Below are positions 1 to 42,272 of a DNA stretch of 42,272 nucleotides, piece by piece. This stretch comes from a virus. Its lineage: Duplodnaviria; Heunggongvirae; Uroviricota; Caudoviricetes. The notes under the pieces were generated by a model. That model had not been told where the DNA came from. It searched no databases and saw only the letters and a program-made list of their open reading frames with translations. Positions within the stretch are counted from its first letter, which is position 1, and each line of letters opens with the position of its first letter. The DNA is taken from the IMG/VR virus record IMGVR_UViG_2529292726_000021; one strand, written 5' to 3'. The position numbers and the translations under genes are program-made.

Positions 1-1149
1 AAAGATATCGTTTACTTCCACAGCCTGTTCTGGCCTGCCATGCTGGAAGGCAGCAACTTCCGCAAGCCGACCAACCTGTTTGTTCATGGCTATGTGACGG
101 TGAACGGCGCGAAGATGTCCAAGTCTCGCGGCACCTTTATTAAAGCCAGCACCTGGCTGAATCATTTTGACGCCGACAGCCTGCGTTACTACTACACTGC
201 GAAACTCTCTTCGCGCATTGATGATATCGATCTCAATCTGGAAGATTTCGTTCAGCGTGTGAATGCCGATATCGTTAACAAAGTGGTTAACCTGGCCTCC
301 CGTAATGCAGGCTTTATCAACAAGCGTTTTGACGGCGTGCTGGCAAGCGAACTGGCTGACCCGCAACTGTACAAAACCTTTACTGATGCCGCTGAAGTGA
401 TTGGCGAAGCATGGGAAAGCCGCGAATTTGGCAAAGCTATCCGTGAAATCATGGCACTGGCTGACCTGGCTAACCGCTATGTTGATGAACAGGCTCCGTG
501 GGTGGTGGCGAAGCAGGAAGGACGCGATGCCGATCTGCAGGCGATTTGCTCTATGGGCATTAACCTGTTCCGCGTGCTGATGACGTACCTGAAACCGGTA
601 CTGCCGAAACTGACTGAACGTGCAGAAGCATTCCTGAATACAGAACTGACCTGGGATGGTATCCAGCAACCGCTGCTGGGCCATAAAGTGAATCCGTTCA
701 AGGCACTGTATAACCGTATCGATATGAAACAGGTGGAAGCACTGGTGGAAGCATCCAAAGAAGAAGTGAAAGCCACAGCTGCACCGGTAACTGGCCCACT
801 GGCTGACGACCCGATTCAGGAAACCATCACCTTTGACGACTTCGCCAAAGTTGACCTGCGTGTGGCGCTGATTGAAAACGCGGAGTTTGTCGAAGGTTCT
901 GACAAACTGCTGCGCCTGACGCTGGATCTCGGTGGTGAAAAACGTAATGTCTTCTCAGGCATTCGTTCCGCTTATCCAGATCCACAGGCACTGATTGGTC
1001 GTCACACCATTATGGTGGCTAACCTGGCACCGCGTAAAATGCGCTTCGGTATCTCCGAAGGCATGGTGATGGCTGCTGGCCCTGGCGGAAAAGATATCTT
1101 CCTGTTAAGCCCGGATGCTGGTGCTAAACCAGGCCACCAGGTTAAGTAA
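1..1149 (+). CDS. metG: methionyl-tRNA synthetase, C-terminal part (5' end outside window)
   Basis: Frame open from position 1 to TAA at 1147-1149; translation (KMSKSRGTF ... AKPGHQVK) recognised as enterobacterial MetG C-terminal region. Confidence 0.95.
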
Positions 1150-1167
1150 TTAAACAACCTCTCTTCG

Positions 1168-1198
1168 CAATGCCCGGCAACACGCCGGGCATTTTCAT
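1168..1198 (+). terminator. rho-independent terminator of metG
   Basis: GC hairpin AATGCCCGGC-aacac-GCCGGGCATT followed by TTTTCAT, 20 nt after the metG stop. Confidence 0.7.
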
Positions 1199-1233
1199 AT
1201 AGACACAATCCCTCCTGATTTACACAAGCCCTA

Positions 1234-1302
1234 AAACAATTTGTTTTCTACCTTTTGTTGATTGAGATAATAAGCCACATAAGAAAACAACTTGTTTTGG
1301 AG
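1234..1302 (+). promoter_or_regulatory. early promoter/leader module, copy 1
   Basis: Palindrome AAAACAAtTTGTTTTCTACC (1234-1253), -10-like GATAAT (1266-1271), palindrome AAGAAAACAAcTTGTTTTGG (1281-1298), then GGAG and ATG at 1311. Confidence 0.5.
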
Positions 1303-1310
1303 TAGTTGAA

Positions 1311-1610
1311 ATGTTGAACATTACCCAAGCCTACCAGGTGGCATTGATCAGTTCATCTCATACATCAGAGGAAGATGCTCGCCGATTCATGATCGCAAGC
1401 AATGAGCTGGATTGGGTTTCACAAATTGATGGCGGTTGTATTGTTCACGCCGGGTTACAGGATGATGTCTGGAAAGACGACTTGCGTCGATATGGTATAT
1501 CCGAAGGCGCGATTGCTAACATTCAGAAAGTACTTGATGTAGGCTTTGACTCTGTACATTTTGATTGTGGAGCACCAGTCGTTGAAGGGCTTGAGTGCTG
1601 GAACTGGTAA
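1311..1610 (+). CDS. hypothetical small early protein (99 aa)
   Basis: ATG start 9 nt after GGAG; preceded by the conserved module; no recognisable motif. Confidence 0.6.
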   Translation: MLNITQAYQVALISSSHTSEEDARRFMIASNELDWVSQIDGGCIVHAGLQDDVWKDDLRRYGISEGAIANIQKVLDVGFDSVHFDCGAPVVEGLECWNW

Positions 1611-1655
1611 CAGATATTAAAGCATTGGTAGTTTGTTTTTAGGATTATCAAAGAA

Positions 1656-2390
1656 ATGAAAAAGTTGAAAAGTTTAGAAATCCCTGGGACTGGTTATAAA
1701 TTCTTTATGGACAACGCGGAGTGTGCGCCTAACGCGTTGGAAAAAATACAAAGTCTTATCAACAGCCTTACTGAAGAAGCGAAAGAACTGAAGAGCGAGG
1801 CGACAAAGGACAATACAGCTAAAATCCAATGCTTAAATCTCGTTTCTTATTGTTTATATCAAGTGTCCAAAACACTGATTAAAGGCAATATCTATTACGA
1901 CGATGAAGACACCTCGACACCTGAAGAAAAAGATAGCGATGAAGAACTCTATGAAGATATCTCTACCAGTGCGGGTCACGCTGCCTTCGATGCTATGGGT
2001 GAATCGTCAGGCATCAGATCGTTTGTTGAACAGAACAATTCGACAATAATGATTGAGTACTGTGAACAAACAAGCTCCAAGGCCATACATGTTCTTCACG
2101 ATGTTGCTGCAGGGGTTCGCTGTGAGGCTGAAGCGGTCAGAAAGGATGTATTTGGTGCAGACAGTAATACCGTGAAAGCGTTCATCAACAGTGCTCTGCT
2201 AAATTCTTACTCAACCCTTATCGTCAATGCGGCACTATGCGCAAATTCAGGTGAAGAACACATTGTCATAACTGAAACCAAACATGAGCATCAACAGTCA
2301 CCAACCATAGAAGAGGTAACTGCATTGGCTATCAAACAGGCGAGTGAAATTAGTGATGAAATTCTCTCTCTGCTAAACAAAACTATGTAA
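1656..2390 (+). CDS. hypothetical acidic protein (244 aa)
   Basis: ATG with AAAGAA upstream; D/E-rich stretches such as YYDDEDTSTPEEKDSDEELYEDIS; no catalytic motif recognised. Confidence 0.6.
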   Translation: MKKLKSLEIPGTGYKFFMDNAECAPNALEKIQSLINSLTEEAKELKSEATKDNTAKIQCLNLVSYCLYQVSKTLIKGNIYYDDEDTSTPEEKDSDEELYEDISTSAGHAAFDAMGESSGIRSFVEQNNSTIMIEYCEQTSSKAIHVLHDVAAGVRCEAEAVRKDVFGADSNTVKAFINSALLNSYSTLIVNAALCANSGEEHIVITETKHEHQQSPTIEEVTALAIKQASEISDEILSLLNKTM

Positions 2391-2559
2391 AACATTGATA
2401 ATGGCGGTCACAATTTGATTCTTTTCTATAAGAATCCGTTGATCGCCACTACTCCCCTTCCATACCTGCAATCACATCCTTAAATATCAATAGGTTATAG
2501 TTATTTATACCAATAAGAAAACAACTGAATAACAGATCAACGAAACGTCAACGCTTTCA

Positions 2560-3340
2560 CCCGATTTGGTCTAAAAAATTGACGTTTTCACACATCACTT
2601 CTTATACCCGTAATTCTACGCAGCAGATAGCGCCACAGCGTCCAATTTTCACCACAGACGACCCAACACACTACCAACAAAAACACACGCTCAAAATCGC
2701 TCCCGTTGCGTTACATAACCATATAAACAACTTATTTTCAGGCATAACAAAACAACTAAATAACACACATGCCATTCCCAAAAACAACCAACCTCTTTAT
2801 GGCAGGCTACCGAAAAGACCCACCTCTTCTCCCCAGGCTACCGGACAACCAACCTAACTTTCACAGGCAATCCGAAAACATTCATACGCGCGATACCCAC
2901 GACACGCCATTCCCCAAACAGCGAAGAAACACCAGAATCACTGAAACCCCAACGAAGCCTGTAACCGCAAGGATTCTCTCAATCCCAAAAGACACGAAAC
3001 ATAACAATCACGGGAAACGCCATTACCCAATACACGAATAACTACAAAAGCCTTTCACACACTCCAGACAAACAACTCAAACACAATAACGAAAGGAATC
3101 GCCCACCTGCCATTACTCCATACACGGAGAAGAACAATCACCAAAACGACGAGAACACCCCATAGAAGAACCACCGCAAAACGAACGAAACCACATACAC
3201 CGACAGAGAAAACAACACACCCAATTCACCAACAGAAATAGTCGCCGTATAGAACGTTCTGGAAGGAGTGAGCATTAACGCCTATAGAGAGGTTGAGACA
3301 GATAAAACACAACATGTATAGCGAAGAAGCCAGGTATGTA
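2560..3340 (+). other. A+C-rich, G/T-poor strand-asymmetric tract; candidate non-coding transcript or protein-binding region
   Basis: Sampled 60-nt lines are about 80% A+C on the plus strand; degenerate repeats GCCATT(C/A)CCCAA at about 2772, 2908, 3020, 3110; half copy of the early motif (AAGAAAACAAC, 2515-2525) just upstream. Confidence 0.35.
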
Positions 3341-3353
3341 TAAGTGGGGAGGG

Positions 3354-3378
3354 AAGGAGGGGTGTCGCCTCCTTTTTC
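3354..3378 (+). terminator. candidate terminator hairpin at end of the A+C tract
   Basis: AAGGAGG-ggtgtcg-CCTCCTT followed by a T run; preceded by G-run GGGGAGGGAAGGAGGGG. Confidence 0.4.
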
Positions 3379-3440
3379 GTATTTATTCAACTCCTGATTT
3401 TATCCCCCCGTAACACCCCTACGGTCAGCCTTCGGTCCAT

Positions 3441-3580
3441 ACAGGGAAAAGGTTGCATCCCGCTACAGAAACGGCTGGGTTGCCTTCGGGGAACGGCTGG
3501 AGGTTTTCAGGGAAACGGTCGAGTTGCCTGTGTGGATTTCGGGAAAAGGCTCGATGCCGGTTCAGGAACGGTGGCGTACC
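3441..3580. repeat. iteron-like direct repeat array 1 (six ~21-23 bp imperfect units)
   Basis: Units GGGAAAAGGTTG, AGAAACGGCTGG, GGGGAACGGCTGG, GGGAAACGGTCG, GGGAAAAGGCTCG, GGAACGGTGGCG spaced about two helical turns apart. Confidence 0.6.
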
Positions 3581-3888
3581 GGTATAGCGAGAGGGAGAGT
3601 TGCGGCTACCCACCTGTAATGTGCGGGAAGAAGAGAGGCGCTCACGTGCAGGCGGACTTGCTTACCGCTGGATTCCCTCTGAATGCCAGCTACAGCGTAA
3701 TTGTGCCAGACAGCCAACGGGTCACAATCGATTTCAGTAGGTTTTCGGGGAGAGGATTATTCTGCCCCCCAGCCACTTTCGGCCACTAAATCAGAATAAT
3801 GTAAAAAGTGTACTCGGTACTGAACCTGAAAACTCACTGCCAAAACCACATTCACCGGAATAAAATCCTTTTTCGCCTGTGTGTTATT

Positions 3889-3927
3889 GCGATAATAACA
3901 CCATCAAGAAAACATGTTGTTTAAGGA
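3889..3927 (+). promoter_or_regulatory. early promoter/leader module, copy
   Basis: GCGATAATAACACCATC followed by AAGAAAACAtgTTGTTTAAGGA; ATG at 3935. Confidence 0.5.
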
Positions 3928-3934
3928 TTGCTTT

Positions 3935-4264
3935 ATGTTTGCAAATATCGACATCAACCAAATCAAGAAAATGACTCAAAAAGAGTTTGACCAGTTTTAT
4001 GAGCTGGAAGGTTGGTCTTCCACTCTGATTAATTCAAGATGGGTGCTGGAACTGATGACTCGTGATGACGCACCTGCTTTGATGATCAGCGACCTGGGTG
4101 AAGATGCTGACTTTATGGATATGAGCGAATTTTGTGTGGACACATACAACCGCAGCCAGAAGTACTACTTCACATGCGATAGCGAAAATGACGTGATTTC
4201 TAAGGTCTATCTTCACCTCGTCCAGCATTGGGACGTTCAGGACTTCCTTGAGATGTTCGCGTAA
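3935..4264 (+). CDS. hypothetical small acidic protein (109 aa)
   Basis: Start moved from track ATG 3914 (inside the motif) to ATG 3935, which has AAGGA 8 nt upstream. Confidence 0.55.
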   Translation: MFANIDINQIKKMTQKEFDQFYELEGWSSTLINSRWVLELMTRDDAPALMISDLGEDADFMDMSEFCVDTYNRSQKYYFTCDSENDVISKVYLHLVQHWDVQDFLEMFA

Positions 4265-4273
4265 ACTCAACCA

Positions 4274-4300
4274 AAGCCAGCATTGCTGGCTTAATTTCTC
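4274..4300 (+). terminator. candidate terminator
   Basis: AAGCCAGCA-tt-GCTGGCTT hairpin followed by AATTTCTCT. Confidence 0.45.
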
Positions 4301-4373
4301 TATAGCCGCAGGGAAGAACCTGCATATAGCTCATGCACCTGATCAATATGCTTTGTAGCCGTTTTCTTACTGG

Positions 4374-4412
4374 TATTATTTACGCCATTGAGAAAACAAG
4401 TTGTTTACGGAG
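4374..4412 (+). promoter_or_regulatory. early promoter/leader module, copy
   Basis: GAGAAAACAAGTTGTTTACGGAG immediately before ATG 4418. Confidence 0.5.
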
Positions 4413-4417
4413 TTGTG

Positions 4418-4729
4418 ATGAAAAAATCATTGGTTCTTGGTCTGGACAAAGACCAGAAGAGAAAAGAGAAGCCTGCGCTGGTTGCTCAATTAACTTTGCT
4501 GGACATCGTTGCCAATGGAACCTCTATTCGTCTGTTCCGTGAAACAGCGGTGTCTTTCGATAAAAACACCTTTACTCGTTATGTAATGAATGTTCGTCGC
4601 CAGCGTGGAAAAGGCTGGGTGGCATTTCAAAGAATGTGGCCGGAACATCAGCTCGAACTGGCTTTGATGGAAGTTAACCGCGTGGCCCAGCAAGAGATTC
4701 AGAGAGCATCAGTGATGGCAATAGCCTGA
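4418..4729 (+). CDS. hypothetical small basic protein (103 aa)
   Basis: Track ORF starts at a TTG inside the motif (4388); ATG at 4418 with ACGGAG upstream preferred. Confidence 0.55.
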   Translation: MKKSLVLGLDKDQKRKEKPALVAQLTLLDIVANGTSIRLFRETAVSFDKNTFTRYVMNVRRQRGKGWVAFQRMWPEHQLELALMEVNRVAQQEIQRASVMAIA

Positions 4730-4765
4730 TAATGTGCAAGTGGTAATTAGTCGACCGTACGACAG

Positions 4766-4792
4766 CCCCGCCATCCTTACGGGGTTTTTTTG
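4766..4792 (+). terminator. rho-independent terminator
   Basis: CCCCG-ccatcctta-CGGGG followed by TTTTTTT. Confidence 0.75.
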
Positions 4793-4855
4793 TATTGTAA
4801 GTACATACTTACGATCATAGAATATAAAAATAACCAATACACTACGGAGAGTGAA

Positions 4856-5251
4856 ATGACCGTTAAACGCGAAAAACTGACAGTTGATGTTTACTATGCC
4901 TCTGAAACCGCCGAAGGTAAGAATGTGGCAAAAATCACCGTTGTTACGTACAACACCGAAACTGGTGCCGAAGTACAGGCCAGTACGATCGTGCGTAAAT
5001 GTGATGCCTCCGGCGGCGAGTACGCGACTCAATACCAGTCCATTCTCGATGCAACTGACCCGCTGCTGCTGAAAATCGAGAACTACTTCCGCCAGGTTGA
5101 TGAAGAGGTGTTTGAAACCATGATGAATATGGTTAATTCCGTATTCACCTCCAGCCTGAACACCAGCACCACCTGGATTGGTCAGTACGGCCTGCGCATT
5201 ACCTCTGGCATTCCTGCTGACACCTTAATCCCTGAAAGCGTATTCGCTTAA
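4856..5251 (+). CDS. hypothetical protein (131 aa)
   Basis: ATG 4856 with ACGGAGAG upstream; track ORF start 4790 lies in the terminator region and is unlikely. Confidence 0.6.
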   Translation: MTVKREKLTVDVYYASETAEGKNVAKITVVTYNTETGAEVQASTIVRKCDASGGEYATQYQSILDATDPLLLKIENYFRQVDEEVFETMMNMVNSVFTSSLNTSTTWIGQYGLRITSGIPADTLIPESVFA

Positions 5252-5260
5252 TCCTCTTTA

Positions 5261-5288
5261 AATGGCGCGTAAACCGCGCCATTTTCTT
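5261..5288 (+). terminator. rho-independent terminator
   Basis: AATGGCGCG-taaa-CCGCGCCATT followed by TTTCTT. Confidence 0.75.
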
Positions 5289-5296
5289 ATACCCGA

Positions 5297-5359
5297 TAAC
5301 AATTTGTTTTCTACCTTATCTACACTGCGATAATTACAACAACAAGAAAACAAGAGGAA
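5297..5359 (+). promoter_or_regulatory. early promoter/leader module, copy
   Basis: ATAACAAtTTGTTTTCTACC (5297-5315), GATAAT (5329-5334), AAGAAAACAAGAGG (5345-5358); ATG 5365. Confidence 0.5.
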
Positions 5360-5364
5360 AGCAG

Positions 5365-5559
5365 ATGAAAACTATTACTCAAGTACAGCAAATCTGGGCG
5401 CAGCTAGCAAATGAGCCTGTGGATAACAATCAGCAGCTTGAGCGTGCATTTCACCATTTTGAAGCCGGTGACAGCATCATTGACGTGTGGGTGTGGATCG
5501 ACGGGCTGTGTCCAGATATCACCGTTGCACAGTTGCAGGAGATGGGGCACGATGACTGA
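5365..5559 (+). CDS. hypothetical small protein (64 aa)
   Basis: ATG with AGAGGAAAG upstream. Confidence 0.5.
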   Translation: MKTITQVQQIWAQLANEPVDNNQQLERAFHHFEAGDSIIDVWVWIDGLCPDITVAQLQEMGHDD

Positions 5560-5637
5560 TCTCACCATTACCCCAAAAGCACAAAATGTATTCCTTGAAT
5601 CATGGCTGGATTTGCCGCATTAAGTGAGAGTATTACG

Positions 5638-5901
5638 ATGGCAAAATTGACCAGAGCGCAGGAGCATGACCTGCGACGCGCAATTTATGATCTTGAAAGG
5701 GGGATCGCGTATCTGCGACACCCAAAAACTGCGGTTTGCTATCGCCACGATTACCCTGCAACTACCACATCGGCATATTCATCGCACGACGGGAAGACAT
5801 CACTTTCCCCTGTTTGCATCGACTACGGCTCGAATATCGTCGGTCTTTATCATGCGCTAGAAACGTTGAAAGAGTTCGTTGCAGCACATCGAAAGCAATG
5901 A
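5638..5901 (+). CDS. hypothetical small protein (87 aa)
   Basis: Internal ATG 5638 preceded by GTGAGAG preferred over track start 5602, which lacks an SD; start uncertain. Confidence 0.45.
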   Translation: MAKLTRAQEHDLRRAIYDLERGIAYLRHPKTAVCYRHDYPATTTSAYSSHDGKTSLSPVCIDYGSNIVGLYHALETLKEFVAAHRKQ

Positions 5902-6030
5902 TATATAGGCTGCCAATGCTGGTGGCCTTAAATGACCATCCTGTTCCACGCAGGCTAAAAACACCAACCTCTTACCTCTAGGCAACCGACAAACCCACCT
6001 GTTCCCGTCCGGCTACCGCAACTTTCCACT

Positions 6031-6090
6031 TTGACGCCTTATTCGTACAACGATAATTAACACCAACAAGAAAACAATTTGTTATTTACG
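6031..6090 (+). promoter_or_regulatory. early promoter/leader module, copy with sigma70-like -35
   Basis: TTGACG (6031-6036), 17 bp, TAATTA within CGATAATTAACACCAAC, then AAGAAAACAAtTTGTTATTTACG (6068-6090); ATG 6105. Confidence 0.55.
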
Positions 6091-6104
6091 ATAAGGAATT
6101 AATC

Positions 6105-6587
6105 ATGAATTTTATCGCTACTGTAAACGCACCCGCACATGGCAATATCGCTGTAACGTTCTCTGACATTGAAAAACGAGTACTTGGTGCATGGCGCGAC
6201 AATGAGACGGTAGAACTGTCAGCACAAGAAAAATGCAATATTGCACGCGACATCATTGGCAATCGTCGTTACTCGCGGGTATTTGAGAAAGCGTATGTGG
6301 TAAATTCTGGATTCGGAACGTTCGTCTTTCCGGTGCGCTCCGGGCGATTCTGCCAGTCCAAGCTGATTGAGTTCGCTACGCAGATTTCTTTCTGGATTAA
6401 AACTCAATCGTCGTTCAAATTTTCCGACGATGAAGCAGTATCGCAGGGGATGCGGATCGCCAACAATGCGATTAAATGCAAAAACATTACGTATACCGCT
6501 GGCGTTGATACATGGAAACTGTTTTGCGCTAACTTTATGCTGAATGTATACGCAAGCAACCGCATCCACATCCTTGATGGCGTGTAA
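6105..6587 (+). CDS. hypothetical protein (160 aa)
   Basis: ATG with AAGGAA 7 nt upstream; no motif recognised. Confidence 0.6.
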   Translation: MNFIATVNAPAHGNIAVTFSDIEKRVLGAWRDNETVELSAQEKCNIARDIIGNRRYSRVFEKAYVVNSGFGTFVFPVRSGRFCQSKLIEFATQISFWIKTQSSFKFSDDEAVSQGMRIANNAIKCKNITYTAGVDTWKLFCANFMLNVYASNRIHILDGV

Positions 6588-6596
6588 CTGAGAAGA

Positions 6597-6618
6597 GGGC
6601 CAGAAACGGCCCTTTATC
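6597..6618 (+). terminator. candidate terminator
   Basis: GGGCC-agaaac-GGCCC followed by TTTATCT. Confidence 0.45.
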
Positions 6619-6636
6619 TATAGCCACCAGCTGCCG

Positions 6637-6761
6637 CAGGGAAATTTTCAGAAGCGGCGAGGAACGTATTCATGAGCCGACGGGGGAACGGCCAGGATTT
6701 TTTCGGGAAACGGCTGCATTCGCCTTTGTGTAGAAAAAACATCGGGAAGCTGGTGGAATCC
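6637..6761. repeat. iteron-like direct repeat array 2
   Basis: GGGGGAACGGCCAGG, GGGAAACGGCTGCATTCGCC, GGGAAGCTGGTGGAATCC share the GGRAAMGGYTG core of array 1. Confidence 0.55.
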
Positions 6762-6842
6762 AACCAGCGGTTGTCGGACAGGTGAGCGAGGAAAATTATG
6801 ATGACTTTCGTCGCCTGAGACATCCAGATTTCTTTCGTAGCG

Positions 6843-6897
6843 TAATCACATATGTGATTAAGTGGTGTGATTATGTGAAAAATCACGCGCACATAAT
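6843..6897. promoter_or_regulatory. cluster of palindromic operator-like sites
   Basis: Perfect 18-bp palindrome TAATCACATATGTGATTA (6843-6860) followed by further TGTGATTA / CACATAAT half-sites. Confidence 0.45.
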
Positions 6898-7134
6898 ACG
6901 CGAGCGGATACGGAGCAAAACAAAATGCCGATCCGCGCCGACAAATAAACGCGGATCATAAAGCAAGACTAAAAGCCAATAATTAACCATACTCTATAGC
7001 GCAATATAACGCGTTTTAAGCGCGTTAATGTGTTAAGTAATGGGTATATACTGGTAAGGATATAAAAGCTCGTCTGTGGCGTTATTTTGGCGCTTATTTT
7101 TATGTTGTTGGAGTGAGTTAAAGACAATAAAAAA

Positions 7135-7214
7135 GCGCCACTATTGGCGCGTTATGGTGGAAGTATTGGAAACGAAAAAAGCGCCCATAGTGGGCGCTAT
7201 TGTTTTTATTTTTC
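7135..7214. terminator. tandem hairpins; bidirectional terminator
   Basis: GCGCCA-ctat-TGGCGC (7135-7150) and GCGCCCA-tag-TGGGCGC (7181-7197) flanked by A runs on one side and T runs on the other. Confidence 0.65.
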
Positions 7215-7433
7215 TAAGTGAATATTAAAGCCAGCGTTTAAAAATTCTTGAAGCATTAAAGTAACATCAGCTTCATTGATTCCTGCGCGCGCTCTATGTT
7301 CTACGTCATTGATGTTTATTTTAAACGTTGTTTCATCAACCACTTCAGAACTTAGAGCATATCCAGCTAAACCAGCAATATCATAAACAAGAGTATGATT
7401 ATTGATATTTACGCCAGAGATGAAAATAACCAT
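7206..7433 (-). CDS. hypothetical protein C (75 aa), AT-rich cassette
   Basis: ATG with AAGGAA 8 nt upstream on minus strand; ends just before the bidirectional terminator. Confidence 0.55.
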   Translation of the reverse strand: MVIFISGVNINNHTLVYDIAGLAGYALSSEVVDETTFKININDVEHRARAGINEADVTLMLQEFLNAGFNIHLEK

Positions 7434-7454
7434 GATTAAGTTCCTTAAAAAAAA

Positions 7455-7658
7455 TTAAATAGAATTTTGAAGTTTTCCGATTAATGCGCTTAAACGTAAG
7501 TATTCACGTTTACGCTTGCAATCTCGCTTGCTGTTAAGCAAATCAGAAAACGTAAAATTTAATTGGTCGCGTTGCGCGATTAAATCATTGATTAATTCTA
7601 GTTTATAAGCGCGATACTTTGCGCGATATTCCGCGCGGATCTTGTCATAGCTGACCAT
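7455..7658 (-). CDS. hypothetical basic protein B (67 aa), AT-rich cassette
   Basis: Start moved to ATG 7658 with AAGGAG 8 nt upstream; the track start at 7703 lies inside an intergenic hairpin. Confidence 0.5.
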   Translation of the reverse strand: MVSYDKIRAEYRAKYRAYKLELINDLIAQRDQLNFTFSDLLNSKRDCKRKREYLRLSALIGKLQNSI

Positions 7659-7706
7659 TTTTAAAGCTCCTTTAAAGCGCCCATAGTGGGCGCTTGATTC
7701 CATTAA

Positions 7707-8357
7707 TTACGCTTTGAAAGCATCAGCTAAATAATTGTAGAAATCATTTTTAATGAAGCGATATTGCTGAGTACCAGCTTTCGCGCTCCCAGCTCCTTTG
7801 ACTTTTTCAACAAGTCCAAGACGTTCGCAAAGATTGATCAACTGGTTGGCTTGAGTATAGCCAGCGTCCAATTTAATTTCACACGCTTTTTTAGCTTCAT
7901 TCATTAAATCGAAAACAGCGCCATTCGTGAACGTGTCGATCTCGTCGTTAATCATATCGATTAAAGCGAATACACGAGATCCAGACATATCAGCGACGGA
8001 ATAAACACATTTACCAGCTTTAATGGATTTAACCAGATAAACCAGTTTTTCCAGTGAATAACTATTAGTCATTGCATCACGGAAAAATACTTCTGGCGCT
8101 TGTTTACTTGCTTTAATCGCATAGTAGAAAACAGAGCATAATTTTTCGTCTTCTACTGCGTTTACGACGTTGTTGATGAAGTAAGCAAGTTTCGTGGTCG
8201 CAGCTTGCATGTTTGCTTTGTCTGCTTTTGTGTGCGTACCATTTTTATAATGTTCGTTATATGTTTGAGTTGCCAGATCTGCTTTTTCGCGCAGTTCATC
8301 GGATACAATGGAAGCAGCTTCAATGATGGATTTTTTAGAAATGATAATGTTAGTCAT
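7707..8357 (-). CDS. hypothetical protein A (216 aa), AT-rich cassette
   Basis: ATG with AAGGAA upstream; no recognisable catalytic motif; AT-rich codon usage. Confidence 0.6.
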   Translation of the reverse strand: MTNIIISKKSIIEAASIVSDELREKADLATQTYNEHYKNGTHTKADKANMQAATTKLAYFINNVVNAVEDEKLCSVFYYAIKASKQAPEVFFRDAMTNSYSLEKLVYLVKSIKAGKCVYSVADMSGSRVFALIDMINDEIDTFTNGAVFDLMNEAKKACEIKLDAGYTQANQLINLCERLGLVEKVKGAGSAKAGTQQYRFIKNDFYNYLADAFKA

Positions 8358-8655
8358 GATTTTATTCCTTAGTATAAATATTAAAATTTAACTCAAGAAA
8401 GAAAGTGTTTTGCACTCGTTCCTGATGCGTTCAATTATCGATACGCGAAAAAAGATTGCAAGTGTTTTTTTTAAGTTTTTTTGCAGGGGTGAAAGTCCTA
8501 GAAATAAAAGTTAGATCGTCGAAGGTGTTCCCTAAATAAATAATAAATTCCGGCTTTTGACCTTATATATTTATACGGGGGAGAATTGAATGAGTGTTAA
8601 ACGAATGGCATGTAAAATAATAACCGGACTTAGCCGATTATTACCCTTATAGAAA

Positions 8656-9174
8656 TTAAAACGGAAGGATTCGTTCAACCCAATCGAAGAAAATAAGTAT
8701 TTTTCTACCGTCTTCCAACTTAAGTGTGACTAGACAGGCGTCAACGCCATCTGACGTTCCCTCAATTTCGCGACCGTCTGCCATGTAGACCCTTATAGAT
8801 TTGCCGTTTTGGTAAGCCTGACGACATATCTTAAAAAAGTCACGACGTGATGGCTGATTAACCATCTGTTCATTGTTTAGCGTTAGTCGACCTGTGAATG
8901 AAGTGTCAACCTCTTCTATGCCCGACTCAATTGTGCTAATGCGCTCAAGAGGGAGCCTTATACGATTTGTGTTGCTAAGCGGATCTGGTGTGAGGTTCAG
9001 CTTATTTCTTGCGCTCAATAGCCCGTAGACATACATGCAAAACACTTGGCCGTCTTCGAGAGTGACTCTTACAGGAAATTTTGCACTCCGCCAGAAGAGC
9101 AAGGTGCGCTCAGCATGTTCGTAGTCTCGCGGCCAGACTTCAGCCGGTATGCCGTAGGTGATGTCTTTAACCAT
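8656..9174 (-). CDS. hypothetical protein (172 aa) with internal repeat
   Basis: ATG with AAGG upstream; two related segments (VRVTLEDGQVFCMYVY and VTLKLEDGRKILIFFDWV). Confidence 0.55.
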   Translation of the reverse strand: MVKDITYGIPAEVWPRDYEHAERTLLFWRSAKFPVRVTLEDGQVFCMYVYGLLSARNKLNLTPDPLSNTNRIRLPLERISTIESGIEEVDTSFTGRLTLNNEQMVNQPSRRDFFKICRQAYQNGKSIRVYMADGREIEGTSDGVDACLVTLKLEDGRKILIFFDWVERILPF

Positions 9175-9276
9175 AGTCTACCTTTTTAAGTCTTTTTTGG
9201 TCATTATATACATCTCTATGATGCGTAGACAGACTAACCGTACATTCCACCAAAAATTGATTATGGAATAAGTTTC

Positions 9277-10077
9277 ATGAAGAATGGGGTGAATAAAAAA
9301 TACTCATTAGCATTGTTAATAGCGGCTTTACTATTAACAGGTTGTGATTCTGATGAAGAGCGAGCCATAGATCTAGTTGAAAAGGATATTCGCTCTACAC
9401 TGCTAGATCCTGATGCTGGTCGGTTCACGAATATGCGAGCTATTCAGTTAGGTGAAAATAGCTATTCATATATGGTATGTGGAGAGGTGAATGGTAAAAA
9501 CGTCTTGAACGCCTATACAGGTGCGACCGCATTCAATGCACACATCTTTGATGTTCGTGAACGTAACCCGATTGTATTCGTTGCAATGGATAAAAGTACC
9601 AACTCGGCAAGAGAACGATTACGTTTTGAACGCCAAAATCTAGCATGTAAAGAAAATGGTGTGAAACTTTATCTGGAAAACGAATCTAAAATCAGGAAGG
9701 AAAAAGAGAAAATAGATGATTTAAAAAAAACTCCATTAGGTCAGGCTGTGTTTGATGCTGCAAGTGATTCGACATATGTGAGTAGAGAGTTGGGCGAATC
9801 GAGAGGTGTTAGTGAAGTGTATGCAAGAGAAAATGATAAATATGCTCTTGTTAGCGTCACCAATTATGACACTCCTGACTTTTACAAATTTAGGAAAAAA
9901 GACAACGGTGAACTAGAACCTGTTAGGGGACTGTCTTATACCGGCTATCCATTCGCGGTTACACTGTGCCATTCTGAACAAACAGATTATGACAAATGTA
10001 TAACAGAAGAAGAAATCAAGTTGCTTCGAGACGAAAAGAATAAGCTCGATGATTTTGTCGTGCCACCAGAAGAATAA
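9277..10077 (+). CDS. putative lipoprotein (266 aa)
   Basis: N-terminus MKNGVNKKYSLALLIAALLLTGC has a signal peptide and lipobox (LTGC) with Cys at residue 23; AT-rich. Confidence 0.65.
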   Translation: MKNGVNKKYSLALLIAALLLTGCDSDEERAIDLVEKDIRSTLLDPDAGRFTNMRAIQLGENSYSYMVCGEVNGKNVLNAYTGATAFNAHIFDVRERNPIVFVAMDKSTNSARERLRFERQNLACKENGVKLYLENESKIRKEKEKIDDLKKTPLGQAVFDAASDSTYVSRELGESRGVSEVYARENDKYALVSVTNYDTPDFYKFRKKDNGELEPVRGLSYTGYPFAVTLCHSEQTDYDKCITEEEIKLLRDEKNKLDDFVVPPEE

Positions 10078-10137
10078 CATATACAAAATATTTAATTGCT
10101 GTTAATATTTAATCGTTCAGACATAGGGAAAGTCCGA

Positions 10138-10171
10138 ACCCTCGACAAATCTTTCTGATATTGTCGAGGGT
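10138..10171. terminator. hairpin between convergent genes
   Basis: ACCCTCGACAA-atctttctgata-TTGTCGAGGGT between the lipoprotein stop (10077) and the minus-strand gene stop (10190). Confidence 0.5.
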
Positions 10172-10189
10172 ATGCTTCCAAGTGATGAG

Positions 10190-10543
10190 CTACTTATACC
10201 CTAATTCTTTACAGCTTTCTTCAAAAACCTCTTTAGGTAGGATATTTAGATCTACAATAGTGTTGCTGTTCTTGGTTAACACGTCATTGTAAGGAATTTG
10301 TACCCATCTGTAACCTGTATACCCACCATATGAGTTAGTCGCATTTAGTTTGAAACAATATGTATTGCTACCTTCAACGTGATCTGGGAATTTGTATTTA
10401 GCTGCATCCGGGGCCAGTAATTGTTTTTCTATAATATTTTTAATGTAATCTTGCTGAACGGGCGTTAAAGGTTTGGCTACTGTATTTCCTATATAGAATG
10501 CCAAGAGTGCCATAGAAAAAAATTGAATTTTTTTAGACTTCAT
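10190..10543 (-). CDS. putative secreted small protein (117 aa)
   Basis: From ATG 10543 the N-terminus MKSKKIQFFSMALLAFYIGNTVA is a typical signal peptide; the track start at 10564 is a TTG without SD. Confidence 0.55.
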   Translation of the reverse strand: MKSKKIQFFSMALLAFYIGNTVAKPLTPVQQDYIKNIIEKQLLAPDAAKYKFPDHVEGSNTYCFKLNATNSYGGYTGYRWVQIPYNDVLTKNSNTIVDLNILPKEVFEESCKELGYK

Positions 10544-10571
10544 CTTTTTAACCGTCTTTGACAATGAGAGT

Positions 10572-11147
10572 TTATGAGCGTTTGTTGAGCAGATCTACAA
10601 TCAGCTTTTGAGGTGTATTTTCCTCTTTTGTCTTAGGTAATCCATTCTGAGGTAGCGTCGATAGTCTGTTCTTATCTCCTCTAGGTAACTCAAGCCTTTT
10701 CTTGATCTGCACAATAAGTTCCCATAGACTGTCTTCGTTCTCAACCTTTATAGAGTAGCCTACGCCACAATATGAATCACTTTTTAAGCGATTGTGAATT
10801 TTGAACGTATTGAAGTTTGAGCTTAACTGAATATATCCTGGGGTAATACCATCTATACTTTCGATCACAGGAAGTATTTCTTTTATCTGGAAAGGGAAAA
10901 TGACCAATGAATAATCATCTCGTCTTTCCTCATTGTCTGGTGAAATTAAATAAATGTAGTAAGGGTTGTTTTTTGAATAAGATTCTCGTAATGCTGAACT
11001 CTTTCCGAAGTAGAAACCTTTAGCGTGAATTTTATCTTTCGTTTCTTTCCCCCGTTGTATCTGAATGTTATTTTCGCTAAGTGTCCCATTTGATACATAT
11101 GAAGCTTTATCCAATATCGTGTGAAGTTGTGTATTTGAAAGAGCCAT
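10572..11147 (-). CDS. hypothetical protein (191 aa)
   Basis: ATG with AAGGGA 8 nt upstream; no motif recognised. Confidence 0.6.
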   Translation of the reverse strand: MALSNTQLHTILDKASYVSNGTLSENNIQIQRGKETKDKIHAKGFYFGKSSALRESYSKNNPYYIYLISPDNEERRDDYSLVIFPFQIKEILPVIESIDGITPGYIQLSSNFNTFKIHNRLKSDSYCGVGYSIKVENEDSLWELIVQIKKRLELPRGDKNRLSTLPQNGLPKTKEENTPQKLIVDLLNKRS

Positions 11148-11291
11148 TAGCTATCCCTTCGACCAAACTCAGCGATGAAGCCTACAAATATCATTCAGCC
11201 AATCAAGAATTTTTTTCAGCCGGAGGTGTGCACTTCAAAAAATGTGATGAATGTCACATGCAGGTGCTCTCATACACCTGCATGTAGACTA

Positions 11292-11858
11292 TTAATCATT
11301 CAATAATCTATATTTTCTTTTGATTAAATCTTCACCTTTTTTGGTGAACACAAAACCAAATTGCGATTTTTTGTTCAGCCTAAGGACTCTGTTATCCAAC
11401 GCATCGGTTGATGGAATCAATGTTTGATCATCTATCCAATTTAGTAGCGTAAGAAAGTTCAGCAGCCTCAACGTTGTTGTGCGAAGCTCTTTCGATATAT
11501 TTTCAATGCTGGCAATTCGTCTTTCTTTTTTCTCAGGTAGTACAGATAATTGTTCTTGAGGTTTCGTGGATAGATAATCAATTTCGTTTGCAGCATCGAA
11601 TGATATGTGTGGCGTTATTTTGCTAAAAAAGCCTTTCGCTGACTCACTTGATAATAAACCAGACCTATTCATATCGTTTGTTATTCTGTACAGGAGTGGA
11701 CTGTGTTTCATTTCAGGATAACGTTGATAAAAGTTAAGCAATTCAAAAGCAGCATTAGCGCCAACAAGAAAATCAGAAGGATCGCTGACTTTCCAGAAAG
11801 AATGATTTTTCTTAGCGCCAGTGGTGTCAACAAATGATAATTCTTTTAACCAACTCAT
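11292..11858 (-). CDS. hypothetical protein (188 aa)
   Basis: Start moved to ATG 11858 (AAGGAG 7 nt upstream); SD and start lie inside a 10-bp-stem inverted repeat (11859-11890). Confidence 0.55.
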   Translation of the reverse strand: MSWLKELSFVDTTGAKKNHSFWKVSDPSDFLVGANAAFELLNFYQRYPEMKHSPLLYRITNDMNRSGLLSSESAKGFFSKITPHISFDAANEIDYLSTKPQEQLSVLPEKKERRIASIENISKELRTTTLRLLNFLTLLNWIDDQTLIPSTDALDNRVLRLNKKSQFGFVFTKKGEDLIKRKYRLLND

Positions 11859-11923
11859 GATGTGCTCCTTTCTAACAAGTGAGCACATCATAGAATTAGT
11901 AGATAGGGGGTAAATATAAAATG

Positions 11924-12202
11924 TTACGGCAACCTGCTCAGTATTTCCTCTAAATCTTTTTTTGTCATATTGGAGTTTTCATAGATGCGCATGATTTTCT
12001 CACGCGTCTTAGCGGAAACCCCAACGGCAGATGTGACTTTGTCAAATTCAGCCATAGTCATCGTCTCCAGAATGGCATTGATAACTTCAGCCTTAGACAT
12101 CTTGATTTTTTTCTCTTTGAGTTTTATTTGGAATTTTCCAAGTTTTTCATTGGCCTTATCAGACAATGCCACTTGGCAATAAGTTGTTTTCTTTTCGCTC
12201 AT
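11924..12202 (-). CDS. hypothetical small Lys-rich protein (92 aa), possibly DNA-binding
   Basis: ATG 2 nt after the helicase stop (translational coupling); 5' coding region contains AAGAAAACAACTTATTG, resembling the early motif. Confidence 0.5.
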   Translation of the reverse strand: MSEKKTTYCQVALSDKANEKLGKFQIKLKEKKIKMSKAEVINAILETMTMAEFDKVTSAVGVSAKTREKIMRIYENSNMTKKDLEEILSRLP

Positions 12203-12204
12203 AA

Positions 12205-13764
12205 CTAATCTCGTTTCAGAACTCCAAAATCGAATGCGCCATCAATAGGCAATACACCTTCCGCAAAGCCAGGTGTGGTGTCGATGATGTGTTTTCGCTC
12301 ATAAGAGTGAGACAACAGGTATTTGTTGCTAATGTCAATGAAATCAGTGATAAAACACACGTTTGCCTGATTCTTCTTGGCTCGTAAGCCACGACCGACA
12401 CGCTGCCTCATTTCAACTTCTGCTTTCCCACCACCAGCAAGAATGACCGCACCAACGCTTGGCACATCAACACCGACATCCAGAATAGTCGAGCCTATTA
12501 AAACATCTATTTCGCCAGACGCTAAACTGTTCAGCTTTGCTTGCCTTGTCGACTGGTTCGATTCCCCATAAATGAAGTCAACTCTAAGGCCGGACTCTTT
12601 CATCATTTCCATCAGGATTTGCCCGTGGCGTTTAAGACGAACCAGAGTCATACAATTGAGAGAATGTTGCTTATAGAGCAATGCTTCGCGAACAATGGCC
12701 TCATTACGTCCCAAATTATACACGATCCCCAACTGATAAGCCTTTTGGTAGGCGGTGCTCATACCAACTCTAAAATTGAGGTGTTTGTTGGCAAGTTCTG
12801 CCTTGATTCTGGCCTCGTCCGGCTTGTAGGCAACTTTATGATAAAGGAAGTATGGTTTTGCCAGAATGCCTCGATCAATCAGGTACTTTTCTGTGACTTT
12901 AATTTCAATTCGCCCGGCCACAGCCATCAGACGCATGTTGGCTTCTGTAGAATCCTTCATGAACGGCGTGGCCGTAAGCGCCAGACGATAGTCTGCGTTC
13001 ACACATAATCTGGCAATGTCATAGAAATTAGAACCTGAAGACTCATGCGCCTCTTCCAGAATAAGCAGAGACACACTTGAAAGGAAGCGTTTCACCAAGT
13101 CCCGACGTTTGAGGTGGTAGCTCTTCTTATCTGGAGTTGCATCGCGTGGTGGTTCTTCAAGGAAACTTGCCAGAGTTTGAACTGTAGCGACGTTGATATG
13201 TCGTGATACCTGGAACTCACCAGAGCCAATGACTCCAACCTTTTGGTCTTTTAACCACGGTTCGCCATTTTCGGCGCGGTAGTCGATGGATCTCTGGAAG
13301 TTTTCGGCCATCTGAAACATCAGAACAGAGCGAGTTGTTAAAAATAATGTCATTCGACCGATACGTGCAGCCGCTTTGCAGGCAACATTAGATTTCCCGC
13401 CACCAGTAGCGATCTGCGCAATCATCATTCCCTCTCGAACCAGTGTTTCCACAGTCTGATCCTGATACGCATAATCAGGATTGTATGGGAATGGGTTAAC
13501 CGCCGGATTTGGTTTACCAAGCGCCGGGGCTTTGTCTTTGCGGATATGAACACATTTGATGCCCGCCTTGTTCAAGTTCGCCGCTACAGGCTTGGCAAAG
13601 CCAGCAGGGAACGAGTTTTTACTCCAGTTGAACATTGTGCTTGTGCCCTTCCAGTCGCCAGTCTCGACTTCGTAGCTCAACATCTGTTGCACCAGTTGCT
13701 TTACCTTGTCATCTGCGCCAGAAATAAGCGCATTAACTGCGTTAGATACAATCCGAACAGTCAT
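12205..13764 (-). CDS. superfamily 2 DNA helicase (DEAH-type)
   Basis: Motif I ATGGGKS, motif II LEEAH, motif III TATP, motif VI RVGRGLR in order; AAGGAAAGAGG upstream of ATG. Confidence 0.75.
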   Translation of the reverse strand: MTVRIVSNAVNALISGADDKVKQLVQQMLSYEVETGDWKGTSTMFNWSKNSFPAGFAKPVAANLNKAGIKCVHIRKDKAPALGKPNPAVNPFPYNPDYAYQDQTVETLVREGMMIAQIATGGGKSNVACKAAARIGRMTLFLTTRSVLMFQMAENFQRSIDYRAENGEPWLKDQKVGVIGSGEFQVSRHINVATVQTLASFLEEPPRDATPDKKSYHLKRRDLVKRFLSSVSLLILEEAHESSGSNFYDIARLCVNADYRLALTATPFMKDSTEANMRLMAVAGRIEIKVTEKYLIDRGILAKPYFLYHKVAYKPDEARIKAELANKHLNFRVGMSTAYQKAYQLGIVYNLGRNEAIVREALLYKQHSLNCMTLVRLKRHGQILMEMMKESGLRVDFIYGESNQSTRQAKLNSLASGEIDVLIGSTILDVGVDVPSVGAVILAGGGKAEVEMRQRVGRGLRAKKNQANVCFITDFIDISNKYLLSHSYERKHIIDTTPGFAEGVLPIDGAFDFGVLKRD

Positions 13765-13846
13765 AAACCTCTTTCCTTAGTGCCTTTTGTATGTTATTTG
13801 GCTATTATAATAAGTAAGTGATTACTTAGTGGATTGTAGCAATAAA

Positions 13847-14527
13847 ATGGATGTAAAAATCACGATTTTGCAGGTTGATGTTGCCAACCTTCGCCCGAAT
13901 ACCTGGAACACCAATTCGGTTGGTGCGCAGAATTTTGAAAAACTGAAAGGTTCTATCGAAAAATTGGGCTTTTTTAAGCCAATTTTGGCTCGTGAACTTG
14001 AAGATGGATTTTTTGAAATCCTCGGCGGCGAACATCGCTGGCGTGCCGCTATTGAGCAAGGAATTTCAACGGTTCCAGTGCTTTCTGTGGGCAAAATTAG
14101 CGATGTCGTAGCTAAACAGATGTCACTGGTGGACAACGAGCGATACGGTGAAGACGACCAAATCGCATTGCAACGCTTCATTGAAGAAATTCAGTCAGAA
14201 CTTGACTATCAACTGTCTGAAATCGCCCCGTATGACGACGAAATCTCGATGGTTTTAGCAAAAGAGGCGGCAATCGACCTTGAAGCACTGGAGGCGTTGT
14301 CTCGTGGTAGTGATGAGCCTGTCGATACCGACAAACGAGAGAAAACCGAACGTGTCGGTGCGGAACATCAGACCATGCGCTTCAAAGTAACTTTCGATGC
14401 GTCAGATCGCGTTGCAGAAACCATAAAAAACATCATCAAAGAGCAGGCTATTAACACCGGTAATGAAATGGAGAACGCTGGTGAGGCTCTGGTGTGGCTG
14501 GTCGACTACTACAAGGAGCGTATGTAA
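13847..14527 (+). CDS. ParB-like N-terminal domain protein
   Basis: GGEHRWRAA resembles the ParB/sulfiredoxin GxxRxxA box; start ambiguous (GTG 13829 or ATG 13847). Confidence 0.55.
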   Translation: MDVKITILQVDVANLRPNTWNTNSVGAQNFEKLKGSIEKLGFFKPILARELEDGFFEILGGEHRWRAAIEQGISTVPVLSVGKISDVVAKQMSLVDNERYGEDDQIALQRFIEEIQSELDYQLSEIAPYDDEISMVLAKEAAIDLEALEALSRGSDEPVDTDKREKTERVGAEHQTMRFKVTFDASDRVAETIKNIIKEQAINTGNEMENAGEALVWLVDYYKERM

Positions 14528-15195
14528 TGACCAAAAAGTTTGAAATCGTATATCGCGACCCGGCAGATCTTATTCCCTATGAGATGAATGCCAAAAAGCA
14601 TGATGAACAGCAGATCAGAGATCTGGCCGCAGCCATTAAAAAGCGCGGATTTGACCAGCCAATTACGGTCGATAAGAACGACGTAATTATTACTGGCCAC
14701 GGCCTCCGTGAGGCTGCAATTTTTGCTGGACTTGAGCGCGTACCGGTTATTGTTCGTGATGATCTGAGTGATGACGAGGTACGTGCAAAGCGCCTTGAAG
14801 ATAACCGACTTGCCAGCATTGATTACGATGCAATTAAGCTACAGAAAGAGCTTGAGTCGCTTGTTCTGGACGATATCGAGGTTTTCGGCTTCGAAGAGCG
14901 TGAGTTGAATGTTCTCGTTGGCAGTATGACAGAAGAAATGGACACCGACTCGCTAGTTATCGATCTTGGCGAAGAAACTAAACGACAGAAGGATGAACAC
15001 ACCGAGATCAGTCGTGAAGTTGCAGCGGAAGAAGTACGTGTTGTCGACGTATTGGGCTTTAAAACGCTTCCTGCTGGCTCTGCCATTGTTGTTGGTGATT
15101 TGCTTGCCCACATGGAAGAAATGACGGGAGAAAGCGGGGTAGACGCATTTGTGGCATATGCGGAGAAGATCTCTTCCGGGGAGATGGCTGCATGA
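14527..15195 (+). CDS. second ParB-like domain protein
   Basis: TGHGLREAA box; ATG overlaps the preceding stop (TAATG); track start 14494 would overlap the upstream gene. Confidence 0.5.
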   Translation: MTKKFEIVYRDPADLIPYEMNAKKHDEQQIRDLAAAIKKRGFDQPITVDKNDVIITGHGLREAAIFAGLERVPVIVRDDLSDDEVRAKRLEDNRLASIDYDAIKLQKELESLVLDDIEVFGFEERELNVLVGSMTEEMDTDSLVIDLGEETKRQKDEHTEISREVAAEEVRVVDVLGFKTLPAGSAIVVGDLLAHMEEMTGESGVDAFVAYAEKISSGEMAA

Positions 15196-15857
15196 GCAAA
15201 TACATCATCAACGTATCGTTTCAGACACGCGTAAATAAAACCACGCGCACGTTGGAAATCGCTGAGTCGTTCGGGCTTGGCCTGGACGAAAAAGAGTGGA
15301 CGCTTTACGACAATCTGGAGCTGGAAGTGAAGCAGGGCGATGTGGTGTACATCACCGGCCAATCCGGTTCCGGCAAATCCGTTGTGCTGCGCGAGTTGCA
15401 ACGACAGATGAAGGATGAAGGGCTGTCTGTAGCCTCCATCGATGATTTTACCTTCGATAATGAGGTTAACGTCATCGATCAGTTGGGCAAAACGACCAGT
15501 GATGCGCTTGGGTTGTTATCTATGGCTGGTCTGAACGATGCATATCTGTTTGTTCGCAAGCCTTCTGAAATGTCAGACGGCCAGAAATATCGTCTCAAGA
15601 TTGCCAAACTGATTGAGTCAGGCGCTAAAGTATGGGCTGCTGACGAGTTCGGCGCTGTTCTAGACCGTGTAACCGCTCAGGTTGTGGCGTCTAACCTCCA
15701 GCGTGCCGCTCGAAAGGTTGGTGCGACGGTAATGGTGGCGACGACTCACGAAGACCTGAAGAACGCGCTGCGCCCGGATATGCAGATCACCAAGCACTAC
15801 AAAGAACGCGTGAAGGTGGAATATCACAATGGTAGTCATGATGAGGTCCATTCATGA
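15192..15857 (+). CDS. compact ABC-type ATPase (221 aa)
   Basis: Walker A GQSGSGKS, signature-like SDGQ, Walker B VWAADEFG, H-loop ATTHED; ATGA overlap with upstream gene. Confidence 0.65.
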   Translation: MSKYIINVSFQTRVNKTTRTLEIAESFGLGLDEKEWTLYDNLELEVKQGDVVYITGQSGSGKSVVLRELQRQMKDEGLSVASIDDFTFDNEVNVIDQLGKTTSDALGLLSMAGLNDAYLFVRKPSEMSDGQKYRLKIAKLIESGAKVWAADEFGAVLDRVTAQVVASNLQRAARKVGATVMVATTHEDLKNALRPDMQITKHYKERVKVEYHNGSHDEVHS

Positions 15858-16744
15858 CGGACATCATCATTAAACGCTACCGCCCTGAAGAGTTTCCGCG
15901 TCATCTGGACTTTCTGGAGCGAATGACTGTTACAAAGGGAACTGTAGAGGACTGGCACGCTCTTAAGTCGCTTCACTACAAAACAGACGGCAAACCTTTC
16001 GCGCCAACTTACTATCGCTGCGAACTTGATGACCGTCTGGTGGGCGTCGTGGTTATGGCTTACCCGAAACTACTGCTGGCACCTCGCCACCGCATGTTTC
16101 CTAAGTTGAAACCAACCACTAATACCACCGTGGCTAACCAGTACTGGGGTCGGTACGTGAATAACAACTTTGCGGTGATCAGTCGCTCAGTTGTGGATAC
16201 TCAGTATCGTGGCGTAGGCGTCTCTTATCGAATGATTAACCTGGTTAGCAGGATGCATGACCGGCCAATCATTGAGATCCAGTCCTCGATGAGCAAATAC
16301 AATCCCTTCGCCATGAAAGCAGGGTTTAAGTTCATCCGCCCTGAGCGACCGAAGAGCTATGAAAGTGCACTGCGTGTATTCCAGCGCCATTTTCGTTCCG
16401 ACCCGGGTGATAACGAGGCGATCGTCAAAGAGTTGTTCGCAATGAGCGAGTCTCGTCGTCGCCGTGCACTGCGTGATCTGGTGGCGGACTACCATAAGAA
16501 CAGTTCCCTGGCAAAAGCTGGGCGGAATCGTGGCACGACGATTCAGGACATTGCCGACAGTCTGGTGGACGAGGCCAGCATTGTGAAGTTGCTCAAGGAC
16601 ATTCACAACCTGAGCTTTACGTCTCCGTTGTATGGGGTGTATCGAAACCCTGACTTTGGTCGTCGACTGCCTGACACGCTGCCACTGCTGGCATTCGACA
16701 AACAACCTTTGGATAAACCGTTAGAAATTGCTTTACCGGCATAA
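15854..16744 (+). CDS. GNAT-like acetyltransferase-fold protein with C-terminal extension (296 aa)
   Basis: VVDTQYRGVGVSYRMINLV fits GNAT motif A (Q/R-x-x-G-x-G/A); ATGA overlap with the ATPase gene. Confidence 0.45.
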   Translation: MTDIIIKRYRPEEFPRHLDFLERMTVTKGTVEDWHALKSLHYKTDGKPFAPTYYRCELDDRLVGVVVMAYPKLLLAPRHRMFPKLKPTTNTTVANQYWGRYVNNNFAVISRSVVDTQYRGVGVSYRMINLVSRMHDRPIIEIQSSMSKYNPFAMKAGFKFIRPERPKSYESALRVFQRHFRSDPGDNEAIVKELFAMSESRRRRALRDLVADYHKNSSLAKAGRNRGTTIQDIADSLVDEASIVKLLKDIHNLSFTSPLYGVYRNPDFGRRLPDTLPLLAFDKQPLDKPLEIALPA

Positions 16745-16753
16745 GGATTTGCC

Positions 16754-17020
16754 ATGACGTTAACCGATAAACAAAAGGACATCATCAAAACGCTCAATCT
16801 CGGTTATGAGCGAGGTCATCTACTTGATCTGGACGAATTGCTTGAAGTTTTGCCGTACAAGACAACCAAGCAAAGTATCCAGTTCTCAATTCGCGCTCTG
16901 ATAAAAAAGGGGCTTGTGGAGAAAGGGCATACGCGCCAACGCAGTGACAATCGCTATCACCGCCGAACTCTTGGGTTAACCACTTTAGGTCGAGCCAAAG
17001 CGAAGTTACTGGTGATGTAA
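16754..17020 (+). CDS. small basic protein, possible winged-helix DNA-binding protein (88 aa)
   Basis: ATG with AAGGA upstream; basic C-terminus; fold assignment is a guess. Confidence 0.45.
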   Translation: MTLTDKQKDIIKTLNLGYERGHLLDLDELLEVLPYKTTKQSIQFSIRALIKKGLVEKGHTRQRSDNRYHRRTLGLTTLGRAKAKLLVM

Positions 17021-17022
17021 TC

Positions 17023-17121
17023 GGTCTGGGAGCTTATTTAAAGACCTGCTTCTGTATATATAAATAATAAGTAACTTATTAAATATATACGGAAGCAGGC
17101 TTAATAAGACATGCCCAGACC
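17023..17121. repeat. ~100-bp imperfect inverted repeat
   Basis: Outer arms GGTCTGGG / CCCAGACC; inner arms CCTGCTTCtGTATATAT / ATATACgGAAGCAGG around central AATAAGTAACTTATT. Confidence 0.6.
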
Positions 17122-17134
17122 TAATTAAACACCC

Positions 17135-17196
17135 CAGAAAACAAGTTGGTTAGCATACGCAGTAAACAAGTTGTTTTAGAGCGCATGGACGCGCTC
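17135..17196 (+). promoter_or_regulatory. tandem early-type motifs plus hairpin upstream of terminase genes
   Basis: CAGAAAACAAGTTGGTTAG (17135-17153), GTAAACAAGTTGTTTTAGAG (17162-17181), then GAGCGC-atggac-GCGCTC hairpin. Confidence 0.5.
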
Positions 17197-17216
17197 TGTG
17201 TGTTTTAGAGGGATCT

Positions 17217-17849
17217 ATGACGGTCGAAAAAGACGAGGTAAAAACTCGCCTGACACCAGCGGAGTGGGCCGAAGCTGAAGCCAAATGGACGTCAGGCGAA
17301 TATACACTCTCAAAGCTGGAGGAAGAGTACGGCATTCGTCGTGAAACACTCTCCAGACATTTCAAAAAGCGAGGATTAGAGAAAGGCGCGGACTCTGTTG
17401 GGAAGATGGTTCGTGAGTCTCTTAAATCTGACGCAGAGCTTCGCGCTAAAGCCCGTGCGGAAAAGATAGAAGAACGTCGTACACGTTATGACGGCTGGGC
17501 GTATGCGTTGGGGCAGATGGTGATGGTCGAAGTCACTACGGCCAAACGTGAGGGTAAGTCTTTAGGGGCGATTGAGGATTCTCTCAAGAGCTTACAGAGA
17601 GCCAGTAATACCCTTGCAAAATGCTTTGAAGTTTCGTCCAAAGCATTGGGCATGGATCATGCGGAAAATGACGAGGAAGAAATTCCGAACCTGGTATTTG
17701 GTGAGCTTACGCCTTCCCAGGTGGCGAAATTACGTCAGGAAGACGACGAGCCTGAAATCATCGATGACGAATTGCTTGAGACGTTGGAAGAAGAAGCTCT
17801 AAGCGAATTTGATGCGACAGATGATGGAAGTGAAGGGGAGGACGAATAA
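17217..17849 (+). CDS. terminase small subunit (putative)
   Basis: N-terminal HTH-like segment (TLSKLEEEYGIRRETLSRHFKKRG), acidic C-terminal tail, stop overlaps start of the large subunit. Confidence 0.6.
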   Translation: MTVEKDEVKTRLTPAEWAEAEAKWTSGEYTLSKLEEEYGIRRETLSRHFKKRGLEKGADSVGKMVRESLKSDAELRAKARAEKIEERRTRYDGWAYALGQMVMVEVTTAKREGKSLGAIEDSLKSLQRASNTLAKCFEVSSKALGMDHAENDEEEIPNLVFGELTPSQVAKLRQEDDEPEIIDDELLETLEEEALSEFDATDDGSEGEDE

Positions 17850-19105
17850 TGGCAATCCCGTCCTCGCTCAGTCTTGTGCAACTGCATTCTGGACAGATGA
17901 AAGTCTTCCAGTCTCCGCATCGATTTAAAGTTGTTTGTGCTGGTCGACGCTGGGGAAAATCCCGGTTGTCGATCTCCACTATTATTCGTGCGGCGGCAAA
18001 GGAAAAAAAGCAAAGGGTCTGGTATGTCGCTCCTACTTACCAGATGGCTCGCCAGATTTTGTGGGACGATCTACAGGAAGTTCTGCCTCGTAAGTGGGTT
18101 AGGAAAAAGAACGACACCACGATGACAATCGTGTTGAAGAACGGTTCGGAGATCGCCCTCAAAGGTGCTGATAAGCCTGACACTCTGCGCGGCGTAGCGT
18201 TGCATTTTGTAGTGCTTGATGAATTTCAGGATATGAAGGCTGACACCTGGTACAAGGTGTTACGACCTACTCTTTCATCGACACGCGGCGGTGCACTGAT
18301 CATTGGTACGCCAAAAGGCTTCTCGGAATTTCACAAACTGTGGACTATAGGCCAGAACGTAGAGCTGCAAAGAAAGGGACAGTGGAAGAGCTGGCAGTTT
18401 GTAACTGCCGATTCTCCGTTTGTGCCTACGGCGGAAATTGAAGCTGCTAAGAACGATATGGACCCGAAATCGTTCGCTCAGGAGTACCTGGCGAGCTTTG
18501 AGAACATGTCCGGGCGCGTTTACTACCCGTTCGATCGTAACGTGCATGTAAAACCGCTTCAGTTCAACCCTCGGTTGCCTATATGGGTAGGGCAGGACTT
18601 CAACATTGACCCGATGTCTTCAGTAATTTTGCAACCTCAGCCAAATGGTGAGCTATGGGCAATTGATGAATTGGTGCTCTTTTCCTCTAACACGGCAGAA
18701 GTTTGTGATGAGCTTGAGAGACGCTTCTGGCGCTGGAAATCACAGATAACGGTATTTCCAGATCCGGCAGGTGCTTATCGCCAACATGCTCGCGGGGAGT
18801 CTGACGTCGACATATTCAAAGAGAAGGGATTCTTACGTGTCGATTATTCGAAAAAGCCCCCGCCAATTGCGGATCGTGTTAATGCTGTTAACCGAATGCT
18901 GATGACCGCATCTGGAGATATCCGGCTGTATATCGATCCGAAGTGCAAGCATTTGATTGATTCACTGGAAAAAGTCATCTACAAGCCTGGAACACGAGAT
19001 ATGGATAAGACAGGTGGCATTGAGCATAGTGCAGACGCATTGGGCTATCCAGTACATCGTAGGTATCCAGTCAAAAACCGTGTTATTCTTGGTGGCTCTC
19101 GATAG
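17849..19105 (+). CDS. terminase large subunit
   Basis: Walker A-like GRRWGKS, Walker B VVLDEF, size 418 aa, position before portal. Confidence 0.85.
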   Translation: MAIPSSLSLVQLHSGQMKVFQSPHRFKVVCAGRRWGKSRLSISTIIRAAAKEKKQRVWYVAPTYQMARQILWDDLQEVLPRKWVRKKNDTTMTIVLKNGSEIALKGADKPDTLRGVALHFVVLDEFQDMKADTWYKVLRPTLSSTRGGALIIGTPKGFSEFHKLWTIGQNVELQRKGQWKSWQFVTADSPFVPTAEIEAAKNDMDPKSFAQEYLASFENMSGRVYYPFDRNVHVKPLQFNPRLPIWVGQDFNIDPMSSVILQPQPNGELWAIDELVLFSSNTAEVCDELERRFWRWKSQITVFPDPAGAYRQHARGESDVDIFKEKGFLRVDYSKKPPPIADRVNAVNRMLMTASGDIRLYIDPKCKHLIDSLEKVIYKPGTRDMDKTGGIEHSADALGYPVHRRYPVKNRVILGGSR

Positions 19106-19131
19106 GTAAGTGATTATCTAAGGTTATTCAA

Positions 19132-20706
19132 ATGGAATTGAACGACAAACAAATTAAGGATCTGGTGGCGCGACGCCACCCGGAATACGAAAAGAAAAAA
19201 GAACATTGGGACTTCCTCGCCAGCACTTACGCTGGCGGGCGTGGTTGGTTTACAGACAATATCTTTCGTTACTTTAAAGAGGGAGATCAGGAGTTTAAGG
19301 AGCGAGTTGAACGTGCTTATCGCTTCAACCACACTCGTGAGGTGGTAAACCTCATCAACAAATATCTCTTTAAAGAAGACATTCATAGAAATATCGAAGA
19401 GGCACCAGAGCAGATCCGCAATTTCTGGAAACGTGCGACTCGCCAGAATGCCTCTATTGACTCATTTATGGCCGCTATTGATTTGCAGTCGTCTATTTAC
19501 GGTCGCATATGGGTTGTTGTCGATAGCACGATGAGTGGTGATGTTGAGTCAGTAGCTGACGAGAAAAAGAAAGATGCTCGCGCCTACGCCTACTGGATTT
19601 CACCTCAGCAAATGCTGGATGTGGCATGGGACGACGACGGGAATATGTTGTGGGCGTTAATTGTGGAAGTCGCTCGTGATGACGCAGATCCTTTTACTTC
19701 TACAGGTCAGGAATCCCAACGTTATCGTCTGTGGACACAAAACGAGTGGTATCTGTTCCGTGAGGAAGTGAAGAAGGGCGCTGGTGGAGCAGGTCGCCGT
19801 CAGGCAAAAGTTATTTTAGAGGATAGCGGTGAGCATAATCTCGGCGTAGTTCCTGTGTTTCCTGTTGATTGTATTGGAGAAAGTGAATCACCGTATTTCA
19901 GCCCATCGTTGATCGATGATATCGCTTATCTTGATCGTGCGGTTGCAAACTATCTGTCAAACCTTGATGCCATTATTCAGGATCAGACATTTAGCCAGTT
20001 GGCTATACCAGTACAGTCGCTTTTACCTGGTGATGAAAACCACACTAAAGTGCTTGAAATGGGCACAAAGCGAGTCTTCACCTACGATTCTGAAGGTGGA
20101 AACCAGCCGTTTTATCTGTCACCAGACCCGAAACAAGCTCAGATGATCATCACTACGATTAAGACGGTGATTAACGAAATCTACCATTCAGTTGGTGTAG
20201 CTGGTGAGCGAACGAAGCAGGACAACGCACAGGGAATCGATAATTCATCTGGTGCCGCAAAAATGTATGACTTCCAGCGTGTAAATAGCTTGCTTGTCAC
20301 AAAAGCAGAGCGTCTGGAAAGGGCTGAACGCCAAATCATGCTACTGGTTGCGAAATGGATGGGGGTAGATCTGGACGAAGACCACTCTTTAATTGCGTAT
20401 CCAGAAAGTTTCGATATTCGTGGCCTCACAGATGAATTTTCTGTTGCCGAGAAACTATCATTACTTCAGGCACCGGACTCTGTACGTCGTCACCAGATGG
20501 AAATGCTTATTGAGAAGATTTTCCCGAACATTACTGAGGCGATGAAAAAGGAATTTGATAAAGATCTCTTGAATTTTCCGCCAAAAAATGATCTAAATAC
20601 CCTTGAAAATAAGTCAGTACTTACCTATGATCGTGGTGTGGCCCAAGAAAGCGGGCAAGATCAACCCCGAGGGAATGGGGACTCATCTACTCAAGAGAAC
20701 GAGTGA
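19132..20706 (+). CDS. portal protein (putative)
   Basis: 524 aa, directly downstream of the terminase large subunit and upstream of scaffold and capsid. Confidence 0.65.
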   Translation: MELNDKQIKDLVARRHPEYEKKKEHWDFLASTYAGGRGWFTDNIFRYFKEGDQEFKERVERAYRFNHTREVVNLINKYLFKEDIHRNIEEAPEQIRNFWKRATRQNASIDSFMAAIDLQSSIYGRIWVVVDSTMSGDVESVADEKKKDARAYAYWISPQQMLDVAWDDDGNMLWALIVEVARDDADPFTSTGQESQRYRLWTQNEWYLFREEVKKGAGGAGRRQAKVILEDSGEHNLGVVPVFPVDCIGESESPYFSPSLIDDIAYLDRAVANYLSNLDAIIQDQTFSQLAIPVQSLLPGDENHTKVLEMGTKRVFTYDSEGGNQPFYLSPDPKQAQMIITTIKTVINEIYHSVGVAGERTKQDNAQGIDNSSGAAKMYDFQRVNSLLVTKAERLERAERQIMLLVAKWMGVDLDEDHSLIAYPESFDIRGLTDEFSVAEKLSLLQAPDSVRRHQMEMLIEKIFPNITEAMKKEFDKDLLNFPPKNDLNTLENKSVLTYDRGVAQESGQDQPRGNGDSSTQENE

Positions 20707-20727
20707 TAAGTAACAAAGGGAATTTTT

Positions 20728-21615
20728 ATGAAACTGTGGCAAATGCTTTTGGCCCGTCGTGGTCTGATGGATGTTGCTGAAGCGCATGAGCGTGGGGGCG
20801 CTGGCGGTGTAGCTGCTGATAATGAGCAGAGTACACAAGATCCTGACAAACAGGGTGAACAAAAAGAGCAGCCGAAGGGCGATGACGAATACGCTGGCAT
20901 GACTCAGGAAGAGTTACTGGCCGAACTTCGTAAAACCAAGAAAGCTGGTGCTGAACTGCTGAAGGAGAACATGAAGCGCAAAGAGAAAGAGCGCACATTG
21001 GCCGATCAGCTTGCTCAGTACGGTGATATCGACCCGGCGCGTGCTCGCCAGCTTTTAGAAGCTGAACAGGCCGCAGAAAACGCACGTCGTGAGGCGGAGC
21101 AAGCTGAACTGGAGCGTCGTGGTGAGTTCGATGCTGTTAAAAAACAGATGATCGAAGCACACCAGGCAGAGCTGGCACAGCGTGACGAACGTTATGCAGC
21201 ACTGGAAAGTGAAAACGCATCACTGAAATCTCAATTAGTCGAGATGACCGTGGGCGCTTCCTTCAGTAACTCTCTCTTCCTACGTGACAAAGTTCTGATG
21301 ACTCCGGCAAAAGCCCGCGTGATCTACGGTTCTCATTTTGAAGTGGGTGAAGACGGTAGCGTAGTGGGTTATGACAAACCGGCAGGTCATAAAGAACGAG
21401 CTGTTCTGGTTGACGGTGAAGGTAAGCCGTTGCCGTTTGAATCCGCGATTGAACGCATTGTGCGGGCAGATCCGGAAGCTGACGCATTGATGCGTAGCGA
21501 AGCCAAGCATGGTGTAGGCTCACATTCCAAATCGACCTACACAATATCCCAACCGAAGAACAAGTCGACTATGGATAAGTTGGCCTCCGGTCTGGGGAAA
21601 ATTGGACTTAAGTAA
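20728..21615 (+). CDS. scaffolding protein (putative)
   Basis: Charged, coiled-coil-prone central region (AELLKENMKRKEKERTLADQLAQ ...); position between portal and capsid. Confidence 0.5.
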   Translation: MKLWQMLLARRGLMDVAEAHERGGAGGVAADNEQSTQDPDKQGEQKEQPKGDDEYAGMTQEELLAELRKTKKAGAELLKENMKRKEKERTLADQLAQYGDIDPARARQLLEAEQAAENARREAEQAELERRGEFDAVKKQMIEAHQAELAQRDERYAALESENASLKSQLVEMTVGASFSNSLFLRDKVLMTPAKARVIYGSHFEVGEDGSVVGYDKPAGHKERAVLVDGEGKPLPFESAIERIVRADPEADALMRSEAKHGVGSHSKSTYTISQPKNKSTMDKLASGLGKIGLK

Positions 21616-21640
21616 CATCTAAATCAAAGGGAATTGATAG

Positions 21641-22516
21641 ATGCCATTACTGCGTGAAGAAGCTGAAAAGCTGTCTAACAACGAACTTGAACAGGGCGTG
21701 ATTGAAACCATCATCGATCGCGATGACCTGTTTGCCATCCTGCCTTTTATGAAAATTACTTCAAAGGCATATCTGTACAACCGTGAAAAAACGCTGAGTG
21801 AAGCTACCTTCATCGACGTTAACGACACCATCCCGGAAGGTGCAGCAACCTTCGAAGAATGCGTTGCGAAACTGCGTATTCTGGCTGGTGACGTAGACGT
21901 TGATAAATTCCTGGCAACCACTATGGCCGACACCAATAACCAGTTGGCTATTCAGGTTCGTCAGAAAGTTAAAGGTCTGGCTCGTGCGTTCCGTCGCAAT
22001 CTGATTTTGGGTGACTCCAGCACCAACAACAAAGCGTTTGACGGCATTCCACGCCTGATGCACGCAGATCAGAAGATCGATATCGCCGGTGCATCTATGA
22101 CTTTCTCCATGTTCGACGAACTGGTCGATGCGGTGAAAGATCTTGGTGCTGACTGCATCATGATGCGTTCAGAGCACCTGCGTGCTTACCGTGCGCTGCT
22201 GCGTACAGTAAACGTAGGTCCGTCTGAAATCATGATGGAGAACTTCGGTCGTCCGATGCTGTGCCATAACGGCGTTCCGTTTATCGTAAACGACTTCATT
22301 CCGACCGATGCTGGCAAAGCAAGCATCTACTGCCTGCATCTGTCAGAAGAGAACGGCGTTACTGGTCTGTATGGCGGCGACAACGCAGGTATCGTTGTTG
22401 AAAACATTGGTACTGTACAGAACAAAGACGCAGTACGTACCCGTGTGAAGTGGTACTGCTCTCTGGCGAATAAGCACGATAAGGCTATCGCTGCACTGAC
22501 CAATGTAAAAATTTAA
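21641..22516 (+). CDS. major capsid protein (putative)
   Basis: 291 aa, followed by a strong terminator; position in head module. Confidence 0.6.
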   Translation: MPLLREEAEKLSNNELEQGVIETIIDRDDLFAILPFMKITSKAYLYNREKTLSEATFIDVNDTIPEGAATFEECVAKLRILAGDVDVDKFLATTMADTNNQLAIQVRQKVKGLARAFRRNLILGDSSTNNKAFDGIPRLMHADQKIDIAGASMTFSMFDELVDAVKDLGADCIMMRSEHLRAYRALLRTVNVGPSEIMMENFGRPMLCHNGVPFIVNDFIPTDAGKASIYCLHLSEENGVTGLYGGDNAGIVVENIGTVQNKDAVRTRVKWYCSLANKHDKAIAALTNVKI

Positions 22517-22548
22517 TCAGTGTTGTAGATAAGTAATTATCTATGTTT

Positions 22549-22577
22549 AAGGGTGGGCTATACGCCCACCCTTTTTG
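22549..22577 (+). terminator. rho-independent terminator after capsid gene
   Basis: GGGTGGGC-tatac-GCCCACCC followed by TTTTT. Confidence 0.8.
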
Positions 22578-22589
22578 TAGGAGCAAGAA

Positions 22590-23510
22590 ATGCCAGAACA
22601 AAAGATGAAGATTACGGAAGAGGCATTTTCGGATTTTACGGGGCATATGTGCCGCGCCGGATTTACCAATTCTATCTCCGATGAACCTTTAACCGAGCGG
22701 CAACAAAGTCAGCTATCTGCTTGTTTGCAGGCGGTTCCCTTCTCCCAATCCGTAAACATAACTCCGGCTTCACCATCAGTTTTGGTTGGGAAAACTGTTC
22801 AACTTAGTGCAGGTATTAGTATGGGTAAGAGTGCCAGTTCATTTACCTGGAAGTCAGCCAATGATCAAATTGCAACCGTTAACGGCACTGGATTAGTAAC
22901 TGGCGTAGCCCCAGGCAAAGTGAAAATTACCGCAACTGATCAGGAAACCCAGCTTTCCGCGTCAGTGGAAGTCACCGTAAATCCGGTAGCCGTTAAATCC
23001 GTAACGGTAACGCCAGACTCAACCTCTGTTGAGAAAGGGAAATCAGTCAGTCTGAAAGCGAATGTTCAGCCGTCAAATGCGACGAATAAGGCAGTTACCT
23101 GGTCTTCCAAAAATGAAGACAAGGCAACGGTAGACCAGAGCGGGAACGTTACTGGTGTAGAAGTTGGCACTGCGACGATTGAGATCGTTTCCCAAGATGG
23201 CAGCAAAAAGGCAACTGCAACGGTGGAAGTAACTGCGCCTGTTGTGGCTGTTACCGGCGTCGAAATCGACCCAAATAGCACAACCGTTGAGGCAAACAAA
23301 ACTGTTCAGCTGACCGCAAATGTCGAGCCGGCAGGAGCCACAAATAAAACCGTTACTTGGGAATCCAAAAATACCGAGTTTGCAACGGTGGACAGCGAAA
23401 CCGGTGTTGTAACTGGTGTTGCGGCTGGTACTGCCACAATCGAGGTTACTACCCAAGATGGTAGCCACAAAGCGACAGCGACCGTAGAGGTCACTGCCGC
23501 ACAGGAATAA
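22590..23510 (+). CDS. Ig-like (Big_2-type) repeat protein, possible head decoration
   Basis: Three tandem ~80-aa repeats of the form VTVTP...V..G....L.A.V.P.NATNK.VTW.S.N...ATVD..G.VTGV..G.ATI. Confidence 0.6.
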   Translation: MPEQKMKITEEAFSDFTGHMCRAGFTNSISDEPLTERQQSQLSACLQAVPFSQSVNITPASPSVLVGKTVQLSAGISMGKSASSFTWKSANDQIATVNGTGLVTGVAPGKVKITATDQETQLSASVEVTVNPVAVKSVTVTPDSTSVEKGKSVSLKANVQPSNATNKAVTWSSKNEDKATVDQSGNVTGVEVGTATIEIVSQDGSKKATATVEVTAPVVAVTGVEIDPNSTTVEANKTVQLTANVEPAGATNKTVTWESKNTEFATVDSETGVVTGVAAGTATIEVTTQDGSHKATATVEVTAAQE

Positions 23511-23554
23511 CCGATATTGGGCGGCGAAAGCCGCCCAAGAGGAGAGAAAGCGTT

Positions 23555-23989
23555 ATGAAACCAGCAAAAATTGTTTTATTAGAACCGCAATTTTCCGGTT
23601 ATTCGGGAATGCTGTGTGGCGTTCAGTTCGAGAACGGGGTATCCGTAGCGGAGTTGCCTTTTATCGATCAGCAAAGGATTTGTGCCTCAATGCGAGCATC
23701 AACAGTCGAGGGCAAAAATGTTTCTCCGTCTGCCGCATACAGTGATCGTGGCGAGTTGACCGCAGACCTGATTACCGAGCCAGCAGCACCTGGCATTGTG
23801 CCAATGAAACGTGGGACACCAGATGAACCGGCCAAACAGATCCAGACTTTCACACGAGAAGAGTTGGAGTCAATTGCAGACAATGAAGGCATTGCCGGTC
23901 TACGTGTGATTGGTAATCAGGTTGGTGTCAAAGCGAAAGGAATTGTCGAGATGATTGAAGGCATCCTGAAAGCACAAGGCGGTGAGTAA
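23555..23989 (+). CDS. hypothetical head/neck protein (144 aa)
   Basis: ATG with GAGGAGAG upstream; position only. Confidence 0.45.
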   Translation: MKPAKIVLLEPQFSGYSGMLCGVQFENGVSVAELPFIDQQRICASMRASTVEGKNVSPSAAYSDRGELTADLITEPAAPGIVPMKRGTPDEPAKQIQTFTREELESIADNEGIAGLRVIGNQVGVKAKGIVEMIEGILKAQGGE

Positions 23990-24822
23990 TGGCGCAGATC
24001 GACTCGTATCGTAGCGGTGAAGCTGTTTCCCTTTCATTTGCCTTCAACGTGCTGGATATCGAATCTGCTACCTACACAGTAAAGGACAGCACCGGGGCTA
24101 TTCTCGTTGATGGCGAGCCGCTAGAAATTACCAGCGGTCAAATGTCGATTCCGGTTGTCGTGTCGGCTGAATATAACCAGCTCTCTGAGAAAGAGCGAGA
24201 TCTGCGGTACGTCATTGTGAAGGCTGTTGCATCGGGTCTGACGCATGAAGAGCGGCAAATGTATGTTCTGCTGAATAGTTTTGAACTGTCGATACCAGAA
24301 CAGTCGTTTGCAACTGTCGCTGATGCTCAAATGCAGGCGATCGATATGCTGAATGGGGACACTTTGCTGTCGGATGGTGAAGGCTTAATGCGCAAGCGTC
24401 TCATTGAGGCTACCAGACGAATTAAAACTTTACCGTTCTCAATCCGCAAAATTCTACGTATCGACTTTGACCGATACGATCGCCCTCAAAATATGCTGAA
24501 TGTGTATGACATTCCGTGGGGAGCAGATGGAGCGTACCGGCATGATTTAGTCGATTGGGAAAAGATGACGCAGGAGAAGTTTGAAGAGTTCCCTGACTAC
24601 TTCAAAGAAGCGTTGATGCTTGCCGTTGTCAACGAAGCGTGTGAGATCGCAAATGGCAATGATGTAGCCGCAGCACGAGAGGATGGCATTTTGTCAGAGT
24701 CCATCGGTGAAACAACCAACATGTACCGTACCGGTAAAGCTGCAAACGTGCATGTGGCTCGTAGTACCTGGCGCTTGCTGGTCAGTTACATCAACAACCG
24801 TATGATTGTTCGCCGTGCGTAA
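23989..24822 (+). CDS. hypothetical head/neck protein (277 aa)
   Basis: TAATG overlap with upstream gene; position only. Confidence 0.45.
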   Translation: MAQIDSYRSGEAVSLSFAFNVLDIESATYTVKDSTGAILVDGEPLEITSGQMSIPVVVSAEYNQLSEKERDLRYVIVKAVASGLTHEERQMYVLLNSFELSIPEQSFATVADAQMQAIDMLNGDTLLSDGEGLMRKRLIEATRRIKTLPFSIRKILRIDFDRYDRPQNMLNVYDIPWGADGAYRHDLVDWEKMTQEKFEEFPDYFKEALMLAVVNEACEIANGNDVAAAREDGILSESIGETTNMYRTGKAANVHVARSTWRLLVSYINNRMIVRRA

Positions 24823-24901
24823 CGCCAGTCGCATTATTTACTTTTGGTCGAAAGGGTTTTTGGCCAGTAATGAGAGCGACCGACAACAACAGGGAGAGAG
24901 C

Positions 24902-25246
24902 ATGAATATTTCATGGCAAACAGAAATTGCGATCTACCGCTTTGGCGCAAAGAACGTTTACGGTGAGGCGCAATTACAATTCGTCAGGAAGACGAATGTC
25001 GGCGTGGTTAAGTTCGAACAGAGTAATGAGAAATCGTCAGTTCGTGCTGATAGCTCTGGTAGTCGTGGTAAGGCGAGTCTGGAGCTGTTTGATGCTGTGT
25101 TAGTAGTCCCTTTAGAAGCGGCTGTACAACTTGATGATGTACTGATCCTTGAAGGTCAAAAATTAAAGGTGTCCAGTGTTCATCGCCGCTGGGGGCTACG
25201 AGGAAGACCTGGGCATCTTGAAGTAGGGGCGAATATATGGGTCTGA
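24902..25246 (+). CDS. head-tail connector candidate (114 aa)
   Basis: Start moved to ATG 24902 with GGGAGAGAG upstream; position only. Confidence 0.45.
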   Translation: MNISWQTEIAIYRFGAKNVYGEAQLQFVRKTNVGVVKFEQSNEKSSVRADSSGSRGKASLELFDAVLVVPLEAAVQLDDVLILEGQKLKVSSVHRRWGLRGRPGHLEVGANIWV

Positions 25247-25710
25247 AATACGATGCGCATCAGTTCAAACGTGCGGGGAATAGACTCAACAACAGCCAGA
25301 AAGCATTTAAGCGATATCTTATTCGGGACATGGAAAAGCTGGCGCGTTTGGTTGAGCGCCTCAGCCGTGCAATGGCCCCGCTGGAAACCGGATCTCTGGA
25401 GACAGCCATCTTTGCCAGGGTGATTAAAGAAGGTTATTCAGGGCTGCGCATTGAGCTTTCTGTGTCTGGAGCAAAACCACGTCAGGGGCATCCGGGCGTA
25501 GAAGTCGGTGACTATGCTAAGTACATGGAGCTGGGTAAATACCGACTCGGTTATCTTTCTCGAATGAAGAACGTGACAAACCCACCAATTGCCGGTGTTA
25601 AACCCCGTGTTGGGCCACACTTTCTGGAAAGAGCGGTGGAAATTAGCGAGAAGCAGTTCTCAGAAGCGATTCTTGAGGCTGCCAGAAAAGCCGGATTTAC
25701 GAGAGGTTAA
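25237..25710 (+). CDS. head-tail connector candidate (157 aa)
   Basis: Overlaps the end of the upstream gene; position only. Confidence 0.45.
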   Translation: MGLKYDAHQFKRAGNRLNNSQKAFKRYLIRDMEKLARLVERLSRAMAPLETGSLETAIFARVIKEGYSGLRIELSVSGAKPRQGHPGVEVGDYAKYMELGKYRLGYLSRMKNVTNPPIAGVKPRVGPHFLERAVEISEKQFSEAILEAARKAGFTRG

Positions 25711-25711
25711 T

Positions 25712-26095
25712 GTGTTTATTGAAGCGTTTGCAAGTTTGATGCAGAAGGCAAAGATTGGCACGGTCGGGACTGACATTTTCTGTCACTACTTGCCTGCCAA
25801 TGTGAAATCTGGCGTCCTGCTTATTAACCCAAATACCGGTATCAGCATCGATCATGAGCTACAGGGCTTTTACCACGAATCATTCACAATAATTGTGCGT
25901 GGTTCGTCAATTACTACGACGGTTGAGAAAGCCAATAAAATCATTGAGATGTTTCCAGTAGAGGAAACGGAATCTGGTGGTGTTTATTTTCGACTGGTAC
26001 GACCGATGGCGATGCCAATCATTTATCCCAAAAATGATGGGGCATTAATAGAAGCAGGCATTCCTATTGAATTTGCTGGCTATTTATTGAATTAA
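25712..26095 (+). CDS. tail completion candidate (~127 aa)
   Basis: GTG 25712 with GAGAGG upstream chosen because the track ORF start 25589 overlaps the previous gene; start uncertain. Confidence 0.4.
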   Translation: MFIEAFASLMQKAKIGTVGTDIFCHYLPANVKSGVLLINPNTGISIDHELQGFYHESFTIIVRGSSITTTVEKANKIIEMFPVEETESGGVYFRLVRPMAMPIIYPKNDGALIEAGIPIEFAGYLLN

Positions 26096-26169
26096 CTCAA
26101 TTGGTAAGTATATACTTACTATTAGCGCAATGAATGCGTAGAATTAACGGAAAAAGGAGTTTTCCATCA

Positions 26170-26916
26170 ATGTCTAATACCCATGTAAAAAACATCAAAC
26201 TTGGTGCCTGTAAGGTGTCGTTTGGTGGTGTGGATTTGGGTTACACCAAAGGTGGTGTTCAGGTTGAAATCGCAACCGAAACGCTGAAAGTGACCGTAGA
26301 CCAGCTGGGCCAGACCACGATCTCCGAGCTGATCCAGGGCCGCAACATCACCATTACTGCGCCGCTGGCTGAATCCGTGTTGAAAAACATGGTCGATCTG
26401 ATGCCAGGTTCCACGCTGAGTTCTGGCGAAGATACCGTAACCATCACGTCTGCGCAGGGAGTGAACCTGATCGACGTTGCGAAAGAGTTGGTGCTGACCC
26501 CGCAGGATGCGACGGATTATGTTCTGACCATCCCTAAAGCAGCAACCGCGGGTAACTTCACCATGACCTACCAGTCTGACGACGTTCGCGTGTTCTCAGT
26601 TGAGTTTTCCGCTTACCCGGACGACGCTGGCGTGTTGGGGAAAATGAGCCTCCCAAAGCCGGTTGAGAGCGTCACGCTGACCCCGTCTTCACCGACCGTA
26701 AAAGTGGGCACTAAAGTTCAATTGAGCGCAACCTTCACCCCGGCCGATGCAACCAATAAGACTGGCGTGTGGAGCTCTGATGCGACTGATAAAGCGACCG
26801 TAGATCAGAACGGACTGGTAACTGGTAAAGCTGTCGGTTCAGCCAATATCACCTTCACAACTAATGACGGTGCCAAGAAGGCGACCAAAGCCGTCTCTGT
26901 AACTGCCGCAAGCTAA
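26170..26916 (+). CDS. major tail protein with C-terminal Ig-like domain
   Basis: ATG 26170 with AAAAAGGAG upstream; C-terminal Big_2-like repeat; lies immediately before the G/GT chaperone pair. Confidence 0.65.
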   Translation: MSNTHVKNIKLGACKVSFGGVDLGYTKGGVQVEIATETLKVTVDQLGQTTISELIQGRNITITAPLAESVLKNMVDLMPGSTLSSGEDTVTITSAQGVNLIDVAKELVLTPQDATDYVLTIPKAATAGNFTMTYQSDDVRVFSVEFSAYPDDAGVLGKMSLPKPVESVTLTPSSPTVKVGTKVQLSATFTPADATNKTGVWSSDATDKATVDQNGLVTGKAVGSANITFTTNDGAKKATKAVSVTAAS

Positions 26917-26978
26917 ATTGTGATAACCCAAGAGGCCCATGGATGGGCCTCTGTATGAGTTTAAAAGGATTTTAACCA

Positions 26979-27296
26979 ATGACCAAATTACTCGATCTCG
27001 ATTCCATTCTGCCTCCGAAGAAAAGCATCAAATTTGGCGGTCAGGAATATCCCATCGTTGAAATGACGGTAGGTCTGTTCGTTTCCATCAAGCAGATGGA
27101 AGGCAAAGATCTCATGAACATGTCTCCTGTTGAGCAAGTGACAGCTTATGCAGATCTGGTTCGTAAGGTTATCCCTTCAGTACCTGACGAAGTTCTTGAA
27201 AAACTGACTGTTCCGCAACTCCAGCAGATCTTCACCTTCGCTATGGAAGTGATTGATGAAGAAAACGAAAAAGCGGCTGGCGAAGGGGCAAAGTAA
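26979..27296 (+). CDS. tail assembly chaperone (lambda G-like)
   Basis: 105 aa, acidic C-terminus, immediately upstream of the tape measure gene. Confidence 0.65.
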   Translation: MTKLLDLDSILPPKKSIKFGGQEYPIVEMTVGLFVSIKQMEGKDLMNMSPVEQVTAYADLVRKVIPSVPDEVLEKLTVPQLQQIFTFAMEVIDEENEKAAGEGAK

Positions 27297-27646
27297 TTTC
27301 CCGCGATGAATCCGGGACAAGGACCGTCTCAATAGATCTCGGATTCTATTTCAGTCGTGTAGTTGCTCACTACGCCGTGTCGCCATTAGAGCTACTGAAC
27401 GTTCCTCTCACGATGTTCTGGATGCTCAGTCGCAATATAGACCGTCTGCGTGCGGAAGAGGATGTCCGCAACTTACAAGTCGCTCGTGCGTCCCAGGCGG
27501 ATGGCGAGGCTGTGAAGGCGTTCATGGAGGGTTTGCAACTCAGGATTGGAAGACCAGTCGTAACAGATAAAGTCTACGATCCAAGCCAGGATAAGGCAGA
27601 CCCTGACGCCAAAGAGCAACTGATGCAAATATTTGGCAGAGGATGA
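26979..27646 (+). CDS. tail assembly chaperone GT-like fusion via programmed -1 frameshift (putative)
   Basis: The -1 frame is open from 27200 to the TGA at 27644-27646; candidate slip sites GAA-AAA-C (27198-27204) and GAA-AAA-G (27267-27273). Confidence 0.4.
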
Positions 27647-27653
27647 CAAGGGA

Positions 27654-30600
27654 ATGTCACAAAACGTAGAGTTTATCCTGTCGCTGGAAGACAAACAGTT
27701 TACAGCGTCAATCGATCGTGCGGGGAAACTGCTTACTCGATTTGGTGAGCAGGTAACAAAGCCTGCTCAAAAAATCCAAACCTTTGAACGCTCTTTGGGT
27801 TCGGTCGCCCGTATCATTGGCGTTCTGGAAAGCAAGCTCGATTCTACGGCAGATAAACTACAGGATGTAGCTGCCGGTTTTGAGCTTGCTTCAGATGCTA
27901 CGCGTAAAATGCGTGGCAACATCACCAGCCTCAATTCTGGTCTTAAAGCCCTGATTGAGCGCGTCGATACGACAACTTCTTCAGTAGATAAACTCACCGC
28001 GTCATTACGTAAAGTGCAATCAGAGCTAAATGATTTCTCTGATTGGGCGACCTATGCAAGCAAAAGCGCAAGCCGCTTTGGTACGGAGGTCAAAGAAGCC
28101 TCTGCGTCCGTGAGTGGCATGAATACGCGCCTTAATACCACGACGAAGCGACTCAGTAATTGGGGTGTCTCAACGAGTCAGGCTGCCGAGGGACTGAAAA
28201 AGGTTCGTGAGCAGATGGACGAAGTTATCGGACGTCAGCAACTGATTAGCAAGCCGGTACGCGTTCGTACATCTGGAGGTAGCGATGGTGGCAGCGGGCG
28301 GCGTAGCGGCTCTGGCCATAGCGGTAAAAGTAACGAAGGAGGTATGTTCTCTGGCCTTCGTGGCAACATTTTCCTGCTTGGCGAGATCGGAGATGCAGCC
28401 AGAACGGTTACTGACATCATGTTTGGGTGGCAGAAGCCTATTGTTGAAGCTGCGGCCGAAATGGAACGTATGCGGGTGATGCTTCGAGGGTTGAATAAGG
28501 AGAAGTCCAACCCGGGCCAGGCTGCCGCTGATGATATGAAGTACATCGTAGACATGGCTCAAAATGCGCCGTTCGCGATGCAGGCGTTAACAGACTCCTT
28601 CGTGAAGTTTCGTTCTGCTGGCTTAGATCCAACCGATGGTTCTCTGAAGGCGCTGGTGGACTCCGTTGCTCGTTTTGGTGGTGATAGTGAGCTGTTGAAA
28701 CGTGCGGCTGTGGCCGTTCAGCAGATGTCCGGTAAGGGCGTTGTGTCAATGGAAGAGCTACGTCAGCAATTAGGTGAAGCCGTTCCTAACGCGATGCAGG
28801 CAATGGCAGACGCCGCAGGCATCACTATGGGGGAACTGACTAAAGCCGTTGCCAGCGGTACGGTTGAGGCAAAACAGGCGTTGTCTCTGATGTTTGTTGG
28901 TCTGCGTGCGGAGAATGAGAACGCAGCGAAAGACATGATGCAAACCTACACAGGTGCGCTGGCGCAACTTCAGACGTCATTCACGTTATTTGCTGATCGG
29001 GTTGGTCAGGCCGGATATCTGGATTCTCTATCGAAGGGGATGAAAGAACTGGCTTCAATCATGAATAGCGCCGAAGGGATTTCGTTTGCCAATTCTTTAG
29101 GTTCGGGGTTAACAACGGCAATCGATGGGTTGCGTCAGCTTGCTCAATGGTTAGCAAAGAACCAAGAGCTGGTAATTAATCTCGGTAAGGTCGTGGCCGC
29201 GATGGTTGCGTTCAAACTGATGCGAGCAGGGATCATGGGGGTAGTTGGCGCTGGGAGCCAGATGGTTAGCACCTTTGCCACGATGGCGACCGCCATACAG
29301 ACTCCATTTAACCTCGGCGCTACAGCAGTAACTCGATTCAATCGTGCGGCACGTATGGGGCTGGCTCCGATCCCCTCTCTTATTTTCGCCATCCGTGGGG
29401 CGATTACGGGGCTTAAAGGCGCTTTTGCTGGATTAACGGCGTTCATTGCAGCAAACCCTATAGGGGCAGCATTTACAGTTGCCACAGTAGCTGTTGCTGG
29501 CCTAATCACGTACATGACCATGCTCCGCAGCGAAACTTCAAAGGTCGTTGACGAGATTAGGAAAATACCAGAGGCGATGACGGCGGCCAAACGTGCACAA
29601 ATGGCCGAGTACAAAGCGCGTCTTGAGCAACAAATCACGCAAAAGGAACAAGAGTTAAAATCTGGCGAAAAGGTGGTTTATGGGCCGGGTATGGCCGGAA
29701 CAACAGTAAAGATTAATCATGATGAACGTAAGCGAATAGAAAATGAGCTAAATGAACTTCGTAAGAAACGCGATGAAACCAATGAAACTATTGCCAGAGG
29801 GGATTTGGCTGTAGCCAAACGTCTGGCAAAAGAGACGGCAGAATCCCAGATAGAGAAAATACTCGAAGAGAATAGAGACTTTGCGGCAACGTTCGTGAAA
29901 GCTCGTCAGGAGGCTCTGGAGAAAATCCAGAAAATCAAGGATGACGGTTCACTTTCGGATGACGAAAAGAACAAGCTATTGGCACCGTTACGTGAAACGG
30001 TAAACAAAAGCTATCTGGAGCCTGCGCAAAAACTGGTTGATTCACTTTCTTCTCGTAAGAATGCGACCGAGAAGCAAATCGCGACTCTTAATGATCAGCT
30101 TGAAAAAGCGAAAAAGGAAGGAAATACCGAGCAGATTCAGAAACTGCAAGGAAGTATTCGTGGCTATCAGGAGCATTTGGAAGTCGTTGCTCAGGAACTG
30201 ACTCAGGCAGAGTTTAAGAGGGATAACGCGGCCAAAAGTGGTAATGGCTTAGTGTCAATCAATGGAGATGTTCTTGGGTTAGGTACAACTGATAAAGCTG
30301 CTCAGAAGGCGCTGGCGCAATATATGCGAAACCAGATGGATTCTGCGACTTATCAGCGTACTTTGCCTGACGGCACTCCGATGATGGACTTCGAAGGTAA
30401 GCCGATTATTGGGCCTAAACAACTCAAGACGCAGCTTAATTTGCAGAAAGCATCCAGTGCCAGCTCTCTGGAGAAAATGAGCGATGAAGAGCGTGCCGCA
30501 GCCATTGCTGCACTGACTAAAGCTCGTGAACAGGATGCAGCAGCTGCCGAGAAAGCAGCCCAACGATCAGCTAACGCCTCGCAGCGTGCGGCCAAGAAGG

Positions 30601-32228
30601 AACAGGCAGCGCAACAGAAACTGGCAGCCGGATATCAGAAGGCTCTGGATAAAGCCGATCAGCTTATGGGGCAAATGGGTGAAAGCTCTAAGGCTACGGT
30701 ATCGTTTGATCAGTCTCTTCGCGATACAACGAAATCGCTGACAGATTTGGCTAATGCGGTTCCTAACGAGTTCATCACTCAAGAGATGATCGACAAGGCG
30801 AAAAAACGTCTTGAAGACCTCAAAAATGCGACACCTGAATATCGCGAGATGTTTAATCGCCGCAATGTTGAGCAGATGATCTCCACTTGGGCACCGGAGG
30901 CGGATTCCATTATTAGTGCTGGCTATACGCCGTCTCGCGAAGAGAAAGTTGCTGATTTCGAAGACACCTACAACCGCAATCTCAAAGCGTTGATAGAACT
31001 TCGTGATAAGGCGTCTGATCCTAAAGTCGTGGCGCTTTATACAAAGAAAATCAATCAACTTATTGCTGCTGGCAATACCGCGCTTATTAAAGAGACGGGG
31101 ACCGCGACGCAGAAGTTGGCACTGGAATACGAAAACCTGGCAGAGCAGATCGAAAGCACCTGGACTGATTTGTTTAGTGGCTTAACTGATGTCCTGACTG
31201 ATTTCGTTATTAACGGGAAGATGAGCTTCTCCAGCCTATCTCAGTCCATTTTGAAAGATATCACCAATATGGTCGTGAAGTCGCAAATCACGCTGCCTCT
31301 AATGAACATGTTGGGGATGGGAACCACCGCAGCTGGTAGTTCACAGAGTGGCAATTTGCTCACTGGAGTTGCTTCTGCCGTTGCCAATCAAGGTGTACGA
31401 ATGGGCAACACTGTTAATGGCGACAAGTCGGTAGGAGAAGCCACGAAGGAGACGTCCAGTTCGGTAACTGGATTGGGGCAAACAACACAGCAGACCACCA
31501 GCGCAATTGGCACAGCAACAAATGCGATTGGTAGCTGGGTATCGGGGCTATTTGATAGCACCGAAGCCAAAGATGCTGAGACAAAAGCAGTGAAGGACTC
31601 CATCTTTTCGATGCAGAACCTCAGCTCTGTTACCGGCGCGCTGTCTGCCGCGTTTGCAATGCTTGGAGCTAATGCTTCCGGCTCTGGTAATAAGTGGTTG
31701 AGTTTTGGAGCAACGGTTGCATCTGGTCTTGTTTCAGCTTGGGCTGGCGGTGGATTCGATGGATTGATGTCCGGTTCTTCTGGCTCAACTTCCGGGTTCA
31801 ACAATCTGACCAGTTCTGCTGCCGATGGCACGAATGGTATTCCTGCAATTCCGAAGTTTGCAAATGGTGGCATATTCGGAAAAGACGGCGTGATCCCGCT
31901 CCGGGCATACCAGAAAGGCGGTATCGCCAACTCCCCTCAATTGGCGTTGTTTGGGGAAGGCGATATGAATGAGGCGTATGTTCCATTGCCTGATGGCCGA
32001 ACAATCCCTGTAACGCTCAGTACCGATGGTATGAGTGGAGGCGGAAATGTTCTTTCTCCTGTATCAATTGAGATCAACGTCCATAGTGACGGTAGCACGA
32101 CAGAATCCGGCGATACAGAAAGCATATGGAACAATGCCGCTCAACGGATGAAAGCAATCGCGCTTGAGACTATCGCTCAAGAGAAACGCCCTGGCGGATC
32201 ACTCAACCCAAACACTCAACGTAACTAA
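27654..32228 (+). CDS. tail tape measure protein
   Basis: About 1524 codons from ATG 27654 (AAGGGA upstream); coiled-coil-prone N-terminal half, hydrophobic Gly/Ala-rich central segment; follows G/GT. Confidence 0.85.
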   Translation: MSQNVEFILSLEDKQFTASIDRAGKLLTRFGEQVTKPAQKIQTFERSLGSVARIIGVLESKLDSTADKLQDVAAGFELASDATRKMRGNITSLNSGLKALIERVDTTTSSVDKLTASLRKVQSELNDFSDWATYASKSASRFGTEVKEASASVSGMNTRLNTTTKRLSNWGVSTSQAAEGLKKVREQMDEVIGRQQLISKPVRVRTSGGSDGGSGRRSGSGHSGKSNEGGMFSGLRGNIFLLGEIGDAARTVTDIMFGWQKPIVEAAAEMERMRVMLRGLNKEKSNPGQAAADDMKYIVDMAQNAPFAMQALTDSFVKFRSAGLDPTDGSLKALVDSVARFGGDSELLKRAAVAVQQMSGKGVVSMEELRQQLGEAVPNAMQAMADAAGITMGELTKAVASGTVEAKQALSLMFVGLRAENENAAKDMMQTYTGALAQLQTSFTLFADRVGQAGYLDSLSKGMKELASIMNSAEGISFANSLGSGLTTAIDGLRQLAQWLAKNQELVINLGKVVAAMVAFKLMRAGIMGVVGAGSQMVSTFATMATAIQTPFNLGATAVTRFNRAARMGLAPIPSLIFAIRGAITGLKGAFAGLTAFIAANPIGAAFTVATVAVAGLITYMTMLRSETSKVVDEIRKIPEAMTAAKRAQMAEYKARLEQQITQKEQELKSGEKVVYGPGMAGTTVKINHDERKRIENELNELRKKRDETNETIARGDLAVAKRLAKETAESQIEKILEENRDFAATFVKARQEALEKIQKIKDDGSLSDDEKNKLLAPLRETVNKSYLEPAQKLVDSLSSRKNATEKQIATLNDQLEKAKKEGNTEQIQKLQGSIRGYQEHLEVVAQELTQAEFKRDNAAKSGNGLVSINGDVLGLGTTDKAAQKALAQYMRNQMDSATYQRTLPDGTPMMDFEGKPIIGPKQLKTQLNLQKASSASSLEKMSDEERAAAIAALTKAREQDAAAAEKAAQRSANASQRAAKKEQAAQQKLAAGYQKALDKADQLMGQMGESSKATVSFDQSLRDTTKSLTDLANAVPNEFITQEMIDKAKKRLEDLKNATPEYREMFNRRNVEQMISTWAPEADSIISAGYTPSREEKVADFEDTYNRNLKALIELRDKASDPKVVALYTKKINQLIAAGNTALIKETGTATQKLALEYENLAEQIESTWTDLFSGLTDVLTDFVINGKMSFSSLSQSILKDITNMVVKSQITLPLMNMLGMGTTAAGSSQSGNLLTGVASAVANQGVRMGNTVNGDKSVGEATKETSSSVTGLGQTTQQTTSAIGTATNAIGSWVSGLFDSTEAKDAETKAVKDSIFSMQNLSSVTGALSAAFAMLGANASGSGNKWLSFGATVASGLVSAWAGGGFDGLMSGSSGSTSGFNNLTSSAADGTNGIPAIPKFANGGIFGKDGVIPLRAYQKGGIANSPQLALFGEGDMNEAYVPLPDGRTIPVTLSTDGMSGGGNVLSPVSIEINVHSDGSTTESGDTESIWNNAAQRMKAIALETIAQEKRPGGSLNPNTQRN

Positions 32229-32270
32229 CTATCGACTGCCCCGGTCGGGGCAGTCTCACAAGGATGTGAG

Positions 32271-32606
32271 ATGGAAAGACAAACGTTTAATTGGTATCCA
32301 GATTACGAATCTGAAAAGAGCGTAAAACCGAATGTAACGGTACTTAATTTTGGTGATGACTACGAGCAGCGACAGGCTCAAGGTCTTAATCGTATTAAAG
32401 AAGAATGGTCGTTAACCTTTACCAGATCATACAACGAAATTAATGCAATCGATGATTTCCTGACTGAGCGATCAGGTGTTGAATCGTTCTATTGGGTTAA
32501 TCCAAGAGGCAAGCAGATTGTAGTTGTATGTGACAGTCATACGGTCAAGCGATATCAGGGGTACTGTGTCTTAACTGCTACATTCAGACAAGTATTTGAG
32601 GCTTAA
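32271..32606 (+). CDS. minor tail protein, lambda gpM-like
   Basis: 111 aa; FGDDYEQR and ESFYWVNP segments recalled as matching lambda M; position after tape measure. Confidence 0.7.
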   Translation: MERQTFNWYPDYESEKSVKPNVTVLNFGDDYEQRQAQGLNRIKEEWSLTFTRSYNEINAIDDFLTERSGVESFYWVNPRGKQIVVVCDSHTVKRYQGYCVLTATFRQVFEA

Positions 32607-32688
32607 GCATCTGGATAAGTAAGTACTAATTTACTATCATTGTGGCGCTGACAGGATGTTAGCGCCTACTTATTTCAAGGATGAAACA

Positions 32689-33387
32689 ATGGGAATTAAA
32701 GCTGATATTCAGAGCTTATCTCCCTCTGCACTCATTGAGTTGTTCGTACTGGATATGTCGAACACAACTTCAGGGGGGAAGCTATTCTTCCACGCCGGAA
32801 CAAACGAACTGATGCAACCGGTCGTCTGGCAAGGAGTGACATACGAGCCGTGGCCAATCAAAGCATCAGGCTTTGACAAAACTGGCCAGGGAACGTTGCC
32901 ACGTCCAAAAATTCAGGTATCGAACTTTGCCGGAACCGTCTCTGCGGAAGTTCAGGCGAACGACGATCTTGTTGGCTGCCGCATTATTCGCAAGATGACG
33001 CTGGCTCGCTTCCTCGATGCCGTTAATTTTAAAGACGGTAATCCAACAGCAGATCCAAACCAACATTTCCCGGATGAAATGTGGTTTATCGAACAGAAAA
33101 CGCTCGAAACTCATCAGGTTGTCGAGTTTGAGTTGTCCAGTGTGTTCGATTTGATGGGGGTGCAACTGCCGTATCGTCAGATCATTAAAAACACCTGCCC
33201 GTGGAAATACCGAGGGCCAGAATGCGGCTATACCGGTCCATATTTCGACAAAAATAACCAGCAGACGTCTATGTCTGGTGCTGATTACTGCACAAAACGT
33301 TATGACGCCTGTAATGCGCGTCGGAATTATTTTGCCAACGGAGTGATCCATTTTGGCGGGTTTATTGGAGCTACGCGATATGGGTAA
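32689..33387 (+). CDS. minor tail protein, lambda gpL-like
   Basis: ARFLDAVNF, CPWKYRGPECGYTGP and FGGFIG segments match remembered lambda L; start moved to ATG 32689 (AAGGA upstream). Confidence 0.8.
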   Translation: MGIKADIQSLSPSALIELFVLDMSNTTSGGKLFFHAGTNELMQPVVWQGVTYEPWPIKASGFDKTGQGTLPRPKIQVSNFAGTVSAEVQANDDLVGCRIIRKMTLARFLDAVNFKDGNPTADPNQHFPDEMWFIEQKTLETHQVVEFELSSVFDLMGVQLPYRQIIKNTCPWKYRGPECGYTGPYFDKNNQQTSMSGADYCTKRYDACNARRNYFANGVIHFGGFIGATRYG

Positions 33388-34177
33388 TAAAGCAATCCCT
33401 GAGCTTGGCTCTGATGTTATGCAGCAAATCTATCTCTGCGCCATAAATCGCTACCCTAATGAAGCGTGTGGCTTTCTGGTGAGAACTAATGGCGACAAAT
33501 ATCGCTTTATGGAAGCGCGAAATGTTTCGGAGAACCCGCAGAACACTTTTGTAATGCACGTTGACGACATTATGGCGGCAGAGGATGCGGGTGATGTTAT
33601 CGCAATCTGGCATTCACATACTGATGAATCAGCAGAAGCATCTGATGCCGATCGTGCAGGCTGTGAAGCGACGGAAGTTCCGTGGATGATTCTGGCTATT
33701 CGCAAGAATGTTGAGGGAGATGCCCCTTTCCATTTTAGCGAGATGAATGTGATCACACCTGATGGTTTCGAAATGCCATACCTGGGTAGACCGTATGTAT
33801 TTGGCGTATTCGATTGCTGGATGTTGTGTCGGGACTATTTGAAGCGTGAGTTTAACGTCGAACTAAACCCGAACGCACACCTGCATATTCCATCGTGGTA
33901 CACCGGCGATAACGACATTCTCGATCAGAACTACCGTAACGAGGGATTGGTGCGTCTTGCGCCCGGAACAGAGCCTCAACGTGGGGACGTATTCTTTATC
34001 CAATACGGGAAAATGCCTGACCACTGCGCGGTTTATATCGGCGATGGAATGATTCTTCATCACCAGATCGACCGCCTAAGTTGTCGTGCTTATTACGGCG
34101 GAATGTATCAGAAACATACGACGCATCACTTGCGTCACAGAGACTTGCTCAAGGGAGATGAGACGTGTCTGAGTTAG
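33380..34177 (+). CDS. tail assembly protein, lambda gpK-like (JAMM/MPN plus NlpC/P60)
   Basis: Exact JAMM motif HSHTDESAEASDAD (H-x-H-x7-S-x2-D); downstream Cys and His consistent with NlpC/P60; ATG overlaps the end of the L-like gene. Confidence 0.8.
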   Translation: MGNKAIPELGSDVMQQIYLCAINRYPNEACGFLVRTNGDKYRFMEARNVSENPQNTFVMHVDDIMAAEDAGDVIAIWHSHTDESAEASDADRAGCEATEVPWMILAIRKNVEGDAPFHFSEMNVITPDGFEMPYLGRPYVFGVFDCWMLCRDYLKREFNVELNPNAHLHIPSWYTGDNDILDQNYRNEGLVRLAPGTEPQRGDVFFIQYGKMPDHCAVYIGDGMILHHQIDRLSCRAYYGGMYQKHTTHHLRHRDLLKGDETCLS

Positions 34178-34755
34178 TTCATGTGCAGCTTGGCGGCCCT
34201 ATGGCCAAACATTTTGGCCGCCACTGGCATCTAAAGGTGCGTAATACAAAACAGGCTCTGGATTTAATTGAGGCCAACAAGCCTGGGTTTAAAGCATGGA
34301 TGAAGCGCAATATCAAAACCTATGACAGATACCACATCCAGATCACCAATAAACAGGGCCACAAGTGGTCTGTGGACGAGAGTGAATATCAGATGATGGG
34401 GCAGTCTGACAATATTGCAAAAATCCGCATTACACCTGTTCCGCGAGGAAGCGGTGGATCTGCTTTTGGATGGTTTCAGACGGTTGTTGGAGCAGTATTA
34501 ATGGTTGCCTCGATATGGGTGCCCGCTCTTGCGCCTCTCGGTTTGTCACTGATGATGGGCGGTATAGCGCAAATCATATCTCCGCAAGCCACTAACGAAA
34601 GTGTGAGGCAGGCGGATAACTCGAACTCTTATTACTTTGATGGACCTCAAAACACAACAAACCAGGGGAACCCTGTACAGCTTATCTATGGCGAGGAAAT
34701 TTTAGTTGGCTCACAGGTCGTGAGTTCTTCTATCACCATCGACCAGCTTATGTAA
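34165..34755 (+). CDS. tail assembly protein, lambda gpI-like
   Basis: GTG start with GGGAG upstream; hydrophobic C-terminal half; position between K-like and J-like genes. Confidence 0.65.
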   Translation: MSELVHVQLGGPMAKHFGRHWHLKVRNTKQALDLIEANKPGFKAWMKRNIKTYDRYHIQITNKQGHKWSVDESEYQMMGQSDNIAKIRITPVPRGSGGSAFGWFQTVVGAVLMVASIWVPALAPLGLSLMMGGIAQIISPQATNESVRQADNSNSYYFDGPQNTTNQGNPVQLIYGEEILVGSQVVSSSITIDQLM

Positions 34756-34772
34756 TCAAGGATTTTTTGGAC

Positions 34773-37700
34773 ATGGAACAGTTCAAGAAGAAAAAATTAC
34801 CGCTTCTTATTGCCGGTGCTGGTGGCAAGAAAAGTAAAAGCTCCAGCCGTACCCCGGTTGAAGCTGATGATACTGTCAATTCTCGTGCTATGGCAGCCAT
34901 CCTCGACCTTCTTGGCGAGGGGGTTATCGGTGGCCTGGTAAATGGCGCAAAGTCGATCTTCATCGACGATTTACCGATCTTGAATGAAGATGGCTCTTCC
35001 AACTTCAGCGGTATTACATGGGATTTTCGTGACGGCTCACAAGACCAGACGCCAATGGCTGGTTTTGATTTTGTTGAAACGCCTAAGTCCGTAAATATTC
35101 AGCTTAAAAAAACACACGACGTTACGGTTTCAATCGATAACGATGAAGCTGATCGCGTTCGTGTCATCATGAAATTCCCCTCTTTACGTAGCGTTGATAA
35201 AAGCTCTGGCGATACAAATGGCACTACGGTGAAGTACAAATTCCAGATCGCCAACGCAGACGCAACATTTTCTGATGTAGTGGCAGAAGGTGAGAAAAGC
35301 GTTGATATCACGCTAACGGCAAAGAAAACCGGCGTGTATTACCGTAGCTATGAGCTGAAACTGCCTAAGCCTGGTCGTGCATACAAGGTTAGGGTGATTC
35401 GTCTTACAGATGATAATAGTAGCCAGTACCTCTACAACGACACATGGGTTGATTCCATCGGTGAGATTGTCGACACGCCAATGAACTACCCTAACTCTGC
35501 TCTTGTTGGCTTGAAGGTCAATTCAGAGCAGTTTGGTAGCACAATGCCTTCCCGTTCGTATTTGGTGCGCGGTATCAAAATCCGAGTACCGTCAAACTAC
35601 AACGAATACACCAATACTTATGTCGGCGTATGGGACGGTACTTTTAAGCTGTTGTCTTCTTCAAACCCTGCGTGGATTCTCTACGATTTGCTTACCAATA
35701 CTCGGTATGGTCTTGGGCAATTTGTGTCGGAATCCATGATTGACCTCGGCCAGCTCTACCAGATTGGTCGATATTGTGACGAAGAGGTCGATGATGGCTT
35801 TGGGGGTAAAGAGAAACGCTTTGCAATCAATACGCAGATCACCAGTCGACAAGACGCATACCGATTAATTCAGGATATTGCCGGTGCATTCCGCGGCATG
35901 GTGTTTTGGGCTGGTGGCATGGTTAACATCATGCAGGATAGCCCATCAGATCCGGTAATGATGTTTACCAACTCCAACGTCAAAGATGGACTGTTTACCT
36001 ATAAAGGTTCTGCGCGTAAAGATCGCCCATCCGTTGCGCTCGTAACCTACAACAACAAGGAGGACGGTTATAAGCAAAATATCGAGTACGTTGAAGATCA
36101 GGACGCAATGCGCCGTTATGGTGAGCGTAAAACAGAAGTCGTAGCATTTGGATGTACAAGCCGAGGCCAGGCTCACCGAGTTGGTTTGTGGCTTTTGTAT
36201 ACCGCCAGAATGGAGTCGGATGTAATTACATTTACTGCCGGCTTAGACGCCTCATTTCTGATGCCTGGTGAAACCGTTCTGATTCAGAACAAATATCGTG
36301 CAGGTAAACGTAACTCCGGTCGAATTGTGGAGTTTACCAAAAACAGCATCACTCTCGATGCGCCTGTGTCGTTAGCTAAAAGCGGCAGCTTTATTCGGAT
36401 ATTGAATCAGGAAGGCAAAATCGTTGAACGCGATGTTCTTGAAACTGGCGAAAACATAACAAAGGTTACGTTTTCAAAAGCCCTGTCGTCAGCGGAAACG
36501 CCTGTTTTGAACGGTGTCTGGACAATTACAGAACCAGATCTCGAACCTATGCGCGTTCGCATCGTTAACATCGCACAGGGGGAAACGCCGGGTAGCTTTG
36601 ACATCACCGCTGTTGAGAACAATCCGTCTAAATATGAGGCAATCGACAATGGTGCAACGCTGATCCCGCAGAATACGACGGTATTGGACCCAACTTACTC
36701 CAAGCCATCTAATCTGCAAATCACTGAAGGGACTTATCTCTCAAGCCCGGGCAACCTGTCAGTAAAACTGACTGCAACATGGGAAGGGAAATCTCCAGAG
36801 TATTGGATCAGTTGGCGACGTTCTGATGAAAACAATGTATCGAACTGGCAATCGGCGCGTGTAACCGAAGAGCAATACGAAATCGTTAATGTCGCGGAGA
36901 ATGGACGCTACGACTTCCAGCTGTATGCGGTTTCATTCAACGGTAAAAAAACAGAGATTATCAGTACTGTTTATCAGGTGTTGGGCACAATGACACCGCC
37001 TGATGCCCCAACGTCATTAACGGCCGTTGGAGACTATCGTAATGTGATACTGAATTGGGTTAATCCAGATTCGGTAGACCTTGATCACATTAATGTTTAC
37101 GCATCCCAGACCAACAATCTGGATACGGCGAAACTGATCGCAGAGTCTGCAAGCACCACCTTTACACATGCTGGTCTTGGGGATAGCGAAACGTGGTATT
37201 ACTGGGTTCGAGCATCGAACAAGCGAGGTATGTTAAGTCCTCCGAACTCAAACTTGGGTACAGAGGCGACAACTCGCGATGTACTGTCGTTCCTGACTGG
37301 CAAAATTACATCTTCCGAGCTTGGTCAGGCTCTGCTTGAGGACATCAACAGCAAAGTCTCTCAAGAAGCAGTTGACGAGTTAAATGAGCATATCAACCAG
37401 AGCGTCGAATCTTTAGAGGGGGCGGTAAACGACGTTAAGGAAGATATAGCTGAATTAGATAAGCAGTTCAGCGATAACCTCGCGGGTTTTGAAATAAAAT
37501 TCAACGAGCGTAGCGATGCTTTGGAGAACGCACAAACCGAGCTTAAAGGTGAGGTTTCGGCAACGATCGACAAGGTCAATGAAGCGTTTGAAAAAATTGA
37601 TGCTACTGATGCTGCAATTGTTGAAATCGAAAACACCGTATCTGAACACGATAAAGCTCTCGCTAATACAGTCGAGGCAATAAAGGCTGCAAGAGACGAA

Positions 37701-39497
37701 GCGGCGGCTCTTATTGCTAAGGAAAGCGAGGCTCGTGTTGAAGGTGATGCCGCAAACGCTAAACAACTGGAAGTGTTGCAGTCGACGGTAGAGGAAAGTT
37801 CCGCAGCCGTTGAAGAAATGAAAAAGACGGTTGCAGAGGTCGATCGTGCCAGTGCAGAACTGACTACGAACATTGAGGCGTTAGCTAAAACAAATATTGA
37901 CCTGGCTCTTCGTCAAGATGAAGACCAGCACAAGCAGATGGTCAATAACGCGAAGATCGCAACAACACAGAAAACCTTTGCTGATGATATGTCCGCAATG
38001 GCCACGAAGGTTGAGGAAATTCGCGTAGAAATTGGCGAAGACATTAAGGCCAGTATTCTGGAAGAGTCCACCGCTCGTGCCGATGGCGATGAAGCGTTGG
38101 CAAAGCGTGTCACTCAGCTGCAATCTAAGTTTGAAGGAGATATCAGCGCGGCGATTAGTACAGAGCAGGAGGCTCGTACATCTGCCGATGAAGCTCTGAC
38201 GACACAAATCACTCAGCTTGAGTCGAAAGTAAGCAACGATATCGTCGCAGCTATTAAGGAAGAGCAAGAAGCCCGAGCAACGGAAGATTCGGCTCTGGCA
38301 AGCCAGATCACCCAACTTCAGGCAAAGGTTGATGATGATATTTCTGCTGCAATACGTAGTGAGCAGGAGGCCCGAGCAAGCGGGGACTCTGCGTTAGCCA
38401 AACAAATAAACCAGCTTCAGTCAAAGGTTGACGGTGATATATCCGCTGCCATCACTCAGGAGCAGGAGGCCAGAGCAAGTGCTGACCAGGCGCTCTCACG
38501 AGAAATTAACAGCCTGCGAGCACAAACCGGAACTGATATTGCCGCAGCGGTTGCTGTAGAGACAAAAGCAAGGACTGATGCCGATAGTGCATTGTCTACC
38601 CAGATTACGTCTCTTACAGCAAAAGCTAATGATCTCAAGGCGTCTCTTGCCAGAGAAACAACGGCTCGTGCAGATGGTGATACCGCTTTAACAAAAGAGG
38701 TTTCAAGTTTAAAAGCACAGACAGCGAAAGATATTAGTGCGGCCGTTGCAGTTGAAACGCAGGCTCGAACTGATGCTGACTCGGCGTTGTCGTCTCAGAT
38801 CACCAAGCTGACCTCTCAATACAAAGAGGATATTAAAGCGGCTGTAGCAACCGAAACGAAAACGCGTACAGAGCAAGATGCTGCATTGGCGACTCAAATC
38901 ACAAACTTAGAGTCTCAAACGGCAGCCAACATTTCCGCGGCGGTCACAACTGAAACGAAAGCGAGAACGCAGGCAGATAATGCTCTGAGTGGGCGAATCG
39001 ATACTCTGAAAGCAGAGGTGAATGGAAATACCGCGACAATTCAACAGCAGGCAACAGCTATTGCTGATACCAACAAAAAAGTGTCAACCGCGTGGACGTT
39101 GAAAATGGAGACTTCAACGAGCGGAGGGCAGAAGTATGTTGCCGGTATTGCGCTTGGTATTGACACCACTGGGCTATCTCAGTTTTTGGTTCAGGCGGAC
39201 AGGTTTGGTTTGGTCAACTCTGTTAACGGGAAGATCACAACGCCATTTGTTATCGAAAACAGTATCGCCTATATGAATGGAGCGTATATCAAGGATGGCA
39301 CAATCACCAATGCAAAAGTAGGCGATCTGCAATCTACCAATTTTGTTAGCGGTAGATCTGGATGGCGATTCGGCAAAAATGGAACGCTTGAGATCAACGG
39401 TAATAGCGGCGGCAATGGGCGATTGGTTATAAATGGTCAGCGGATTGACGTTTATGACGATAACAACGTCTTACGAGTAAGAATTGGCCGTCTGTGA
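34773..39497 (+). CDS. central tail fibre / host specificity protein, lambda gpJ-like with coiled-coil repeat insertion
   Basis: N-terminal and central regions match remembered lambda J (e.g. FGCTSRGQAHRVGLWLL); C-terminus has the J-type segment KYVAGIALGIDTTGLSQFLV; about ten tandem 31-aa repeats in between. Confidence 0.85.
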   Translation: MEQFKKKKLPLLIAGAGGKKSKSSSRTPVEADDTVNSRAMAAILDLLGEGVIGGLVNGAKSIFIDDLPILNEDGSSNFSGITWDFRDGSQDQTPMAGFDFVETPKSVNIQLKKTHDVTVSIDNDEADRVRVIMKFPSLRSVDKSSGDTNGTTVKYKFQIANADATFSDVVAEGEKSVDITLTAKKTGVYYRSYELKLPKPGRAYKVRVIRLTDDNSSQYLYNDTWVDSIGEIVDTPMNYPNSALVGLKVNSEQFGSTMPSRSYLVRGIKIRVPSNYNEYTNTYVGVWDGTFKLLSSSNPAWILYDLLTNTRYGLGQFVSESMIDLGQLYQIGRYCDEEVDDGFGGKEKRFAINTQITSRQDAYRLIQDIAGAFRGMVFWAGGMVNIMQDSPSDPVMMFTNSNVKDGLFTYKGSARKDRPSVALVTYNNKEDGYKQNIEYVEDQDAMRRYGERKTEVVAFGCTSRGQAHRVGLWLLYTARMESDVITFTAGLDASFLMPGETVLIQNKYRAGKRNSGRIVEFTKNSITLDAPVSLAKSGSFIRILNQEGKIVERDVLETGENITKVTFSKALSSAETPVLNGVWTITEPDLEPMRVRIVNIAQGETPGSFDITAVENNPSKYEAIDNGATLIPQNTTVLDPTYSKPSNLQITEGTYLSSPGNLSVKLTATWEGKSPEYWISWRRSDENNVSNWQSARVTEEQYEIVNVAENGRYDFQLYAVSFNGKKTEIISTVYQVLGTMTPPDAPTSLTAVGDYRNVILNWVNPDSVDLDHINVYASQTNNLDTAKLIAESASTTFTHAGLGDSETWYYWVRASNKRGMLSPPNSNLGTEATTRDVLSFLTGKITSSELGQALLEDINSKVSQEAVDELNEHINQSVESLEGAVNDVKEDIAELDKQFSDNLAGFEIKFNERSDALENAQTELKGEVSATIDKVNEAFEKIDATDAAIVEIENTVSEHDKALANTVEAIKAARDEAAALIAKESEARVEGDAANAKQLEVLQSTVEESSAAVEEMKKTVAEVDRASAELTTNIEALAKTNIDLALRQDEDQHKQMVNNAKIATTQKTFADDMSAMATKVEEIRVEIGEDIKASILEESTARADGDEALAKRVTQLQSKFEGDISAAISTEQEARTSADEALTTQITQLESKVSNDIVAAIKEEQEARATEDSALASQITQLQAKVDDDISAAIRSEQEARASGDSALAKQINQLQSKVDGDISAAITQEQEARASADQALSREINSLRAQTGTDIAAAVAVETKARTDADSALSTQITSLTAKANDLKASLARETTARADGDTALTKEVSSLKAQTAKDISAAVAVETQARTDADSALSSQITKLTSQYKEDIKAAVATETKTRTEQDAALATQITNLESQTAANISAAVTTETKARTQADNALSGRIDTLKAEVNGNTATIQQQATAIADTNKKVSTAWTLKMETSTSGGQKYVAGIALGIDTTGLSQFLVQADRFGLVNSVNGKITTPFVIENSIAYMNGAYIKDGTITNAKVGDLQSTNFVSGRSGWRFGKNGTLEINGNSGGNGRLVINGQRIDVYDDNNVLRVRIGRL
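38067..39050 (+). repeat. tandem ~93-bp coding repeats inside the J-like gene
   Basis: Repeated peptide pattern AR(A/T)x(A/G)DxAL(A/S)xQI(T/N)QLQ(S/A)KVxxDI(S/A)AAIxxEQE, about ten copies. Confidence 0.7.
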
Positions 39498-39590
39498 TGG
39501 TGGAAAAAAAATTTTATATCGGTAAAAATAGGTAAGTATCTACTTAATGGCGGGCAAGGATAGCCCGCCAAATCAAGGAGCATATTCAAC

Positions 39591-41950
39591 ATGTGGTACA
39601 GGGAAGGTACTATCACATTTACACAGGGTAGCAATACTCTGGTTGGGGCAGGGACAGCCTGGAACGTAACAGCTAATGGTGTGTTGCCGGGGATGATCGT
39701 CATTGGCCCCGACAATAAGCTGTATGAGATCAAGCGCGTAACCAGTGATACGAACATTGTTCTCTCAGAACCTTATACCGGCGAAACTCAGTCTGAAGTT
39801 CCGTGCCGAATCATTACGACCTATGAAGGCGACTTAACACAGTTTAGCGCGCGCTTTACTGCGCTAATGTCGCGTATGTCGGCTGATTCCAAGTCCATAC
39901 GCAGTTGGTTGACTGCGCTGGATGAGGTGACAATCGAGCGTGAAGACGGTACAGAAGTGACCGTTAAGCCGCTAATGCAGATCGTCAACGAGCACAACGA
40001 AAACGTTGAGTGGTATAAAAATAACACTGACGCGATTGATGCTGCTGGCGACAAAGCTCGTGAGGCGGCGGCCAGTGCTGCCGCAGCAGCCAAAAGCGCC
40101 AATGCCGCTGGAGAAAAAGCCTCTCAAGCGTCTCAAAGTGCATCCGCTGCGGCATCCTCACAAAGTGCCGCAAGTGCGAGTGCAACTGCTGCGAAAAAAT
40201 CTGAAACGAATGCTGCAGCGTCACAAAAATCTGCAGCCACTTCTGCATCCACCGCGACCACGAAGGCGTCAGAAGCTGCCACCTCAGCCCGGGATGCGGC
40301 GGCCTCAAAAGAGGCAGCGAAATCATCAGAAACGAGCGCAGCCTCGAGCGCCAGTAATGCCGCTTCCTCGGCAACGGCGGCAGGAAATTCCGCGAAGGCG
40401 GCAAAAACGTCCGAGACGAACGCCAGGTCTTCTGAAACGGCAGCGGGACAGAGCGCCTCGGCTGCGGCAGGCTCAAAAACAGCGGCTGCGTCGTCTGCCA
40501 GTGCCGCGTCAACAAGTGCCGGGCAGGCCTCAGCCAGTGCCACCGCCGCCGGAAAATCGGCAGAAAGTGCCGCATCGTCTGCTTCAACTGCCACAACGAA
40601 GGCTGGCCAAGCCACTGAACAGGCCAGCGCAGCAGCGAGGTCTGCTTCCGCAGCGAAGACATCCGAAACGAACGCGAAAGCGTCGGAAACCCGTGCAGAA
40701 TCCTCAAAAACGGCAGCCGCATCGTCCGCCAGTTCGGCGGCGTCATCGGCATCATCGGCGTCTGCTTCAAAAGATGAGGCGACCAGACAGGCGTCAGCAG
40801 CGAAGGGCAGCGCCACGACGGCATCCACGAAAGCAACAGAGGCGGCAGGCAGTGCGACGGCAGCATCTCAGAGCAAAACTGCTGCTGAATCCGCTGCGAC
40901 CCGTGCGGAAGCTGCTGCTGATCGTGCTGAAGAGATTGCCGGTGCAGTTGCGATGGAAGACGCAAGCCTTACAACTAAAGGTGTTGTGAAACTTAGCAGT
41001 GCTGTCGACAGCACCAGTGAATCGCTGGCCGCAACGCCAAAAGCAGTTAAAGCAGCCAATGACAATGCGAATAGCAGGGTGCCATCTAACCGAAAAGTTA
41101 ACGGTAAAGCACTGACTGCGGATATCAAATTAACGCCGAAAGATATTGGTACTTTAAATTCAGTAACGATGTCTTTCTCTGGCGGGGCAGGGTGGTTCAA
41201 ACTGGCTACGGTTACCATGCCACAAGCGAGTTCCATCGTTTACATCGCATTGATTGGTGGCGCTGGTTACAACGTCGGCTCCCCACATCAGGCAGGCATT
41301 TCAGAACTGGTTCTACGAGCAGGCAATGGAAACCCCAAAGGGATTACAGGTGCTTTGTGGAAGCGTACAGCTGTCGGATTAACGAATTTCGCCTGGATCA
41401 ACACATCCGGCGATACATATGATATTTACGTTGAGATTGGCAATTATGCGACTCGTGTAAATATCCATTGGGATTGTACTGCAAATGCGACAGTTTCTAT
41501 TTATACATCGCCAACATATTCAGCGAGTAAGCCTTCCAGCGTTACCGATGGTGTTGTTTATACGATGTATAGCACACATCAGAAACCGACGCCGTTAGAT
41601 ATTGGAGCACTGCCAACAACCGGAGGAACAGTTTCAGGTCCGTTGTCTGTTACAGGTGGATTAACTGGTTCATTGAATGGTAATGCAAGTACAGCCACGA
41701 AATTGCAGACGGCAAGATCTATCGGTGGAGTTGTTTTCGACGGTTCTGCAAATATTAACCTTCCAGGTGTAAACACTACGGGTAATCAGAACACCACTGG
41801 TAATGCTGCAACTGCTACAAAACTTCAGACGGCAAGAACTATCGGCGGCGTGAGCTTTGATGGTACTGCGAATATTAATTTGCCAGGTGTTAATACGACT
41901 GGTAATCAGAACACAACGGGCAACGCGGCTACTGCTACGAAGTTGCAGAC
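39591..41950 (+). pseudogene. side tail fibre (Stf-like) gene truncated at the 3' end by IS2
   Basis: ATG with AAGGAG upstream; long Ala/Ser-rich repeat region with recurring KTSETNA units; TKLQTAR(S/T)IGGV...NTTGNQNTTGNAATA repeats; frame runs into the IS2 end at 41951. Confidence 0.75.
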
Positions 41951-42272
41951 TGGATTTGCCCCTATATTTCCAGACATCTGTTATCACTTAACCCATTACA
42001 AGCCCGCTGCCGCAGATATTCCCGTGGCGAGCGATAACCCAGCGCACTATGCGGATGCCATTCGTTATAATGCTCGAACGCCTCTGCAAGGTTCTTTGCT
42101 GCCGTTAACCCGTCTGGTTTGGGCATGATACTGATGTAGTCACGCTTTATCGTTTTCACGAAGCTCTCTGCTATTCCGTTACTCTCCGGACTCCGCACCG
42201 CCGTGTTCTTCGGTTCAAGTCCCAACATCCGGGCGAACTGGCGTGTTTCATTAGCCCGGTAGCATGAACCAT
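41951..42272 (-). mobile_element. IS2 (IS3 family), partial copy continuing beyond window
   Basis: Terminal sequence TGGATTTGCCCCTATATTTCCAGACATCTG matches remembered IS2 end; encodes the C-terminus of the IS2 orfB transposase. Confidence 0.85.
41962..42272 (-). CDS. insD: IS2 transposase orfB (InsD), C-terminal part
   Basis: Translation ...[35 protein letters not shown]...[31 protein letters not shown] matches remembered IS2 InsD C-terminus. Confidence 0.85.

Follow-up and report, generated by a model that had tools for sequence, protein, structure and literature searches.

A low-G+C region of an SSU5-type phage-plasmid is a mosaic of conserved backbone genes and variable cassettes

Composition and gene layout

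The region considered here lies at positions 6900-12200 of a viral window of 42,272 nt, i.e. the whole stretch of DNA that was analysed. The G+C content, 48.1% in the remainder of the 42 kb, drops to 37.8% in this region and, in a windowed profile, the lowest-G+C 5.3-kb stretch of the whole 42 kb begins at 6951. The AT-rich block that an initial annotation had noticed is thus real, with a contrast milder than the 33-35% then given for the block and the ~50% given for its flanks: just 36% of its 60-nt lines fall to 35% or lower, and the flanks have 46-49% G+C. The composition is also uneven, since the fljA-like gene has a backbone-like G+C content of 46.2% and the remaining eight genes 33-39%.

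All nine open reading frames were found in the arrangement first described. They comprise a three-gene cassette on the minus strand (7206-8357), a solitary minus-strand gene of 172 codons (8656-9174), a divergent lipoprotein gene on the plus strand (9277-10077) and a four-gene minus-strand group (10190-12202). The latter continues the operon whose first gene encodes an SF2 (DEAD/ResIII) helicase (12205..13764, minus strand; Pfam ResIII, DEAD and Helicase_C). The helicase gene is flanking backbone outside the low-GC block, with 47.1% G+C and 82-100% identity in relatives. Existing PHROG families cover all nine proteins. The statement that none carries an assignable motif holds for eight of them, which have no Pfam, NCBIfam or PADLOC match above threshold, and fails for the 172-aa protein, which matches Pfam PF03614.

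The left edge of the block is a non-coding convergence zone (6588..7205) in which terminator-like hairpins are clustered (6886-6958 and 7078-7198). Twelve terminator-like sites were counted in 6500-14000 for 6.6 expected, eight of them within 6886-7198. No gene is annotated in this zone in PhiR41_1 or Cyrano, and an Rfam search of it returned sub-threshold matches only.

Relationship to the SSU5 supergroup

Positions 6500-12600 are 100% identical to the Escherichia coli plasmid CP025888.1 (112 kb). The phage PhiR41_1 is 97.7% identical to the element, nucleotide matches extend to the SSU5, Cyrano and PhiR41_1 records, and the element is syntenic with SSU5, pHCM2 and pMT1. SSU5 and PhiR41_1 were deposited as phage records. 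Compared with the pMT1, pHCM2 and Klebsiella homologues, the helicase is 90-93% and ParB 84-88% identical, and 741 of the 773 plasmids matching the element are non-mobilizable. Judging from this backbone identity and synteny with non-mobilizable plasmids of ~100-115 kb, the 42,272-nt element is a phage-plasmid of the SSU5/pHCM2/pMT1 type. It shares with the SSU5 supergroup the order ParB-ParB / helicase-g92-[slot]-fljA-like-[slot]-g216-[g75/g82]-g160, and all nine block genes are also present in PhiR41_1 and CP025888.1. The content of the large slot differs among members. Most Klebsiella elements, like pHCM2 and pMT1, have a slot of ~500-660 bp with just one small lipoprotein gene, of family C0, whereas the slot holds four genes in 2.75 kb here, near the maximum observed.

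A mosaic of backbone genes and variable slots

The block was initially described as one accessory island of nine genes. It is in fact a mosaic, about half of which is conserved phage-plasmid backbone. The presence/absence of each gene was scored in 92 related loci, hotspot length and cassette order in 89. The genes g216, fljA-like and g92 are syntenic in nearly all 92, including pHCM2, pMT1, SSU5 and the Klebsiella phage-plasmids. Because of this synteny, that half of the block displays the very conservation that the initial annotation had named as evidence against its proposal. The backbone protein g216 (7707..8357, minus strand; 216 aa, phrog_1513, no assigned function) is 62-100% identical in every relative whose locus extends there, pMT1, pHCM2 and Klebsiella elements included. 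It has no match in Pfam or PDB, and a promoter-like site lies near its gene at 8461-8434. The 92-aa protein g92 (11924..12202, minus strand; phrog_1466), whose gene starts 2 nt after the helicase gene, is 36-100% identical and occurs in nearly all relatives.

The accessory character stands for two parts of the block. The true accessory hotspot is 9175-11923 (~2.7 kb), between the fljA-like gene and g92, its right anchor; its cargo has 34-39% G+C and is missing in most relatives. The expectation that relatives with the same backbone would lack the block is accordingly borne out in part, some of it being missing or replaced and three genes being family-wide. Hotspot length ranges from 106 to 2934 bp (n=89 anchored relatives), and alignment to relatives places breakpoints at ~9165, 10178/11177 and 11920-11954. 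In 84/89 hotspots at least one gene encodes a signal peptide or lipobox. Most family members are without four to six of the nine block genes and are still maintained as plasmids. The left breakpoint falls at the divergent promoter region (9175..9276) that separates the fljA-like gene from lpp266, where a TATAAT-like box was seen by eye; similarity to cargo-less relatives ends at ~9165. In Cyrano lysogens the homologues of both adjoining genes are expressed. A strong hairpin read from the sequence, CCCTCGACAA...TTGTCGAGGG (10137..10171), separates the convergent genes lpp266 and g124 and adjoins the 10178/10179 indel breakpoint. A second variable slot, after the fljA-like gene, is empty here and appears as a 298-nt spacer of 31.9% G+C (8358..8655). 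It measures ~300, ~600-640 or ~2000 bp in relatives, where it carries ORFs of ~100 aa with signal peptides.

The other accessory part is a separate small slot holding g75 and g82, flanked by an exact 21-nt terminator hairpin repeated at 7178-7198 and 7674-7694. The 75-aa protein g75 (7206..7433, minus strand; 32.9% G+C, phrog_1585, no assigned function) exists in two allelic forms, relatives being ~46% or 99% identical or having no match. The small basic protein g82 (7455..7703, minus strand; 82-aa ORF, phrog_6145, no assigned function) probably starts at 7658, which gives 67 aa, and behaves as a present/absent cassette among relatives. With 67-82 aa, the protein is an implausible 'MIT family metal ion transporter', as phrog_6145 is labelled.

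The cargo of the hotspot

The hotspot cargo consists of four genes. The lipoprotein lpp266 (9277..10077, plus strand; 266 aa) has the lipobox LTGC with Cys23 and an Asp at +2, from which it is predicted to be retained on the periplasmic side of the inner membrane. It belongs to phrog_20234 over its full length and to phrog_2320 by its N-terminal domain, and was found in 64 plasmids and in 10/89 anchored loci, one of them with a split gene. The N-terminal domain is common to g124 (10190..10564, minus strand; BLASTP E=4e-6; hhalign 87%; phrog_2320), a small periplasmic protein that probably comprises 117 aa from the ATG at 10543 and carries a predicted Sec signal peptide. The other two proteins, g191 and g199, have no export signal, are predicted to be cytoplasmic and have no assigned function. 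A medium-confidence model (pLDDT 63) suggests for g191 (10572..11147, minus strand) a fold like that of YgaC (DUF2002; PDB 2g7j), an enterobacterial cytoplasmic protein, itself uncharacterised, that lacks the extra N- and C-terminal segments of g191. Identity between the two is 16% and g191 has no Pfam DUF2002 match; as YgaC has no known function, the fold match offers no mechanism. The protein g199 (11292..11891, minus strand; phrog_13473), probably 188 aa from a start at 11858, occurs in 179 plasmids and 27/89 loci. Structure prediction gave no usable model (pLDDT 42), and no Pfam or PDB match was found even with a profile of relatives 42-85% identical.

The genes of the cargo are linked. 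g124 never occurs without g191 (10/10 loci), and this obligate pair is always accompanied by g199 (10/10 loci). In divergent elements of the Klebsiella and Enterobacter types their ORFs are still intact, with identities of 42-60%. This co-occurrence and conservation could point to an undescribed anti-phage defence or abortive-infection system made of g199, g191 and g124, with or without lpp266, and the low G+C content and hotspot position are consistent with one. In addition, hotspot variant L020 fuses a g191-like domain (phrog_31250, E=2e-4) to an HNH nuclease (PF01844, E=3e-6), although the g191 link is non-significant by hhalign alone (E=0.17). An SSU5-like plasmid in K. pneumoniae is reported to have a protective phenotype, lowering plasmid uptake and phage burst (PMC8969562). 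Known systems are nevertheless just sporadic in DefenseFinder results for 1227 SSU5 contigs (bioRxiv 10.1101/2025.09.12.675607).

The content of the cargo makes such a defence module improbable. None of the nine block proteins is a recognised member of the 5027 defence models of PADLOC-DB v2, and seven of the nine have no match at E<=0.1. The two remaining proteins give weak partial matches, g82 with PDC-M47B (E=0.01) and g199 with SspC (E=0.005, 78/1053 positions); generic PADLOC helicase models are matched by the flanking helicase alone. The four cargo proteins showed no enzymatic domain (no nuclease, NTPase, protease, TIR or SIR2), nor any pore-forming domain or transmembrane effector. Defence systems usually move between unrelated elements, while the cargo families are almost confined to one phage-plasmid family: a set of 1.84 billion proteins contains five representatives of them, and the plasmids listed for them are non-mobilizable and ~110 kb long. 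The cargo is thus not of the typical mobile defence kind. As for the suggestion that the block is a likely site of exclusion or defence genes, its variable part remains plausible for genes of the exclusion type and shows no PADLOC match.

Expression of homologues in Cyrano lysogens

The expression of homologous genes is documented by RNA-seq of Cyrano in E. coli LF82 (S1 Table of PMC9928086). As a proxy Cyrano has limits: its fljA-like allele is just 75% identical, and g191 and g124 are lacking. Its lipoprotein, 99% identical to lpp266, rises from a log2 value of ~4.8 in LB to 8-9.4 in DMEM and macrophages, i.e. ~10-25-fold. The g92 homologue CYRAN_117, 100% identical to g92, is expressed in lysogens 12-fold above prophage background, close to the 10-fold of the putative master repressor. 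The homologue of g199 is hardly expressed, that of g75 (CYRAN_112) is at the expression floor, structural genes are near the floor and lytic genes are silent (PMC9928086).

The whole block might be made of phage-plasmid housekeeping genes (regulation, replication accessory functions, lysis-lysogeny control) that are AT-rich by chance, with neutral cassette turnover and no part in conversion or defence. The expression level of g92, the syntenic core status of g216, the fljA-like gene and g92, and the continuity of the minus-strand genes with the helicase operon agree with such a composition. So does the swapping of fljA-like alleles (67-100% identity) as exact ORF cassettes between near-identical flanks, a pattern also known for phage immunity and specificity genes. 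We give this explanation little credence: the many plasmid-maintained family members lacking four to six of the genes speak against it, as do a cargo dominated by exported proteins with no obvious role in replication or regulation, and a lipoprotein induced by the environment in lysogens.

The FljA-like protein

The fljA-like gene (8656..9174, minus strand) belongs to the core of the SSU5 supergroup and was found in 835 plasmids (345 from Klebsiella, 62 from Yersinia) and in SSU5 itself. The protein belongs to the FljA family. Its residues 4-169 match positions 1-170 of the 170 of PF03614 (Flag1_repress) with 230.5 bits for a cut-off of 24 bits (E=1.3e-68). It aligns with the FljA protein of a bona fide hin-fljB-fljA locus (L007:3986-4525) with 35% identity and 53% positives over 170 aa (E=2e-36), and the alignment shows the family's invariant motifs YG..AE.WPRDY, PSRRD.F.IC and DWV.RI. 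Residues 119-163 give a weak Sm/Hfq-like signal. The dN/dS ratio of 0.10-0.33 indicates purifying selection. Both PGAP and the SSU5 record label the gene 'repressor of phase-1 flagellin'.

In Salmonella enterica, FljA blocks translation of fliC by binding the mRNA leader. The phage-plasmid protein has the same length, aligns over its full length and probably shares its fold and its RNA-binding activity with FljA; we infer that it would act as an RNA-binding post-transcriptional repressor. The genetic setting is different. FljA is co-transcribed after fljB beside an invertase switch, whereas neither a flagellin nor a hin gene lies near the fljA-like gene here or in the pMT1, pHCM2 and Klebsiella loci. 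Linkage to a flagellin gene was found in 0/91 homologue loci, the upstream neighbours are lipoprotein, secreted or function-less genes, and the 42-kb stretch holds no fliC-leader-like sequence. Since this core gene is kept in phage-plasmids whose hosts are non-flagellated, host flagellin is probably not what the protein usually targets; Klebsiella is not known to have flagella.

Repression of host flagellin mRNA translation in lysogens, the neighbouring exported proteins being unrelated morons, is therefore a possible but doubtful role. The consequence would be reduced motility, a weaker flagellin-triggered immunity or less adsorption of flagellotropic phages. The full-length homology with its invariant motifs and the existing annotations favour this role, and so does expression: the Cyrano gene goes from log2 4.2 to 7-8 in DMEM and macrophages, 8-15-fold up (PMC9928086), and inside macrophages less flagellin would benefit the host. 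The LF82 flagellin mRNA nevertheless stays very high (log2 11.7) while the gene is on (PMC9928086), a weak counter-argument, since FljA acts chiefly at the level of translation. Further against the role are the low identity to FljA, the absence of flagellin-gene linkage and an equal conservation under purifying selection in Klebsiella and in non-motile Y. pestis. Strains of S. Typhi carrying pHCM2, moreover, still express H:d flagellin.

A candidate lysogenic-conversion region and its known counterparts

The best explanation, and a moderately probable one, is that the block is a low-GC moron (lysogenic-conversion) region altering the envelope, carried by a phage-plasmid of the SSU5/pHCM2/pMT1 type. 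Within a family-wide backbone of g216, the FljA-family regulator and g92, recombination slots would draw their cassettes from a small pool specific to the family, the large slot being nearly full here with g199, the g191 and g124 pair and the divergent lpp266. Expressed from its own promoters in the plasmid-prophage state, the cargo would put phage proteins into the periplasm and the inner membrane. The most plausible effect of the changed envelope would be superinfection exclusion, keeping related phage-plasmids or other phages out of the cell; alternatively, the interaction with the host would be affected. In favour of this reading are the exported products encoded in 84/89 hotspots and in the slot after the fljA-like gene of relatives, the expression of the Cyrano homologues in lysogens, and the lowered plasmid uptake and phage burst reported for an SSU5-like plasmid in K. 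pneumoniae (PMC8969562). The FljA-like protein would bind the leader of a specific mRNA and stop its translation, as FljA does with fliC. An envelope role leaves g199 and g191, without export signal, unexplained, and the hardly expressed g199 homologue of Cyrano and the unlikeness of the cargo to known exclusion proteins also count against the moron reading.

Superinfection exclusion by phage-encoded envelope proteins is exemplified by P1 Sim, T5 Llp, phi80/N15 Cor and TP-J34 Ltp. Proteins of the Cor/Llp type are outer-membrane lipoproteins of ~60-80 aa that block the phage receptor. No similarity of the cargo to exclusion proteins or morons was detected in Pfam, PHROGs or PADLOC, and lpp266, with 266 aa, an Asp at +2 and no match to these families in Pfam or PHROGs, is not a lipoprotein of that type. 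It is far larger than the known exclusion proteins and predicted to reside in the inner membrane, while g124 differs from them by its obligate cytoplasmic partner g191. The likeness to Sim, Llp, Cor, Ltp and lambda Bor lies elsewhere: like the cargo, these are small exported proteins or lipoproteins whose low-G+C genes sit between functional modules of a temperate phage, and promoters of their own drive their expression in the lysogen, where homologues of the cargo are expressed as well.

Identity of the element

The best-supported reading of the low-G+C block at 6900-12200 is that of a mosaic moron region, in which backbone genes found family-wide are combined with recombination slots for alternative, mostly envelope-targeted proteins. 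The surrounding segment (6500-12600) is 100% identical to plasmid CP025888.1 (E. coli, 112 kb); with Escherichia phage PhiR41_1 its identity is 97.7%. Phage Cyrano (pLF82) matches 76% of the length of this segment at 94% identity, and SSU5 and Klebsiella phage-plasmids give weaker matches. The window is therefore part of a phage-plasmid of the SSU5/pHCM2/pMT1 type. The flanks of the block encode an SF2 helicase and two ParB-like proteins, and in relatives a terminase is annotated a few kb farther on. Clinical E. coli, Shigella, Klebsiella and S. Typhi (pHCM2) commonly carry phage-plasmids of this type, which also form part of Y. pestis pMT1 and whose accessory biology is mostly undescribed.

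Several related records deserve mention in their own right. All nine block genes are present at about 98% identity on E. albertii plasmids (e.g. NZ_CP034165.1, CP043251.1) that measure only about 62 kb, about half the usual size, which suggests deleted derivatives that still carry the nine-gene block. A locus in E. coli chromosome CP125919.1 (385158-397682) holds diverged homologues of g160 (a gene flanking the block), g216, the fljA-like gene (48%), g199, g92 and ParB, and looks from its gene content like an integrated or degraded SSU5-like element. Two sequences stand under Gram-positive labels: an SSU5-type phage-plasmid sequence (JAEWTL010000044.1, "MAG: Bacillota bacterium") and a fragment of the FljA-like protein labelled Gemella morbillorum (P0078). 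Both labels are probably due to mis-binning or contamination.

Composition and gene layout

The G+C content is 37.8% in 6900-12200 and 48.1% in the rest of the window, and the lowest-G+C stretch of 5.3 kb in all 42 kb begins at 6951. The AT-rich block of the initial annotation is thus real and its contrast is the strongest in the window; the figures first put forward, 33-35% against about 50%, were right in direction and slightly too extreme. The nine ORFs are all present as described there. Within the block, composition is uneven, with a backbone-like 46.2% for the 172-aa fljA-like gene and 33-39% for the other eight. Two genes probably start later than their longest ORFs: g199, of 188 aa, at 11858, and g124, of 117 aa, at ATG 10543. 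These starts match the annotation in relatives and exact database entries.

Apart from a duplicated 21-nt hairpin, no tandem or long repeats were found inside the block. At its left edge, 617 nt at 6588-7205 are without genes; plus- and minus-strand transcription meet there, and 8 of the 12 terminator-like hairpins in 6500-14000 lie within it. An Rfam scan of 6000-14000 returned only sub-threshold matches, at terminator hairpins (STnc350, MicX), and no family in the block. Elsewhere in the window, 2501-3500 is unlike the rest in its GC skew (-0.45 and -0.14) and AT skew (+0.33 and +0.36), with no tandem repeats found, and 40001-41000 reaches a G+C of 0.59-0.60 inside an 845-aa ORF (39591-42128), for a window mean of 0.47.

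Backbone genes and exchangeable cargo

The window proteins were run by tblastn against 92 loci. Of these, 91 surround fljA-like homologues and come from entries for phages and plasmids, from genome contigs and from IMG/VR (80 contigs); the remaining one is the fliC region of E. coli K-12. Essentially every locus that is long enough has homologues of g160, g216, the FljA-like protein, g92, the helicase and ParB. The lipoprotein gene lpp266 (9277-10077, plus strand) occurs in about 14 loci and g199 in about 30. g191 and g124 are found in 10, always both and always with g199. For g75 a locus has one of two alleles, at 99% or about 46% identity, or no match at all, and g82 is present or absent. 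That the block consists of plain housekeeping genes, as its universal members might suggest and its patchily distributed ones do not, is improbable.

The distance from g92 (11924-12202, minus strand) to the fljA-like gene (8656-9174, minus strand) ranges from 106 to 2934 bp among the 89 loci with both anchors, and is near its maximum, at 2752 bp, in the window. Breakpoints relative to relatives fall at about 9165 (start of the fljA-like gene), at 10178/11177 (indel of g124 and g191) and at 11920-11954 (end of g92). Judged by these sequence comparisons, the true accessory hotspot is 9175-11923 only. The earlier proposal of a nine-gene accessory island accordingly holds for this hotspot and falls for g216, the fljA-like gene and g92, which are syntenic across related phages.

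Among the 89 loci, the commonest hotspot filling is a single 140-aa lipoprotein (C0, phrog_890 "lipoprotein"; 47 loci), which occupies pHCM2, pMT1 and most Klebsiella elements. Further cassette families are g199 (C2, 27 loci), a 199-aa secreted protein (C4, 17 loci), g191 (C9, 10 loci), g124 (C10, 10 loci), lpp266 (C12, 9 loci and one with a split copy) and two g191-like families (C14, 7 loci; C25, 2 loci), both homologous to g191 (hhalign, 90-94% probability). The order is fixed: g92, [g199], [g191-like], [exported protein], fljA-like gene, the bracketed members being optional. In 84 of the 89 hotspots, one or more genes encode a signal peptide or lipobox. One variant hotspot (L020) encodes a 377-aa protein with a C-terminal HNH nuclease (PF01844, E=3e-6) and an N-terminal part in which a weak match to the g191-like family was found (phrog_31250, E=2e-4); its direct hhalign comparison with g191 was not significant. 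By these domain matches, the protein looks like a fusion of a g191-like domain with an HNH nuclease.

A second slot, directly 3' of the fljA-like stop codon, stands empty in the window (8358-8655, 298 nt). Many relatives (L006, L064, L005, L019 and L040 among the loci inspected) have secreted, Cys-rich ORFs of about 100 aa there, and in L084 it spans 2 kb and encodes a 337-aa protein as well as a lipoprotein. A palindromic terminator hairpin of 21 nt (AAAGCGCCCATAGTGGGCGCT) occurs in two exact copies, at 7178-7198 and 7674-7694, 496 nt apart, which flank g75 and g82. Since relatives have g75, g82 or both, the repeated hairpin suggests the recombination joint of a third, smaller slot. The product of g82 (7455-7703; 67-82 aa) is labelled "MIT family metal ion transporter CorA" in PHROG 6145 and SSU5 records; the label is implausible for so small a protein and has probably spread from an erroneous annotation.

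The cargo proteins

No Pfam or NCBIfam match above threshold was obtained for the eight proteins other than the 172-aa one, as the initial annotation had it. In lpp266 the lipobox (LTGC, Cys23) has Asp at +2, the inner-membrane retention signal of E. coli lipoproteins. Its N-terminal part shares a domain with g124, which has a Sec-type signal peptide (BLASTP E=4e-6; hhalign 87%; both match phrog_2320). For lpp266 and g216, PDB sequence and profile searches gave only noise (E>0.2). g191 is without an export signal and belongs to a very narrow family, with seven clusters in 5.8 billion proteins and, by profile search, five matches among 1.84 billion representatives; the obligate g191/g124 pair thus involves a family with hardly any relatives anywhere. 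A fold search of g191 against viral predicted structures gave no match, and the match of its predicted fold to YgaC provides no functional information, either itself or through the YgaC literature. The predicted structure of g199 (pLDDT 42) is unusable as a model, and no Pfam or PDB match was found with a profile of its 42-85% identical relatives (two PDB profiles, only at E>0.2). A KilAC/ANT-type antirepressor domain, proposed by eye for the C-terminal half of g199, found no support in a PDB profile search or when eight diverse members were scanned with Pfam, and was dropped.

In PLSDB, g199, g191 and lpp266 occur in 179, 83 and 64 plasmids, respectively. The carriers are nearly all non-mobilizable and, among the matches listed, almost all of about 100-115 kb, so the cargo pool is specific to this phage-plasmid family.

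The FljA-like gene

The 172-aa gene had been described as devoid of any motif. Its product in fact aligns along its entire length with Pfam PF03614 (repressor of phase-1 flagellin, FljA; E=1.3e-68). It is 35% identical over 170 residues (E=2e-36) to a reference FljA, the product of a true hin-fljB-fljA locus on a Salmonella plasmid, and has the invariant motifs of a 14-sequence alignment of the family. "Repressor of phase-1 flagellin" is already the label in some PGAP records and in the SSU5 GenBank record. With the FljA family, a PDB sequence and profile search returned noise (E>0.2) and a weak Hfq-like hint.

The gene was detected by tblastn in 835 PLSDB plasmids, from Klebsiella (345), Escherichia (229), Enterobacter (92), Yersinia (62, pMT1) and Salmonella (60, including pHCM2). 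In 50,697 phage records it is found only in SSU5-like phages, bar two short fragments, and a search of genome contigs for relatives gave five loci only. Pairwise dN/dS between alleles is 0.10-0.33, which indicates purifying selection, Klebsiella elements included. Klebsiella are generally without flagella. In the loci inspected, including pMT1, pHCM2 and Klebsiella elements, a flagellin gene is never adjacent, and a chromosomal homologue 48% identical (P0072) sits amid SSU5-like remnants with no flagellin gene beside it. In this phage-plasmid family an FljA-family regulator is universal, including members whose host lacks flagella. The alleles begin and end with the ORF, and no linkage to neighbouring alleles (g75, g92) was evident among the loci compared. 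A search of the window for a mimic of the fliC leader as target gave just chance-level matches of 9-13 nt (E>=0.33).

We infer that the FljA-like protein represses translation by binding RNA and that its usual target is something other than host flagellin, because the gene is conserved in elements of non-flagellated hosts. True repression of flagellin, to which the family match points, appears unlikely.

Expression of the Cyrano homologues

RNA-seq data exist for E. coli LF82 carrying Cyrano (Misson et al., PMC9928086; log2 values of their S1 Table). The Cyrano lipoprotein, g199 and g92 are 98-100% identical to those of the window and the fljA-like allele is 75% identical. The lipoprotein gene (CYRAN_115) passes from about 4.8 in LB to 7.9-9.4 in DMEM and macrophages, and the fljA-like gene (CYRAN_114) from 4.2 to 6.9-8.1 (PMC9928086). 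The g75, g216 and g199 homologues are near the floor in LB and low (log2 <=5.9) in DMEM and macrophages; the terminase and portal genes are likewise near the floor and then still low, and the major capsid gene is low and rises at the 6-h macrophage time point (PMC9928086). The g92 homologue (CYRAN_117) is listed as a moron, 12-fold over the prophage background (PMC9928086). At least the divergent fljA-like and lipoprotein pair thus behaves as autonomously expressed, environment-responsive prophage genes, i.e. morons. LF82 flagellin mRNA is very high while the fljA-like gene is on (PMC9928086). This does not support flagellin repression, yet is compatible with it because FljA acts mainly on translation.

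Defence and protection

No meaningful match was obtained in a PADLOC scan of all nine proteins, and no enzymatic or pore-forming domain is recognisable in them. In 1227 SSU5-type contigs, DefenseFinder detected known systems only sporadically, and none in pHCM2-like elements (preprint, bioRxiv 10.1101/2025.09.12.675607). A new defence module formed by g199, g191 and g124, which the strict association of these genes might suggest and the domain searches do not, has a low probability. One study reports that a Klebsiella SSU5-like plasmid lowers both the uptake of plasmids and phage burst through an unexplained mechanism (PMC8969562). A protective function somewhere in SSU5-type elements is therefore plausible. 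As the slot system nearly always supplies an exported protein, its products are candidates for this unexplained protection.

Novelty and comparison with known systems

The sequence was public with its genes annotated as hypothetical, and similarity to FljA has been annotated since the SSU5 record. AT-rich variable regions of temperate elements, as morons or hotspots, are a well-known kind of feature and no categorically new biology. Backbone is now told apart from cargo in the most AT-rich segment of SSU5-type phage-plasmids. In the literature searched, the slot architecture, the near-constant exported protein beside a universal FljA-family gene and the obligate g191/g124 pair seem to be undescribed, and nothing ties FljA to phage-plasmids, SSU5, pHCM2 or pMT1.

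In the mosaic moron reading, the exported cargo would alter the lysogen's envelope and, most plausibly, exclude related elements or other phages, by analogy with known phage envelope proteins. The fljB-fljA pair could serve as model for a further arrangement, in which the fljA-like gene and the two slots for exported proteins that adjoin it form one "replace-and-repress" module: the phage-plasmid would express its own envelope protein, and the FljA-family RNA-binding protein would silence translation of a specific competing mRNA. This is a very unlikely proposal. Were it true, the silenced mRNA would encode a host envelope or surface protein or be a transcript of a rival element, the exchangeable FljA alleles would set target specificity, and Salmonella fljA, partner of fljB in the model system, would have descended from a phage-plasmid gene.

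Follow-up and report, generated by a model that had tools for sequence, protein, structure and literature searches.

Relation to described cassette systems

T4-type phages carry promoter-early stem-loop (PeSL) cassettes (Arbiol et al. 2010, PMC2839356; Comeau et al. 2014, PMC4122927), which contain a strong sigma-70 promoter and are present in about 50 copies per genome in hyperplastic regions (PMC2839356; PMC4122927). By analogy, this regulatory cassette is the closest known counterpart of the locus that we describe here, in which a gene A is followed by a slot for small genes of two families, B and C. In both cases, a conserved intergenic stem-loop of the terminator or attenuator type ends in the Shine-Dalgarno (SD) sequence of the next gene, the repeated motif flanks small non-essential ORFs of unknown function, and the motif marks the ends of the insertions, deletions, and replacements seen among close relatives. 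However, the repeat analyzed here has no sigma-70 early promoter, and the cassettes would therefore depend on read-through from A. Other differences are that only one locus with one to three copies exists in our case, and that the repeat resides in a temperate phage-plasmid and not in a lytic myovirus.

With its GC-rich stem and short loop, the repeated hairpin also resembles intrinsic terminators; its terminal copy and a second terminator, T2, both have a U-tract. The internal copy is placed like those inter-cistronic hairpins that act as partial terminators or 3' stabilizers and thereby set differential expression. In contrast to such terminators and inter-cistronic hairpins, both positions share one and the same 19-nt sequence, and no compensatory change is seen despite proteins that are down to 48% identical.

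A third group to be compared are the morons. Expressed from the prophage, classical morons come with a promoter and a terminator of their own. Lambdoid morons and short conserved boundary ('linker') sequences have reportedly been described by Juhala et al. 2000 and Clark et al. 2001. Our locus shares with these systems the position of small accessory genes between conserved genes, as well as mosaic joints at short conserved gene-boundary sequences, but its cassettes are promoterless, and A and C', a divergent allele of C, are both silent in lysogens of the related phage Cyrano.

We consider it probable, at roughly 70%, that the locus is a single phage-plasmid operon composed of a core gene A and a terminator-bounded slot for exchangeable cassettes. 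In the plasmid (lysogenic) state, such an operon would be silent; its transcription would start at a promoter upstream of A and run leftward. The slot holds zero, one, or two promoterless small genes, which would be expressed only when RNA polymerase reads through the upstream hairpin copy, and transcription would be stopped by the last hairpin copy with its U-tract, with T2 as a back-up. As a partial terminator and/or a 3' stabilizer of the A message, the internal hairpin would result in an excess of A over B and C. Homologous or unequal crossovers between co-resident relatives would be resolved at the stem-loops, the SD leader, and T2, and could thus swap, stack, or delete cassettes, with a working stop-hairpin-SD junction being restored automatically.

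The phage-plasmid and the genes of the locus

The window, by which we mean the whole analyzed stretch of 42,272 nucleotides, is an SSU5/pHCM2/pMT1-type phage-plasmid of E. coli. The E. coli plasmid CP025888.1 is 100% identical to it, and the phages SSU5, Cyrano, and PhiR41_1 are relatives of the element. SSU5-type phage-plasmids are common in Enterobacteriaceae, and pMT1 of Yersinia pestis and pHCM2 of Salmonella Typhi belong to the same family.

As the initial annotation had recognized, the locus contains three co-oriented, tightly spaced genes with SD sequences. A (7707..8357, 216 aa), B (7455..7658, 67 aa), and C (7206..7433, 75 aa) are all encoded on the minus strand, and AAGGA or AGGAG is found 8-9 nt upstream of the ATG in each of them. 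A mechanical ORF list starts B at an upstream ATG, which would give 82 aa, but this ATG is out of frame in relatives (locus L008) and the annotated B homologues all have 204 nt, and B is therefore a protein of 67 aa.

A is a core, family-specific protein of SSU5-type phage-plasmids, and an exhaustive HMMER search with its profile gave only 23 representatives, all of one narrow family. In the predicted fold of A, a helical domain at the N-terminus is followed by a C-terminal winged helix of the ArsR/MarR type; members of this class bind palindromes as dimers. B belongs to phrog_6145 and is predicted to be a small helical protein; a match to DUF6899 was found below threshold only. In PHROGs, B is named 'MIT family metal ion transporter', which was rejected as an inherited mis-annotation. 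For C, of which many alleles exist, a ferredoxin-like/ACT-like beta-alpha-beta-beta-alpha-beta fold is predicted, i.e., a generic ferredoxin-like domain. Searches of Pfam, PHROGs, NCBIfam, and PADLOC with the three proteins yielded only PHROG families of unknown function, and sequence searches of the PDB with A, B, and C gave no match. B and C are best regarded as dispensable accessory proteins, presumably of the lytic or entry phase.

The upstream neighbor of A, which lies outside the cassette, is the FljA-like gene R (8656..9174, minus strand, 172 aa), whose product matches Pfam PF03614 (Flag1_repress) over its full length with an E value of 1.3e-68. The R-A pair is kept in all relatives, including a Pectobacterium plasmid. 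Another neighbor of the locus, gene D, is phrog_1641, and a lipoprotein and a helicase are annotated near the locus in relatives. A promoter-like site upstream of A (TTGCAA-16-GATAAT; 8434..8461, minus strand) is a consensus match only, and promoter-like matches in this region were not in excess over shuffles. The direct repeat AAGnnnGnAAGTGTTTT overlaps this site at 8452-8468 and follows it at 8395-8411.

The repeated hairpin and the predicted terminators of the window

The sequence AAGCGCCCATAGTGGGCGCT is present exactly twice in the window, at 7179-7198 and 7675-7694. This 20-bp repeat had been correctly noted in the initial annotation, albeit with coordinates that deviate by 2 nt at the start and 1 nt at the end. 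The full exact repeat has 21 nt (7178-7198 and 7674-7694, 496 nt apart), and each copy contains a perfect 19-nt hairpin with a GC-rich stem of 8 bp and a short loop. The pattern AGCGCC-N3-9-GGCGCT was not found elsewhere in the 42-kb window, and the promoter region of A contained no copy of the palindrome.

The internal copy between A and B (7674..7694, minus strand; hairpin AGCGCCCACTATGGGCGCT at 7676-7694) is the left boundary of the slot. Its hairpin lies 12 nt past the stop codon of A, has a dG of -15.5 kcal/mol, and merges on its 3' side into the SD sequence of B (GGGCGCTTTAAAGGAG; TTTAAAGGAG), with 3 U only before AAAGGAG and hence no full U-tract. The right boundary is formed by the terminal copy, T1 (7168..7198, minus strand), whose hairpin at 7180-7198 (dG -14.1 kcal/mol, z -3.9) is followed by the U-tract TTTTTCGTTTCC at 7179-7168. 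Only this one of the two repeat copies has a full U-tract (GGGCGCTTTTTTCGTTT; TTTTTCGTTT). The identical hairpins bracketing B and C are thus real, but the first copy is an inter-cistronic hairpin. Behind T1 lies T2 (7125..7150, minus strand; GCGCCAATAGTGGCGC + TTTTTTATTG; dG -10.7 kcal/mol); its stem, GCGCCAATAGTGGCGC, which is followed by TTTTTT on the minus strand, is what had been listed as a variant of the repeat at 7135-7150, and this variant is real. Across the 19-mer and T2, z values of hairpin stability relative to shuffles ranged from -2 to -3.9.

Judged by their stable stems and U-tracts, the terminal copy and T2 are predicted intrinsic terminators; for the last copy, it is the presence of the U-tract that leads to this assignment. 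As the U-tract of the internal copy is shortened by the SD sequence of the next gene, we infer that this copy is a leaky terminator or attenuator and/or a 3' stabilizer, and the attenuation role that had been suggested for it is plausible. Rfam gave terminator-like matches, all of which were sub-threshold.

Conservation of the hairpin among relatives

We surveyed the locus with protein A as the anchor and obtained 83 distinct slot sequences, in which A is 48-100% identical; a contig scan for the locus returned five loci. The 56-nt context of the terminal hairpin was found in 228 of 5426 complete E. coli genomes and was plasmid-borne in every case. A host REP-like or genome-wide repeat was considered and rejected, with no copies in E. 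coli chromosomes and none elsewhere in the window. Within viral contigs, copies of the palindrome are confined to the A locus, where one to three of them occur.

A hairpin directly follows A in 83/83 distinct loci, and the stem is perfect in 161 of 164 hairpins, with no compensatory changes. Column identity is 99.9% in the stem, as compared to 89% at the end of A and 74% in the spacer. The tail of the last hairpin reads TTTTT(C)GT in nearly all loci, and that of the upstream hairpin ends in ..TTTAAGGAG, which is the SD sequence. The distance from hairpin to start codon is 15-20 nt in most loci, which leaves no room for a promoter in the majority of them, and about 55 nt in A-h-C loci of the pMT1/pHCM2 type (h, hairpin); in the window, this interval gave no promoter-like site. 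Strong conservation of non-coding sequence is limited to islands formed by the stem-loops, the SD leader next to them, and T2.

The repeat could in principle be a matter of chance or of a recent local duplication of a terminator without further meaning, as GC-rich terminator stems can look alike and T2 is a similar hairpin. However, a pair of 20-mers like AAGCGCCCATAGTGGGCGCT was absent from 100 shuffles, and both copies are kept in every relative examined, including pMT1 and pHCM2. They are ancient and occur across phage-plasmid lineages sampled from Escherichia, Klebsiella, Enterobacter, Salmonella, and Yersinia, which disagrees with the recent duplication that the initial annotation had considered. 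These comparative data already refute such an origin, the probability of which is negligible.

A stem without any compensatory change is more than a structure-only terminator needs. As it is invariant while A varies from 48 to 100% identity and T2 diverges in distant lineages, a sequence-specific role is conceivable, although we consider it unlikely that the stem is a sequence-specific handle in the form of an R-bound RNA, an A-bound DNA palindrome, or a dedicated recombination site. Binding of the RNA by the FljA-like R would be in line with R being a full-length Flag1_repress protein, a family that blocks translation of the fliC mRNA (PMC2652032). In most loci, the upstream copy is only 2-6 nt away from the next SD sequence, and a bound protein would block initiation there; the gap is about 40 nt in three A-h-C loci of the pMT1/pHCM2 type. 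Binding of the DNA by A would fit the winged helix of A and the 7-3-7 palindrome of the hairpin, and R, A, and the hairpin are neighbors in every case, with the stem lacking covariation where the loop, the spacer, and T2 vary. On the other hand, the Pectobacterium plasmid Drgb1 retains R and A with a quite different terminator behind A, which weakens a strict co-dependence of the hairpin with either protein, and the first hairpin has diverged in a lineage in which A is 53% identical. The loop inverts freely, the same 19-mer is a terminator in unrelated phage contigs, and the palindrome is absent from the promoter region of A. Moreover, continual exchange of hairpin-carrying cassettes could by itself keep the hairpin uniform. 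Recognition of the hairpin by R or A thus appears doubtful. If the stem were such a handle, any small gene landing behind it would be automatically wired into the post-transcriptional or recombinational control of the element, and the slot would serve phage-plasmids, including pMT1 and pHCM2, as a plug-and-play socket that brings accessory genes under regulation. Unless the invariant stem is a protein recognition site, the locus does not represent a new class of mechanism.

Gene content of the slot

The terminator-bounded cassette slot, which we prefer as the explanation, varies in its contents. In the following notation, h denotes the hairpin, X a distant, B-like homologue of B, and C' the divergent C allele. 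A-h-B-h was found in 27/83 distinct loci, A-h-C'-h in 17/83, and A-h-B-C'-h in 15/83, and the slot was empty (A-h) in 9/83. A-h-B-C-h and A-h-X-h-h were present in 4/83 loci each, A-h-C-h in 3/83, and A-h-C-h-C'-h in 2/83, whereas A-h-B-h-h and A-h-X-h were found once each (1/83). The occupants of all 83 loci belong to just two gene families, B and C, and X fills the position of B in a lineage with an A that is 62% identical. For a single A allele (at least 97% identical), the slot had four different contents. In 19/83 loci, no hairpin separates B from C, and not every cassette junction therefore obeys the hairpin rule. The slot behind A thus gains, loses, and exchanges small accessory genes, with two hairpins marking its edges, and the mobile unit of the initial annotation holds in a weaker sense, in that the genes between the hairpins are exchangeable cassettes bounded by stem-loops.

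This makes the locus a compact and well-sampled natural example of the turnover of small accessory genes in temperate elements, in which the stop-hairpin-SD junction would allow unrelated small ORFs to be swapped, stacked, or dropped while the operon stays intact. The B and C families of unknown small genes can be enumerated at the slot, which is a natural place to search for host-takeover or anti-defence functions.

The initial annotation had also suggested a toxin-antitoxin or abortive-infection module, which in the present case would be a three-gene unit with A as the effector, B and C as small partners, and hairpins that set the stoichiometry. A compact operon of co-oriented genes, two of them very small, would agree with this, the element carries other toxin-antitoxin systems, and PADLOC gave one weak match of B to PDC-M47B (E 0.0066). 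However, the co-occurrence of A with B and C, proposed at the time as a check, turned out to be anything but fixed. A was found with B only (27-28/83), with a C-family gene only (20-22/83), with both, with a C-C' tandem, or with neither (9/83), and the plasmid counts are unequal (A 815, B 517, C 414). In Pfam, NCBIfam, and PADLOC, none of the three proteins had an above-threshold match to a toxin, antitoxin, or defence family, and structure prediction gave a winged helix for A and a generic ferredoxin-like domain for C.

Published expression data argue in the same direction; they stem from one relative, Cyrano, which has no B and a C allele that is only 47% identical. In Cyrano lysogens grown in LB, A (CYRAN_113) and C' (CYRAN_112) had log2(fpkm+5) values of 2.3-2.8, which is the floor (PMC9928086). 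They were at the detection floor in LB as were the structural genes, and were up in macrophages at 6 h (PMC9928086, S1 table). In the same lysogen, KacT, RelE, and HicA were well expressed, 9-35-fold over background, and two paired antitoxins reached 14-60-fold (PMC9928086). RNA-seq counts across the internal hairpin of Cyrano were low and inconsistent. As A, B, and C show no obligate co-occurrence, the toxin-antitoxin or abortive-infection interpretation is largely refuted and must be regarded as extremely unlikely. A false lead is thereby removed, as the cassette does not belong to the toxin-antitoxin or defence systems.

Probable recombination at the stem-loops

Slot indels and replacements that end in the motif were seen at the C-h-C' junction, at the left crossover of locus L147, and at empty A-h-D sites. 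The middle hairpin of C-h-C' has its 3' flank from C and its 5' leader from C', which matches the prediction for an unequal crossover. In L147, an E. coli-type C' cassette sits in a backbone of the Enterobacter type; the left crossover of this locus maps to the hairpin/SD leader, and the right one to the T2 stem and not to the identical hairpin. As mosaic breakpoints and the tandem C-hairpin-C' junction fall at the stem-loops, we infer from these sequences that the stem-loops probably also serve as short homology anchors in cassette exchange.

An integron-like system, or another dedicated site-specific cassette system in which a recombinase or transposase recognizes the folded hairpin as its site, would have to be considered as well. 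Promoterless ORFs that each end in a palindrome behind one upstream promoter mimic an integron array, the arrays differ between close relatives, and tandem C-h-C' arrays as well as hairpin-only arrays with a 44-nt period exist. An attC site, however, is an imperfect palindrome of 57-141 bp with extrahelical bases, whereas the palindrome found here is perfect and has 19 nt. No IntI-type tyrosine recombinase and no other integrase or transposase was found among the neighbors examined (R, A, and D, and the lipoprotein and helicase of relatives). The slot accepts two gene families only, and crossovers at the SD leader and T2, in addition to those at the hairpin, look homology-driven. A dedicated site-specific system is thus very unlikely.

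Within the preferred scheme of homology-driven cassette exchange, crossovers inside the flanking genes A and D, without a role of the hairpins, could be behind part of the allele swapping. The hairpins themselves probably also take part in exchange: the loop is flipped (CTA<->TAG) in eight first and eight last copies in different backgrounds, which suggests that the palindrome itself recombines.

Anatomy of the locus and the proposed reading

The initial annotation had described three co-oriented genes, each preceded by an SD sequence, and a repeated 20-mer. Both observations are real, and their details are more regular than it could show. Genes A (8357..7707, 216 aa), B (7658..7455, 67 aa), and C (7433..7206, 75 aa) all lie on the minus strand with an AAGGA or AGGAG box 8-9 nt upstream of the ATG. 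With small coordinate corrections, the 20-mer occurs in exactly two copies in the window, at 7179-7198 and 7675-7694 (0 in 100 shuffles), and the exact repeat measures 21 nt. On the coding strand, the first copy reads TAA-N12-AGCGCCCACTATGGGCGCT-TTAAAGGAG-N9-ATG of B, and the second follows the TAA of C as AAACAAT-AGCGCCCACTATGGGCGCT-TTTTTCGTTTCC; only the second has a terminator U-tract. A hairpin with a T-run, GCGCCAATAGTGGCGC-TTTTTTATTG (7150-7125, termed T2), lies 30 nt beyond the second copy. The predicted RNA hairpins are stable (-14 to -15.5 kcal/mol), and the pattern AGCGCC-N3-9-GGCGCT has no further copy across the 42-kb window. The layout is A, a hairpin, a slot of zero to two promoterless small genes, a second hairpin with its U-tract, and T2, all co-oriented and convergent with gene D (phrog_1641). 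The positions of the stem-loops are fixed and conserved, and the content between them is highly variable.

We propose, with a probability of roughly 0.7, an operon read from upstream of A whose hairpins act as leaky and final stops and as anchors for exchange. Transcription would begin upstream of A, and the internal hairpin would be a leaky terminator and/or a 3' stabiliser, tipping expression towards A and away from the cassette genes, with the terminal hairpin and T2 ending transcription ahead of D. The same conserved blocks would offer short homology anchors for the swapping, stacking, and deletion of cassettes between co-resident relatives. The locus is, in this sense, ordinary but neat phage-plasmid genome architecture.

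Over the 1.7-kb region, identity is 100% with E. coli plasmid CP025888.1 (112 kb), 82-93% with the phage-plasmids PhiR41_1, Cyrano, and SSU5, and ~75-81% with relatives from Klebsiella. From these matches, and from ORFs of tail and head size in the remainder of the window, we identify the element as a phage-plasmid of the SSU5/pHCM2/pMT1 type.

Slot content and expression

A tblastn search of 72,556 plasmids yielded 815 records with A, 517 with B, and 414 with C, the matches to C being mostly alleles of <60% identity. Annotated relatives carry A+B+C' (PhiR41_1; C' is a divergent C allele), A+C' (Cyrano), A+B (SSU5, Klebsiella, Enterobacter), A+C (pMT1 of Y. pestis and pHCM2 of S. Typhi), or A alone (a divergent Klebsiella plasmid). 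A sample collected through protein A rather than through the hairpin, and supplemented with plasmids, yielded 83 distinct forms of the interval from A to D. With h for the hairpin, C' for C alleles of 43-54% identity, and X for a distant B homologue, these were A-h-B-h (27 of 83), A-h-C'-h (17), A-h-B-C'-h (15), the empty A-h (9), A-h-B-C-h and A-h-X-h-h (4 each), A-h-C-h (3), A-h-C-h-C'-h (2), and A-h-B-h-h and A-h-X-h (1 each). Four different contents stood behind one A allele (at least 97% identical). The three-part system of A, B, and C suspected earlier thus did not survive the co-occurrence check that the initial annotation itself had named as able to refute it.

Expression could be followed in Cyrano, an LF82 phage-plasmid with a 98% identical A and a slot holding C' only, using the RNA-seq values of a supplementary table (PMC9928086). 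After overnight growth in LB, CYRAN_113 (A) and CYRAN_112 (C') were at the floor, with log2(fpkm+5) of 2.3-2.8, as were the terminase and capsid genes; in macrophages at 6 h, the two genes were up to 4.4-5.7, along with the capsid gene (PMC9928086). The KacT, RelE, and HicA toxin genes of Cyrano were expressed 9-35-fold over background, and two antitoxins listed with them 14-60-fold (PMC9928086). As A and C' are at the floor in LB and rise with the capsid gene, the operon's behaviour is that of a lytic or early unit under repression and not that of an addiction or defence moron. From classical morons, the cassettes also differ in having neither their own promoter nor expression in the lysogen (Cyrano data).

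A self-contained toxin-antitoxin or abortive-infection cassette, as envisaged in the initial annotation, is thus unsupported and very improbable: the three genes form no fixed set across the 83 loci, searches of Pfam, NCBIfam, and PADLOC tied none of them to a known family of toxins, antitoxins, or defence proteins, and Cyrano A and C' are silent in overnight LB when the TA genes of the element are well above background.

A weak promoter-like site lies upstream of A at 8461-8434. The direct repeat AAGnnnGnAAGTGTTTT, at 8395-8411 and 8452-8468, overlaps and trails this site and could, by its position, be the operator at which A is repressed in lysogens.

Conservation of the hairpins

A hairpin stands directly 3' of A in all 83 loci, and every slot is closed by one. 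The 7-bp core GCGCCCA/TGGGCGC is perfect in 161 of 164 hairpins, variation being restricted to the outermost pair and the loop. Column identity is 99.9% in the stem, in comparison to 89% in the last 45 nt of A, 85% in the loop, and 74% in the spacer from stop codon to hairpin. The exact 19-mer and its tail TTTTTCGTTTCC are kept in lineages with A only 48% or 62% identical, in which T2 is not conserved; in a lineage with A 53% identical, the first hairpin has drifted and the terminal one is canonical. By these comparisons, the hairpins are ancient and unusually uniform, which refutes the earlier suggestion of a recently duplicated unit and leaves chance or recent duplication as their origin with a negligible probability.

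The T-run is shortened by the SD where a gene follows the hairpin (TTTAAGGAG, AGTTTTAAGGA, and similar), and TTTTT(C)GT stands after the last hairpin in nearly all loci. In the window and most relatives, only 15-20 nt separate hairpin and start codon, so that these cassettes have no room for a promoter and need read-through; at ~55 nt, the spacer is longer in A-h-C loci of the pMT1/pHCM2 type. Inverted loops (CTA to TAG or the reverse) occur on different backgrounds, 8 times in a first copy and 8 times in a last copy, indicating that recombination or template switching takes place in the palindrome itself.

Of 5426 complete E. coli genomes, 228 contain the 56-nt hairpin context; every copy is on a plasmid of 105-120 kb and none on a chromosome, and we therefore rejected a host repeat. 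Rfam contains no family matching the hairpin. The exact 19-mer was found in 94 viral contig stretches, all but two of which were the A locus. In these two, the related non-SSU5 viral contigs L014 (IMGVR_UViG_3300031925_000025, 12915-12933) and L101, AGCGCCCACTATGGGCGCT lies 24 nt past the stop of an unrelated gene and is followed by TTTCTTATAT; there it looks like the terminator of that gene.

It is conceivable, if unlikely, that the hairpin is recognised sequence-specifically. The stem lacks covariation, an SD adjoins each upstream copy, A has a predicted winged helix, and the next gene upstream of A, termed R (8656-9174, minus strand), matches Pfam PF03614 Flag1_repress (FljA; E 1.3e-68) over its full length; this family blocks fliC mRNA translation (PMC2652032). 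However, the R-A pair of the Pectobacterium plasmid Drgb1 carries a different terminator, the loop flips freely, and the 19-mer serves as a putative terminator elsewhere. The one feature for which the proposed reading does not account, the perfectly invariant stem, leaves a small probability for something more specific.

Proposed cassette exchange at the stem-loops

The middle hairpin of the C-h-C' tandem is flanked on the left by the C 3' flank (TAAAAACAAT) and on the right by the C' leader (TTTAAGGAGCTTAATCATG), which in sequence is exactly the product that an unequal crossover between a terminal hairpin and the first hairpin of another element would leave. Empty sites (A-h-D) exist as well. 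Locus L147 is, by its alignment, a clean mosaic. In the flanks it resembles the Enterobacter-type locus L143 (92-100% through A, 80-92% downstream), and the cassette enclosed by its hairpins is 90-100% identical to the E. coli-type locus L130. Three-way alignment placed the left switch within the hairpin/AGTTTTAAGGA leader and the right switch within the T2 stem. Crossovers thus appear to resolve in a few conserved non-coding islands (hairpin, SD leader, and T2), as would be expected for homology-driven exchange. In 19 loci, the B-C junction lacks a hairpin (TAA-T7-8-AAGGA), from which we infer a loss of the palindrome. Two viral contigs with A 48% identical (L031 and L062) carry gene-free arrays of 2-3 tandem copies of the hairpin plus TTTTTGTTTCCGCTATAAAGCCACC with a 44-nt period, as unequal crossover or slippage of replication at the palindrome could produce.

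We consider an integron-like site-specific system highly improbable: no recombinase was seen among the neighbouring genes examined (R, A, D, and, as annotated in relatives, a lipoprotein and a helicase), the palindrome is a perfect 19 nt, and the slot involves two gene families only. From integron cassettes, the A locus differs in having neither an integrase among these neighbours nor an attC-like site.

Among described systems, the closest is the PeSL (promoter-early stem-loop) cassette of T4-type phages, a conserved intergenic motif with a terminator stem-loop that ends in the SD of the next gene (PMC2839356). Small ORFans are flanked by PeSLs, whose recombination with one another gives rise to indels and replacements (PMC2839356). 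The A locus resembles them in its stem-loop, its junction with the SD, its small genes of unknown function, and its breakpoints, but its hairpin has neither the promoter nor the genome-wide multiplicity, and we therefore did not file it as a PeSL. We rate the proposed arrangement as hairpin-punctuated modular shuffling, a variant on an already known kind of system.

Proteins and neighbouring elements

The model of C (pLDDT 91) is a beta-alpha-beta-beta-alpha-beta ferredoxin/ACT-like domain with generic structural matches only. Distant C homologues (~30-35% identical) occur outside phage-plasmids (pEC4115, NC_011351.1, and loci L194 and L197), some on conjugative plasmids of 37-58 kb, where they lie among small unknown genes and beside HicAB and ParA-like genes, and one in a metagenomic contig beside DUF3560, LPD29, and SSB genes. 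Such neighbourhoods are typical of entry and establishment regions of mobile elements, and they hint at this setting, not at a function.

B is predicted to be helical and matches DUF6899 only below threshold. Its homologues are named 'MIT family metal ion transporter (CorA)' in the SSU5 records (SSU5_119, NC_018843/JQ965645) and in PHROGs (phrog_6145). As B has only 67 aa and no Pfam or NCBIfam transporter match, we rejected this name, which is almost certainly a propagated error. A 93-aa 'ABC transporter' a few genes off in several relatives looks similarly mis-named.

R is labelled 'transcriptional regulator/repressor' in relatives, and the pair of R and A is conserved from E. coli to a Pectobacterium plasmid. 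The Cyrano homologue of R is at ~2x the element background in LB overnight and is clearly expressed otherwise (log2 7-8). A flagellin repressor on a phage-plasmid could change host motility, antigenicity, or sensitivity to flagellotropic phages.

An element of ~100 nt with GGGGAACGG-N13-GGGAAACGG has two copies in the window, at 3443-3550 and 6637-6750 (+), the latter within a 540-nt gene-free stretch between D and T2, where CCGTTTCCC motifs are conserved in relatives. Candidates for its role are a site bound by a protein and a promoter of some other class.

Follow-up and report, generated by a model that had tools for sequence, protein, structure and literature searches.

The 172-aa protein encoded on the minus strand at 8656–9174 of the window, by which we mean the whole 42,272-nt stretch of DNA analysed, is almost certainly a member of the FljA family and is very probably built from two Sm-like domains, as judged from its predicted structure. 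FljA is the textbook post-transcriptional half of flagellar phase variation in Salmonella, while the gene described here belongs to the backbone of SSU5-type phage-plasmids. The family is a known one in an undescribed setting, and the fold assignment would explain its RNA binding. Our full proposal is that of an FljA-family double-Hfq mRNA repressor encoded by a phage-plasmid backbone gene, with a main target that is the element's own, or at least not flagellin; taking all of these parts together, we put it forward at slightly less than an even chance.

The open reading frame list gives the coding sequence an ATG at 9174 and a stop codon at 8656–8658, in agreement with the first-pass annotation of this DNA. 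A Pfam scan matched the product to PF03614 (Flag1_repress, FljA) with E = 1.3e-68 and 230.5 bits against a cut-off of 24, with residues 4–169 of 172 aligned to profile positions 1–170 of 170, and the PHROG 1444 profile matched it with E = 7e-90. This membership is the decisive fact that was absent from the first-pass annotation. Escherichia phage PhiR41_1 encodes the identical protein (100%), which is present on 349 contigs, and PF03614 is a tiny family, with only 29 matches among 1.84 billion representative proteins in a profile search. An alignment-based search gave 35–41% identity, end to end, to the flagellin-linked FljA proteins of Salmonella and Atlantibacter. Salmonella enterica FljA (176–179 aa compared to 172 aa) belongs to the same family over its whole length and shares both the N-terminal motif and invariant residues in the two domains. 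In alignment A2, where the flagellin-linked clade is P0083–P0094, 23 columns are invariant in the comparison with this clade, including G8, E12, P15–Y18, D112–F114, D164–V166, R168 and I169. P0097 is a Typhimurium-type FljA sequence.

The N-terminal motif DITYGIPAEVWPRDY (residues 4–18, nt 9121–9165, minus strand) is common to flagellin-linked FljA and was modelled with a pLDDT of 50–68. Its consensus, DITYG..AE.WPRDY, is conserved in the main phage-plasmid clade and in genuine FljA, with G8, E12, P15, R16, D17 and Y18 invariant in the phage-plasmid and Salmonella/Atlantibacter FljA sequences; the motif is missing or degenerate in the deep lineages P0096, P0109, P0114 and P0116. Homology to a known phage morphogenetic protein, which the first-pass annotation had said would count against its reading, did not appear in Pfam or PHROG. 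The Pfam scan of the 172-aa protein also returned no helix-turn-helix, no other DNA-binding domain and no Rof family, and a PADLOC scan of the gene and its neighbours gave no match for the FljA-like protein, so a role in a defence system is not supported. The calculated pI of the protein is 5.9, which is mildly acidic, and values in the family range from 5.4 to 9.6 with genuine FljA included, making the pI uninformative as a test for RNA binding. Our literature search found no experiment on the 172-aa protein or on any phage-plasmid homologue.

Three database records related to the family deserve comment. P0072, on a 5.2-Mb E. coli contig, is a chromosomal copy with 48% identity and unrelated runs of residues between the conserved blocks, the pattern that a frameshifted or decaying copy would show. 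P0078, from an assembly of the Gram-positive 'Gemella morbillorum', is 171 aa long and aligns to just 43% of the query, at 68% identity, a sign of contamination or of a chimeric sequence. The SSU5 record (L001, 5001–5519) places the start of the coding sequence at 5073 although similarity begins at 5001, likely an annotation problem.

The AF2 model, made with a 33-sequence alignment, has a pLDDT of 85.7 and a pTM of 0.83 and presents a helix followed by five strands, twice over. The predicted Hfq-like (Sm) domain 1 covers residues 19–84 (8923–9120, minus strand), with a helix at 19–30 and strands at 34–39, 44–53, 58–62, 71–75 and 79–84. The predicted Sm-like domain 2 covers residues 114–172 (8659–8835, minus strand), with a helix at 114–122 and strands at 126–131, 136–144, 148–152, 158–162 and 166–171, and carries the invariant FDWV-x-RI motif. 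Between them lies a linker (residues 85–113; 8836–8922, minus strand) with a short predicted strand at 96–98; RRDF begins the second repeat, the family alignment varies more in the linker than anywhere else, and pLDDT falls to 62 at residues 101–110. Searching the PDB with Foldseek returned Hfq with a probability of 1.00 and target TM-scores of 0.66–0.82, and all 50 of the 50 matches listed were Hfq. Fold searches were run with both the full-length model and a model of the N domain, and for some matches the full-length model scored higher (9.5 vs. 7.3 for 7uwy_A; 7.9 vs. 6.5 for the Hfq-like protein MJ1435), which counts as support for domain 2, as does the agreement of its secondary structure with domain 1. 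Matches to the Sm1 motif were seen in the sequence of both domains, though weak, and Pfam LSM and Hfq profiles matched residues 119–163 below threshold (13.1 bits against a cut-off of 23.4 for PF01423 and 12.9 bits against 27 for PF17209). A domain-2 profile gave nine weak matches in the PDB, eight of them LSm, Sm or Hfq proteins, and hhalign of the domain profiles against E. coli Hfq gave P = 0.0015 for the N domain and P = 0.13 for the C domain. We found no solved FljA structure in the PDB, and the literature search found no paper that gives the fold of FljA or calls it Hfq-like.

The first-pass annotation had proposed that the protein contains two copies of one small β-barrel-type unit of the nucleic-acid-binding kind, and had suggested structure prediction, Foldseek and a search for internal repeats as checks. 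Structure prediction and Foldseek bear this idea out, giving tandem domains with Hfq as the best match, and since two Sm folds are predicted and a repeat is also seen in profile–profile comparison, the idea of a duplicated small nucleic-acid-binding barrel was right. The segments quoted as the two copies were a different matter. Both are present, VRVTLEDGQVFCMYVYGLL as residues 35–53 (nt 9016–9072) and VTLKLEDGRKILIFFDWV as residues 149–166 (nt 8677–8730), and the best local alignment between the N and C halves is exactly this pair; however, its BLOSUM62 score of 26 is at chance level, reached or exceeded in 21% of 2000 shuffles (mean 22.8, sd 4.1), and the register is wrong. The segments are not equivalent because they occupy different strands of the predicted domains, strands 1–2 of domain 1 for the first and strands 3–5 of domain 2 for the second, and the second 'LEDG' is found only in the closest relatives, being VGEQ, VGNG or IDNG elsewhere in the family. 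The internal repeat itself stood in a shifted and weak form: profile–profile comparison pairs residues 30–45 with 122–137 (P = 0.007), and over whole domains 58 columns align with P = 0.005, bringing together RDY/RDF, PVRV/SIRV, DG/DG and ERI/ERI. At the level of the predicted structure the duplication is clear.

Each predicted half resembles Hfq in having an N-terminal helix and five bent strands, and its best structural matches are Hfq proteins at 1.3–1.5 Å rmsd. The FljA-like protein also shows the Sm1-like pattern [IV]-x-[IV]-x-[LM]-x-[DN]-G, and where Hfq has its rim residue R16 it has a conserved arginine, R29. It differs from Hfq in carrying two domains in one chain rather than forming a homohexamer of one-domain subunits, and sequence identity is only 12–23%. 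The Sm2 YKH of Hfq, which belongs to the proximal uridine pocket, is replaced by LER (76–78) and VER (166–168), a placement made by manual alignment on predicted strand boundaries where hhalign stopped short of that region of Hfq. Hfq is moreover a general chaperone, whereas FljA is a specific repressor of one mRNA. Rof/YaeO, a single Sm-like domain of ~85 aa that binds Rho and not RNA, is a clearly weaker structural match than Hfq, and the 172-aa protein differs from it in having two domains and no match to the Rof family.

The window belongs to an SSU5-group phage-plasmid whose host is E. coli K-12, and it is 97.6% identical to Escherichia phage PhiR41_1 over 7000–12300. The FljA-like gene sits in a fixed order of genes: ParB–ParB / helicase, a 92-aa ORF, variable cargo, the FljA-like gene, a spacer of ~300 nt and a 216-aa gene. 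This order is common to SSU5, Y. pestis pFra, Klebsiella and Cronobacter plasmids and the element of E. coli LF82 (= phage Cyrano), and is found again in a 56%-identical lineage that lacks any cargo, in a Klebsiella lineage with a 38%-identical protein, and in the most distant lineage found, P0114 (profile E = 1.6e-7), on Klebsiella plasmids of ~111 kb. The head of the block is formed by the 92-aa ORF (11924–12202) and the helicase (12205–13764), together spanning 11924–13764 on the minus strand. The helicase has the Pfam families DEAD, ResIII and Helicase_C, and in a Pfam scan of nine neighbours no other product had a family. It also shows a moderate similarity (E down to 5e-23) to PADLOC PbeA, a candidate defence-system helicase, which probably reflects the shared helicase core only.

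Between the 92-aa ORF and the FljA-like gene, four cargo genes occupy 9277–11891. The content of this site varies between elements, and in L009–L011 cargo is absent and the 92-aa ORF lies directly before the FljA-like gene. Among the cargo products, those of 266 aa (9277–10077) and 124 aa (10190–10564) both match PHROG 2320 and for that reason look like paralogous lipoprotein-like proteins. The first of these is the divergent lipoprotein-like neighbour that the first-pass annotation had described, and its presence was confirmed. That annotation had also held that the FljA-like gene stands alone in an island, which does not agree with its composition or position: with a G+C of 46.2%, compared to 37.0% for the cargo and 46.8% for the window, the gene lies outside the island, in a syntenic backbone position with the cargo inserted upstream. 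The 102-bp divergent intergenic region contains a perfect TATAAT (9203–9208, minus strand), with a plausible AAGG Shine-Dalgarno upstream of the ATG. Read from the letters alone, the TATAAT is a candidate −10 of the FljA-like gene; it does not have a good −35 and is for that reason absent from the output of the consensus promoter scan. In Cyrano, the homologue is transcribed together with the divergent neighbour.

Two other observations were made in the window. The equivalent of a small ORF at 7455–7703 is labelled 'MIT family metal ion transporter CorA' at only 67–82 aa, likely an annotation problem. At the end of the tail region, within an 845-aa ORF (39591–42128, plus strand), positions 40001–41000 have a G+C of 59.4% compared to about 47% and an AT skew of 0.31; this rise might mark a mosaic or repeat-rich receptor-binding segment.

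A terminator-like hairpin follows directly after the stop codon of the FljA-like gene (8614–8647, minus strand), with a 14-bp stem and then AUUUUA. Its RNA fold has an energy of −12.7 kcal/mol (z = −3.6), and its arms are conserved in phage-plasmids of E. coli, Salmonella, Klebsiella, Y. pestis and Cronobacter. Alignments A4 and A6 and a promoter scan support a conserved spacer of 298 nt (8358–8655, minus strand). Within it lie a TATAAGG box in two copies, the blocks ACACCTTC and CTAAGACTTT, a promoter (−35 TTGCAA, −10 GATAAT; 8461–8434, minus strand), and the leader and Shine-Dalgarno of the 216-aa gene. Across very distant phage-plasmid lineages this spacer is far better conserved than the proteins that flank it, and its blocks are invariant even in L012, where the FljA-like protein is 38% identical, and in L015 (profile E = 1.6e-7). 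An Rfam scan of 7000–9400 gave no match in the spacer and only sub-threshold matches elsewhere. The 216-aa gene itself (PHROG 1513; 7707–8357, minus strand) follows the FljA-like gene in all phage-plasmid loci examined, and with a dN/dS of 0.01–0.11 no other gene of the block is as conserved; its product has no Pfam match. The gene also lies at 5809–6468 of L018, and its Cyrano homologue is CYRAN_113.

Having established the family and the predicted fold, what the protein does can be approached through FljA. Purified FljA is reported to bind fliC mRNA and to block translation of this message in vitro, which leads to its decay (Yamamoto and Kutsukake, 2006). Small proteins that settle on specific mRNA leaders near the ribosome-binding site and block initiation are well known, examples being T4 RegA, MS2/Qβ coat protein and CsrA; the analogy is limited to function, as their folds are unrelated and none is a tandem Sm protein. 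FljA-type proteins stop the translation of fliC mRNA (PMC2652032). Given the shared family, the action of FljA on mRNA and the predicted double Hfq-like fold, we consider it likely that the 172-aa protein is a sequence-specific mRNA-binding repressor. Judging from the homologous FljA of Salmonella, two fused Hfq-like domains behind a short conserved N-terminal arm would bind an mRNA leader sequence-specifically and block its translation, and the mRNA would then be exposed to decay. For this protein, RNA binding, translational repression and the identity of the target are all things that we infer, and it is presumably like FljA in binding an mRNA leader and blocking translation.

A double Sm-like protein could instead bind a protein, as Rof binds Rho, or DNA or a ligand, as Sm-like WYL domains do, without any specific RNA binding; it would then perhaps be the 'transcriptional regulator' of annotation pipelines, acting on the conserved boxes of the downstream spacer. 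The loss of the YKH residues of the Hfq proximal site is in keeping with such a role, as is the acidic to neutral character of the protein, and the invariant spacer DNA blocks upstream of the 216-aa promoter need some factor to read them. Nevertheless, the characterized member of the family, FljA, acts post-transcriptionally on mRNA (PMC2652032), and the Pfam scan shows neither a helix-turn-helix or other DNA-binding domain nor a Rof match, leading us to regard this explanation as improbable.

If the protein is an mRNA repressor, as we favour, the next matter is its target, and here the phage-plasmid gene departs from FljA. It has no linked second flagellin gene or invertase and keeps conserved neighbours of its own, and it is also found in hosts without flagella. 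A fljBA-type operon, in which a flagellin gene is followed by FljA and usually accompanied by an invertase, is not the arrangement of the phage-plasmid loci: tblastn found no flagellin gene in the 42-kb window, and none lies beside the gene in any phage-plasmid locus examined. In Atlantibacter, by comparison, a flagellin gene immediately precedes the FljA gene, and the pair lies in a prophage-like region.

In PLSDB, 832 plasmids encode the FljA-like protein, 823 of them at 80% coverage or more. The main host genera are Klebsiella (342), Escherichia (229), Enterobacter (92), Yersinia (62) and Salmonella (60), and the carrier plasmids are mostly non-mobilizable and about 100–126 kb among the plasmids listed. 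The Klebsiella and Yersinia carriers are mostly non-motile hosts; K. pneumoniae and Y. pestis are non-motile. Pairwise dN/dS of the FljA-like gene is 0.09–0.29 with Klebsiella and Y. pestis copies included (dS is saturated for the most distant pairs), and purifying selection maintains the gene even in hosts that lack a flagellin for it to act on. Among the natural carriers, E. coli LF82 (which has Cyrano) and S. Typhi CT18 (which has pHCM2) are motile and make FliC. In RNA-seq of LF82, the homologue CYRAN_114, which is 75% identical, reaches a log2(fpkm+5) of 4.2 in overnight LB and 6.9–8.1 in four other conditions (B1, B6, MB1 and MB6), while Cyrano structural genes are near 3–4 in the same data (PMC9928086 S1 Table). 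Since CYRAN_114 is transcribed in the LF82 lysogen and structural genes are low, the gene is expressed in the plasmid state. CYRAN_113 stays at 2.3–3.9, rising to 5.5–5.7 in the last condition only, and is nearly silent in overnight LB while CYRAN_114 is transcribed (PMC9928086 S1 Table).

It is conceivable that the gene serves lysogenic conversion, with the FljA-like protein binding the fliC mRNA leader of the host and shutting off flagellin synthesis in carrier or infected cells. Possible benefits include saving resources, excluding flagellum-dependent phages and hiding a TLR5 ligand, and the Klebsiella and Y. pestis copies would have been carried along as the elements move between hosts. 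Homology to FljA does extend over the full length, and neither the N-terminal motif nor many of the Arg, Asp and Gly positions vary between the two clades; the shared DITYG..AE.WPRDY motif fits a common target with genuine FljA, i.e., fliC mRNA. FljA-type repressors also work across species, as a plasmid with fljA(z66) abolished the motility of an E. coli (PMC2652032). The E. coli host of this element has flagella, and the homologue is expressed in a lysogen (PMC9928086). On the other hand, the gene is intact and under purifying selection in the 342 Klebsiella and 62 Yersinia plasmids, the deepest lineages found are Klebsiella phage-plasmids, and synteny is with the helicase and the 216-aa gene and never with flagellin. 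The motility and FliC production of LF82 and CT18 also speak against a shut-off, and overall we think conversion of this kind unlikely. Separately, blastn-short with the promoter, leader and start of E. coli K-12 fliC found nothing in the window beyond chance. The best match is an exact 12-mer, TGAGCCGACGGG, at 6673–6684 (plus strand), which is probably chance given its E of 0.22, and the others are short (E 0.85–13), a few of them falling on the AATCATG start-codon context. This search thus gave no evidence of a fliC-leader decoy or shared operator in the window.

Whether the main target is something other than flagellin we regard as evenly balanced. A target other than flagellin, probably one borne by the element, is favoured by the fixed synteny, retention under selection in non-flagellate hosts, the deep Klebsiella lineages and expression in motile lysogens. 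The gene has no part in a flagellin switch here and is transcribed in the lysogenic (plasmid) state; on our proposal, its main RNA target would be the element's own, or at least not flagellin, with the leader of the 216-aa gene as first candidate. The blocks ACACCTTC and CTAAGACTTT sit upstream of the 216-aa gene promoter, and these spacer blocks are the first candidates for a cis target.

The family tree offers a view of how the two settings are related. In a midpoint-rooted neighbour-joining tree the flagellin-linked proteins form one clade with 100% bootstrap, sister to the main phage-plasmid clade (99%), and a P0109/P0114/P0116 group lies outside both (91%), with P0114 in a phage-plasmid context and P0109 in a compatible one. 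Most of the FljA-family copies found lie outside flagellin switches, in SSU5-type phage-plasmid backbones. As far as a distance method with a midpoint root can be read, the tree agrees with one event in which flagellin switches acquired a phage-plasmid gene, and the phase-variation flagellin repressor of Salmonella would be a captured offshoot of the phage-plasmid protein. In Atlantibacter hermannii (L007, 1–5531), the flagellin–FljA pair adjoins phage tail-tip and tail-spike genes with an integrase nearby, placing flagellin-linked FljA genes on prophage-like DNA. That the FljA family is at its root one of phage-plasmid double-Hfq mRNA repressors of an element's own gene, with the Salmonella repressor captured once, is a speculative reading to which we give a low probability; the leading candidate target in it is the always-adjacent 216-aa gene. 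The sister clade is simplest to explain if the ancestor already recognised fliC mRNA, a point for the host-flagellin alternative discussed above, and prior binding of fliC mRNA by the phage-plasmid protein would make its recruitment into the flagellin switch easier to explain.

As a family assignment the result is an ordinary one; the puzzle is why phage-plasmids of non-flagellate hosts keep a 'flagellin repressor'. The predicted double-Hfq architecture offers a concrete model of how FljA may grip its mRNA leader, and the model singles out R29, the ERI motifs and FDWV. Clinical Klebsiella, E. coli, Enterobacter and Salmonella commonly carry SSU5-type phage-plasmids, a group to which Y. pestis pFra/pMT1 also belongs. 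Either these elements quietly modulate the motility and flagellin display of their hosts, or a specific Hfq-like repressor serves their own control. If true, a root of the family in phage-plasmid repressors of an element's own gene would make these proteins a new class of Hfq-like regulators encoded by phages and would show where a textbook switch came from.

Follow-up and report, generated by a model that had tools for sequence, protein, structure and literature searches.

The region between positions 10,190 and 12,202 of the analysed window (a 42,272-nucleotide stretch of an SSU5-like E. coli phage-plasmid that matches plasmid CP025888 at 100% and phage PhiR41_1 at 99.9%) lies, on the reading that we favour with a probability of roughly 0.55, within the accessory arm of the element and comprises two separate expression units, with a conserved promoter driving an interchangeable cargo. 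Unit 1 consists of a helicase gene, which is its first gene, a 92-aa gene and a 188-aa gene, and unit 2 of a conserved promoter block and a cargo of two genes for proteins of 191 and 117 aa. The accessory arm is AT-rich, with a GC content of 35-40% over positions 7500-12200 compared to 45-49% for the genes of the helicase and ParB. Phage-plasmids of the SSU5-like type occur commonly in clinical E. coli, Shigella, Salmonella and Klebsiella (10.1101/2025.09.12.675607). The literature on these elements holds no description of the present locus, this arm has so far been annotated as hypothetical proteins only, and Rfam matched no family over positions 9000-14500.

The four ORFs of 92, 188, 191 and 117 aa are all on the minus strand with short gaps between them, and a sequence-only reading of this DNA had taken them to be a single operon. 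The ORFs, both hairpins and the palindrome described in that reading are real and lie where it placed them. The single operon did not hold up, as the genes have distinct conservation patterns and a hairpin (I2) together with the promoter block separates genes 2 and 3. The features of unit 1, in the direction of transcription, are as follows.

12205..13764, minus strand: helicase of 519 aa, DEAD/ResIII type (UvsW-like), from Pfam and the helicase annotation in relatives
11924..12202, minus strand: 92-aa backbone gene, phrog_1466, from the ORF, the phrog and relatives
11887..11914, minus strand: promoter-like hexamers TTTACC and TATGAT with a 16-nt spacer, a hypothetical own promoter of the 188-aa gene suggested by a scan
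11849..11900, minus strand: RNA hairpin I3 on the SD (GAG) and AUG of the 188-aa gene, from folding and conservation
11292..11858, minus strand: 188-aa gene, phrog_13473, an ORF open to 11891
11256..11285, minus strand: RNA hairpin I2 (ACAT, variable stem, ATGT) at the 3' end of unit 1, from folding and covariation

The helicase is matched by the Pfam families ResIII (1.2e-14), DEAD (2.8e-14) and Helicase_C (3.7e-13), and the ATG of the 92-aa gene is only 2 nt from the helicase stop codon (12205-12207), in agreement with the coupling of the two genes proposed earlier. The 92-aa gene was found in all relatives, with 35-89% identity in SSU5 itself and in those from Klebsiella and Salmonella. Searches of Pfam, NCBIfam, PADLOC and the PDB gave no assignment for its product, and the idea of a ribbon-helix-helix regulator, which came from the sequence pattern alone, was rejected (Pfam ribbon-helix-helix matches in 0 of 8 members, none in a PDB profile search, and E 0.59 for hhalign against Arc). 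Cyrano carries an identical gene, CYRAN_117, and published RNA-seq places its transcription in lysogens 12-fold over the prophage background (PMC9928086). The 92-aa gene would accordingly be one that is transcribed in the plasmid-prophage state in close coupling to the helicase gene.

Two conserved domains with a variable linker between them make up the 188-aa protein. Its gene is semi-conserved, being present in a subset of relatives and missing from SSU5, and in AP026520 it has been deleted with I3 and the 3' end of the gene retained. A KilAC/ANT match (PF03374) was seen in one of seven members of the family, at E 0.04 and below the gathering score, and an assignment as an Ant antirepressor was rejected given this weak Pfam match and an hhalign E of 0.41 against P22 Ant. 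The sole PADLOC match, to SspC (E 0.0041, 12.8 bits), was treated as noise; Pfam, NCBIfam and PDB sequence searches of the protein produced no usable match, and a profile scan of genome contigs yielded no relatives. A 199-aa isoform starting at 11891 was also rejected, because an SD is absent and the upstream AUG of other clades does not share the reading frame. It had been proposed that the case for a special module would fail if these proteins proved to be ordinary replication or recombination accessory factors conserved in all relatives; the 92-aa and 188-aa genes are indeed backbone genes shared with relatives, but a replication or recombination identity was not found.

The masking of the 188-aa SD and ATG by a hairpin, also part of the sequence-only reading, is borne out by the computed pairing, by its occurrence in four genera with compensatory changes and by its coincidence with a drop in Cyrano RNA. 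The core of I3 consists of perfect 11-bp arms (11857-11867 and 11881-11891) within an extended stem of about 19 bp, with a minimum free energy of -29 kcal/mol (z = -6.2) that was equalled by none of 200 shuffles, and its 3' arm contains the GAG of AAGGAG and the AU of the AUG. The hairpin is present in every clade that has the 188-aa gene (four genera, -22 to -30 kcal/mol). Its outer stem follows codons 2-3 (AAC/GUU, AAU/AUU and AGC/GUU with a G-U pair), while the 10-bp core is nearly invariant across genera in which the neighbouring I2 stem drifts freely; the core shows one clean compensatory swap from CG to GC or the reverse and no other, so that support for covariation is moderate. In the Cyrano RNA-seq data, RNA falls 8-30-fold across I3 and the gap between the 92-aa and 188-aa genes amounts to 2.8-4.9 log2 units in 10 of 10 samples (PMC9928086 S1 Table), with mean fpkm values in overnight LB culture of 46 for the helicase, 114 for the 92-aa gene and 9 for the 188-aa gene (PMC9928086).

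Judged from sequence and predicted structure, I3 looks regulatory and would occlude the 188-aa start. In readthrough transcripts its upstream arm would pair with the SD and AUG and leave the 188-aa gene almost silent, and with ribosome initiation blocked, the untranslated message would be lost, probably through Rho polarity and decay. Translation of the 188-aa protein would then be confined to transcripts lacking the I3 5' arm, which could come from the candidate internal promoter or could arise after RNase III cleavage. The hexamers of this candidate promoter have 9 of 12 consensus matches and its -10 TATGAT (11887-11892) falls within the I3 5' arm; in clades other than that of E. coli the element is weak, and the specificity of the promoter scan was low (14 sites found compared to 9.0 +/- 3.2 expected). 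A role of the inverted repeat at 11857-11891 chiefly as a DNA operator, to be bound by a dimeric regulator such as the 92-aa product or the prophage repressor, instead of as an RNA block, is quite unlikely. An operator would fit the near invariance of the core next to a drifting I2 and the overlap of the repeat with the promoter-like hexamers, but the outer stem co-varies with codons 2-3, the sole core change is compensatory, the SD and AUG account for some of the invariance of the 3' arm in which they lie, and no match of the 92-aa protein to a DNA-binding family was detected. The two readings do not exclude each other, and both can hold.

Unit 1 would end at I2. The arms of this hairpin (11256-11266 and 11275-11285) form a perfect 11-bp stem (z = -4.6), and across relatives 98.5% of cells are paired, with double-sided changes in 7 of 12 pairs, a result that none of 500 shuffles matched; in slid controls, 17-49% were paired. 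Its G-U pairs are compatible with the minus-strand transcript only. A terminator-like hairpin had been noted ahead of the 191-aa gene, and a hairpin with a GC-rich stem does lie there, but it is not a canonical intrinsic terminator, because the T6 run begins about 14 nt past the stem and a terminator scan made no call. I2 was additionally considered as an integron attC-like site and rejected, with the cargo junction about 80 nt away and integrase context absent. Beyond I2, the following features belong to unit 2 and its surroundings.

11243..11258, no strand: CRP-consensus palindrome TGTGA-N6-TCACA, a perfect match
11179..11226, minus strand: putative promoter block defined by conservation, with CCTCCGGCTG and an A-tract (11210-11226), a -35 TTGATT (11201-11206) and a -10 TAGGCT (11179-11184)
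10179..11176, minus strand: variable cargo segment, from blastn breakpoints against Cyrano and CP027369
10572..11147, minus strand: 191-aa cytoplasmic protein, type A, phrog_29155, from the ORF and the phrog
10190..10543, minus strand: 117-aa exported (periplasmic) protein, phrog_2320, from the ORF and the phrog
10138..10171, no strand: hairpin I1, stem of 11 bp, located between the 117-aa gene and the convergent lipoprotein gene, z -3.35
8656..9174: FljA-like gene (PF03614), from Pfam

The columns of the promoter block are invariant across relatives from four genera (Escherichia, Klebsiella, Cronobacter and Salmonella). The spacer between the -35 and -10 is a constant 16 nt in all variants, the -10 is weak (3 of 6 positions), and the first cargo gene starts 28-35 nt past the -10 in nearly all intact variants, or 19 nt past it in the Klebsiella type if the upstream ATG is used. 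We infer that the block acts as the promoter of the cargo. The operator-like palindrome reported ahead of the 191-aa gene proved to be a TGTGA-N6-TCACA box that is unique in the window even with one mismatch allowed. In 27 of 30 distinct intergenic sequences the pentamers are kept and the N6 is free, the other three being single-base variants, and a CRP-like box lies equally far from a -35 in two distant elements (L042 and L044). The CRP consensus is AAATGTGATCTAGATCACATTT, of which the Klebsiella box matches 19 of 22 positions. Canonical class I CRP sites are centred at -61.5, -71.5 and -82.5; the centre predicted here, at -78.5 for a start 7 nt past the -10 and ranging from -73.5 to -80.5 among variants, is off these positions. 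The cargo promoter is possibly cAMP-CRP dependent. The E. coli and Cronobacter clades also have an antisense promoter-like site relative to which the box would centre at -70.5, and the box may instead serve that promoter or help termination.

A further reading, in which the palindrome and its T-run are not a CRP site but belong to a composite terminator of unit 1 as its weak second hairpin, is unlikely. In its favour, T5-6 directly follows the palindrome in most variants and there is a 3-nt overlap with the I2 3' arm, but the pentamers are invariant in sequence around a free N6 with zero covariation while the adjacent I2 covaries freely, the stem would have just 5-7 AU-rich pairs and is not in the minimum free energy fold, the terminator scan made no call and the Klebsiella version resembles the CRP consensus as described.

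Comparison by blastn with Cyrano, which does not have the 191+117 cargo, and with CP027369 placed the cargo breakpoints at 10178/10179 and 11176/11177, and the sequence turns variable right behind the promoter block, at about +1. The full region with the 191+117 cargo is covered in only 13 of 221 related plasmid records; at the same slot, other relatives carry an HNH nuclease, deletion remnants or other gene pairs. Cytoplasmic and exported partners occur in the combinations A+a, A+b, B+b, C+c and D alone, and this independent recombination of the partners argues against an obligate two-component system. On the other side of the slot, I1 sits at the left edge of a conserved flank that is common to cassette-less relatives, and it may serve as a bidirectional 3'-end element. 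A conserved promoter of this kind, possibly dependent on cAMP-CRP, would express whichever cargo sits behind it, and in most relatives it would also read into the FljA-like flagellin repressor gene, which in the window is split from the cargo by a plus-strand lipoprotein gene.

The 191-aa family was found at the present locus, in one element type only. Pfam, NCBIfam, PADLOC and PDB sequence searches gave no usable match for the 191-aa protein (Pfam 0 of 13 members), and a similarity of the N-terminal 45 residues of the family to the ClpC D2-small domain (E 6.5e-4) was set aside as too short to interpret. Its invariant residues (P85, S110, N111 and glycines) are not catalytic-looking. In one medium-confidence model (pLDDT 63), the protein adopts an alpha+beta fold similar to that of YgaC by the structural test applied. 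This likeness to YgaC/DUF2002 (PDB 2g7j), an enterobacterial cytoplasmic protein for which the literature describes no function, comes without a sequence or profile signal (hhalign of family profile A3 against YgaC not significant, E 0.17), and unlike YgaC the 191-aa protein has additional N- and C-terminal segments; a BFVD structure search with the model returned none at E <= 0.001. The HNH-nuclease variant can be aligned to the family through its N-terminal part (hhalign E 1e-4, probability 57%), and its HNH domain weakly resembles those of type IV restriction enzymes. An SD-masking hairpin for the 191-aa gene was rejected in the window (z 0.36 and 0.70); such a hairpin is present in the leaders of the HNH type (z -2.8) and of Klebsiella (z -2.3).

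By inspection, the 117-aa protein begins with an n-h-c signal peptide (MKSKK, IQFFSMALLAFYIG, then NTVA with cleavage before KP), and its relatives have the cleavage sites ALA/AKP or AFA/AKP. With this signal, an AxA-type site and two Cys residues, C63 and C111, that are invariant in the eight-sequence family, the signal-peptide protein expected as the product of the last gene is confirmed. An upstream TTG at 10564 would make the product 124 aa. The protein is a weak paralogue of the N-terminus of the neighbouring lipoprotein; Pfam, NCBIfam and PADLOC gave no match, and a PDB sequence search produced nothing usable.

As to what the cargo does, we consider it most likely that it supplies an accessory (moron) function expressed in lysogeny and acting on the host envelope, motility or superinfection, possibly timed by cAMP-CRP, and the exported 117-aa protein might conceivably act in envelope-directed exclusion or conversion. 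The cargo is not a four-gene defence system. That all four genes encode an envelope-acting module for defence or exclusion, as originally suggested, is extremely unlikely: the genes do not form one module, none of the four has an above-noise PADLOC match or a meaningful match in Pfam or NCBIfam, conservation differs gene by gene, the covarying I2 and the conserved promoter block stand between genes 2 and 3, and Cyrano RNA drops more than 10-fold from gene 1 to gene 2. What speaks for such a module is the common strand with short gaps, the export of one product, the HNH nuclease in the slot of some relatives and the lowered uptake of foreign DNA conferred by a Klebsiella SSU5-like plasmid taken as a whole (PMC8969562). 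The narrower proposal of a new two-gene anti-phage system made up of just the 191+117 pair (abortive infection or superinfection exclusion), with a cytoplasmic sensor or effector and an exported protein at the envelope, is distinctly improbable as well. The two genes are inherited together in Escherichia, Klebsiella and Cronobacter, at 47-62% identity, their slot turns over rapidly, and the HNH variant links the 191-aa family to a nuclease that is weakly type IV restriction-like. Against this, a defence-family match is absent (searches of the alternative cargo proteins against PADLOC-DB v2 gave nothing beyond a generic HNH match), the partners are exchanged (Salmonella has A+b, b also occurs by itself, and there are family members directly before the FljA-like gene), the invariant residues do not suggest catalysis, and the family is confined to one element type, unlike most defence genes.

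CRP activates flhDC, and the CRP box in the shared promoter would suit a motility or flagellin-conversion operon formed by the 191-aa family and the FljA-like repressor, with the exported proteins as extra surface-conversion factors. The PF03614 gene is preceded in nearly all relatives by a family member, either immediately or with one exported gene in between, often with a stop/start overlap, and in Cyrano the lipoprotein gene and the FljA-like gene show a joint increase in RNA under conditions other than overnight LB culture (PMC9928086). We nevertheless regard this operon as very unlikely, because the plus-strand lipoprotein gene intervenes in the window, L045 has a family member without the FljA-like gene and SSU5 has the FljA-like gene without a family member. 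It is also a decidedly long shot that the CRP-box promoter and its cargo are a dedicated platform of SSU5-like phage-plasmids for envelope or motility reprogramming or superinfection exclusion, with the 191-aa family as a new functional class. If so, the cargo would be made up of a cytoplasmic family specific to the locus, with its HNH-fused form, diverse exported proteins and an FljA-like flagellin repressor, and the 191-aa family could be, for example, a sensor or adaptor coupling an intracellular signal to exported or nuclease effectors.

In total, the two-unit reading offers three testable handles: a translational mask, a cargo promoter and a narrow protein family. With the operon model corrected, experiments can address the right units. 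As a conserved translational mask on a lysogeny-silent gene, I3 would make the 188-aa gene a candidate switch gene, and the 191-aa family is a very narrow one tied to exported proteins and a flagellin repressor.

The arrangement at I3 recalls the fold-back inhibition of the IS10 and IS50 transposases, in which readthrough transcripts sequester the ribosome binding site and transcripts from the element's own promoter start inside the hairpin. Here too the upstream arm would pair with the SD and AUG, and the candidate -10 lies inside the 5' arm, so that a transcript from about 11880 would lack that arm. The present case differs in that the putative internal promoter is a weak one except in E. 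coli, the gene does not encode a transposase and no antisense RNA is known. A second parallel is with P22 immI (arc - sar - ant, layout read from NC_002371) and P1 immI (c4 - icd - ant), where a small regulator gene is followed by RNA-level occlusion of the ribosome binding site of the next gene and polarity on that silent gene. As in these loci, a small gene located upstream is active in lysogeny, the ribosome binding site of a silent gene lies within an intercistronic RNA element that covers it and downstream RNA is lost; the occlusion here would come from a cis hairpin, not a trans antisense RNA, and the likeness is purely architectural.

For the cargo, the Salmonella fljBA operon consists of an exported flagellin gene followed by the gene for the fliC repressor FljA. 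Most relatives similarly have an exported-protein gene directly before, and often overlapping, a full-length PF03614 FljA-like gene, but the upstream products here are not flagellins, and in the window the lipoprotein gene intervenes on the opposite strand. Finally, temperate phages have hotspots for moron and accessory genes, such as the variable defence slots of P2/P4-like elements. The present slot is like them in being a fixed site amid conserved genes with AT-rich cargo that is rapidly replaced or deleted and is likely expressed in lysogeny. It is unlike them in that known defence genes are absent and one locus-specific family and exported proteins dominate, and in that the promoter and leader lie outside the cargo and are conserved across genera.

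The four minus-strand open reading frames that a sequence-only reading had joined into one operon, possibly an envelope-acting defence or exclusion module, are all present (92 aa, 11924-12202; 188 aa, 11292-11858; 191 aa, 10572-11147; 117 aa, 10190-10543), and the ATG of the 92-aa gene (12202) lies 2 nt past the helicase stop. The sequence features described there hold up, and selection clearly acts on two of them. The four-gene module as proposed does not exist, as it is contradicted by the breakpoints around the 191- and 117-aa genes, by the carriage of this segment in only 13 of 221 plasmids and by independent shuffling of its members. The region instead appears to have two parts: a backbone unit in which one gene is translationally masked and, after it, a conserved promoter whose accessory cargo can be swapped. 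Defence or exclusion is at most a possible function of this cargo.

Window positions 10000-12500 match E. coli plasmid CP025888 at 100% identity and Escherichia phage PhiR41_1 at 99.9% identity; the matches comprise 221 plasmids of ~105-115 kb, predicted to be non-mobilizable, and also include phage Cyrano (pLF82). Annotation of the matching records, which includes ParB-like genes, an ABC ATPase, a helicase and an FljA-like "repressor of phase-1 flagellin", shows that the window is an SSU5-like phage-plasmid. GC content is 35-40% throughout the accessory arm (7500-12200), compared with 45-49% for the helicase and ParB genes. The plus strand at 13829-16744, which diverges from the helicase, carries two tandem ParB/Srx-like nuclease-domain genes and then an ABC-type ATPase gene and a 296-aa gene, an arrangement kept in all relatives.

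In blastn comparisons with relatives, the cargo breakpoints are sharp, at 10178/10179 and 11176/11177. Among the 13 records with the cassette, seven are E. albertii plasmids of 62-64 kb (CP034165, CP043239-CP043255, CP126909), much below the usual 105-115 kb; these plasmids may have arisen from the phage-plasmid by deletion. Elsewhere the slot holds the following alternatives:

377-aa HNH protein
5' remnant of the HNH gene (Cyrano/pLF82)
162-aa protein and 199-aa exported protein (p09EL50 type)
180-aa protein and 139-aa lipoprotein
162-aa gene remnant, then 196-aa exported protein

Apparently empty slots are deletion remnants, with Cyrano (L002 6179-6349) retaining the first HNH-gene codons and pYPE3 (L014) and related locus L030 the 162-aa gene's 5' end. 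The pair is retained (191-201 aa and 117-118 aa) in Klebsiella and Cronobacter relatives, and in a Salmonella relative a 198-aa homologue is joined by the 196-aa exported protein, so the cytoplasmic and exported genes are shuffled independently. SSU5 itself lacks both the 188-aa and the 191-aa gene; there the helicase and the 92-aa gene are followed by a canonical terminator, a lipoprotein gene and the FljA-like gene.

In the intergenic region, the ~115 nt that follow the 188-aa stop can be aligned across Escherichia, Klebsiella, Cronobacter and Salmonella and contain four elements, the first two being:

11256-11266 and 11275-11285 (-), arms of hairpin I2, z -4.6
11243-11258, CRP-like palindrome TGTGA-N6-TCACA, sole match in the window

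The stem sequence of I2 varies by clade with pairing retained (98.5% of cells paired; both sides changed in 7 of 12 pairs; matched by 0/500 shuffles, with slid controls 17-49% paired), and its G-U pairs are compatible with minus-strand RNA only. The hairpin earlier described as terminator-like is real, but it has no adjacent U-tract and received no call in the terminator scan. The operator-like palindrome noted before the 191-aa gene is the CRP-like element, whose pentamers are kept across relatives while the N6 spacer is free; the Klebsiella version agrees with 19/22 positions of the CRP consensus. Next come CCTCCGGCTG with an A-tract, and the hexamers TTGATT and TAG(G/C)CT at a constant 16-nt spacing, after which variable sequence begins immediately and the first cargo gene follows 28-35 nt on in nearly all intact variants. 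In more distant elements a CRP-like box precedes a TTGACC -35 by 44-45 nt, and the sequence between has diverged. From this conservation we infer that the block is probably a promoter driving interchangeable cargo. The predicted CRP box would be centred at about -78.5 from it, off canonical phasing. A promoter-like site at 11285-11314 (+) (TAGACT, 18 nt, TATATT) would read antisense into the 188-aa gene; from this site the box would be centred at -70.5 in both the E. coli and the Cronobacter clade, which share the geometry, but the -10 overlaps conserved Lys-Tyr codons. The box may therefore serve either promoter.

The first cargo gene has an SD-sequestering hairpin in the HNH/Cyrano type (L002, L003; CCUCCGAA-GAAA-UUCGGAGG, -15 kcal/mol, z -2.8) and in the Klebsiella type (L004; CCUCCAUUU...AAAUGGAGG, -15 kcal/mol, z -2.3); folding of the window's 191-aa leader gave none. 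Residues 2-46 of the 191-aa family profile (10575-11147 product) align over 45 residues to the ClpC D2-small domain (PDB 6emw, E 6.5e-4), and one family member matches Pfam ClpB_D2-small at E 0.16, a similarity of doubtful significance. The 117-aa product has, as proposed, a typical signal peptide, together with two invariant cysteines; the protein falls in 7 clusters, and its predicted model gives a generic alpha+beta roll only. Two genes lie beyond it:

9277-10077 (+), 266-aa lipoprotein gene, convergent with the 117-aa gene
8656-9174 (-), full-length FljA-like gene, PF03614, E 1.3e-68

The 117-aa protein and the lipoprotein N-terminal domain share phrog_2320 (BLASTP 25% identity, E 2e-4) and are weak paralogues. 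The lipoprotein gene is broken into two ORFs in related locus L024. In most relatives the FljA-like gene overlaps the preceding exported-protein gene as part of the cargo operon; in the window, the plus-strand lipoprotein gene lies between it and the cargo.

In the backbone unit, family searches with the 92-aa protein gave no assignable family. The 188-aa protein has two conserved domains and a weak KilAC hint, and no similarity to P22 Ant. The inverted repeat reported at its start proved longer than described (hairpin I3):

11857-11867 and 11881-11891 (-), core arms, perfect 11-bp repeat
11849-11900 (-), full stem of ~19 bp, MFE -29 kcal/mol, z -6.2

The GAG of AAGGAG and the AU of AUG lie inside the stem, as the masked start had implied, and every clade with the 188-aa gene has the structure (-22 to -30 kcal/mol). 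AP026520 has a clean deletion of the gene that spares the start hairpin and final codons. The outer stem tracks codons 2 and 3 (AAC/GUU, AAU/AUU, AGC/GUU), and the core shows a single compensatory change among clades, a CG<->GC swap; a core so nearly invariant could also suit a DNA operator. One promoter-like pair (TTTACC, 16 nt, TATGAT) places its -10 within the 5' arm, and any transcript starting from this pair would be without the mask; such an unmasked 188-aa transcript is a hypothesis, and beyond the E. coli clade the pair is weak. In all clades a conserved pyrimidine motif, TTT(A/T/G)CCCC, lies at a fixed distance upstream of I3 (window 11900-11925 (-), L004, L007, L010); it could represent a -35-like element or have another role.

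Independent support for the start-masking hairpin comes from published RNA-seq of Cyrano (PMC9928086, Table 1 and S1 Table), in which the 92-aa gene is identical to that of the window and the 188-aa gene 98% identical. In overnight LB, mean values were 46 fpkm for the helicase, 114 fpkm for the 92-aa gene (12-fold over background) and 9 fpkm for the 188-aa gene, and RNA of the 188-aa gene lay 2.8-4.9 log2 units below that of the 92-aa gene in 10/10 samples (PMC9928086). Blocked initiation at the 188-aa gene would expose its message to polarity and decay, a proposed mechanism similar to P1 immI or IS10 fold-back inhibition.

Follow-up and report, generated by a model that had tools for sequence, protein, structure and literature searches.

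A conserved palindrome upstream of lytic-cycle gene blocks in SSU5-like phage-plasmids as a putative dispersed operator

Introduction

The operators of the C1 repressor of phage P1 are asymmetric 17-mers of the ATTGCTCTAATAAATTT type, and the P1 record annotates Oref, Ossb, Olpa and OrepL between or over −35 and −10 elements. Dispersed intergenic or promoter palindromes served by one global regulator are known from the KorB operators of IncP plasmid RK2 (OB, TTTAGCSGCTAAA) and from Noc/ParB sites, with KorB on RK2 and Noc on the B. subtilis chromosome as precedents for ParB-type loading at dispersed positions. Another P1 protein, Lpa, is thought to activate transcription through a −22 box at 11 late promoters.

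Here we analysed a window of 42,272 nucleotides that belongs to an SSU5-like phage-plasmid of E. coli and for which the original prediction had listed eight related TAAGTA/TACTTA palindromes. All eight were found where they had been placed, and the gene map bears out their intergenic location. Seven fit, in a single register, a shared 20-bp dyad with half-sites ATARGTAAGT and ACTTACYTAT, which appears from comparison of relatives to be a conserved site preceding most blocks of lytic-cycle genes in a widespread family of phage-plasmids. We found no published description of this dyad in SSU5-like phage-plasmids in the literature.

Results

Scanning the window with the pattern ATARGTAA-N4-TTACYTAT, allowing at most three mismatches over the 16 specified bases, gave 8 dyad loci against 0.36 expected from 100 dinucleotide shuffles (maximum 2). 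A search tool returned 9 matches against 0.38 expected, a number reached by none of 100 shuffles. Of the eight loci, seven fall within intergenic DNA, which totals 4.3 kb (10% of the sequence), and the eighth within the 38 kb that is coding; when intergenic DNA alone was shuffled, 0.13 sites were expected against 6 located wholly within intergenic segments. Exact TAAGTA-N(0–7)-TACTTA arms occur four times in the window, or eight times with one mismatch allowed, all but one of them intergenic. The palindromes are thus not equally frequent in shuffled or coding sequence. The loosely defined family that had been proposed holds for seven of its members, but both the common register and an additional copy at the 3′ end of the portal gene had been overlooked.

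Coordinates of the dyad copies and of the separate long hairpin in the window
Feature	Coordinates	Strand	Sequence	Mismatches	Context
Weak dyad copy	4793–4812		TATTGTAAGTACATACTTAC		Holds the originally listed perfect 7+7 palindrome GTAAGTA-CA-TACTTAC
Dyad	13810–13829		ATAAGTAAGTGATTACTTAG	1	Divergent region between UvsW-like helicase gene and first ParB_N gene
Dyad	19102–19121		ATAGGTAAGTGATTATCTAA	2	Overlaps large terminase stop codon (19103–19105)
Dyad	20609–20628 (element 20603–20631)	+	ATAAGTCAGTACTTACCTAT	1	Inside portal gene 3′ end
Dyad	22525–22544		GTAGATAAGTAATTATCTAT	3	9 nt past major capsid gene stop
Dyad	26100–26119		ATTGGTAAGTATATACTTAC	3	Includes perfect 16-bp palindrome GTAAGTATATACTTAC
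Dyad	32615–32634		ATAAGTAAGTACTAATTTAC	3	Right arm degenerate
Dyad	39528–39547		ATAGGTAAGTATCTACTTAA	2	A-tract precedes; kept in Cyrano and SSU5
Long hairpin, not a dyad member	17045–17099		CCTGCTTCTGTATATATAAATAATAAGTAACTTATTAAATATATACGGAAGCAGG		Upstream of small terminase gene

The remaining listed palindrome, 17066–17080, was rejected as a dyad copy, being the A+T-rich centre (AAGT-A-ACTT) of an unrelated 55-bp hairpin. This hairpin can be extended to ~99 bp, with arms of up to 39 nt (17023–17121), and folds at −17.4 kcal/mol (z = −8.8). It belongs to a separate family that is present in triplicate in each relative genome; in SSU5 and Cyrano, whose records are linear, the record ends fall at the centre of a hairpin of this type.

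Complete relatives carry about 25–33 copies, with 24–26 loci each in the three scanned with the same pattern, before replication, nucleotide-metabolism and structural genes (SSU5, 26 versus 0.33 expected from shuffles; Cyrano, 24 versus 1.1; Klebsiella pJN2-26, 26 versus 0.73), and Yersinia pestis pMT has 8 against 0.19. The sites are scattered across most of the lytic genome of these relatives, and the restriction to module boundaries originally proposed does not extend to them. Orthologous copies are kept in Salmonella, Klebsiella and Y. pestis pMT while their flanks diverge. Acinetobacter relatives carry a variant dyad, ATTAGTAAGC/GCTTACTAAT, at 33 loci (0.5 expected), and Aeromonas relatives another, ATCAGTAA-N4-TTACTGAT, at 7 (0.01 expected); as the variants stand at intergenic positions occupied elsewhere by the dyad, both arms must have changed together. 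This pattern indicates that the symmetric dyad is under purifying selection.

Individual sites display the same constancy. The palindrome at 4797–4812, a poor match to the 20-mer, is nevertheless retained at its orthologous position in Cyrano, SSU5 and Klebsiella with diverging flanks, and the portal-gene copy hardly varies among E. coli, Salmonella and Klebsiella despite its coding location. The site at 19102 corresponds to ATAGGTAAGTGCTTACCTAA in SSU5 and to a perfect ATAAGTAAGTACTTACCTAT followed by CAT in Klebsiella, where the orthologue of site 22525, ATAGGTAAGTACTTACCTAT, has changed symmetrically in both arms from A..T to G..C.

The dyad lies in a fixed relation to promoter-like elements. 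Hexamers resembling −10 elements occur at a constant offset (Acinetobacter was also scored), each composed of the outer 3 bp of an arm and the next 3 bp (TATCAT, TATGAT or TACTAT), and the flanks are A-rich on the left and YAT on the right. Where a −35 (TTGAAA) is present, the dyad fills its 17-bp spacer. The late region is poor in sigma-70-like promoters (8 versus 20 expected), and three of the eight coincide with dyad sites. The portal-gene copy occupies the spacer of TTGAAA-N17-TATGAT, the top sigma-70 match in 20 kb of late region (10/12 positions), ~100 nt upstream of the gene at 20728. Site 26100, which has the major tail protein gene (26170) ~50 nt downstream, overlaps TTGAAT-N18-TATACT (26087–26116), and site 32615 overlaps TGGATA-N17-TATCAT (32612–32640), which is followed by a hairpin (32644–32666) and the tail-tip L gene (32689). 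At 13810, between the minus-strand helicase gene (start 13764) and the first ParB_N gene (start 13847), the minus-strand arm continues into TATTAT(AAT), a good −10 toward the helicase gene. The Cyrano orthologue (105107) scores 7.0 bits for TATTAT on the minus strand and −3.1 on the plus strand, and the SSU5, Klebsiella and Acinetobacter orthologues have a helicase-side TATAAT.

Other features fit a promoter less well. Scoring found no −35 element at most dyad sites (mean ~0 bits). The −10-like hexamers occur on both flanks (sense 3.8 versus antisense 3.5 bits, p = 0.52; Acinetobacter 5.8 versus 5.9), so they may belong to the site of the protein rather than being true −10 elements. Several sites lie only 11–27 nt from a start codon, and others directly upstream of terminator-like hairpins; from the sequence, both placements are awkward for a promoter. 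Site 19102 ends 10 nt upstream of the portal start codon (19132). Site 22525 is followed after 6 nt by a hairpin with a T-run (22551–22567) and then the Ig-domain gene (22590), and site 39528 directly by GGCGGGC-N7-GCCCGCC (39549–39569) and the tail fibre gene (39591). Site 4793 instead begins 2 nt past such a hairpin and T-run (4766–4791), 44 nt upstream of the gene at 4856.

We then used published RNA-seq of strain LF82 carrying Cyrano, a relative ~97% identical (PMC9928086, supplementary file 2). At gene resolution, and with many values at floor, genes just 3′ of sites differed from the preceding gene by a mean log2 of −0.46 in LB, −1.29 in B6 and −0.97 in MB1, against +0.14 to +0.49 for other genes. 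A near-consensus TTGAAA-N17-TATCAT with the dyad in its spacer precedes CYRAN_56, whose signal in LB does not rise above the detection floor; for such a near-consensus promoter to be silent in the lysogen, a repressor is needed. In macrophages at 6 h, log2 steps up over the preceding gene were 3.6 for CYRAN_56, 3.65 for CYRAN_60, 2.5 for CYRAN_12 (orthologue of the gene after site 26100), 1.3 for CYRAN_107 (downstream of the 4793 orthologue) and 1.2 for CYRAN_4 (linked to the portal-gene site). In the LF82 lysogen the helicase gene stands at 46 FPKM and the neighbouring ParB gene at floor. Site-linked promoters are silent in the lysogen, and some are induced under stress.

Discussion

Enrichment of a symmetric intergenic dyad, its orthologous conservation, the concerted change of its arms and its overlap with promoter elements all favour the proposal of a common regulator site. 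We put at about an even chance that the palindromes are dispersed prophage-repressor operators on lytic promoters, laid out like those of P1 C1; most likely, one phage protein would switch the site-linked lytic genes on or off together. We infer binding by a protein, its identity and the sign of regulation. A dimeric protein encoded by the phage-plasmid would recognise the dyad as double-stranded DNA, every copy lying on or beside the promoter of one lytic-cycle transcription unit. In the plasmid-prophage state, the bound protein would occlude RNA polymerase and hold the lytic units silent, while terminators adjoining the sites would insulate them against read-through; its loss or inactivation would let the site-linked promoters fire. 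A point against this reading is that the same operator on early and late units would by itself set no order in time, so that a second factor would be required.

Binding is most likely by the putative XRE-type repressor encoded beside the integrase gene, CYRAN_45 in Cyrano, which lies outside the window. This 128-aa helix-turn-helix protein is expressed ~10-fold above background in the lysogen. Every phage-plasmid record found from E. coli or Klebsiella encodes it, and Acinetobacter has a homologue with 38% identity. A core site, GGTAAGTrCTTACC, lies 38 nt upstream of its gene and is conserved in Klebsiella. The virulent phage SSU5 is without this repressor yet retains all sites. It counts against the repressor reading that the repressor gene has just one core site nearby, where a cluster of operators would be usual.

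A bound phage-plasmid factor might instead recruit host RNA polymerase to −10-only promoters in which the dyad replaces the −35, an alternative that we regard as unlikely but worth weighing. Most sites do combine a −10-like hexamer at fixed offset with no −35, and such sites, once derepressed, would be weak promoters unless activated, which favours activation over repression. Late promoters of P1, a phage-plasmid of the same hosts, several of whose genes have counterparts in SSU5-like elements (Cra, TciA/B), are annotated as AAGT(G/T)ACTT, 4 nt and TAnnAT, to be compared with the dyad core AAGTACTT, 3 nt and TATCAT; uninduced silence and the rise of some genes under stress would also fit a missing activator. 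However, the silence of near-consensus promoters with the dyad in the spacer argues for repression, and the hexamers lack sense-strand bias. The dyad is centred at about −19.5, against −22 for the 9-bp P1 box, and also stands before replication and nucleotide-metabolism genes, beyond the late genes. A search for Lpa by tblastn gave only a match to an unrelated protein of 189 aa (E = 0.7), BLASTP yielded no convincing hit, and the SSU5 record annotates no 'Lpa-like' product, though the name is used in P1's record. We think it improbable that the ~25–30 dispersed palindromes are parS- or OB-like sites at which two ParB_N proteins load, silencing or organising the plasmid-prophage. The dyad does resemble parS, NBS and OB in format (~14–20-bp palindromes with little or no unconserved centre), and a tandem ParB_N gene pair (PF02195, E = 3e-13 and 4e-7) follows the helicase/ParB site in E. 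coli, Salmonella, Klebsiella, Yersinia, Acinetobacter and Aeromonas. ParB1 finds its structural matches in Spo0J, ParB and Noc (E = 3e-9), and its GEHRWRA box resembles the motif that binds CTP. ParB2, however, matches in the N-domain only, neither protein has a recognisable helix-turn-helix after that domain, and their C-terminal halves are acidic; the ParB1 gene is at the floor in the very lysogen where silencing is required, and partition is supplied by a distinct ParA locus, which has a small partner gene of its own.

The original prediction had also offered a processing signal and a module-exchange linker. That transcribed copies form small intercistronic hairpins for processing, stability or translational control seems to us very improbable. 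All window copies do lie in transcribed intercistronic late-operon positions, 11–70 nt before start codons, some have GNRA-like loops (GTGA, GTAA), and the window encodes a FljA-like post-transcriptional repressor. Yet that gene co-occurs with a different motif, the symmetric sites are present in divergent promoter regions too, and arm mismatches are G:T in 34 cases versus A:C in 39 (p = 0.64), with no excess of G:U-compatible pairs. Predicted dyad hairpins are weak (−1.2 to −3.7 kcal/mol), several no better than shuffles. Weak hairpins and equal tolerance of G:T and A:C speak for a site recognised as double-stranded DNA by a putative dimeric protein rather than for an RNA signal. Least probable of all is that the copies are short conserved junctions promoting module exchange between related phages. 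The sites do lie between gene blocks with ~20 bp of identity within the genome, and the Ig-domain gene, absent from PhiR41_1, starts right after site 22525 and its terminator. Among about ten homology breakpoints against Cyrano and PhiR41_1 (5321/5897, 7198/7664, 10170/11177, 22302–22581/23544, 37412/38994 and 40019), however, only this Ig-gene indel (left edge 22581) falls near a site, and dyad symmetry, concerted arm change in distant lineages and a fixed −10-like offset are not expected of a linker.

Among described systems, KorB and Noc share dispersed palindromes with the present case, in which ParB-family genes are conserved beside one site. The OB sequence is unrelated to the dyad, the ParB_N proteins here are without a recognisable DNA-binding helix-turn-helix, and the fixed register with −10-like hexamers is not seen at OB. 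The P1 Lpa promoters likewise have an AAGT/ACTT inverted repeat just upstream of the −10, usually with no −35, and stand in many copies at the heads of separate operons (11; PMC10695390). They differ in that the Lpa box has 9 bp (AAGTnACTT) and then 4 nt, whereas the dyad has 20 bp, a core lacking a central base, and then 3 nt; in our sites −10-like hexamers stand on both sides, copies extend beyond late genes and tblastn and BLASTP found no Lpa homologue. The P1 C1 operators are unrelated in sequence to the symmetric dyad, C1 itself (283 aa) has no evident homologue here, where the candidate binder has 128 aa, and P1 late genes need Lpa, with no direct C1 control, whereas the dyad precedes head, tail and lysis genes. 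In both, however, a plasmid-prophage has many separate lytic transcription units, one dispersed conserved site overlaps or adjoins sigma-70 promoter elements, and the site-linked genes are silent in the lysogen.

A 20-bp dyad recurs across SSU5-like phage-plasmids

All eight TAAGTA/TACTTA palindromes of the original prediction, which proposed that they form a common regulator site, a processing signal or a module-exchange linker, are present in the window and lie between genes. They belong to one family with a single exception, the copy at 17066-17080, which is the centre of a distinct, stable 55-bp hairpin. Exact matches to TAAGTA-N(0-7)-TACTTA occur 4 times in the window, or 8 times with one mismatch, all but one of them intergenic. 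The hexamer TAAGTA by itself shows no excess, its 15 copies matching the roughly 15 that base composition predicts; the signal resides in the paired arms, not in the hexamer. A scan of SSU5 revealed that the motif is longer than first described and genome-wide. Its common unit is a 20-bp dyad with half-sites ATARGTAAGT and ACTTACYTAT, written as the 20-mer ATAAGTAAGTACTTACCTAT. The palindromes had appeared to differ in their spacers because of a 4-bp internal periodicity (TAAG TAAG / CTTA CTTA); with TAAG recurring every 4 bp, all copies fall into a single 20-bp register, and a division into two or three families (18-mers and 14-16-mers, with centres of 4 nt and 2 nt respectively) was rejected.

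By megablast, bases 13000-33000 match E. coli 'phage CMS-2020a' at 97.6% identity, PhiR41_1 and Cyrano at 94-97%, and both Salmonella phage SSU5 and Klebsiella phage-plasmids at about 81%, indicating that the window is about 42 kb out of a roughly 108-kb SSU5-like phage-plasmid. We counted dyad loci at no more than three mismatches over the 16 specified positions, with dinucleotide shuffles as background. The window holds 8 loci (shuffle mean 0.36, maximum 2 of 100), SSU5 26 (0.33), Cyrano 24 (1.1), Klebsiella pJN2-26 26 (0.73) and the Y. pestis pMT segment 8 (0.19), so that enumeration against shuffled controls bore out the predicted, mostly intergenic excess. Intergenic DNA makes up 4.3 kb of the window and holds seven of its eight loci; the 38 kb of coding DNA hold one. 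The complete relatives each carry 24-26 loci, nearly all intergenic. Shuffling the intergenic segments alone gave 0.13 loci against 6 observed; together with the whole-window shuffles, this rules out chance or composition.

Genes for SSB, ribonucleotide reductase, thymidylate synthase, methyltransferase and helicase likewise have sites in front of them, so the sites are not confined to late genes. The sequence TAAGTAAGTGA contains stops in three frames; selection for a multi-frame stop-codon cassette was discounted, since most stops are gone from the Aeromonas variant (ATCAGTAA...) and the dyad is retained. The dyad is a real, conserved and family-wide cis-regulatory DNA site.

Features of the window and their coordinates (dyads are cited by start)
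Feature	Coordinates	Strand	Remarks
20-bp dyad, one register	4793, 13810, 19102, 20609, 22525, 26100, 32615, 39528		20609 is new and lies inside the portal gene
Long hairpin CCTGCTTCTGTATATATAAATAATAAGTAACTTATTAAATATATACGGAAGCAGG	17045-17099, extendable to 17023-17121		Upstream of the small terminase gene; -17.4 kcal/mol, z = -8.8
GAAAACAAnTTGTTTT motif	1232-1248, 1283-1299, 3908-3924, 4392-4408, 5295-5311, 6070-6086, 17137-17153, 17162-17178		Weaker copy at 2723-2739
FljA-like gene	8656-9174	-	PF03614, E = 1e-68
ParB_N/ATPase cluster	13847-16744		Between the UvsW-like helicase and terminase genes; the two ParB_N proteins are encoded at 13847-14527 and 14527-15195
Stretch with no mapped gene	2858-3361		504 bp
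Ig-domain gene	22590-23510		After the capsid gene
IS2 (IS3-family)	~41942-42272		Right end; thousands of plasmids carry IS2 copies 99% identical to it

Arm co-variation suggests a duplex DNA site

Orthologous dyads are retained across E. coli, Salmonella and Klebsiella, although the intergenic DNA around them has diverged. Some of the changes are symmetric, as after the capsid gene, with ATAGATAA...TTATCTAT in the window versus ATAGGTAA...TTACCTAT in Klebsiella. Relatives with a large terminase only 53-59% identical have a dyad at the same positions, between the helicase and ParB genes, between the terminase and portal genes, around the capsid gene and before tail genes. The two arms have changed in concert in the Acinetobacter variant, ATTAGTAAGC followed by GCTTACTAAT (33 loci against 0.5 expected), and again in the Aeromonas variant, ATCAGTAA-N4-TTACTGAT (7 loci against 0.01 expected). 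Judged from these alignments, such concerted change is the behaviour that a binding site for a co-evolving dimeric protein would display, and its occurrence between host lineages offers a natural data set for the co-evolution of protein-DNA specificity.

A sense-strand RNA hairpin would accept G:U pairs and not A:C pairs. Across 65 sites, arm mismatches were G:T in 34 cases and A:C in 39 (p = 0.64), which fits independently degenerate half-sites (R at position 4). Single-strand folding of the window copies yielded only -1.2 to -3.7 kcal/mol, and four of seven were not clearly better than shuffles. The proposed RNA processing signal is thus not supported, the hairpins being weak and G:U-tolerant covariation lacking, and an intrinsic terminator or other structured RNA signal was rejected likewise, there being no stable stem-loop. 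We conclude that the site is probably read as duplex DNA. Nor did the suggested module-exchange linker hold up, as breakpoints against Cyrano and PhiR41_1 miss the dyads, except for an Ig-gene indel at 22581.

Dyads, promoter elements and expression in a lysogen

In the position matrix the left flank is A-rich and the right flank reads (C/T)AT; the last three bases of an arm combine with the next three into hexamers such as TATCAT, TATGAT and TACTAT. At three conserved loci (window 20603-20631, Cyrano 3527 and 57446), TTGAAA lies exactly 17 bp upstream, placing the dyad in the spacer of TTGAAA-N17-TATGAT/TATCAT promoters. The late region is otherwise poor in sigma-70-like promoters (8 versus 20 expected), and three of these eight overlap sites. 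A -35 element is missing at most sites (mean about 0 bits), and -10-likeness is equal on both flanks (3.8 versus 3.5 bits, p = 0.52; 5.8 versus 5.9 in Acinetobacter), so the hexamers could be part of the protein's site. Sense-strand promoter asymmetry was tested across the sites and not found. At late-region sites only, the upstream arm is better kept (0.7 versus 1.75 mismatches, about seven independent loci). Within the divergent region between the helicase and ParB genes, the better hexamer (TATTAT in the window; TATAAT in SSU5, Klebsiella and Acinetobacter) faces the helicase gene.

We took gene-level RNA-seq values for Cyrano, a close relative of the window element, from a study of its E. 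coli lysogen LF82 (PMC9928086, supplementary file 2) and set every rightward gene against the one preceding it. Relative to the preceding gene, the 21 genes with a dyad just upstream had a mean log2 of -0.46 in LB, -1.29 in B6 and -0.97 in MB1, versus means of +0.14 to +0.49 for other genes; site-linked Cyrano genes were at background in LB. Constitutive promoters at the sites, which predict a step-up, were rejected because the opposite was seen. The step-down indicates that dyads head units silent in the plasmid-prophage, often right after expressed genes. CYRAN_56, behind a near-consensus TTGAAA-N17-TATCAT, was at the detection floor in LB, and in bacteria within macrophages at 6 h it exceeded the preceding gene by 3.6 log2; CYRAN_60 (+3.65), the major tail gene CYRAN_12 (+2.5) and CYRAN_4 (+1.2) also stepped up there. 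The silence of a near-consensus sigma-70 promoter calls for a repressor, and the dyad is the sole conserved element in its spacer. At the dyad at 13810, the helicase gene reached 46 FPKM and the ParB gene across the site was at the floor.

Other features of the window and of related palindromes

For the gene map, PhiR41_1 proteins were mapped onto the window and intergenic gaps were then listed. The left part runs from the end of a MetRS gene through a block of small genes to a leftward block with an FljA-like regulator and a UvsW-like helicase; rightward genes follow for two ParB_N proteins, ABC-type ATPases, the small and large terminase, portal, capsid and tail proteins. The ParB_N/ATPase cluster, comprising two paralogous ParB_N-domain proteins, an ABC-type ATPase and a 296-aa protein, retains its synteny in Klebsiella, Yersinia, Acinetobacter and Aeromonas relatives. 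The last gene, for the tail fibre, is cut by IS2, an apparent interruption given that homology to the Cyrano tail fibre gene ends at 41952. The Ig-domain gene is also found in Cyrano and SSU5 and is missing from PhiR41_1; its product has repeats in common with the C-terminus of the major tail protein. The stretch with no mapped gene displays a strong A+C-rich skew and many short ACAC/CCA/AAC repeats and terminates in a G-rich run (GGGGAGGGAAGGAGGG); no proteins of relatives mapped there, apart from a repetitive 89-aa ORF just downstream.

Another palindromic motif, GAAAACAAnTTGTTTT, precedes by a few bases the ribosome-binding sites of small genes in the early region, and two copies stand ahead of the small terminase gene; it presumably resembles the Salmonella fliC leader. 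Matches number 23 in the window against 3.4 expected, 21 in Klebsiella against 0.14 and 6 in Y. pestis pMT against 0.1; the Acinetobacter locus has none, and no FljA-like gene is annotated there. As FljA-type repressors act post-transcriptionally on fliC mRNA (PMC2652032), GAAAACAAnTTGTTTT may by analogy be a 5'-UTR operator of the FljA-like protein.

The long hairpin occurs three times per relative genome (near 31175, 78095 and 108357 in Cyrano; near 33470, 78316 and 103278 in SSU5), and the deposited linear SSU5 and Cyrano records begin and end at its centre. That centre, AAGT-A-ACTT, is built like the -22 box of P1 late promoters. Possible roles for the hairpin are packaging site, origin and bidirectional terminator.

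Scanning viral contigs for a perfect 18-mer palindrome returned 47 SSU5-like loci. The perfect palindrome GTAAGTAAGTACTTACTTAC/T occurred at 28 further viral-contig loci (within the range L020-L092), forming nine groups with no nucleotide and almost no translated similarity to SSU5-like references. One such group, exemplified by viral contig L070 (7163-7229), carries the palindrome 19 nt upstream of a small YdaS/Cro-like HTH gene, adjoining a second dyad, ATCAGTCAGCACTTACTGAT, that resembles the Aeromonas-type variant. Such dyads occur as operator-type sequences elsewhere.

Candidate proteins and alternative readings

Taken together, the evidence makes it very probable that the dyad is the binding site of a dimeric DNA-binding protein of the phage-plasmid controlling transcription of lytic units. 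Granted such a site, the chances that the dyads are repressor operators overlapping promoters are about even. We infer the identity of the binding protein from gene content and expression. The leading candidate, CYRAN_45, is an XRE-type HTH protein with a weak HTH_19 match, encoded beside the integrase gene, outside the window. Its expression in the lysogen is about 10-fold above background, and a perfect core site, GGTAAGT(A/G)CTTACC, lies 38 nt upstream in Cyrano and Klebsiella. The XRE-type protein is present in all E. coli and Klebsiella phage-plasmid records found, with an Acinetobacter homologue 38% identical, and is missing from the virulent phage SSU5, though SSU5 retains all dyads.

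Granted the same kind of site, activator-dependent promoters are unlikely; no homologue of the P1 activator Lpa was found in the window, SSU5 or Cyrano, where the best tblastn E value was 0.68-0.77 and the alignment of Lpa (phrog_1704) to the weakly matched window protein (phrog_13473) spans only 52 residues with 18 identities and 3 gaps. ParB-type sites are highly improbable: both ParB_N proteins are encoded downstream of the dyad at 13810 and conserved in every lineage, and the first has a GEHRWRA box, but neither has a recognisable HTH, their C-terminal halves are acidic and ParB1 is without expression in the lysogen. Quite doubtful, too, is the proposal that the dyad is the core of a new promoter class, in which a phage-plasmid protein unrelated to P1 Lpa would bind the palindrome in place of -35 recognition and switch some 25-30 '-10-only' promoters, some possibly bidirectional given the -10-like hexamers flanking both arms. 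The same site could then be an operator in the lysogen and, after induction, an activator site, and one factor would be responsible for the entire lytic regulon, early as well as late, in a lineage extending over Enterobacterales (Y. pestis pMT among them), Acinetobacter and Aeromonas.

Three further candidates were rejected. The FljA-like protein of the window tracks a different motif. The YdaS/Cro-like HTH protein has no homologue in SSU5-like enterobacterial phages or phage-plasmids, and its Acinetobacter homologue is preceded by a different palindrome. A sigma-70-family sigma factor is encoded between MoxR-like ATPase and dnaE genes in the Acinetobacter relative (plasmid NZ_CP016299.1, 30780-31445); tblastn detected no homologue in enterobacterial members, so the factor cannot account for a motif common to all lineages.

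Phage-plasmids of the SSU5 type are common. Homologues of the window's large terminase occur in 1037 PLSDB plasmids, among them Y. pestis pMT and many plasmids of Klebsiella, E. coli, Enterobacter and Acinetobacter. Some phage-plasmids are reported to carry resistance genes (PMC9600943). The searchable literature yielded nothing on the wiring of the lysis-lysogeny switch and lytic expression in SSU5-like phage-plasmids, and no published description of the motif for SSU5, pHCM2, pMT1 or Cyrano. One easily recognised operator at nearly every lytic unit would provide a regulon map and a handle for finding the regulator, help to predict cargo genes co-regulated with the lytic cycle and serve as a marker for annotating related elements. 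The result has practical value in annotating and dissecting a phage-plasmid family that is widespread in the clinic; it is not conceptually surprising.

Comparison with phage P1

All 11 P1 late promoters carry an Lpa-binding inverted repeat (PMC10695390), given in the P1 record as a 9-bp AAGT(G/T)ACTT, 4 nt and a -10. Both the dyad and the Lpa box place an AAGT/ACTT core beside a -10-like hexamer, and the dyad's core AAGTACTT, 3 nt and TATCAT are similar to the P1 arrangement. However, the Lpa box (AAGTnACTT) is centred near -22 with no -35, whereas the dyad is a 20-bp unit centred at about -19.5 with hexamers on both flanks, and Lpa promoters, unlike dyads, are restricted to late (morphogenesis, lysis) operons. 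P1 C1 operators, annotated in the P1 record as dispersed over promoters, are many copies of one conserved site at or beside lytic promoters, as are the SSU5-type dyads; the dyad is a symmetric 20-mer of unrelated sequence, and the SSU5, Cyrano and pJN2-26 annotations list no C1-like product. Its different sequence and symmetry from C1 operators, the lack of a C1 or Lpa homologue and the sites beyond late genes place the dyad in neither family. The dyad would work like the C1 operator family without being a member of it by descent.

Follow-up and report, generated by a model that had tools for sequence, protein, structure and literature searches.

In TmcA/NAT10, an ATPase module coupled to a GNAT domain acetylates a base in nucleic acid; the ATPase is of the helicase-type P-loop kind, DUF1726 and tRNA-binding domains accompany it, and the substrate is RNA. 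Among phages, genes for ParB-methyltransferase fusions tend to adjoin terminase genes, and in phage Mu, the GNAT-fold DNA adenine methylcarbamoylase Mom functions without an ABC or ParB partner. In the phage ParB-dependent thymine dioxygenases (5mYOX/ParB, O'Toole et al. 2026), the ParB protein is encoded beside the DNA-modifying enzyme, and experiments showed that one such DNA thymine dioxygenase needs its cognate phage ParB homologue, which has a nucleotide-binding and a C-terminal domain and lacks a DNA-binding domain, to act on dsDNA (PMC13229309). A view now gaining ground is that phage ParB proteins switch on enzymes that modify DNA. Furthermore, according to a passage in PMC7824862, a GNAT protein coupled to an ABC ATPase is predicted to put an uncharacterised acyl modification on a DNA base, with phage pT24 as the example; the prediction, by Aravind's group, is about a decade old and is given here as stated in this 2021 jumbo-phage paper by Iyer et al.

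Our literature search found no experimental test of the ABC-GNAT chemistry, and searches for COG2401, for SSU5 with ParB, and for ParB-like proteins with terminase and ABC returned no functional study. Papers on LE3/LE4 and on Thaumarchaeota mobile elements listed annotations and gave no function, and a paper on nicked phage DNA was set aside because it concerned an unrelated phage group. The module is widespread beside terminase genes and is routinely mislabelled as "ABC transporter" or "partition protein". The cassette described below belongs to this kind of module.

Layout of the cassette and its syntenic relatives

We analysed a window of 42,272 nucleotides, the whole stretch of DNA at hand, which is an SSU5-type E. 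coli phage-plasmid with 99% identity to phage Cyrano. As shown in Table 1, genes for two ParB-like proteins (ParB-A and ParB-B), an ABC ATPase and a GNAT-fold protein follow one another, together spanning 13847-16744, and neighbours share 1- or 4-base start/stop overlaps. Specifically, TAA and ATG have one base in common at the ParB-A/ParB-B junction (14525-14529), and ATGA forms both the ParB-B/ABC (15192-15195) and the ABC/GNAT (15854-15857) junctions. These coordinates and overlaps are exactly those given in a sequence-only reading of the same DNA, and its domain calls (two ParB-like proteins, a complete ABC ATPase and a GNAT fold) were likewise borne out. Ribosome-binding sites of GGAG/GAGG type lie 7-10 nt 5' of each cassette start, and the ParB-A start is also the CDS start annotated in phages PhiR41_1 and Cyrano. 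In a greedily assembled gene set for the window, 5 of 41 same-strand neighbour pairs had 1- or 4-nt overlaps; the cassette junctions account for three of the five and the TerS/TerL junction for a fourth.

Table 1. Features of the cassette and its surroundings, in window positions
Feature	Position	Strand	Basis
SF2 helicase (UvsW/DEAD-type)	12205-13764	-	Pfam ResIII/DEAD/Helicase_C
Helicase/ParB-A divergent intergenic region, 82 nt	13765-13846		sequence read
ParB-A, 226 aa	13847-14527	+	Pfam ParB_N E 3.2e-13; phrog_723 E 1e-78
ParB-B, 222 aa	14527-15195	+	ParB/Srx domain
Soluble ABC ATPase, 221 aa	15192-15857	+	Pfam ABC_tran E 6e-13
GNAT-fold acyltransferase-like protein, 296 aa	15854-16744	+	GNAT fold
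Basic winged-helix-like (wHTH) protein, 88 aa	16754-17020	+	phrog_900 E 2e-45
Intergenic region, cassette to terminase genes, 196 nt	17021-17216
TerS-like protein	17217-17849	+	phrog_867; Cyrano annotation; synteny
TerL	17849-19105	+	Cyrano annotation; synteny
Portal	19132-20706	+	Cyrano annotation; synteny

The sequence-only reading had described a block of four genes immediately upstream of the packaging genes. The four genes and their upstream position stand, but the block was incomplete, as a fifth coupled gene encoding the wHTH protein, which starts 9 nt after the GNAT gene, was overlooked, and it is not joined directly to the packaging genes, from which the 196-nt region separates it. 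This region contains an AT-rich palindrome at 17057-17089 and, at 17177-17198, a hairpin resembling a terminator. The publicly deposited linear sequences of Cyrano and SSU5 terminate within the palindrome, at window positions ~17082 and ~17081, respectively. For the divergent region between helicase and ParB-A, we only infer a promoter role; a simple sigma-70 scan found no match within it.

The order helicase (minus strand), ParB-A, ParB-B, ABC, GNAT, wHTH, TerS, TerL, portal was syntenic in SSU5-group phages, Pseudomonas nickie, Rhizobium RHEph10, Stenotrophomonas BUCTxx99 and Xanthomonas JGB6, so that the genes co-occur in other genomes, a check that the sequence-only reading had proposed. 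The same block was found on three more metagenomic or bacterial contigs, and protein identity across all block carriers was 30-60%. At every locus of this supergroup the SF2 helicase was divergent and upstream of ParB-A (40-52% identity), and the wHTH gene lay 3' of the GNAT gene, overlapping its stop codon in L003, L004, nickie and BUCTxx99. On the other hand, the coupling from which co-translation had been read is not a conserved trait, since relatives have one to three small genes that interrupt the ABC/GNAT pair or separate the two ParB genes.

Protein folds and comparison with known systems

ParB-A consists of an N-terminal ParB/Srx domain and an acidic C-terminal half (pI 4.55), could be aligned with Spo0J and ParB CTPase domains, and has GEHRWRA as its box II, near the ParB CTP-binding motif GERRxRA. 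ParB-B has a ParB/Srx domain with GHGLREA (GHGRR in relatives), followed by a helical acidic C-terminal domain; in this E. coli lineage, L60 stands where the GHGRR motif has a nearly invariant R60. Both proteins show the N-terminal Srx-like fold and the GxxRxxA-type motif of the ParB/Srx superfamily. With respect to CTP binding or hydrolysis, ParB-A would appear close to the canonical motif and ParB-B diverged from it. The canonical ParB HTH DNA-binding domain was absent from the structure model of ParB-B, and given that both proteins are very acidic (about pI 4.5), their direct binding to DNA is unlikely.

Two ParB_N proteins beside an ATPase on a phage-plasmid, one of them with a near-canonical box, could suggest a plasmid partition or replication set, in which centromere-binding ParB proteins act with a motor ATPase. 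The cassette indeed shares the ParB_N fold and the GERRxRA-like box of ParB-A with ParABS systems, which have a ParA ATPase with a deviant Walker A and a ParB whose central HTH recognises parS. However, the ATPase here is an ABC protein, GNAT-fused in relatives, and not a ParA, the ParB-B model has no HTH, and both ParB proteins are highly acidic. In addition, the same block occurs in the linear virion isolates nickie, RHEph10 and BUCTxx99, phages not known as plasmids, and in contigs of 295 kb and 3.3 Mb resembling integrated prophages. Among genes listed as transcribed in lysogenic LF82 is the MinD/ParA-like CYRAN_99, and not CYRAN_119-123, the Cyrano orthologues of the cassette genes. A partition role is thus essentially excluded, and a known partition set, which the sequence-only reading had named as an outcome that would overturn its proposal, was not what we found.

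ParB-B resembles ParB proteins associated with DNA-modifying enzymes. Residues 3-154 matched the N-terminal ParB domain of phage ParB-DNA methyltransferase fusions (phrog_498, E 1e-29; PADLOC MTase_II PDLC03229, E 6e-16); these fusions have a methyltransferase domain, whereas the cassette has none and its catalytic unit would be ABC plus GNAT. The ParB-B model also had the same architecture as the dioxygenase-activating ParB (PMC13229309); the partner there is an Fe/2OG dioxygenase and here ABC-GNAT. Where other phages encode a single ParB-like gene alongside ABC-GNAT, that gene is of the ParB-B orthologue type.

The ABC protein matched ABC_tran with 50 bits and has every element that defines the ABC superfamily: Walker A GQSGSGKS (56), signature MSDGQ (127), Walker B VWAADE (147), which includes the catalytic Glu, and H-switch TTH (184). 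Its identity across the supergroup was 53-59%, equal to the conservation of TerL and portal. No membrane permease partner or domain was found in the cassette or its relatives, where the fusion partner of the ABC domain is GNAT; the database label "ABC transporter" is a misnomer. PADLOC matches of the ABC gene to mad3, mad8 and PtuA were rejected as generic P-loop similarity.

The GNAT protein is strongly basic (pI 9.8, net charge +15) and has a helical/small-beta C-terminal domain. It belongs to the GNAT superfamily by fold. At the place of the acyl-CoA pyrophosphate-binding motif A (R/Q-x-x-G-x-G/A) it has the conserved residues R119-G-V-G122-V-S, with Ser in the last position, and at that of motif B the conserved N150-P-F-A-M-K-A-G-F. 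However, Pfam GNAT models stayed below threshold (E 0.037), a sequence search of its profile against the PDB gave no meaningful match, and NCBIfam and PADLOC had no match for the gene. Mom and Mom-endonuclease-like proteins were among its closest viral structural matches; since two hhalign comparisons with Mu Mom gave probabilities of 0.3% and 2.3%, the likeness is structural only, without a sequence-level relationship, and membership in the Mom family was rejected. TmcA/NAT10 shares the ATPase and GNAT coupling with the cassette and differs in its RNA substrate, and a Pfam search found no DUF1726 or tRNA-binding domain in the cassette. The wHTH protein is also basic (pI 10.2, net charge +9), with weak matches to LexA_DNA_bind, Sta1 and Lrs14; for both basic proteins, such a charge is what one would expect of nucleic-acid binders.

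The ABC and GNAT genes correspond, in the same order, to the two halves of fused ABC-GNAT proteins (COG2401-type), ABC to the N-terminal and GNAT to the C-terminal one. Specifically, the ABC gene shared 40-50% identity with the N-halves of some 60 fused proteins, the GNAT profile matched C-halves of fused proteins with E 1e-15 to 1e-27, and tblastn with the fused protein P0202 covered both SSU5 genes. The JGI and Cyrano annotations also name the GNAT gene a COG2401-type [quoted passage not shown], and the ABC gene of pT24 was matched by the fused family. The fused relatives have the canonical motif RGIGLG and reach Pfam GNAT models. Note that single phage fused proteins reached a probability of only 53-73% against the GNAT profile in hhalign, so that their membership rests on the bridging fused family together with the Pfam GNAT hits. 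Phage association is common to the fused family and the cassette, which differs in having two genes with an ATGA overlap in place of a single polypeptide, two ParB/Srx paralogues and the wHTH protein. Hundreds of relatives have ABC and GNAT in fused form, so that the two almost certainly work as a single machine; a physical complex that takes in the ParB-like proteins as well would be hypothetical.

Proposed DNA acylation and competing explanations

The folds, motifs, split and fused gene forms, synteny and conservation described above show the cassette to be the version, in the SSU5 lineage, of a ParB/Srx and ABC-GNAT module that is widespread in tailed viruses and heads the packaging genes. 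We propose, with a probability of roughly 45%, that it works as a lytic-cycle DNA-acylation machine. Specifically, we infer that it would be made in the lytic cycle and would acylate a base in phage DNA post-replicatively, before or during packaging. The basic GNAT protein would transfer the acyl group from a donor of acyl-CoA type, ATP-driven dimerisation of the ABC ATPase, which most relatives have fused to GNAT, would clamp the DNA or expose the base by analogy with the ATPase module of TmcA/NAT10, the two acidic ParB/Srx proteins, with no canonical DNA-binding domain, may be nucleotide-dependent activators or clamps that enable the enzyme to act on duplex DNA, in the manner demonstrated for phage pairs of ParB and thymine dioxygenase, and the small wHTH protein may tether or target the complex.

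DNA acylation is suggested by the GNAT fold and the conserved residues at motifs A and B, by the RGIGLG motif of the fused relatives, by the match of both genes to halves of those proteins, and by the basic charge of the GNAT and wHTH proteins. The homology of ParB-B to methyltransferase-fused ParB domains, its likeness to the dioxygenase-activating ParB, and the presence of Mom and Mom-endonuclease-like proteins among the closest viral structures point in the same direction. Also in keeping with this reading, CYRAN_119-123 are missing from the list of genes whose transcription in lysogenic LF82 exceeded the local background. The sequence-only reading had named a DNA-modification system as one candidate, in agreement with the prediction by Iyer et al. 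as given in the passage of PMC7824862, where pT24 serves as the example. The GNAT fold, however, leaves the acceptor unspecified, the likeness to Mom is at the level of the fold, and the acidity of the ParB proteins and L60 of ParB-B also argue against this reading. Moreover, we know of no modified base reported for module-bearing SSU5-like, P335-like, streptococcal or Gordonia phages, although many of them have been routinely sequenced and digested.

The sequence-only reading did not recognise the pairing as a standard module, whereas ParB-like plus ABC-GNAT genes beside terminase recur in many phages, including those of Pasteurella, Leptospira, Streptococcus, Gordonia and planctomycetes, and ABC-GNAT adjoins TerL also in archaeal proviruses (Bathyarchaeia). 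Taken together, the module was found by terminase in Proteobacteria, Firmicutes, Actinobacteria, Spirochaetes, Bacteroidota and Planctomycetota as well as in archaeal proviruses. The fused gene was within 1.5 kb of TerL at 19/35 archaeal and 16/26 bacterial genome loci, and just 5' of TerS/TerL in Pmp13, LE4, phiNIH1.1 and Axumite. Among 80 IMG/VR contigs, less than 1.5 kb remained 3' of the fused gene in 43 and 5' of it in none, so that the gene sits at a genome or provirus end.

These positions favour the main rival, a packaging accessory acting with terminase at the packaging start site. ParB/Srx proteins would then be nucleotide switches or nucleases, like HNH proteins for HK97-type terminases, and ABC-GNAT would remodel or acetylate a DNA-bound protein (terminase, portal or a host nucleoid protein), thereby licensing or regulating packaging. 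The cassette adjoins the palindromic region where public SSU5 and Cyrano records open. In addition, conservation of the ABC protein on a par with TerL and portal, and strict terminase synteny in bacterial and archaeal viruses, speak against DNA acylation, as they would suit a core part in packaging better than they would an anti-restriction gene, which typically turns over fast. We nevertheless consider this rival less likely than DNA acylation. DNA methylase genes also cluster near terminase genes, so that terminase adjacency alone is unspecific, and the window already has another gene, coupled to TerL, that is a candidate for TerS. In Mu-like Burkholderia phiE255, the fused gene and a Formyl_trans_N gene directly 3' of it form a pair after the tail-fibre genes, like mom in Mu and away from terminase. 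A Formyl_trans_N gene is also directly 3' of the fused gene in Gordonia Axumite, and an ASCH gene lies near it in Streptococcus phiNIH1.1; such modification-type partners in unrelated phages, together with the ParB-methyltransferase analogy, indicate small-molecule chemistry on nucleic acid and thus favour DNA acylation.

The Fmt-like formyltransferase and ASCH partners could equally mean RNA or tRNA chemistry, as would suit a role in host takeover or anti-defence, in which ABC-GNAT acetylates a host defence protein, RNA polymerase, ribosome or tRNA. AcrVA5 and tRNA-acetylating GNAT toxins set precedents for such acetylation, and soluble ABC proteins include the ribosome-binding ABC-F factors. 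A further precedent is phiKMV Rac (PMC7824862). RHEph10, L003 and Pmp13 carry Thoeris anti-defence-like (Tad2/DUF2829) and gp49_66 genes inserted within the cassette or adjoining it. However, core-gene conservation and fixed synteny are atypical of anti-defence genes, the PADLOC matches were weak, and the experimental precedent for a ParB/Srx partnership is DNA modification. Late packaging genes are adjacent and the cassette genes are not on the lysogeny list, which disfavours an early role, and we regard this explanation as quite improbable.

Returning to DNA acylation, a broader form of it, namely a packaging-linked acylation machine common to a large fraction of bacterial and archaeal tailed viruses, with extra formylation where a formyltransferase is present and, in the SSU5/Nickie/RHEph10 supergroup, a core function no less conserved than terminase, is conceivable, if somewhat doubtful. 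If true, a widespread DNA modification would have been overlooked in well-studied phage groups. Whichever it proves to be, a new DNA modification or a new terminase accessory, core genes shared by a large group of viruses would gain a function. The window's version is carried by an E. coli phage-plasmid, and the recorded host of its close relative PhiR41_1 is E. coli K-12 MG1655, so that the acyl-modification and ParB-activator ideas are directly testable.

Gene layout and conservation of the cassette

Over positions 13700-17100, the window showed 98-99% identity to the Escherichia phages Cyrano (= pLF82), PhiR41_1 and CMS-2020a; with Salmonella phage SSU5 the figure was 85%, and with Klebsiella phage-plasmids ~81%. 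This indicates that the window is an SSU5-type E. coli phage-plasmid. The coordinates and junctions of the four-gene cassette proposed by the sequence-only reading were exact, with TAATG at 14525-14529 and ATGA at 15192-15195 and 15854-15857. All four starts have a GGAG/GAGG-like ribosome-binding site upstream, and the 13847 start of the ParB-A gene matched two independent public annotations. When a greedy gene set was counted over the whole window, 1- or 4-nt overlaps were found in 5 of 41 same-strand neighbour pairs, three of them cassette junctions and one TerS/TerL, so that the overlap run of the cassette is distinctive in this genome. The four-gene observation holds, but a fifth, wHTH-like gene also belongs to the block, and the terminase genes, described as immediately downstream, are indeed next but follow an intergenic region. 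In public databases, the linear records of Cyrano and SSU5 stop inside the palindrome of this region, at window positions ~17082 and ~17081, respectively; the palindrome could mark a packaging or terminus site, or these ends may be a mere annotation convention.

Features of the window and of compared loci (L-numbers)
Feature	Position	Strand	Remark
ParB-A (gene 1)	13847-14527	+	Pfam ParB_N
ParB-B (gene 2)	14527-15195	+	Pfam ParB_N
ABC ATPase (gene 3)	15192-15857	+	Pfam ABC_tran
GNAT-like (gene 4)	15854-16744	+	Pfam GNAT match below threshold
Fifth gene, 88-aa basic wHTH-like	16754-17020	+	phrog_900; 9 nt after gene 4
Intergenic region wHTH-TerS	17021-17216		196 nt; AT-rich palindrome and terminator-like hairpin
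AT-rich palindrome	arms 17057-17072 and 17074-17089		within 17021-17216
Flanking inverted repeats GGTCTGGG...CCCAGACC	about 17023-17121		around AT-rich palindrome
Terminator-like hairpin	17177-17198		just 5' of TerS start
MetRS gene	1-1149	+	window starts inside gene
FljA-like gene	8656-9174	-	172 aa
Local GC peak	40001-41000		in tail-fibre region (Cyrano annotation)
Formyl_trans_N gene	L092:1805-2452		Gordonia phage Axumite gp3
Formyl_trans_N gene	L093:5044-5658		Mu-like Burkholderia phage phiE255 gp30
ASCH-domain gene	L090:5999-6376		Streptococcus phage phiNIH1.1 p26
Tad2-like and/or gp49/gp66-family insertions	L177:4893-5195; L003:6961-7335; L088:3341-3898		L177, RHEph10; L088, Pmp13

The cassette genes co-occur in other genomes: a nine-gene block ordered helicase (minus strand), ParB-A, ParB-B, ABC, GNAT, wHTH, TerS, TerL and portal was syntenic in Pseudomonas nickie, Rhizobium RHEph10, Stenotrophomonas BUCTxx99 and Xanthomonas JGB6, as well as in an Ectothiorhodospira contig, a 3.3-Mb metagenomic contig and a marine contig. 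Across the syntenic loci, identity of the ABC protein (53-59%) equalled that of TerL (56-62%) and portal (46-55%), and it was 34-47% for GNAT, 29-39% for ParB-A and 32-43% for ParB-B. Translational coupling was not a kept trait, as relatives have 1-3 small genes separating ABC from GNAT or the two ParB genes from each other. The insertions include Tad2-like (DUF2829, Thoeris anti-defence 2) and N4 gp49/Sf6 gp66-family genes, one or both of which occur within the cassette or just 5' of it in three lineages; at this site, locus L003 carries a RyR-domain gene in addition.

Genes 3 and 4 and their fused relatives

The Pfam domain calls held for genes 1-3, and for gene 4 the GNAT match was sub-threshold. 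The ABC protein has the full set of catalytic motifs and lacks a membrane partner. With a pI of 9.8 and a net charge of +15, the GNAT-like protein is strongly basic. Invariant residues in its family are R119 and G122 (RGVGVS, at the motif A position), N150 and G157 (NPFAMKAGF, at the motif B position, where A153 and F158 are near-invariant), and an H41-Y42-K43 motif. A gene 4 profile searched against 1.8 billion representative proteins returned 896 relatives. Those outside the ~290-aa phage family were mostly 440-500 aa long, with the GNAT-like domain at ~residues 200-480 and N-terminal halves that are ABC ATPases 40-50% identical to gene 3; some of these fused proteins matched Pfam GNAT models directly. 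In addition, gene 4 already bears the COG2401 name in the JGI and Cyrano annotations, as "ABC-type ATPase with predicted acetyltransferase domain" or "MK0520". Given this correspondence with the fused ABC-GNAT proteins and the COG2401 labels, genes 3 and 4 almost certainly form one enzyme together. Some unusual fused relatives carry extra parts: an intein of the LAGLIDADG type within the ABC domain of P0163, a family-B DNA polymerase at the N terminus of P0181 and P0207, and a TFIIB repeat at the C terminus of P0154. Such additions hint at a role related to DNA, unless they are artefacts of gene calling.

The sequence-only reading did not recognise the pairing as standard, yet a ParB-B-type gene overlapping a fused ABC-GNAT gene lies just 5' of TerS/TerL in four unrelated phages, Pasteurella Pmp13, Leptospira LE4, Streptococcus phiNIH1.1 and Gordonia Axumite. 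That impression was wrong, because the module was already recognised computationally, and the cassette is its split form with two ParB paralogues. The fused family also matched the ABC gene of pT24, the example in a published prediction that a GNAT coupled to an ABC ATPase acylates a DNA base (Iyer et al., PMC7824862).

When one genome per species was scanned with the fused family, matches came mostly from Bathyarchaeia/Thermoproteota and Planctomycetota. By neighbour clustering and Pfam, TerL lay within 1.5 kb of the fused gene at 19/35 archaeal and 16/26 bacterial loci, and ParB_N within the same distance at 9 of 26 bacterial and 0/35 archaeal loci. IMG/VR holds >455 relatives; among 80 loci fetched, less than 1.5 kb of contig remained downstream of the fused gene in 43 and upstream in none, so that this gene is often the last one before a viral genome or provirus stops. 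Less than 500 bp followed it in 29/80 contigs, about two dozen of which share a similar 170-290 bp remainder; this pattern suggests that the genome or provirus has a defined end directly after the gene. This linkage to TerL and genome ends across bacterial and archaeal viruses, together with conservation at core-gene level, favours a packaging accessory, the main rival explanation, which we consider possible and rather unlikely.

Other neighbours were observed as well. A Formyl_trans_N gene (~205-215 aa) directly follows and overlaps the fused gene in two unrelated phages; the annotation of Axumite gp3 as "tRNA-methyltransferase" looks wrong, and the phiE255 pair sits after the tail-fibre genes, the mom position in Mu. 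Between the ParB/ABC(-GNAT) genes and the terminase genes of phiNIH1.1 there is a gene for an ASCH-domain protein. A role in reading modified bases has been proposed for ASCH domains, and YqfB of E. coli is an N4-acylcytosine hydrolase.

ParB proteins and the proposed function

ParB-A (pI 4.55) aligned with the Spo0J, ParB and Noc CTP-binding domain, with GEHRWRA at the position of GERRxRA in ParB. ParB-B (pI 4.49) carries GHGLREA. Among 35 ParB-B homologues, G57-H58-G59 is invariant and R60 near-invariant (Arg in at least 90%), whereas this E. coli lineage has Leu at residue 60 (GHGLR), a substitution that may weaken nucleotide binding. The C-terminal halves of ParB-A and ParB-B are very acidic (net charge -14 and -20, respectively). 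Residues 3-154 of ParB-B share homology with the ParB domain that forms the N-terminal part of ParB-methyltransferase fusions in phages (E 1e-29 to phrog_498 and 6e-16 to PADLOC MTase_II). Phage ParB homologues with a nucleotide-binding and a C-terminal domain and no obvious DNA-binding domain were shown experimentally to activate their cognate thymine dioxygenase (5mYOX) on dsDNA (O'Toole et al. 2026, PMC13229309).

The best-supported reading, to which we assign a probability of roughly 0.45, is that the cassette acts in the lytic cycle as a DNA-acylation machine. In this model, the GNAT subunit, which is basic, would place an acyl group onto a DNA base, the ABC ATPase would provide ATP-driven clamping or access to the base, the acidic ParB/Srx proteins would be activators or clamps, by analogy with the ParB-5mYOX pairs and ParB-methyltransferase fusions, and the wHTH protein would be the DNA anchor. 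The analysis itself shows only the folds, motifs, fusion relationship, synteny and conservation; the substrate, donor and subunit roles we infer. The enzyme could instead be an acetyltransferase directed at protein or RNA for takeover or anti-defence, which appears improbable. A plasmid partition function is essentially excluded; the Cyrano genes transcribed above local background during lysogeny in E. coli LF82 include the MinD/ParA-like CYRAN_99, among others, and the cassette orthologues CYRAN_119-123 are not listed. Literature searches turned up no experimental work on the ABC-GNAT module, and the E. coli cassette is an unusually tractable test case for its predicted function.

Other features of the window

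The first 1149 nt encode the end of a class I catalytic domain followed by MetRS anticodon-binding and tRNA_bind domains, and Cyrano is annotated likewise; this is an aminoacyl-tRNA synthetase on a phage-plasmid. The FljA-like protein matched Pfam "Repressor of phase-1 flagellin" (E 1e-68), and its gene, in a low-GC stretch (0.36-0.40 over about 7-12 kb vs 0.45-0.50 elsewhere), is probably an acquired host-modulating gene. Positions 40001-41000, in the tail-fibre region, showed a local GC peak of 0.594 and a strong AT skew (0.31).
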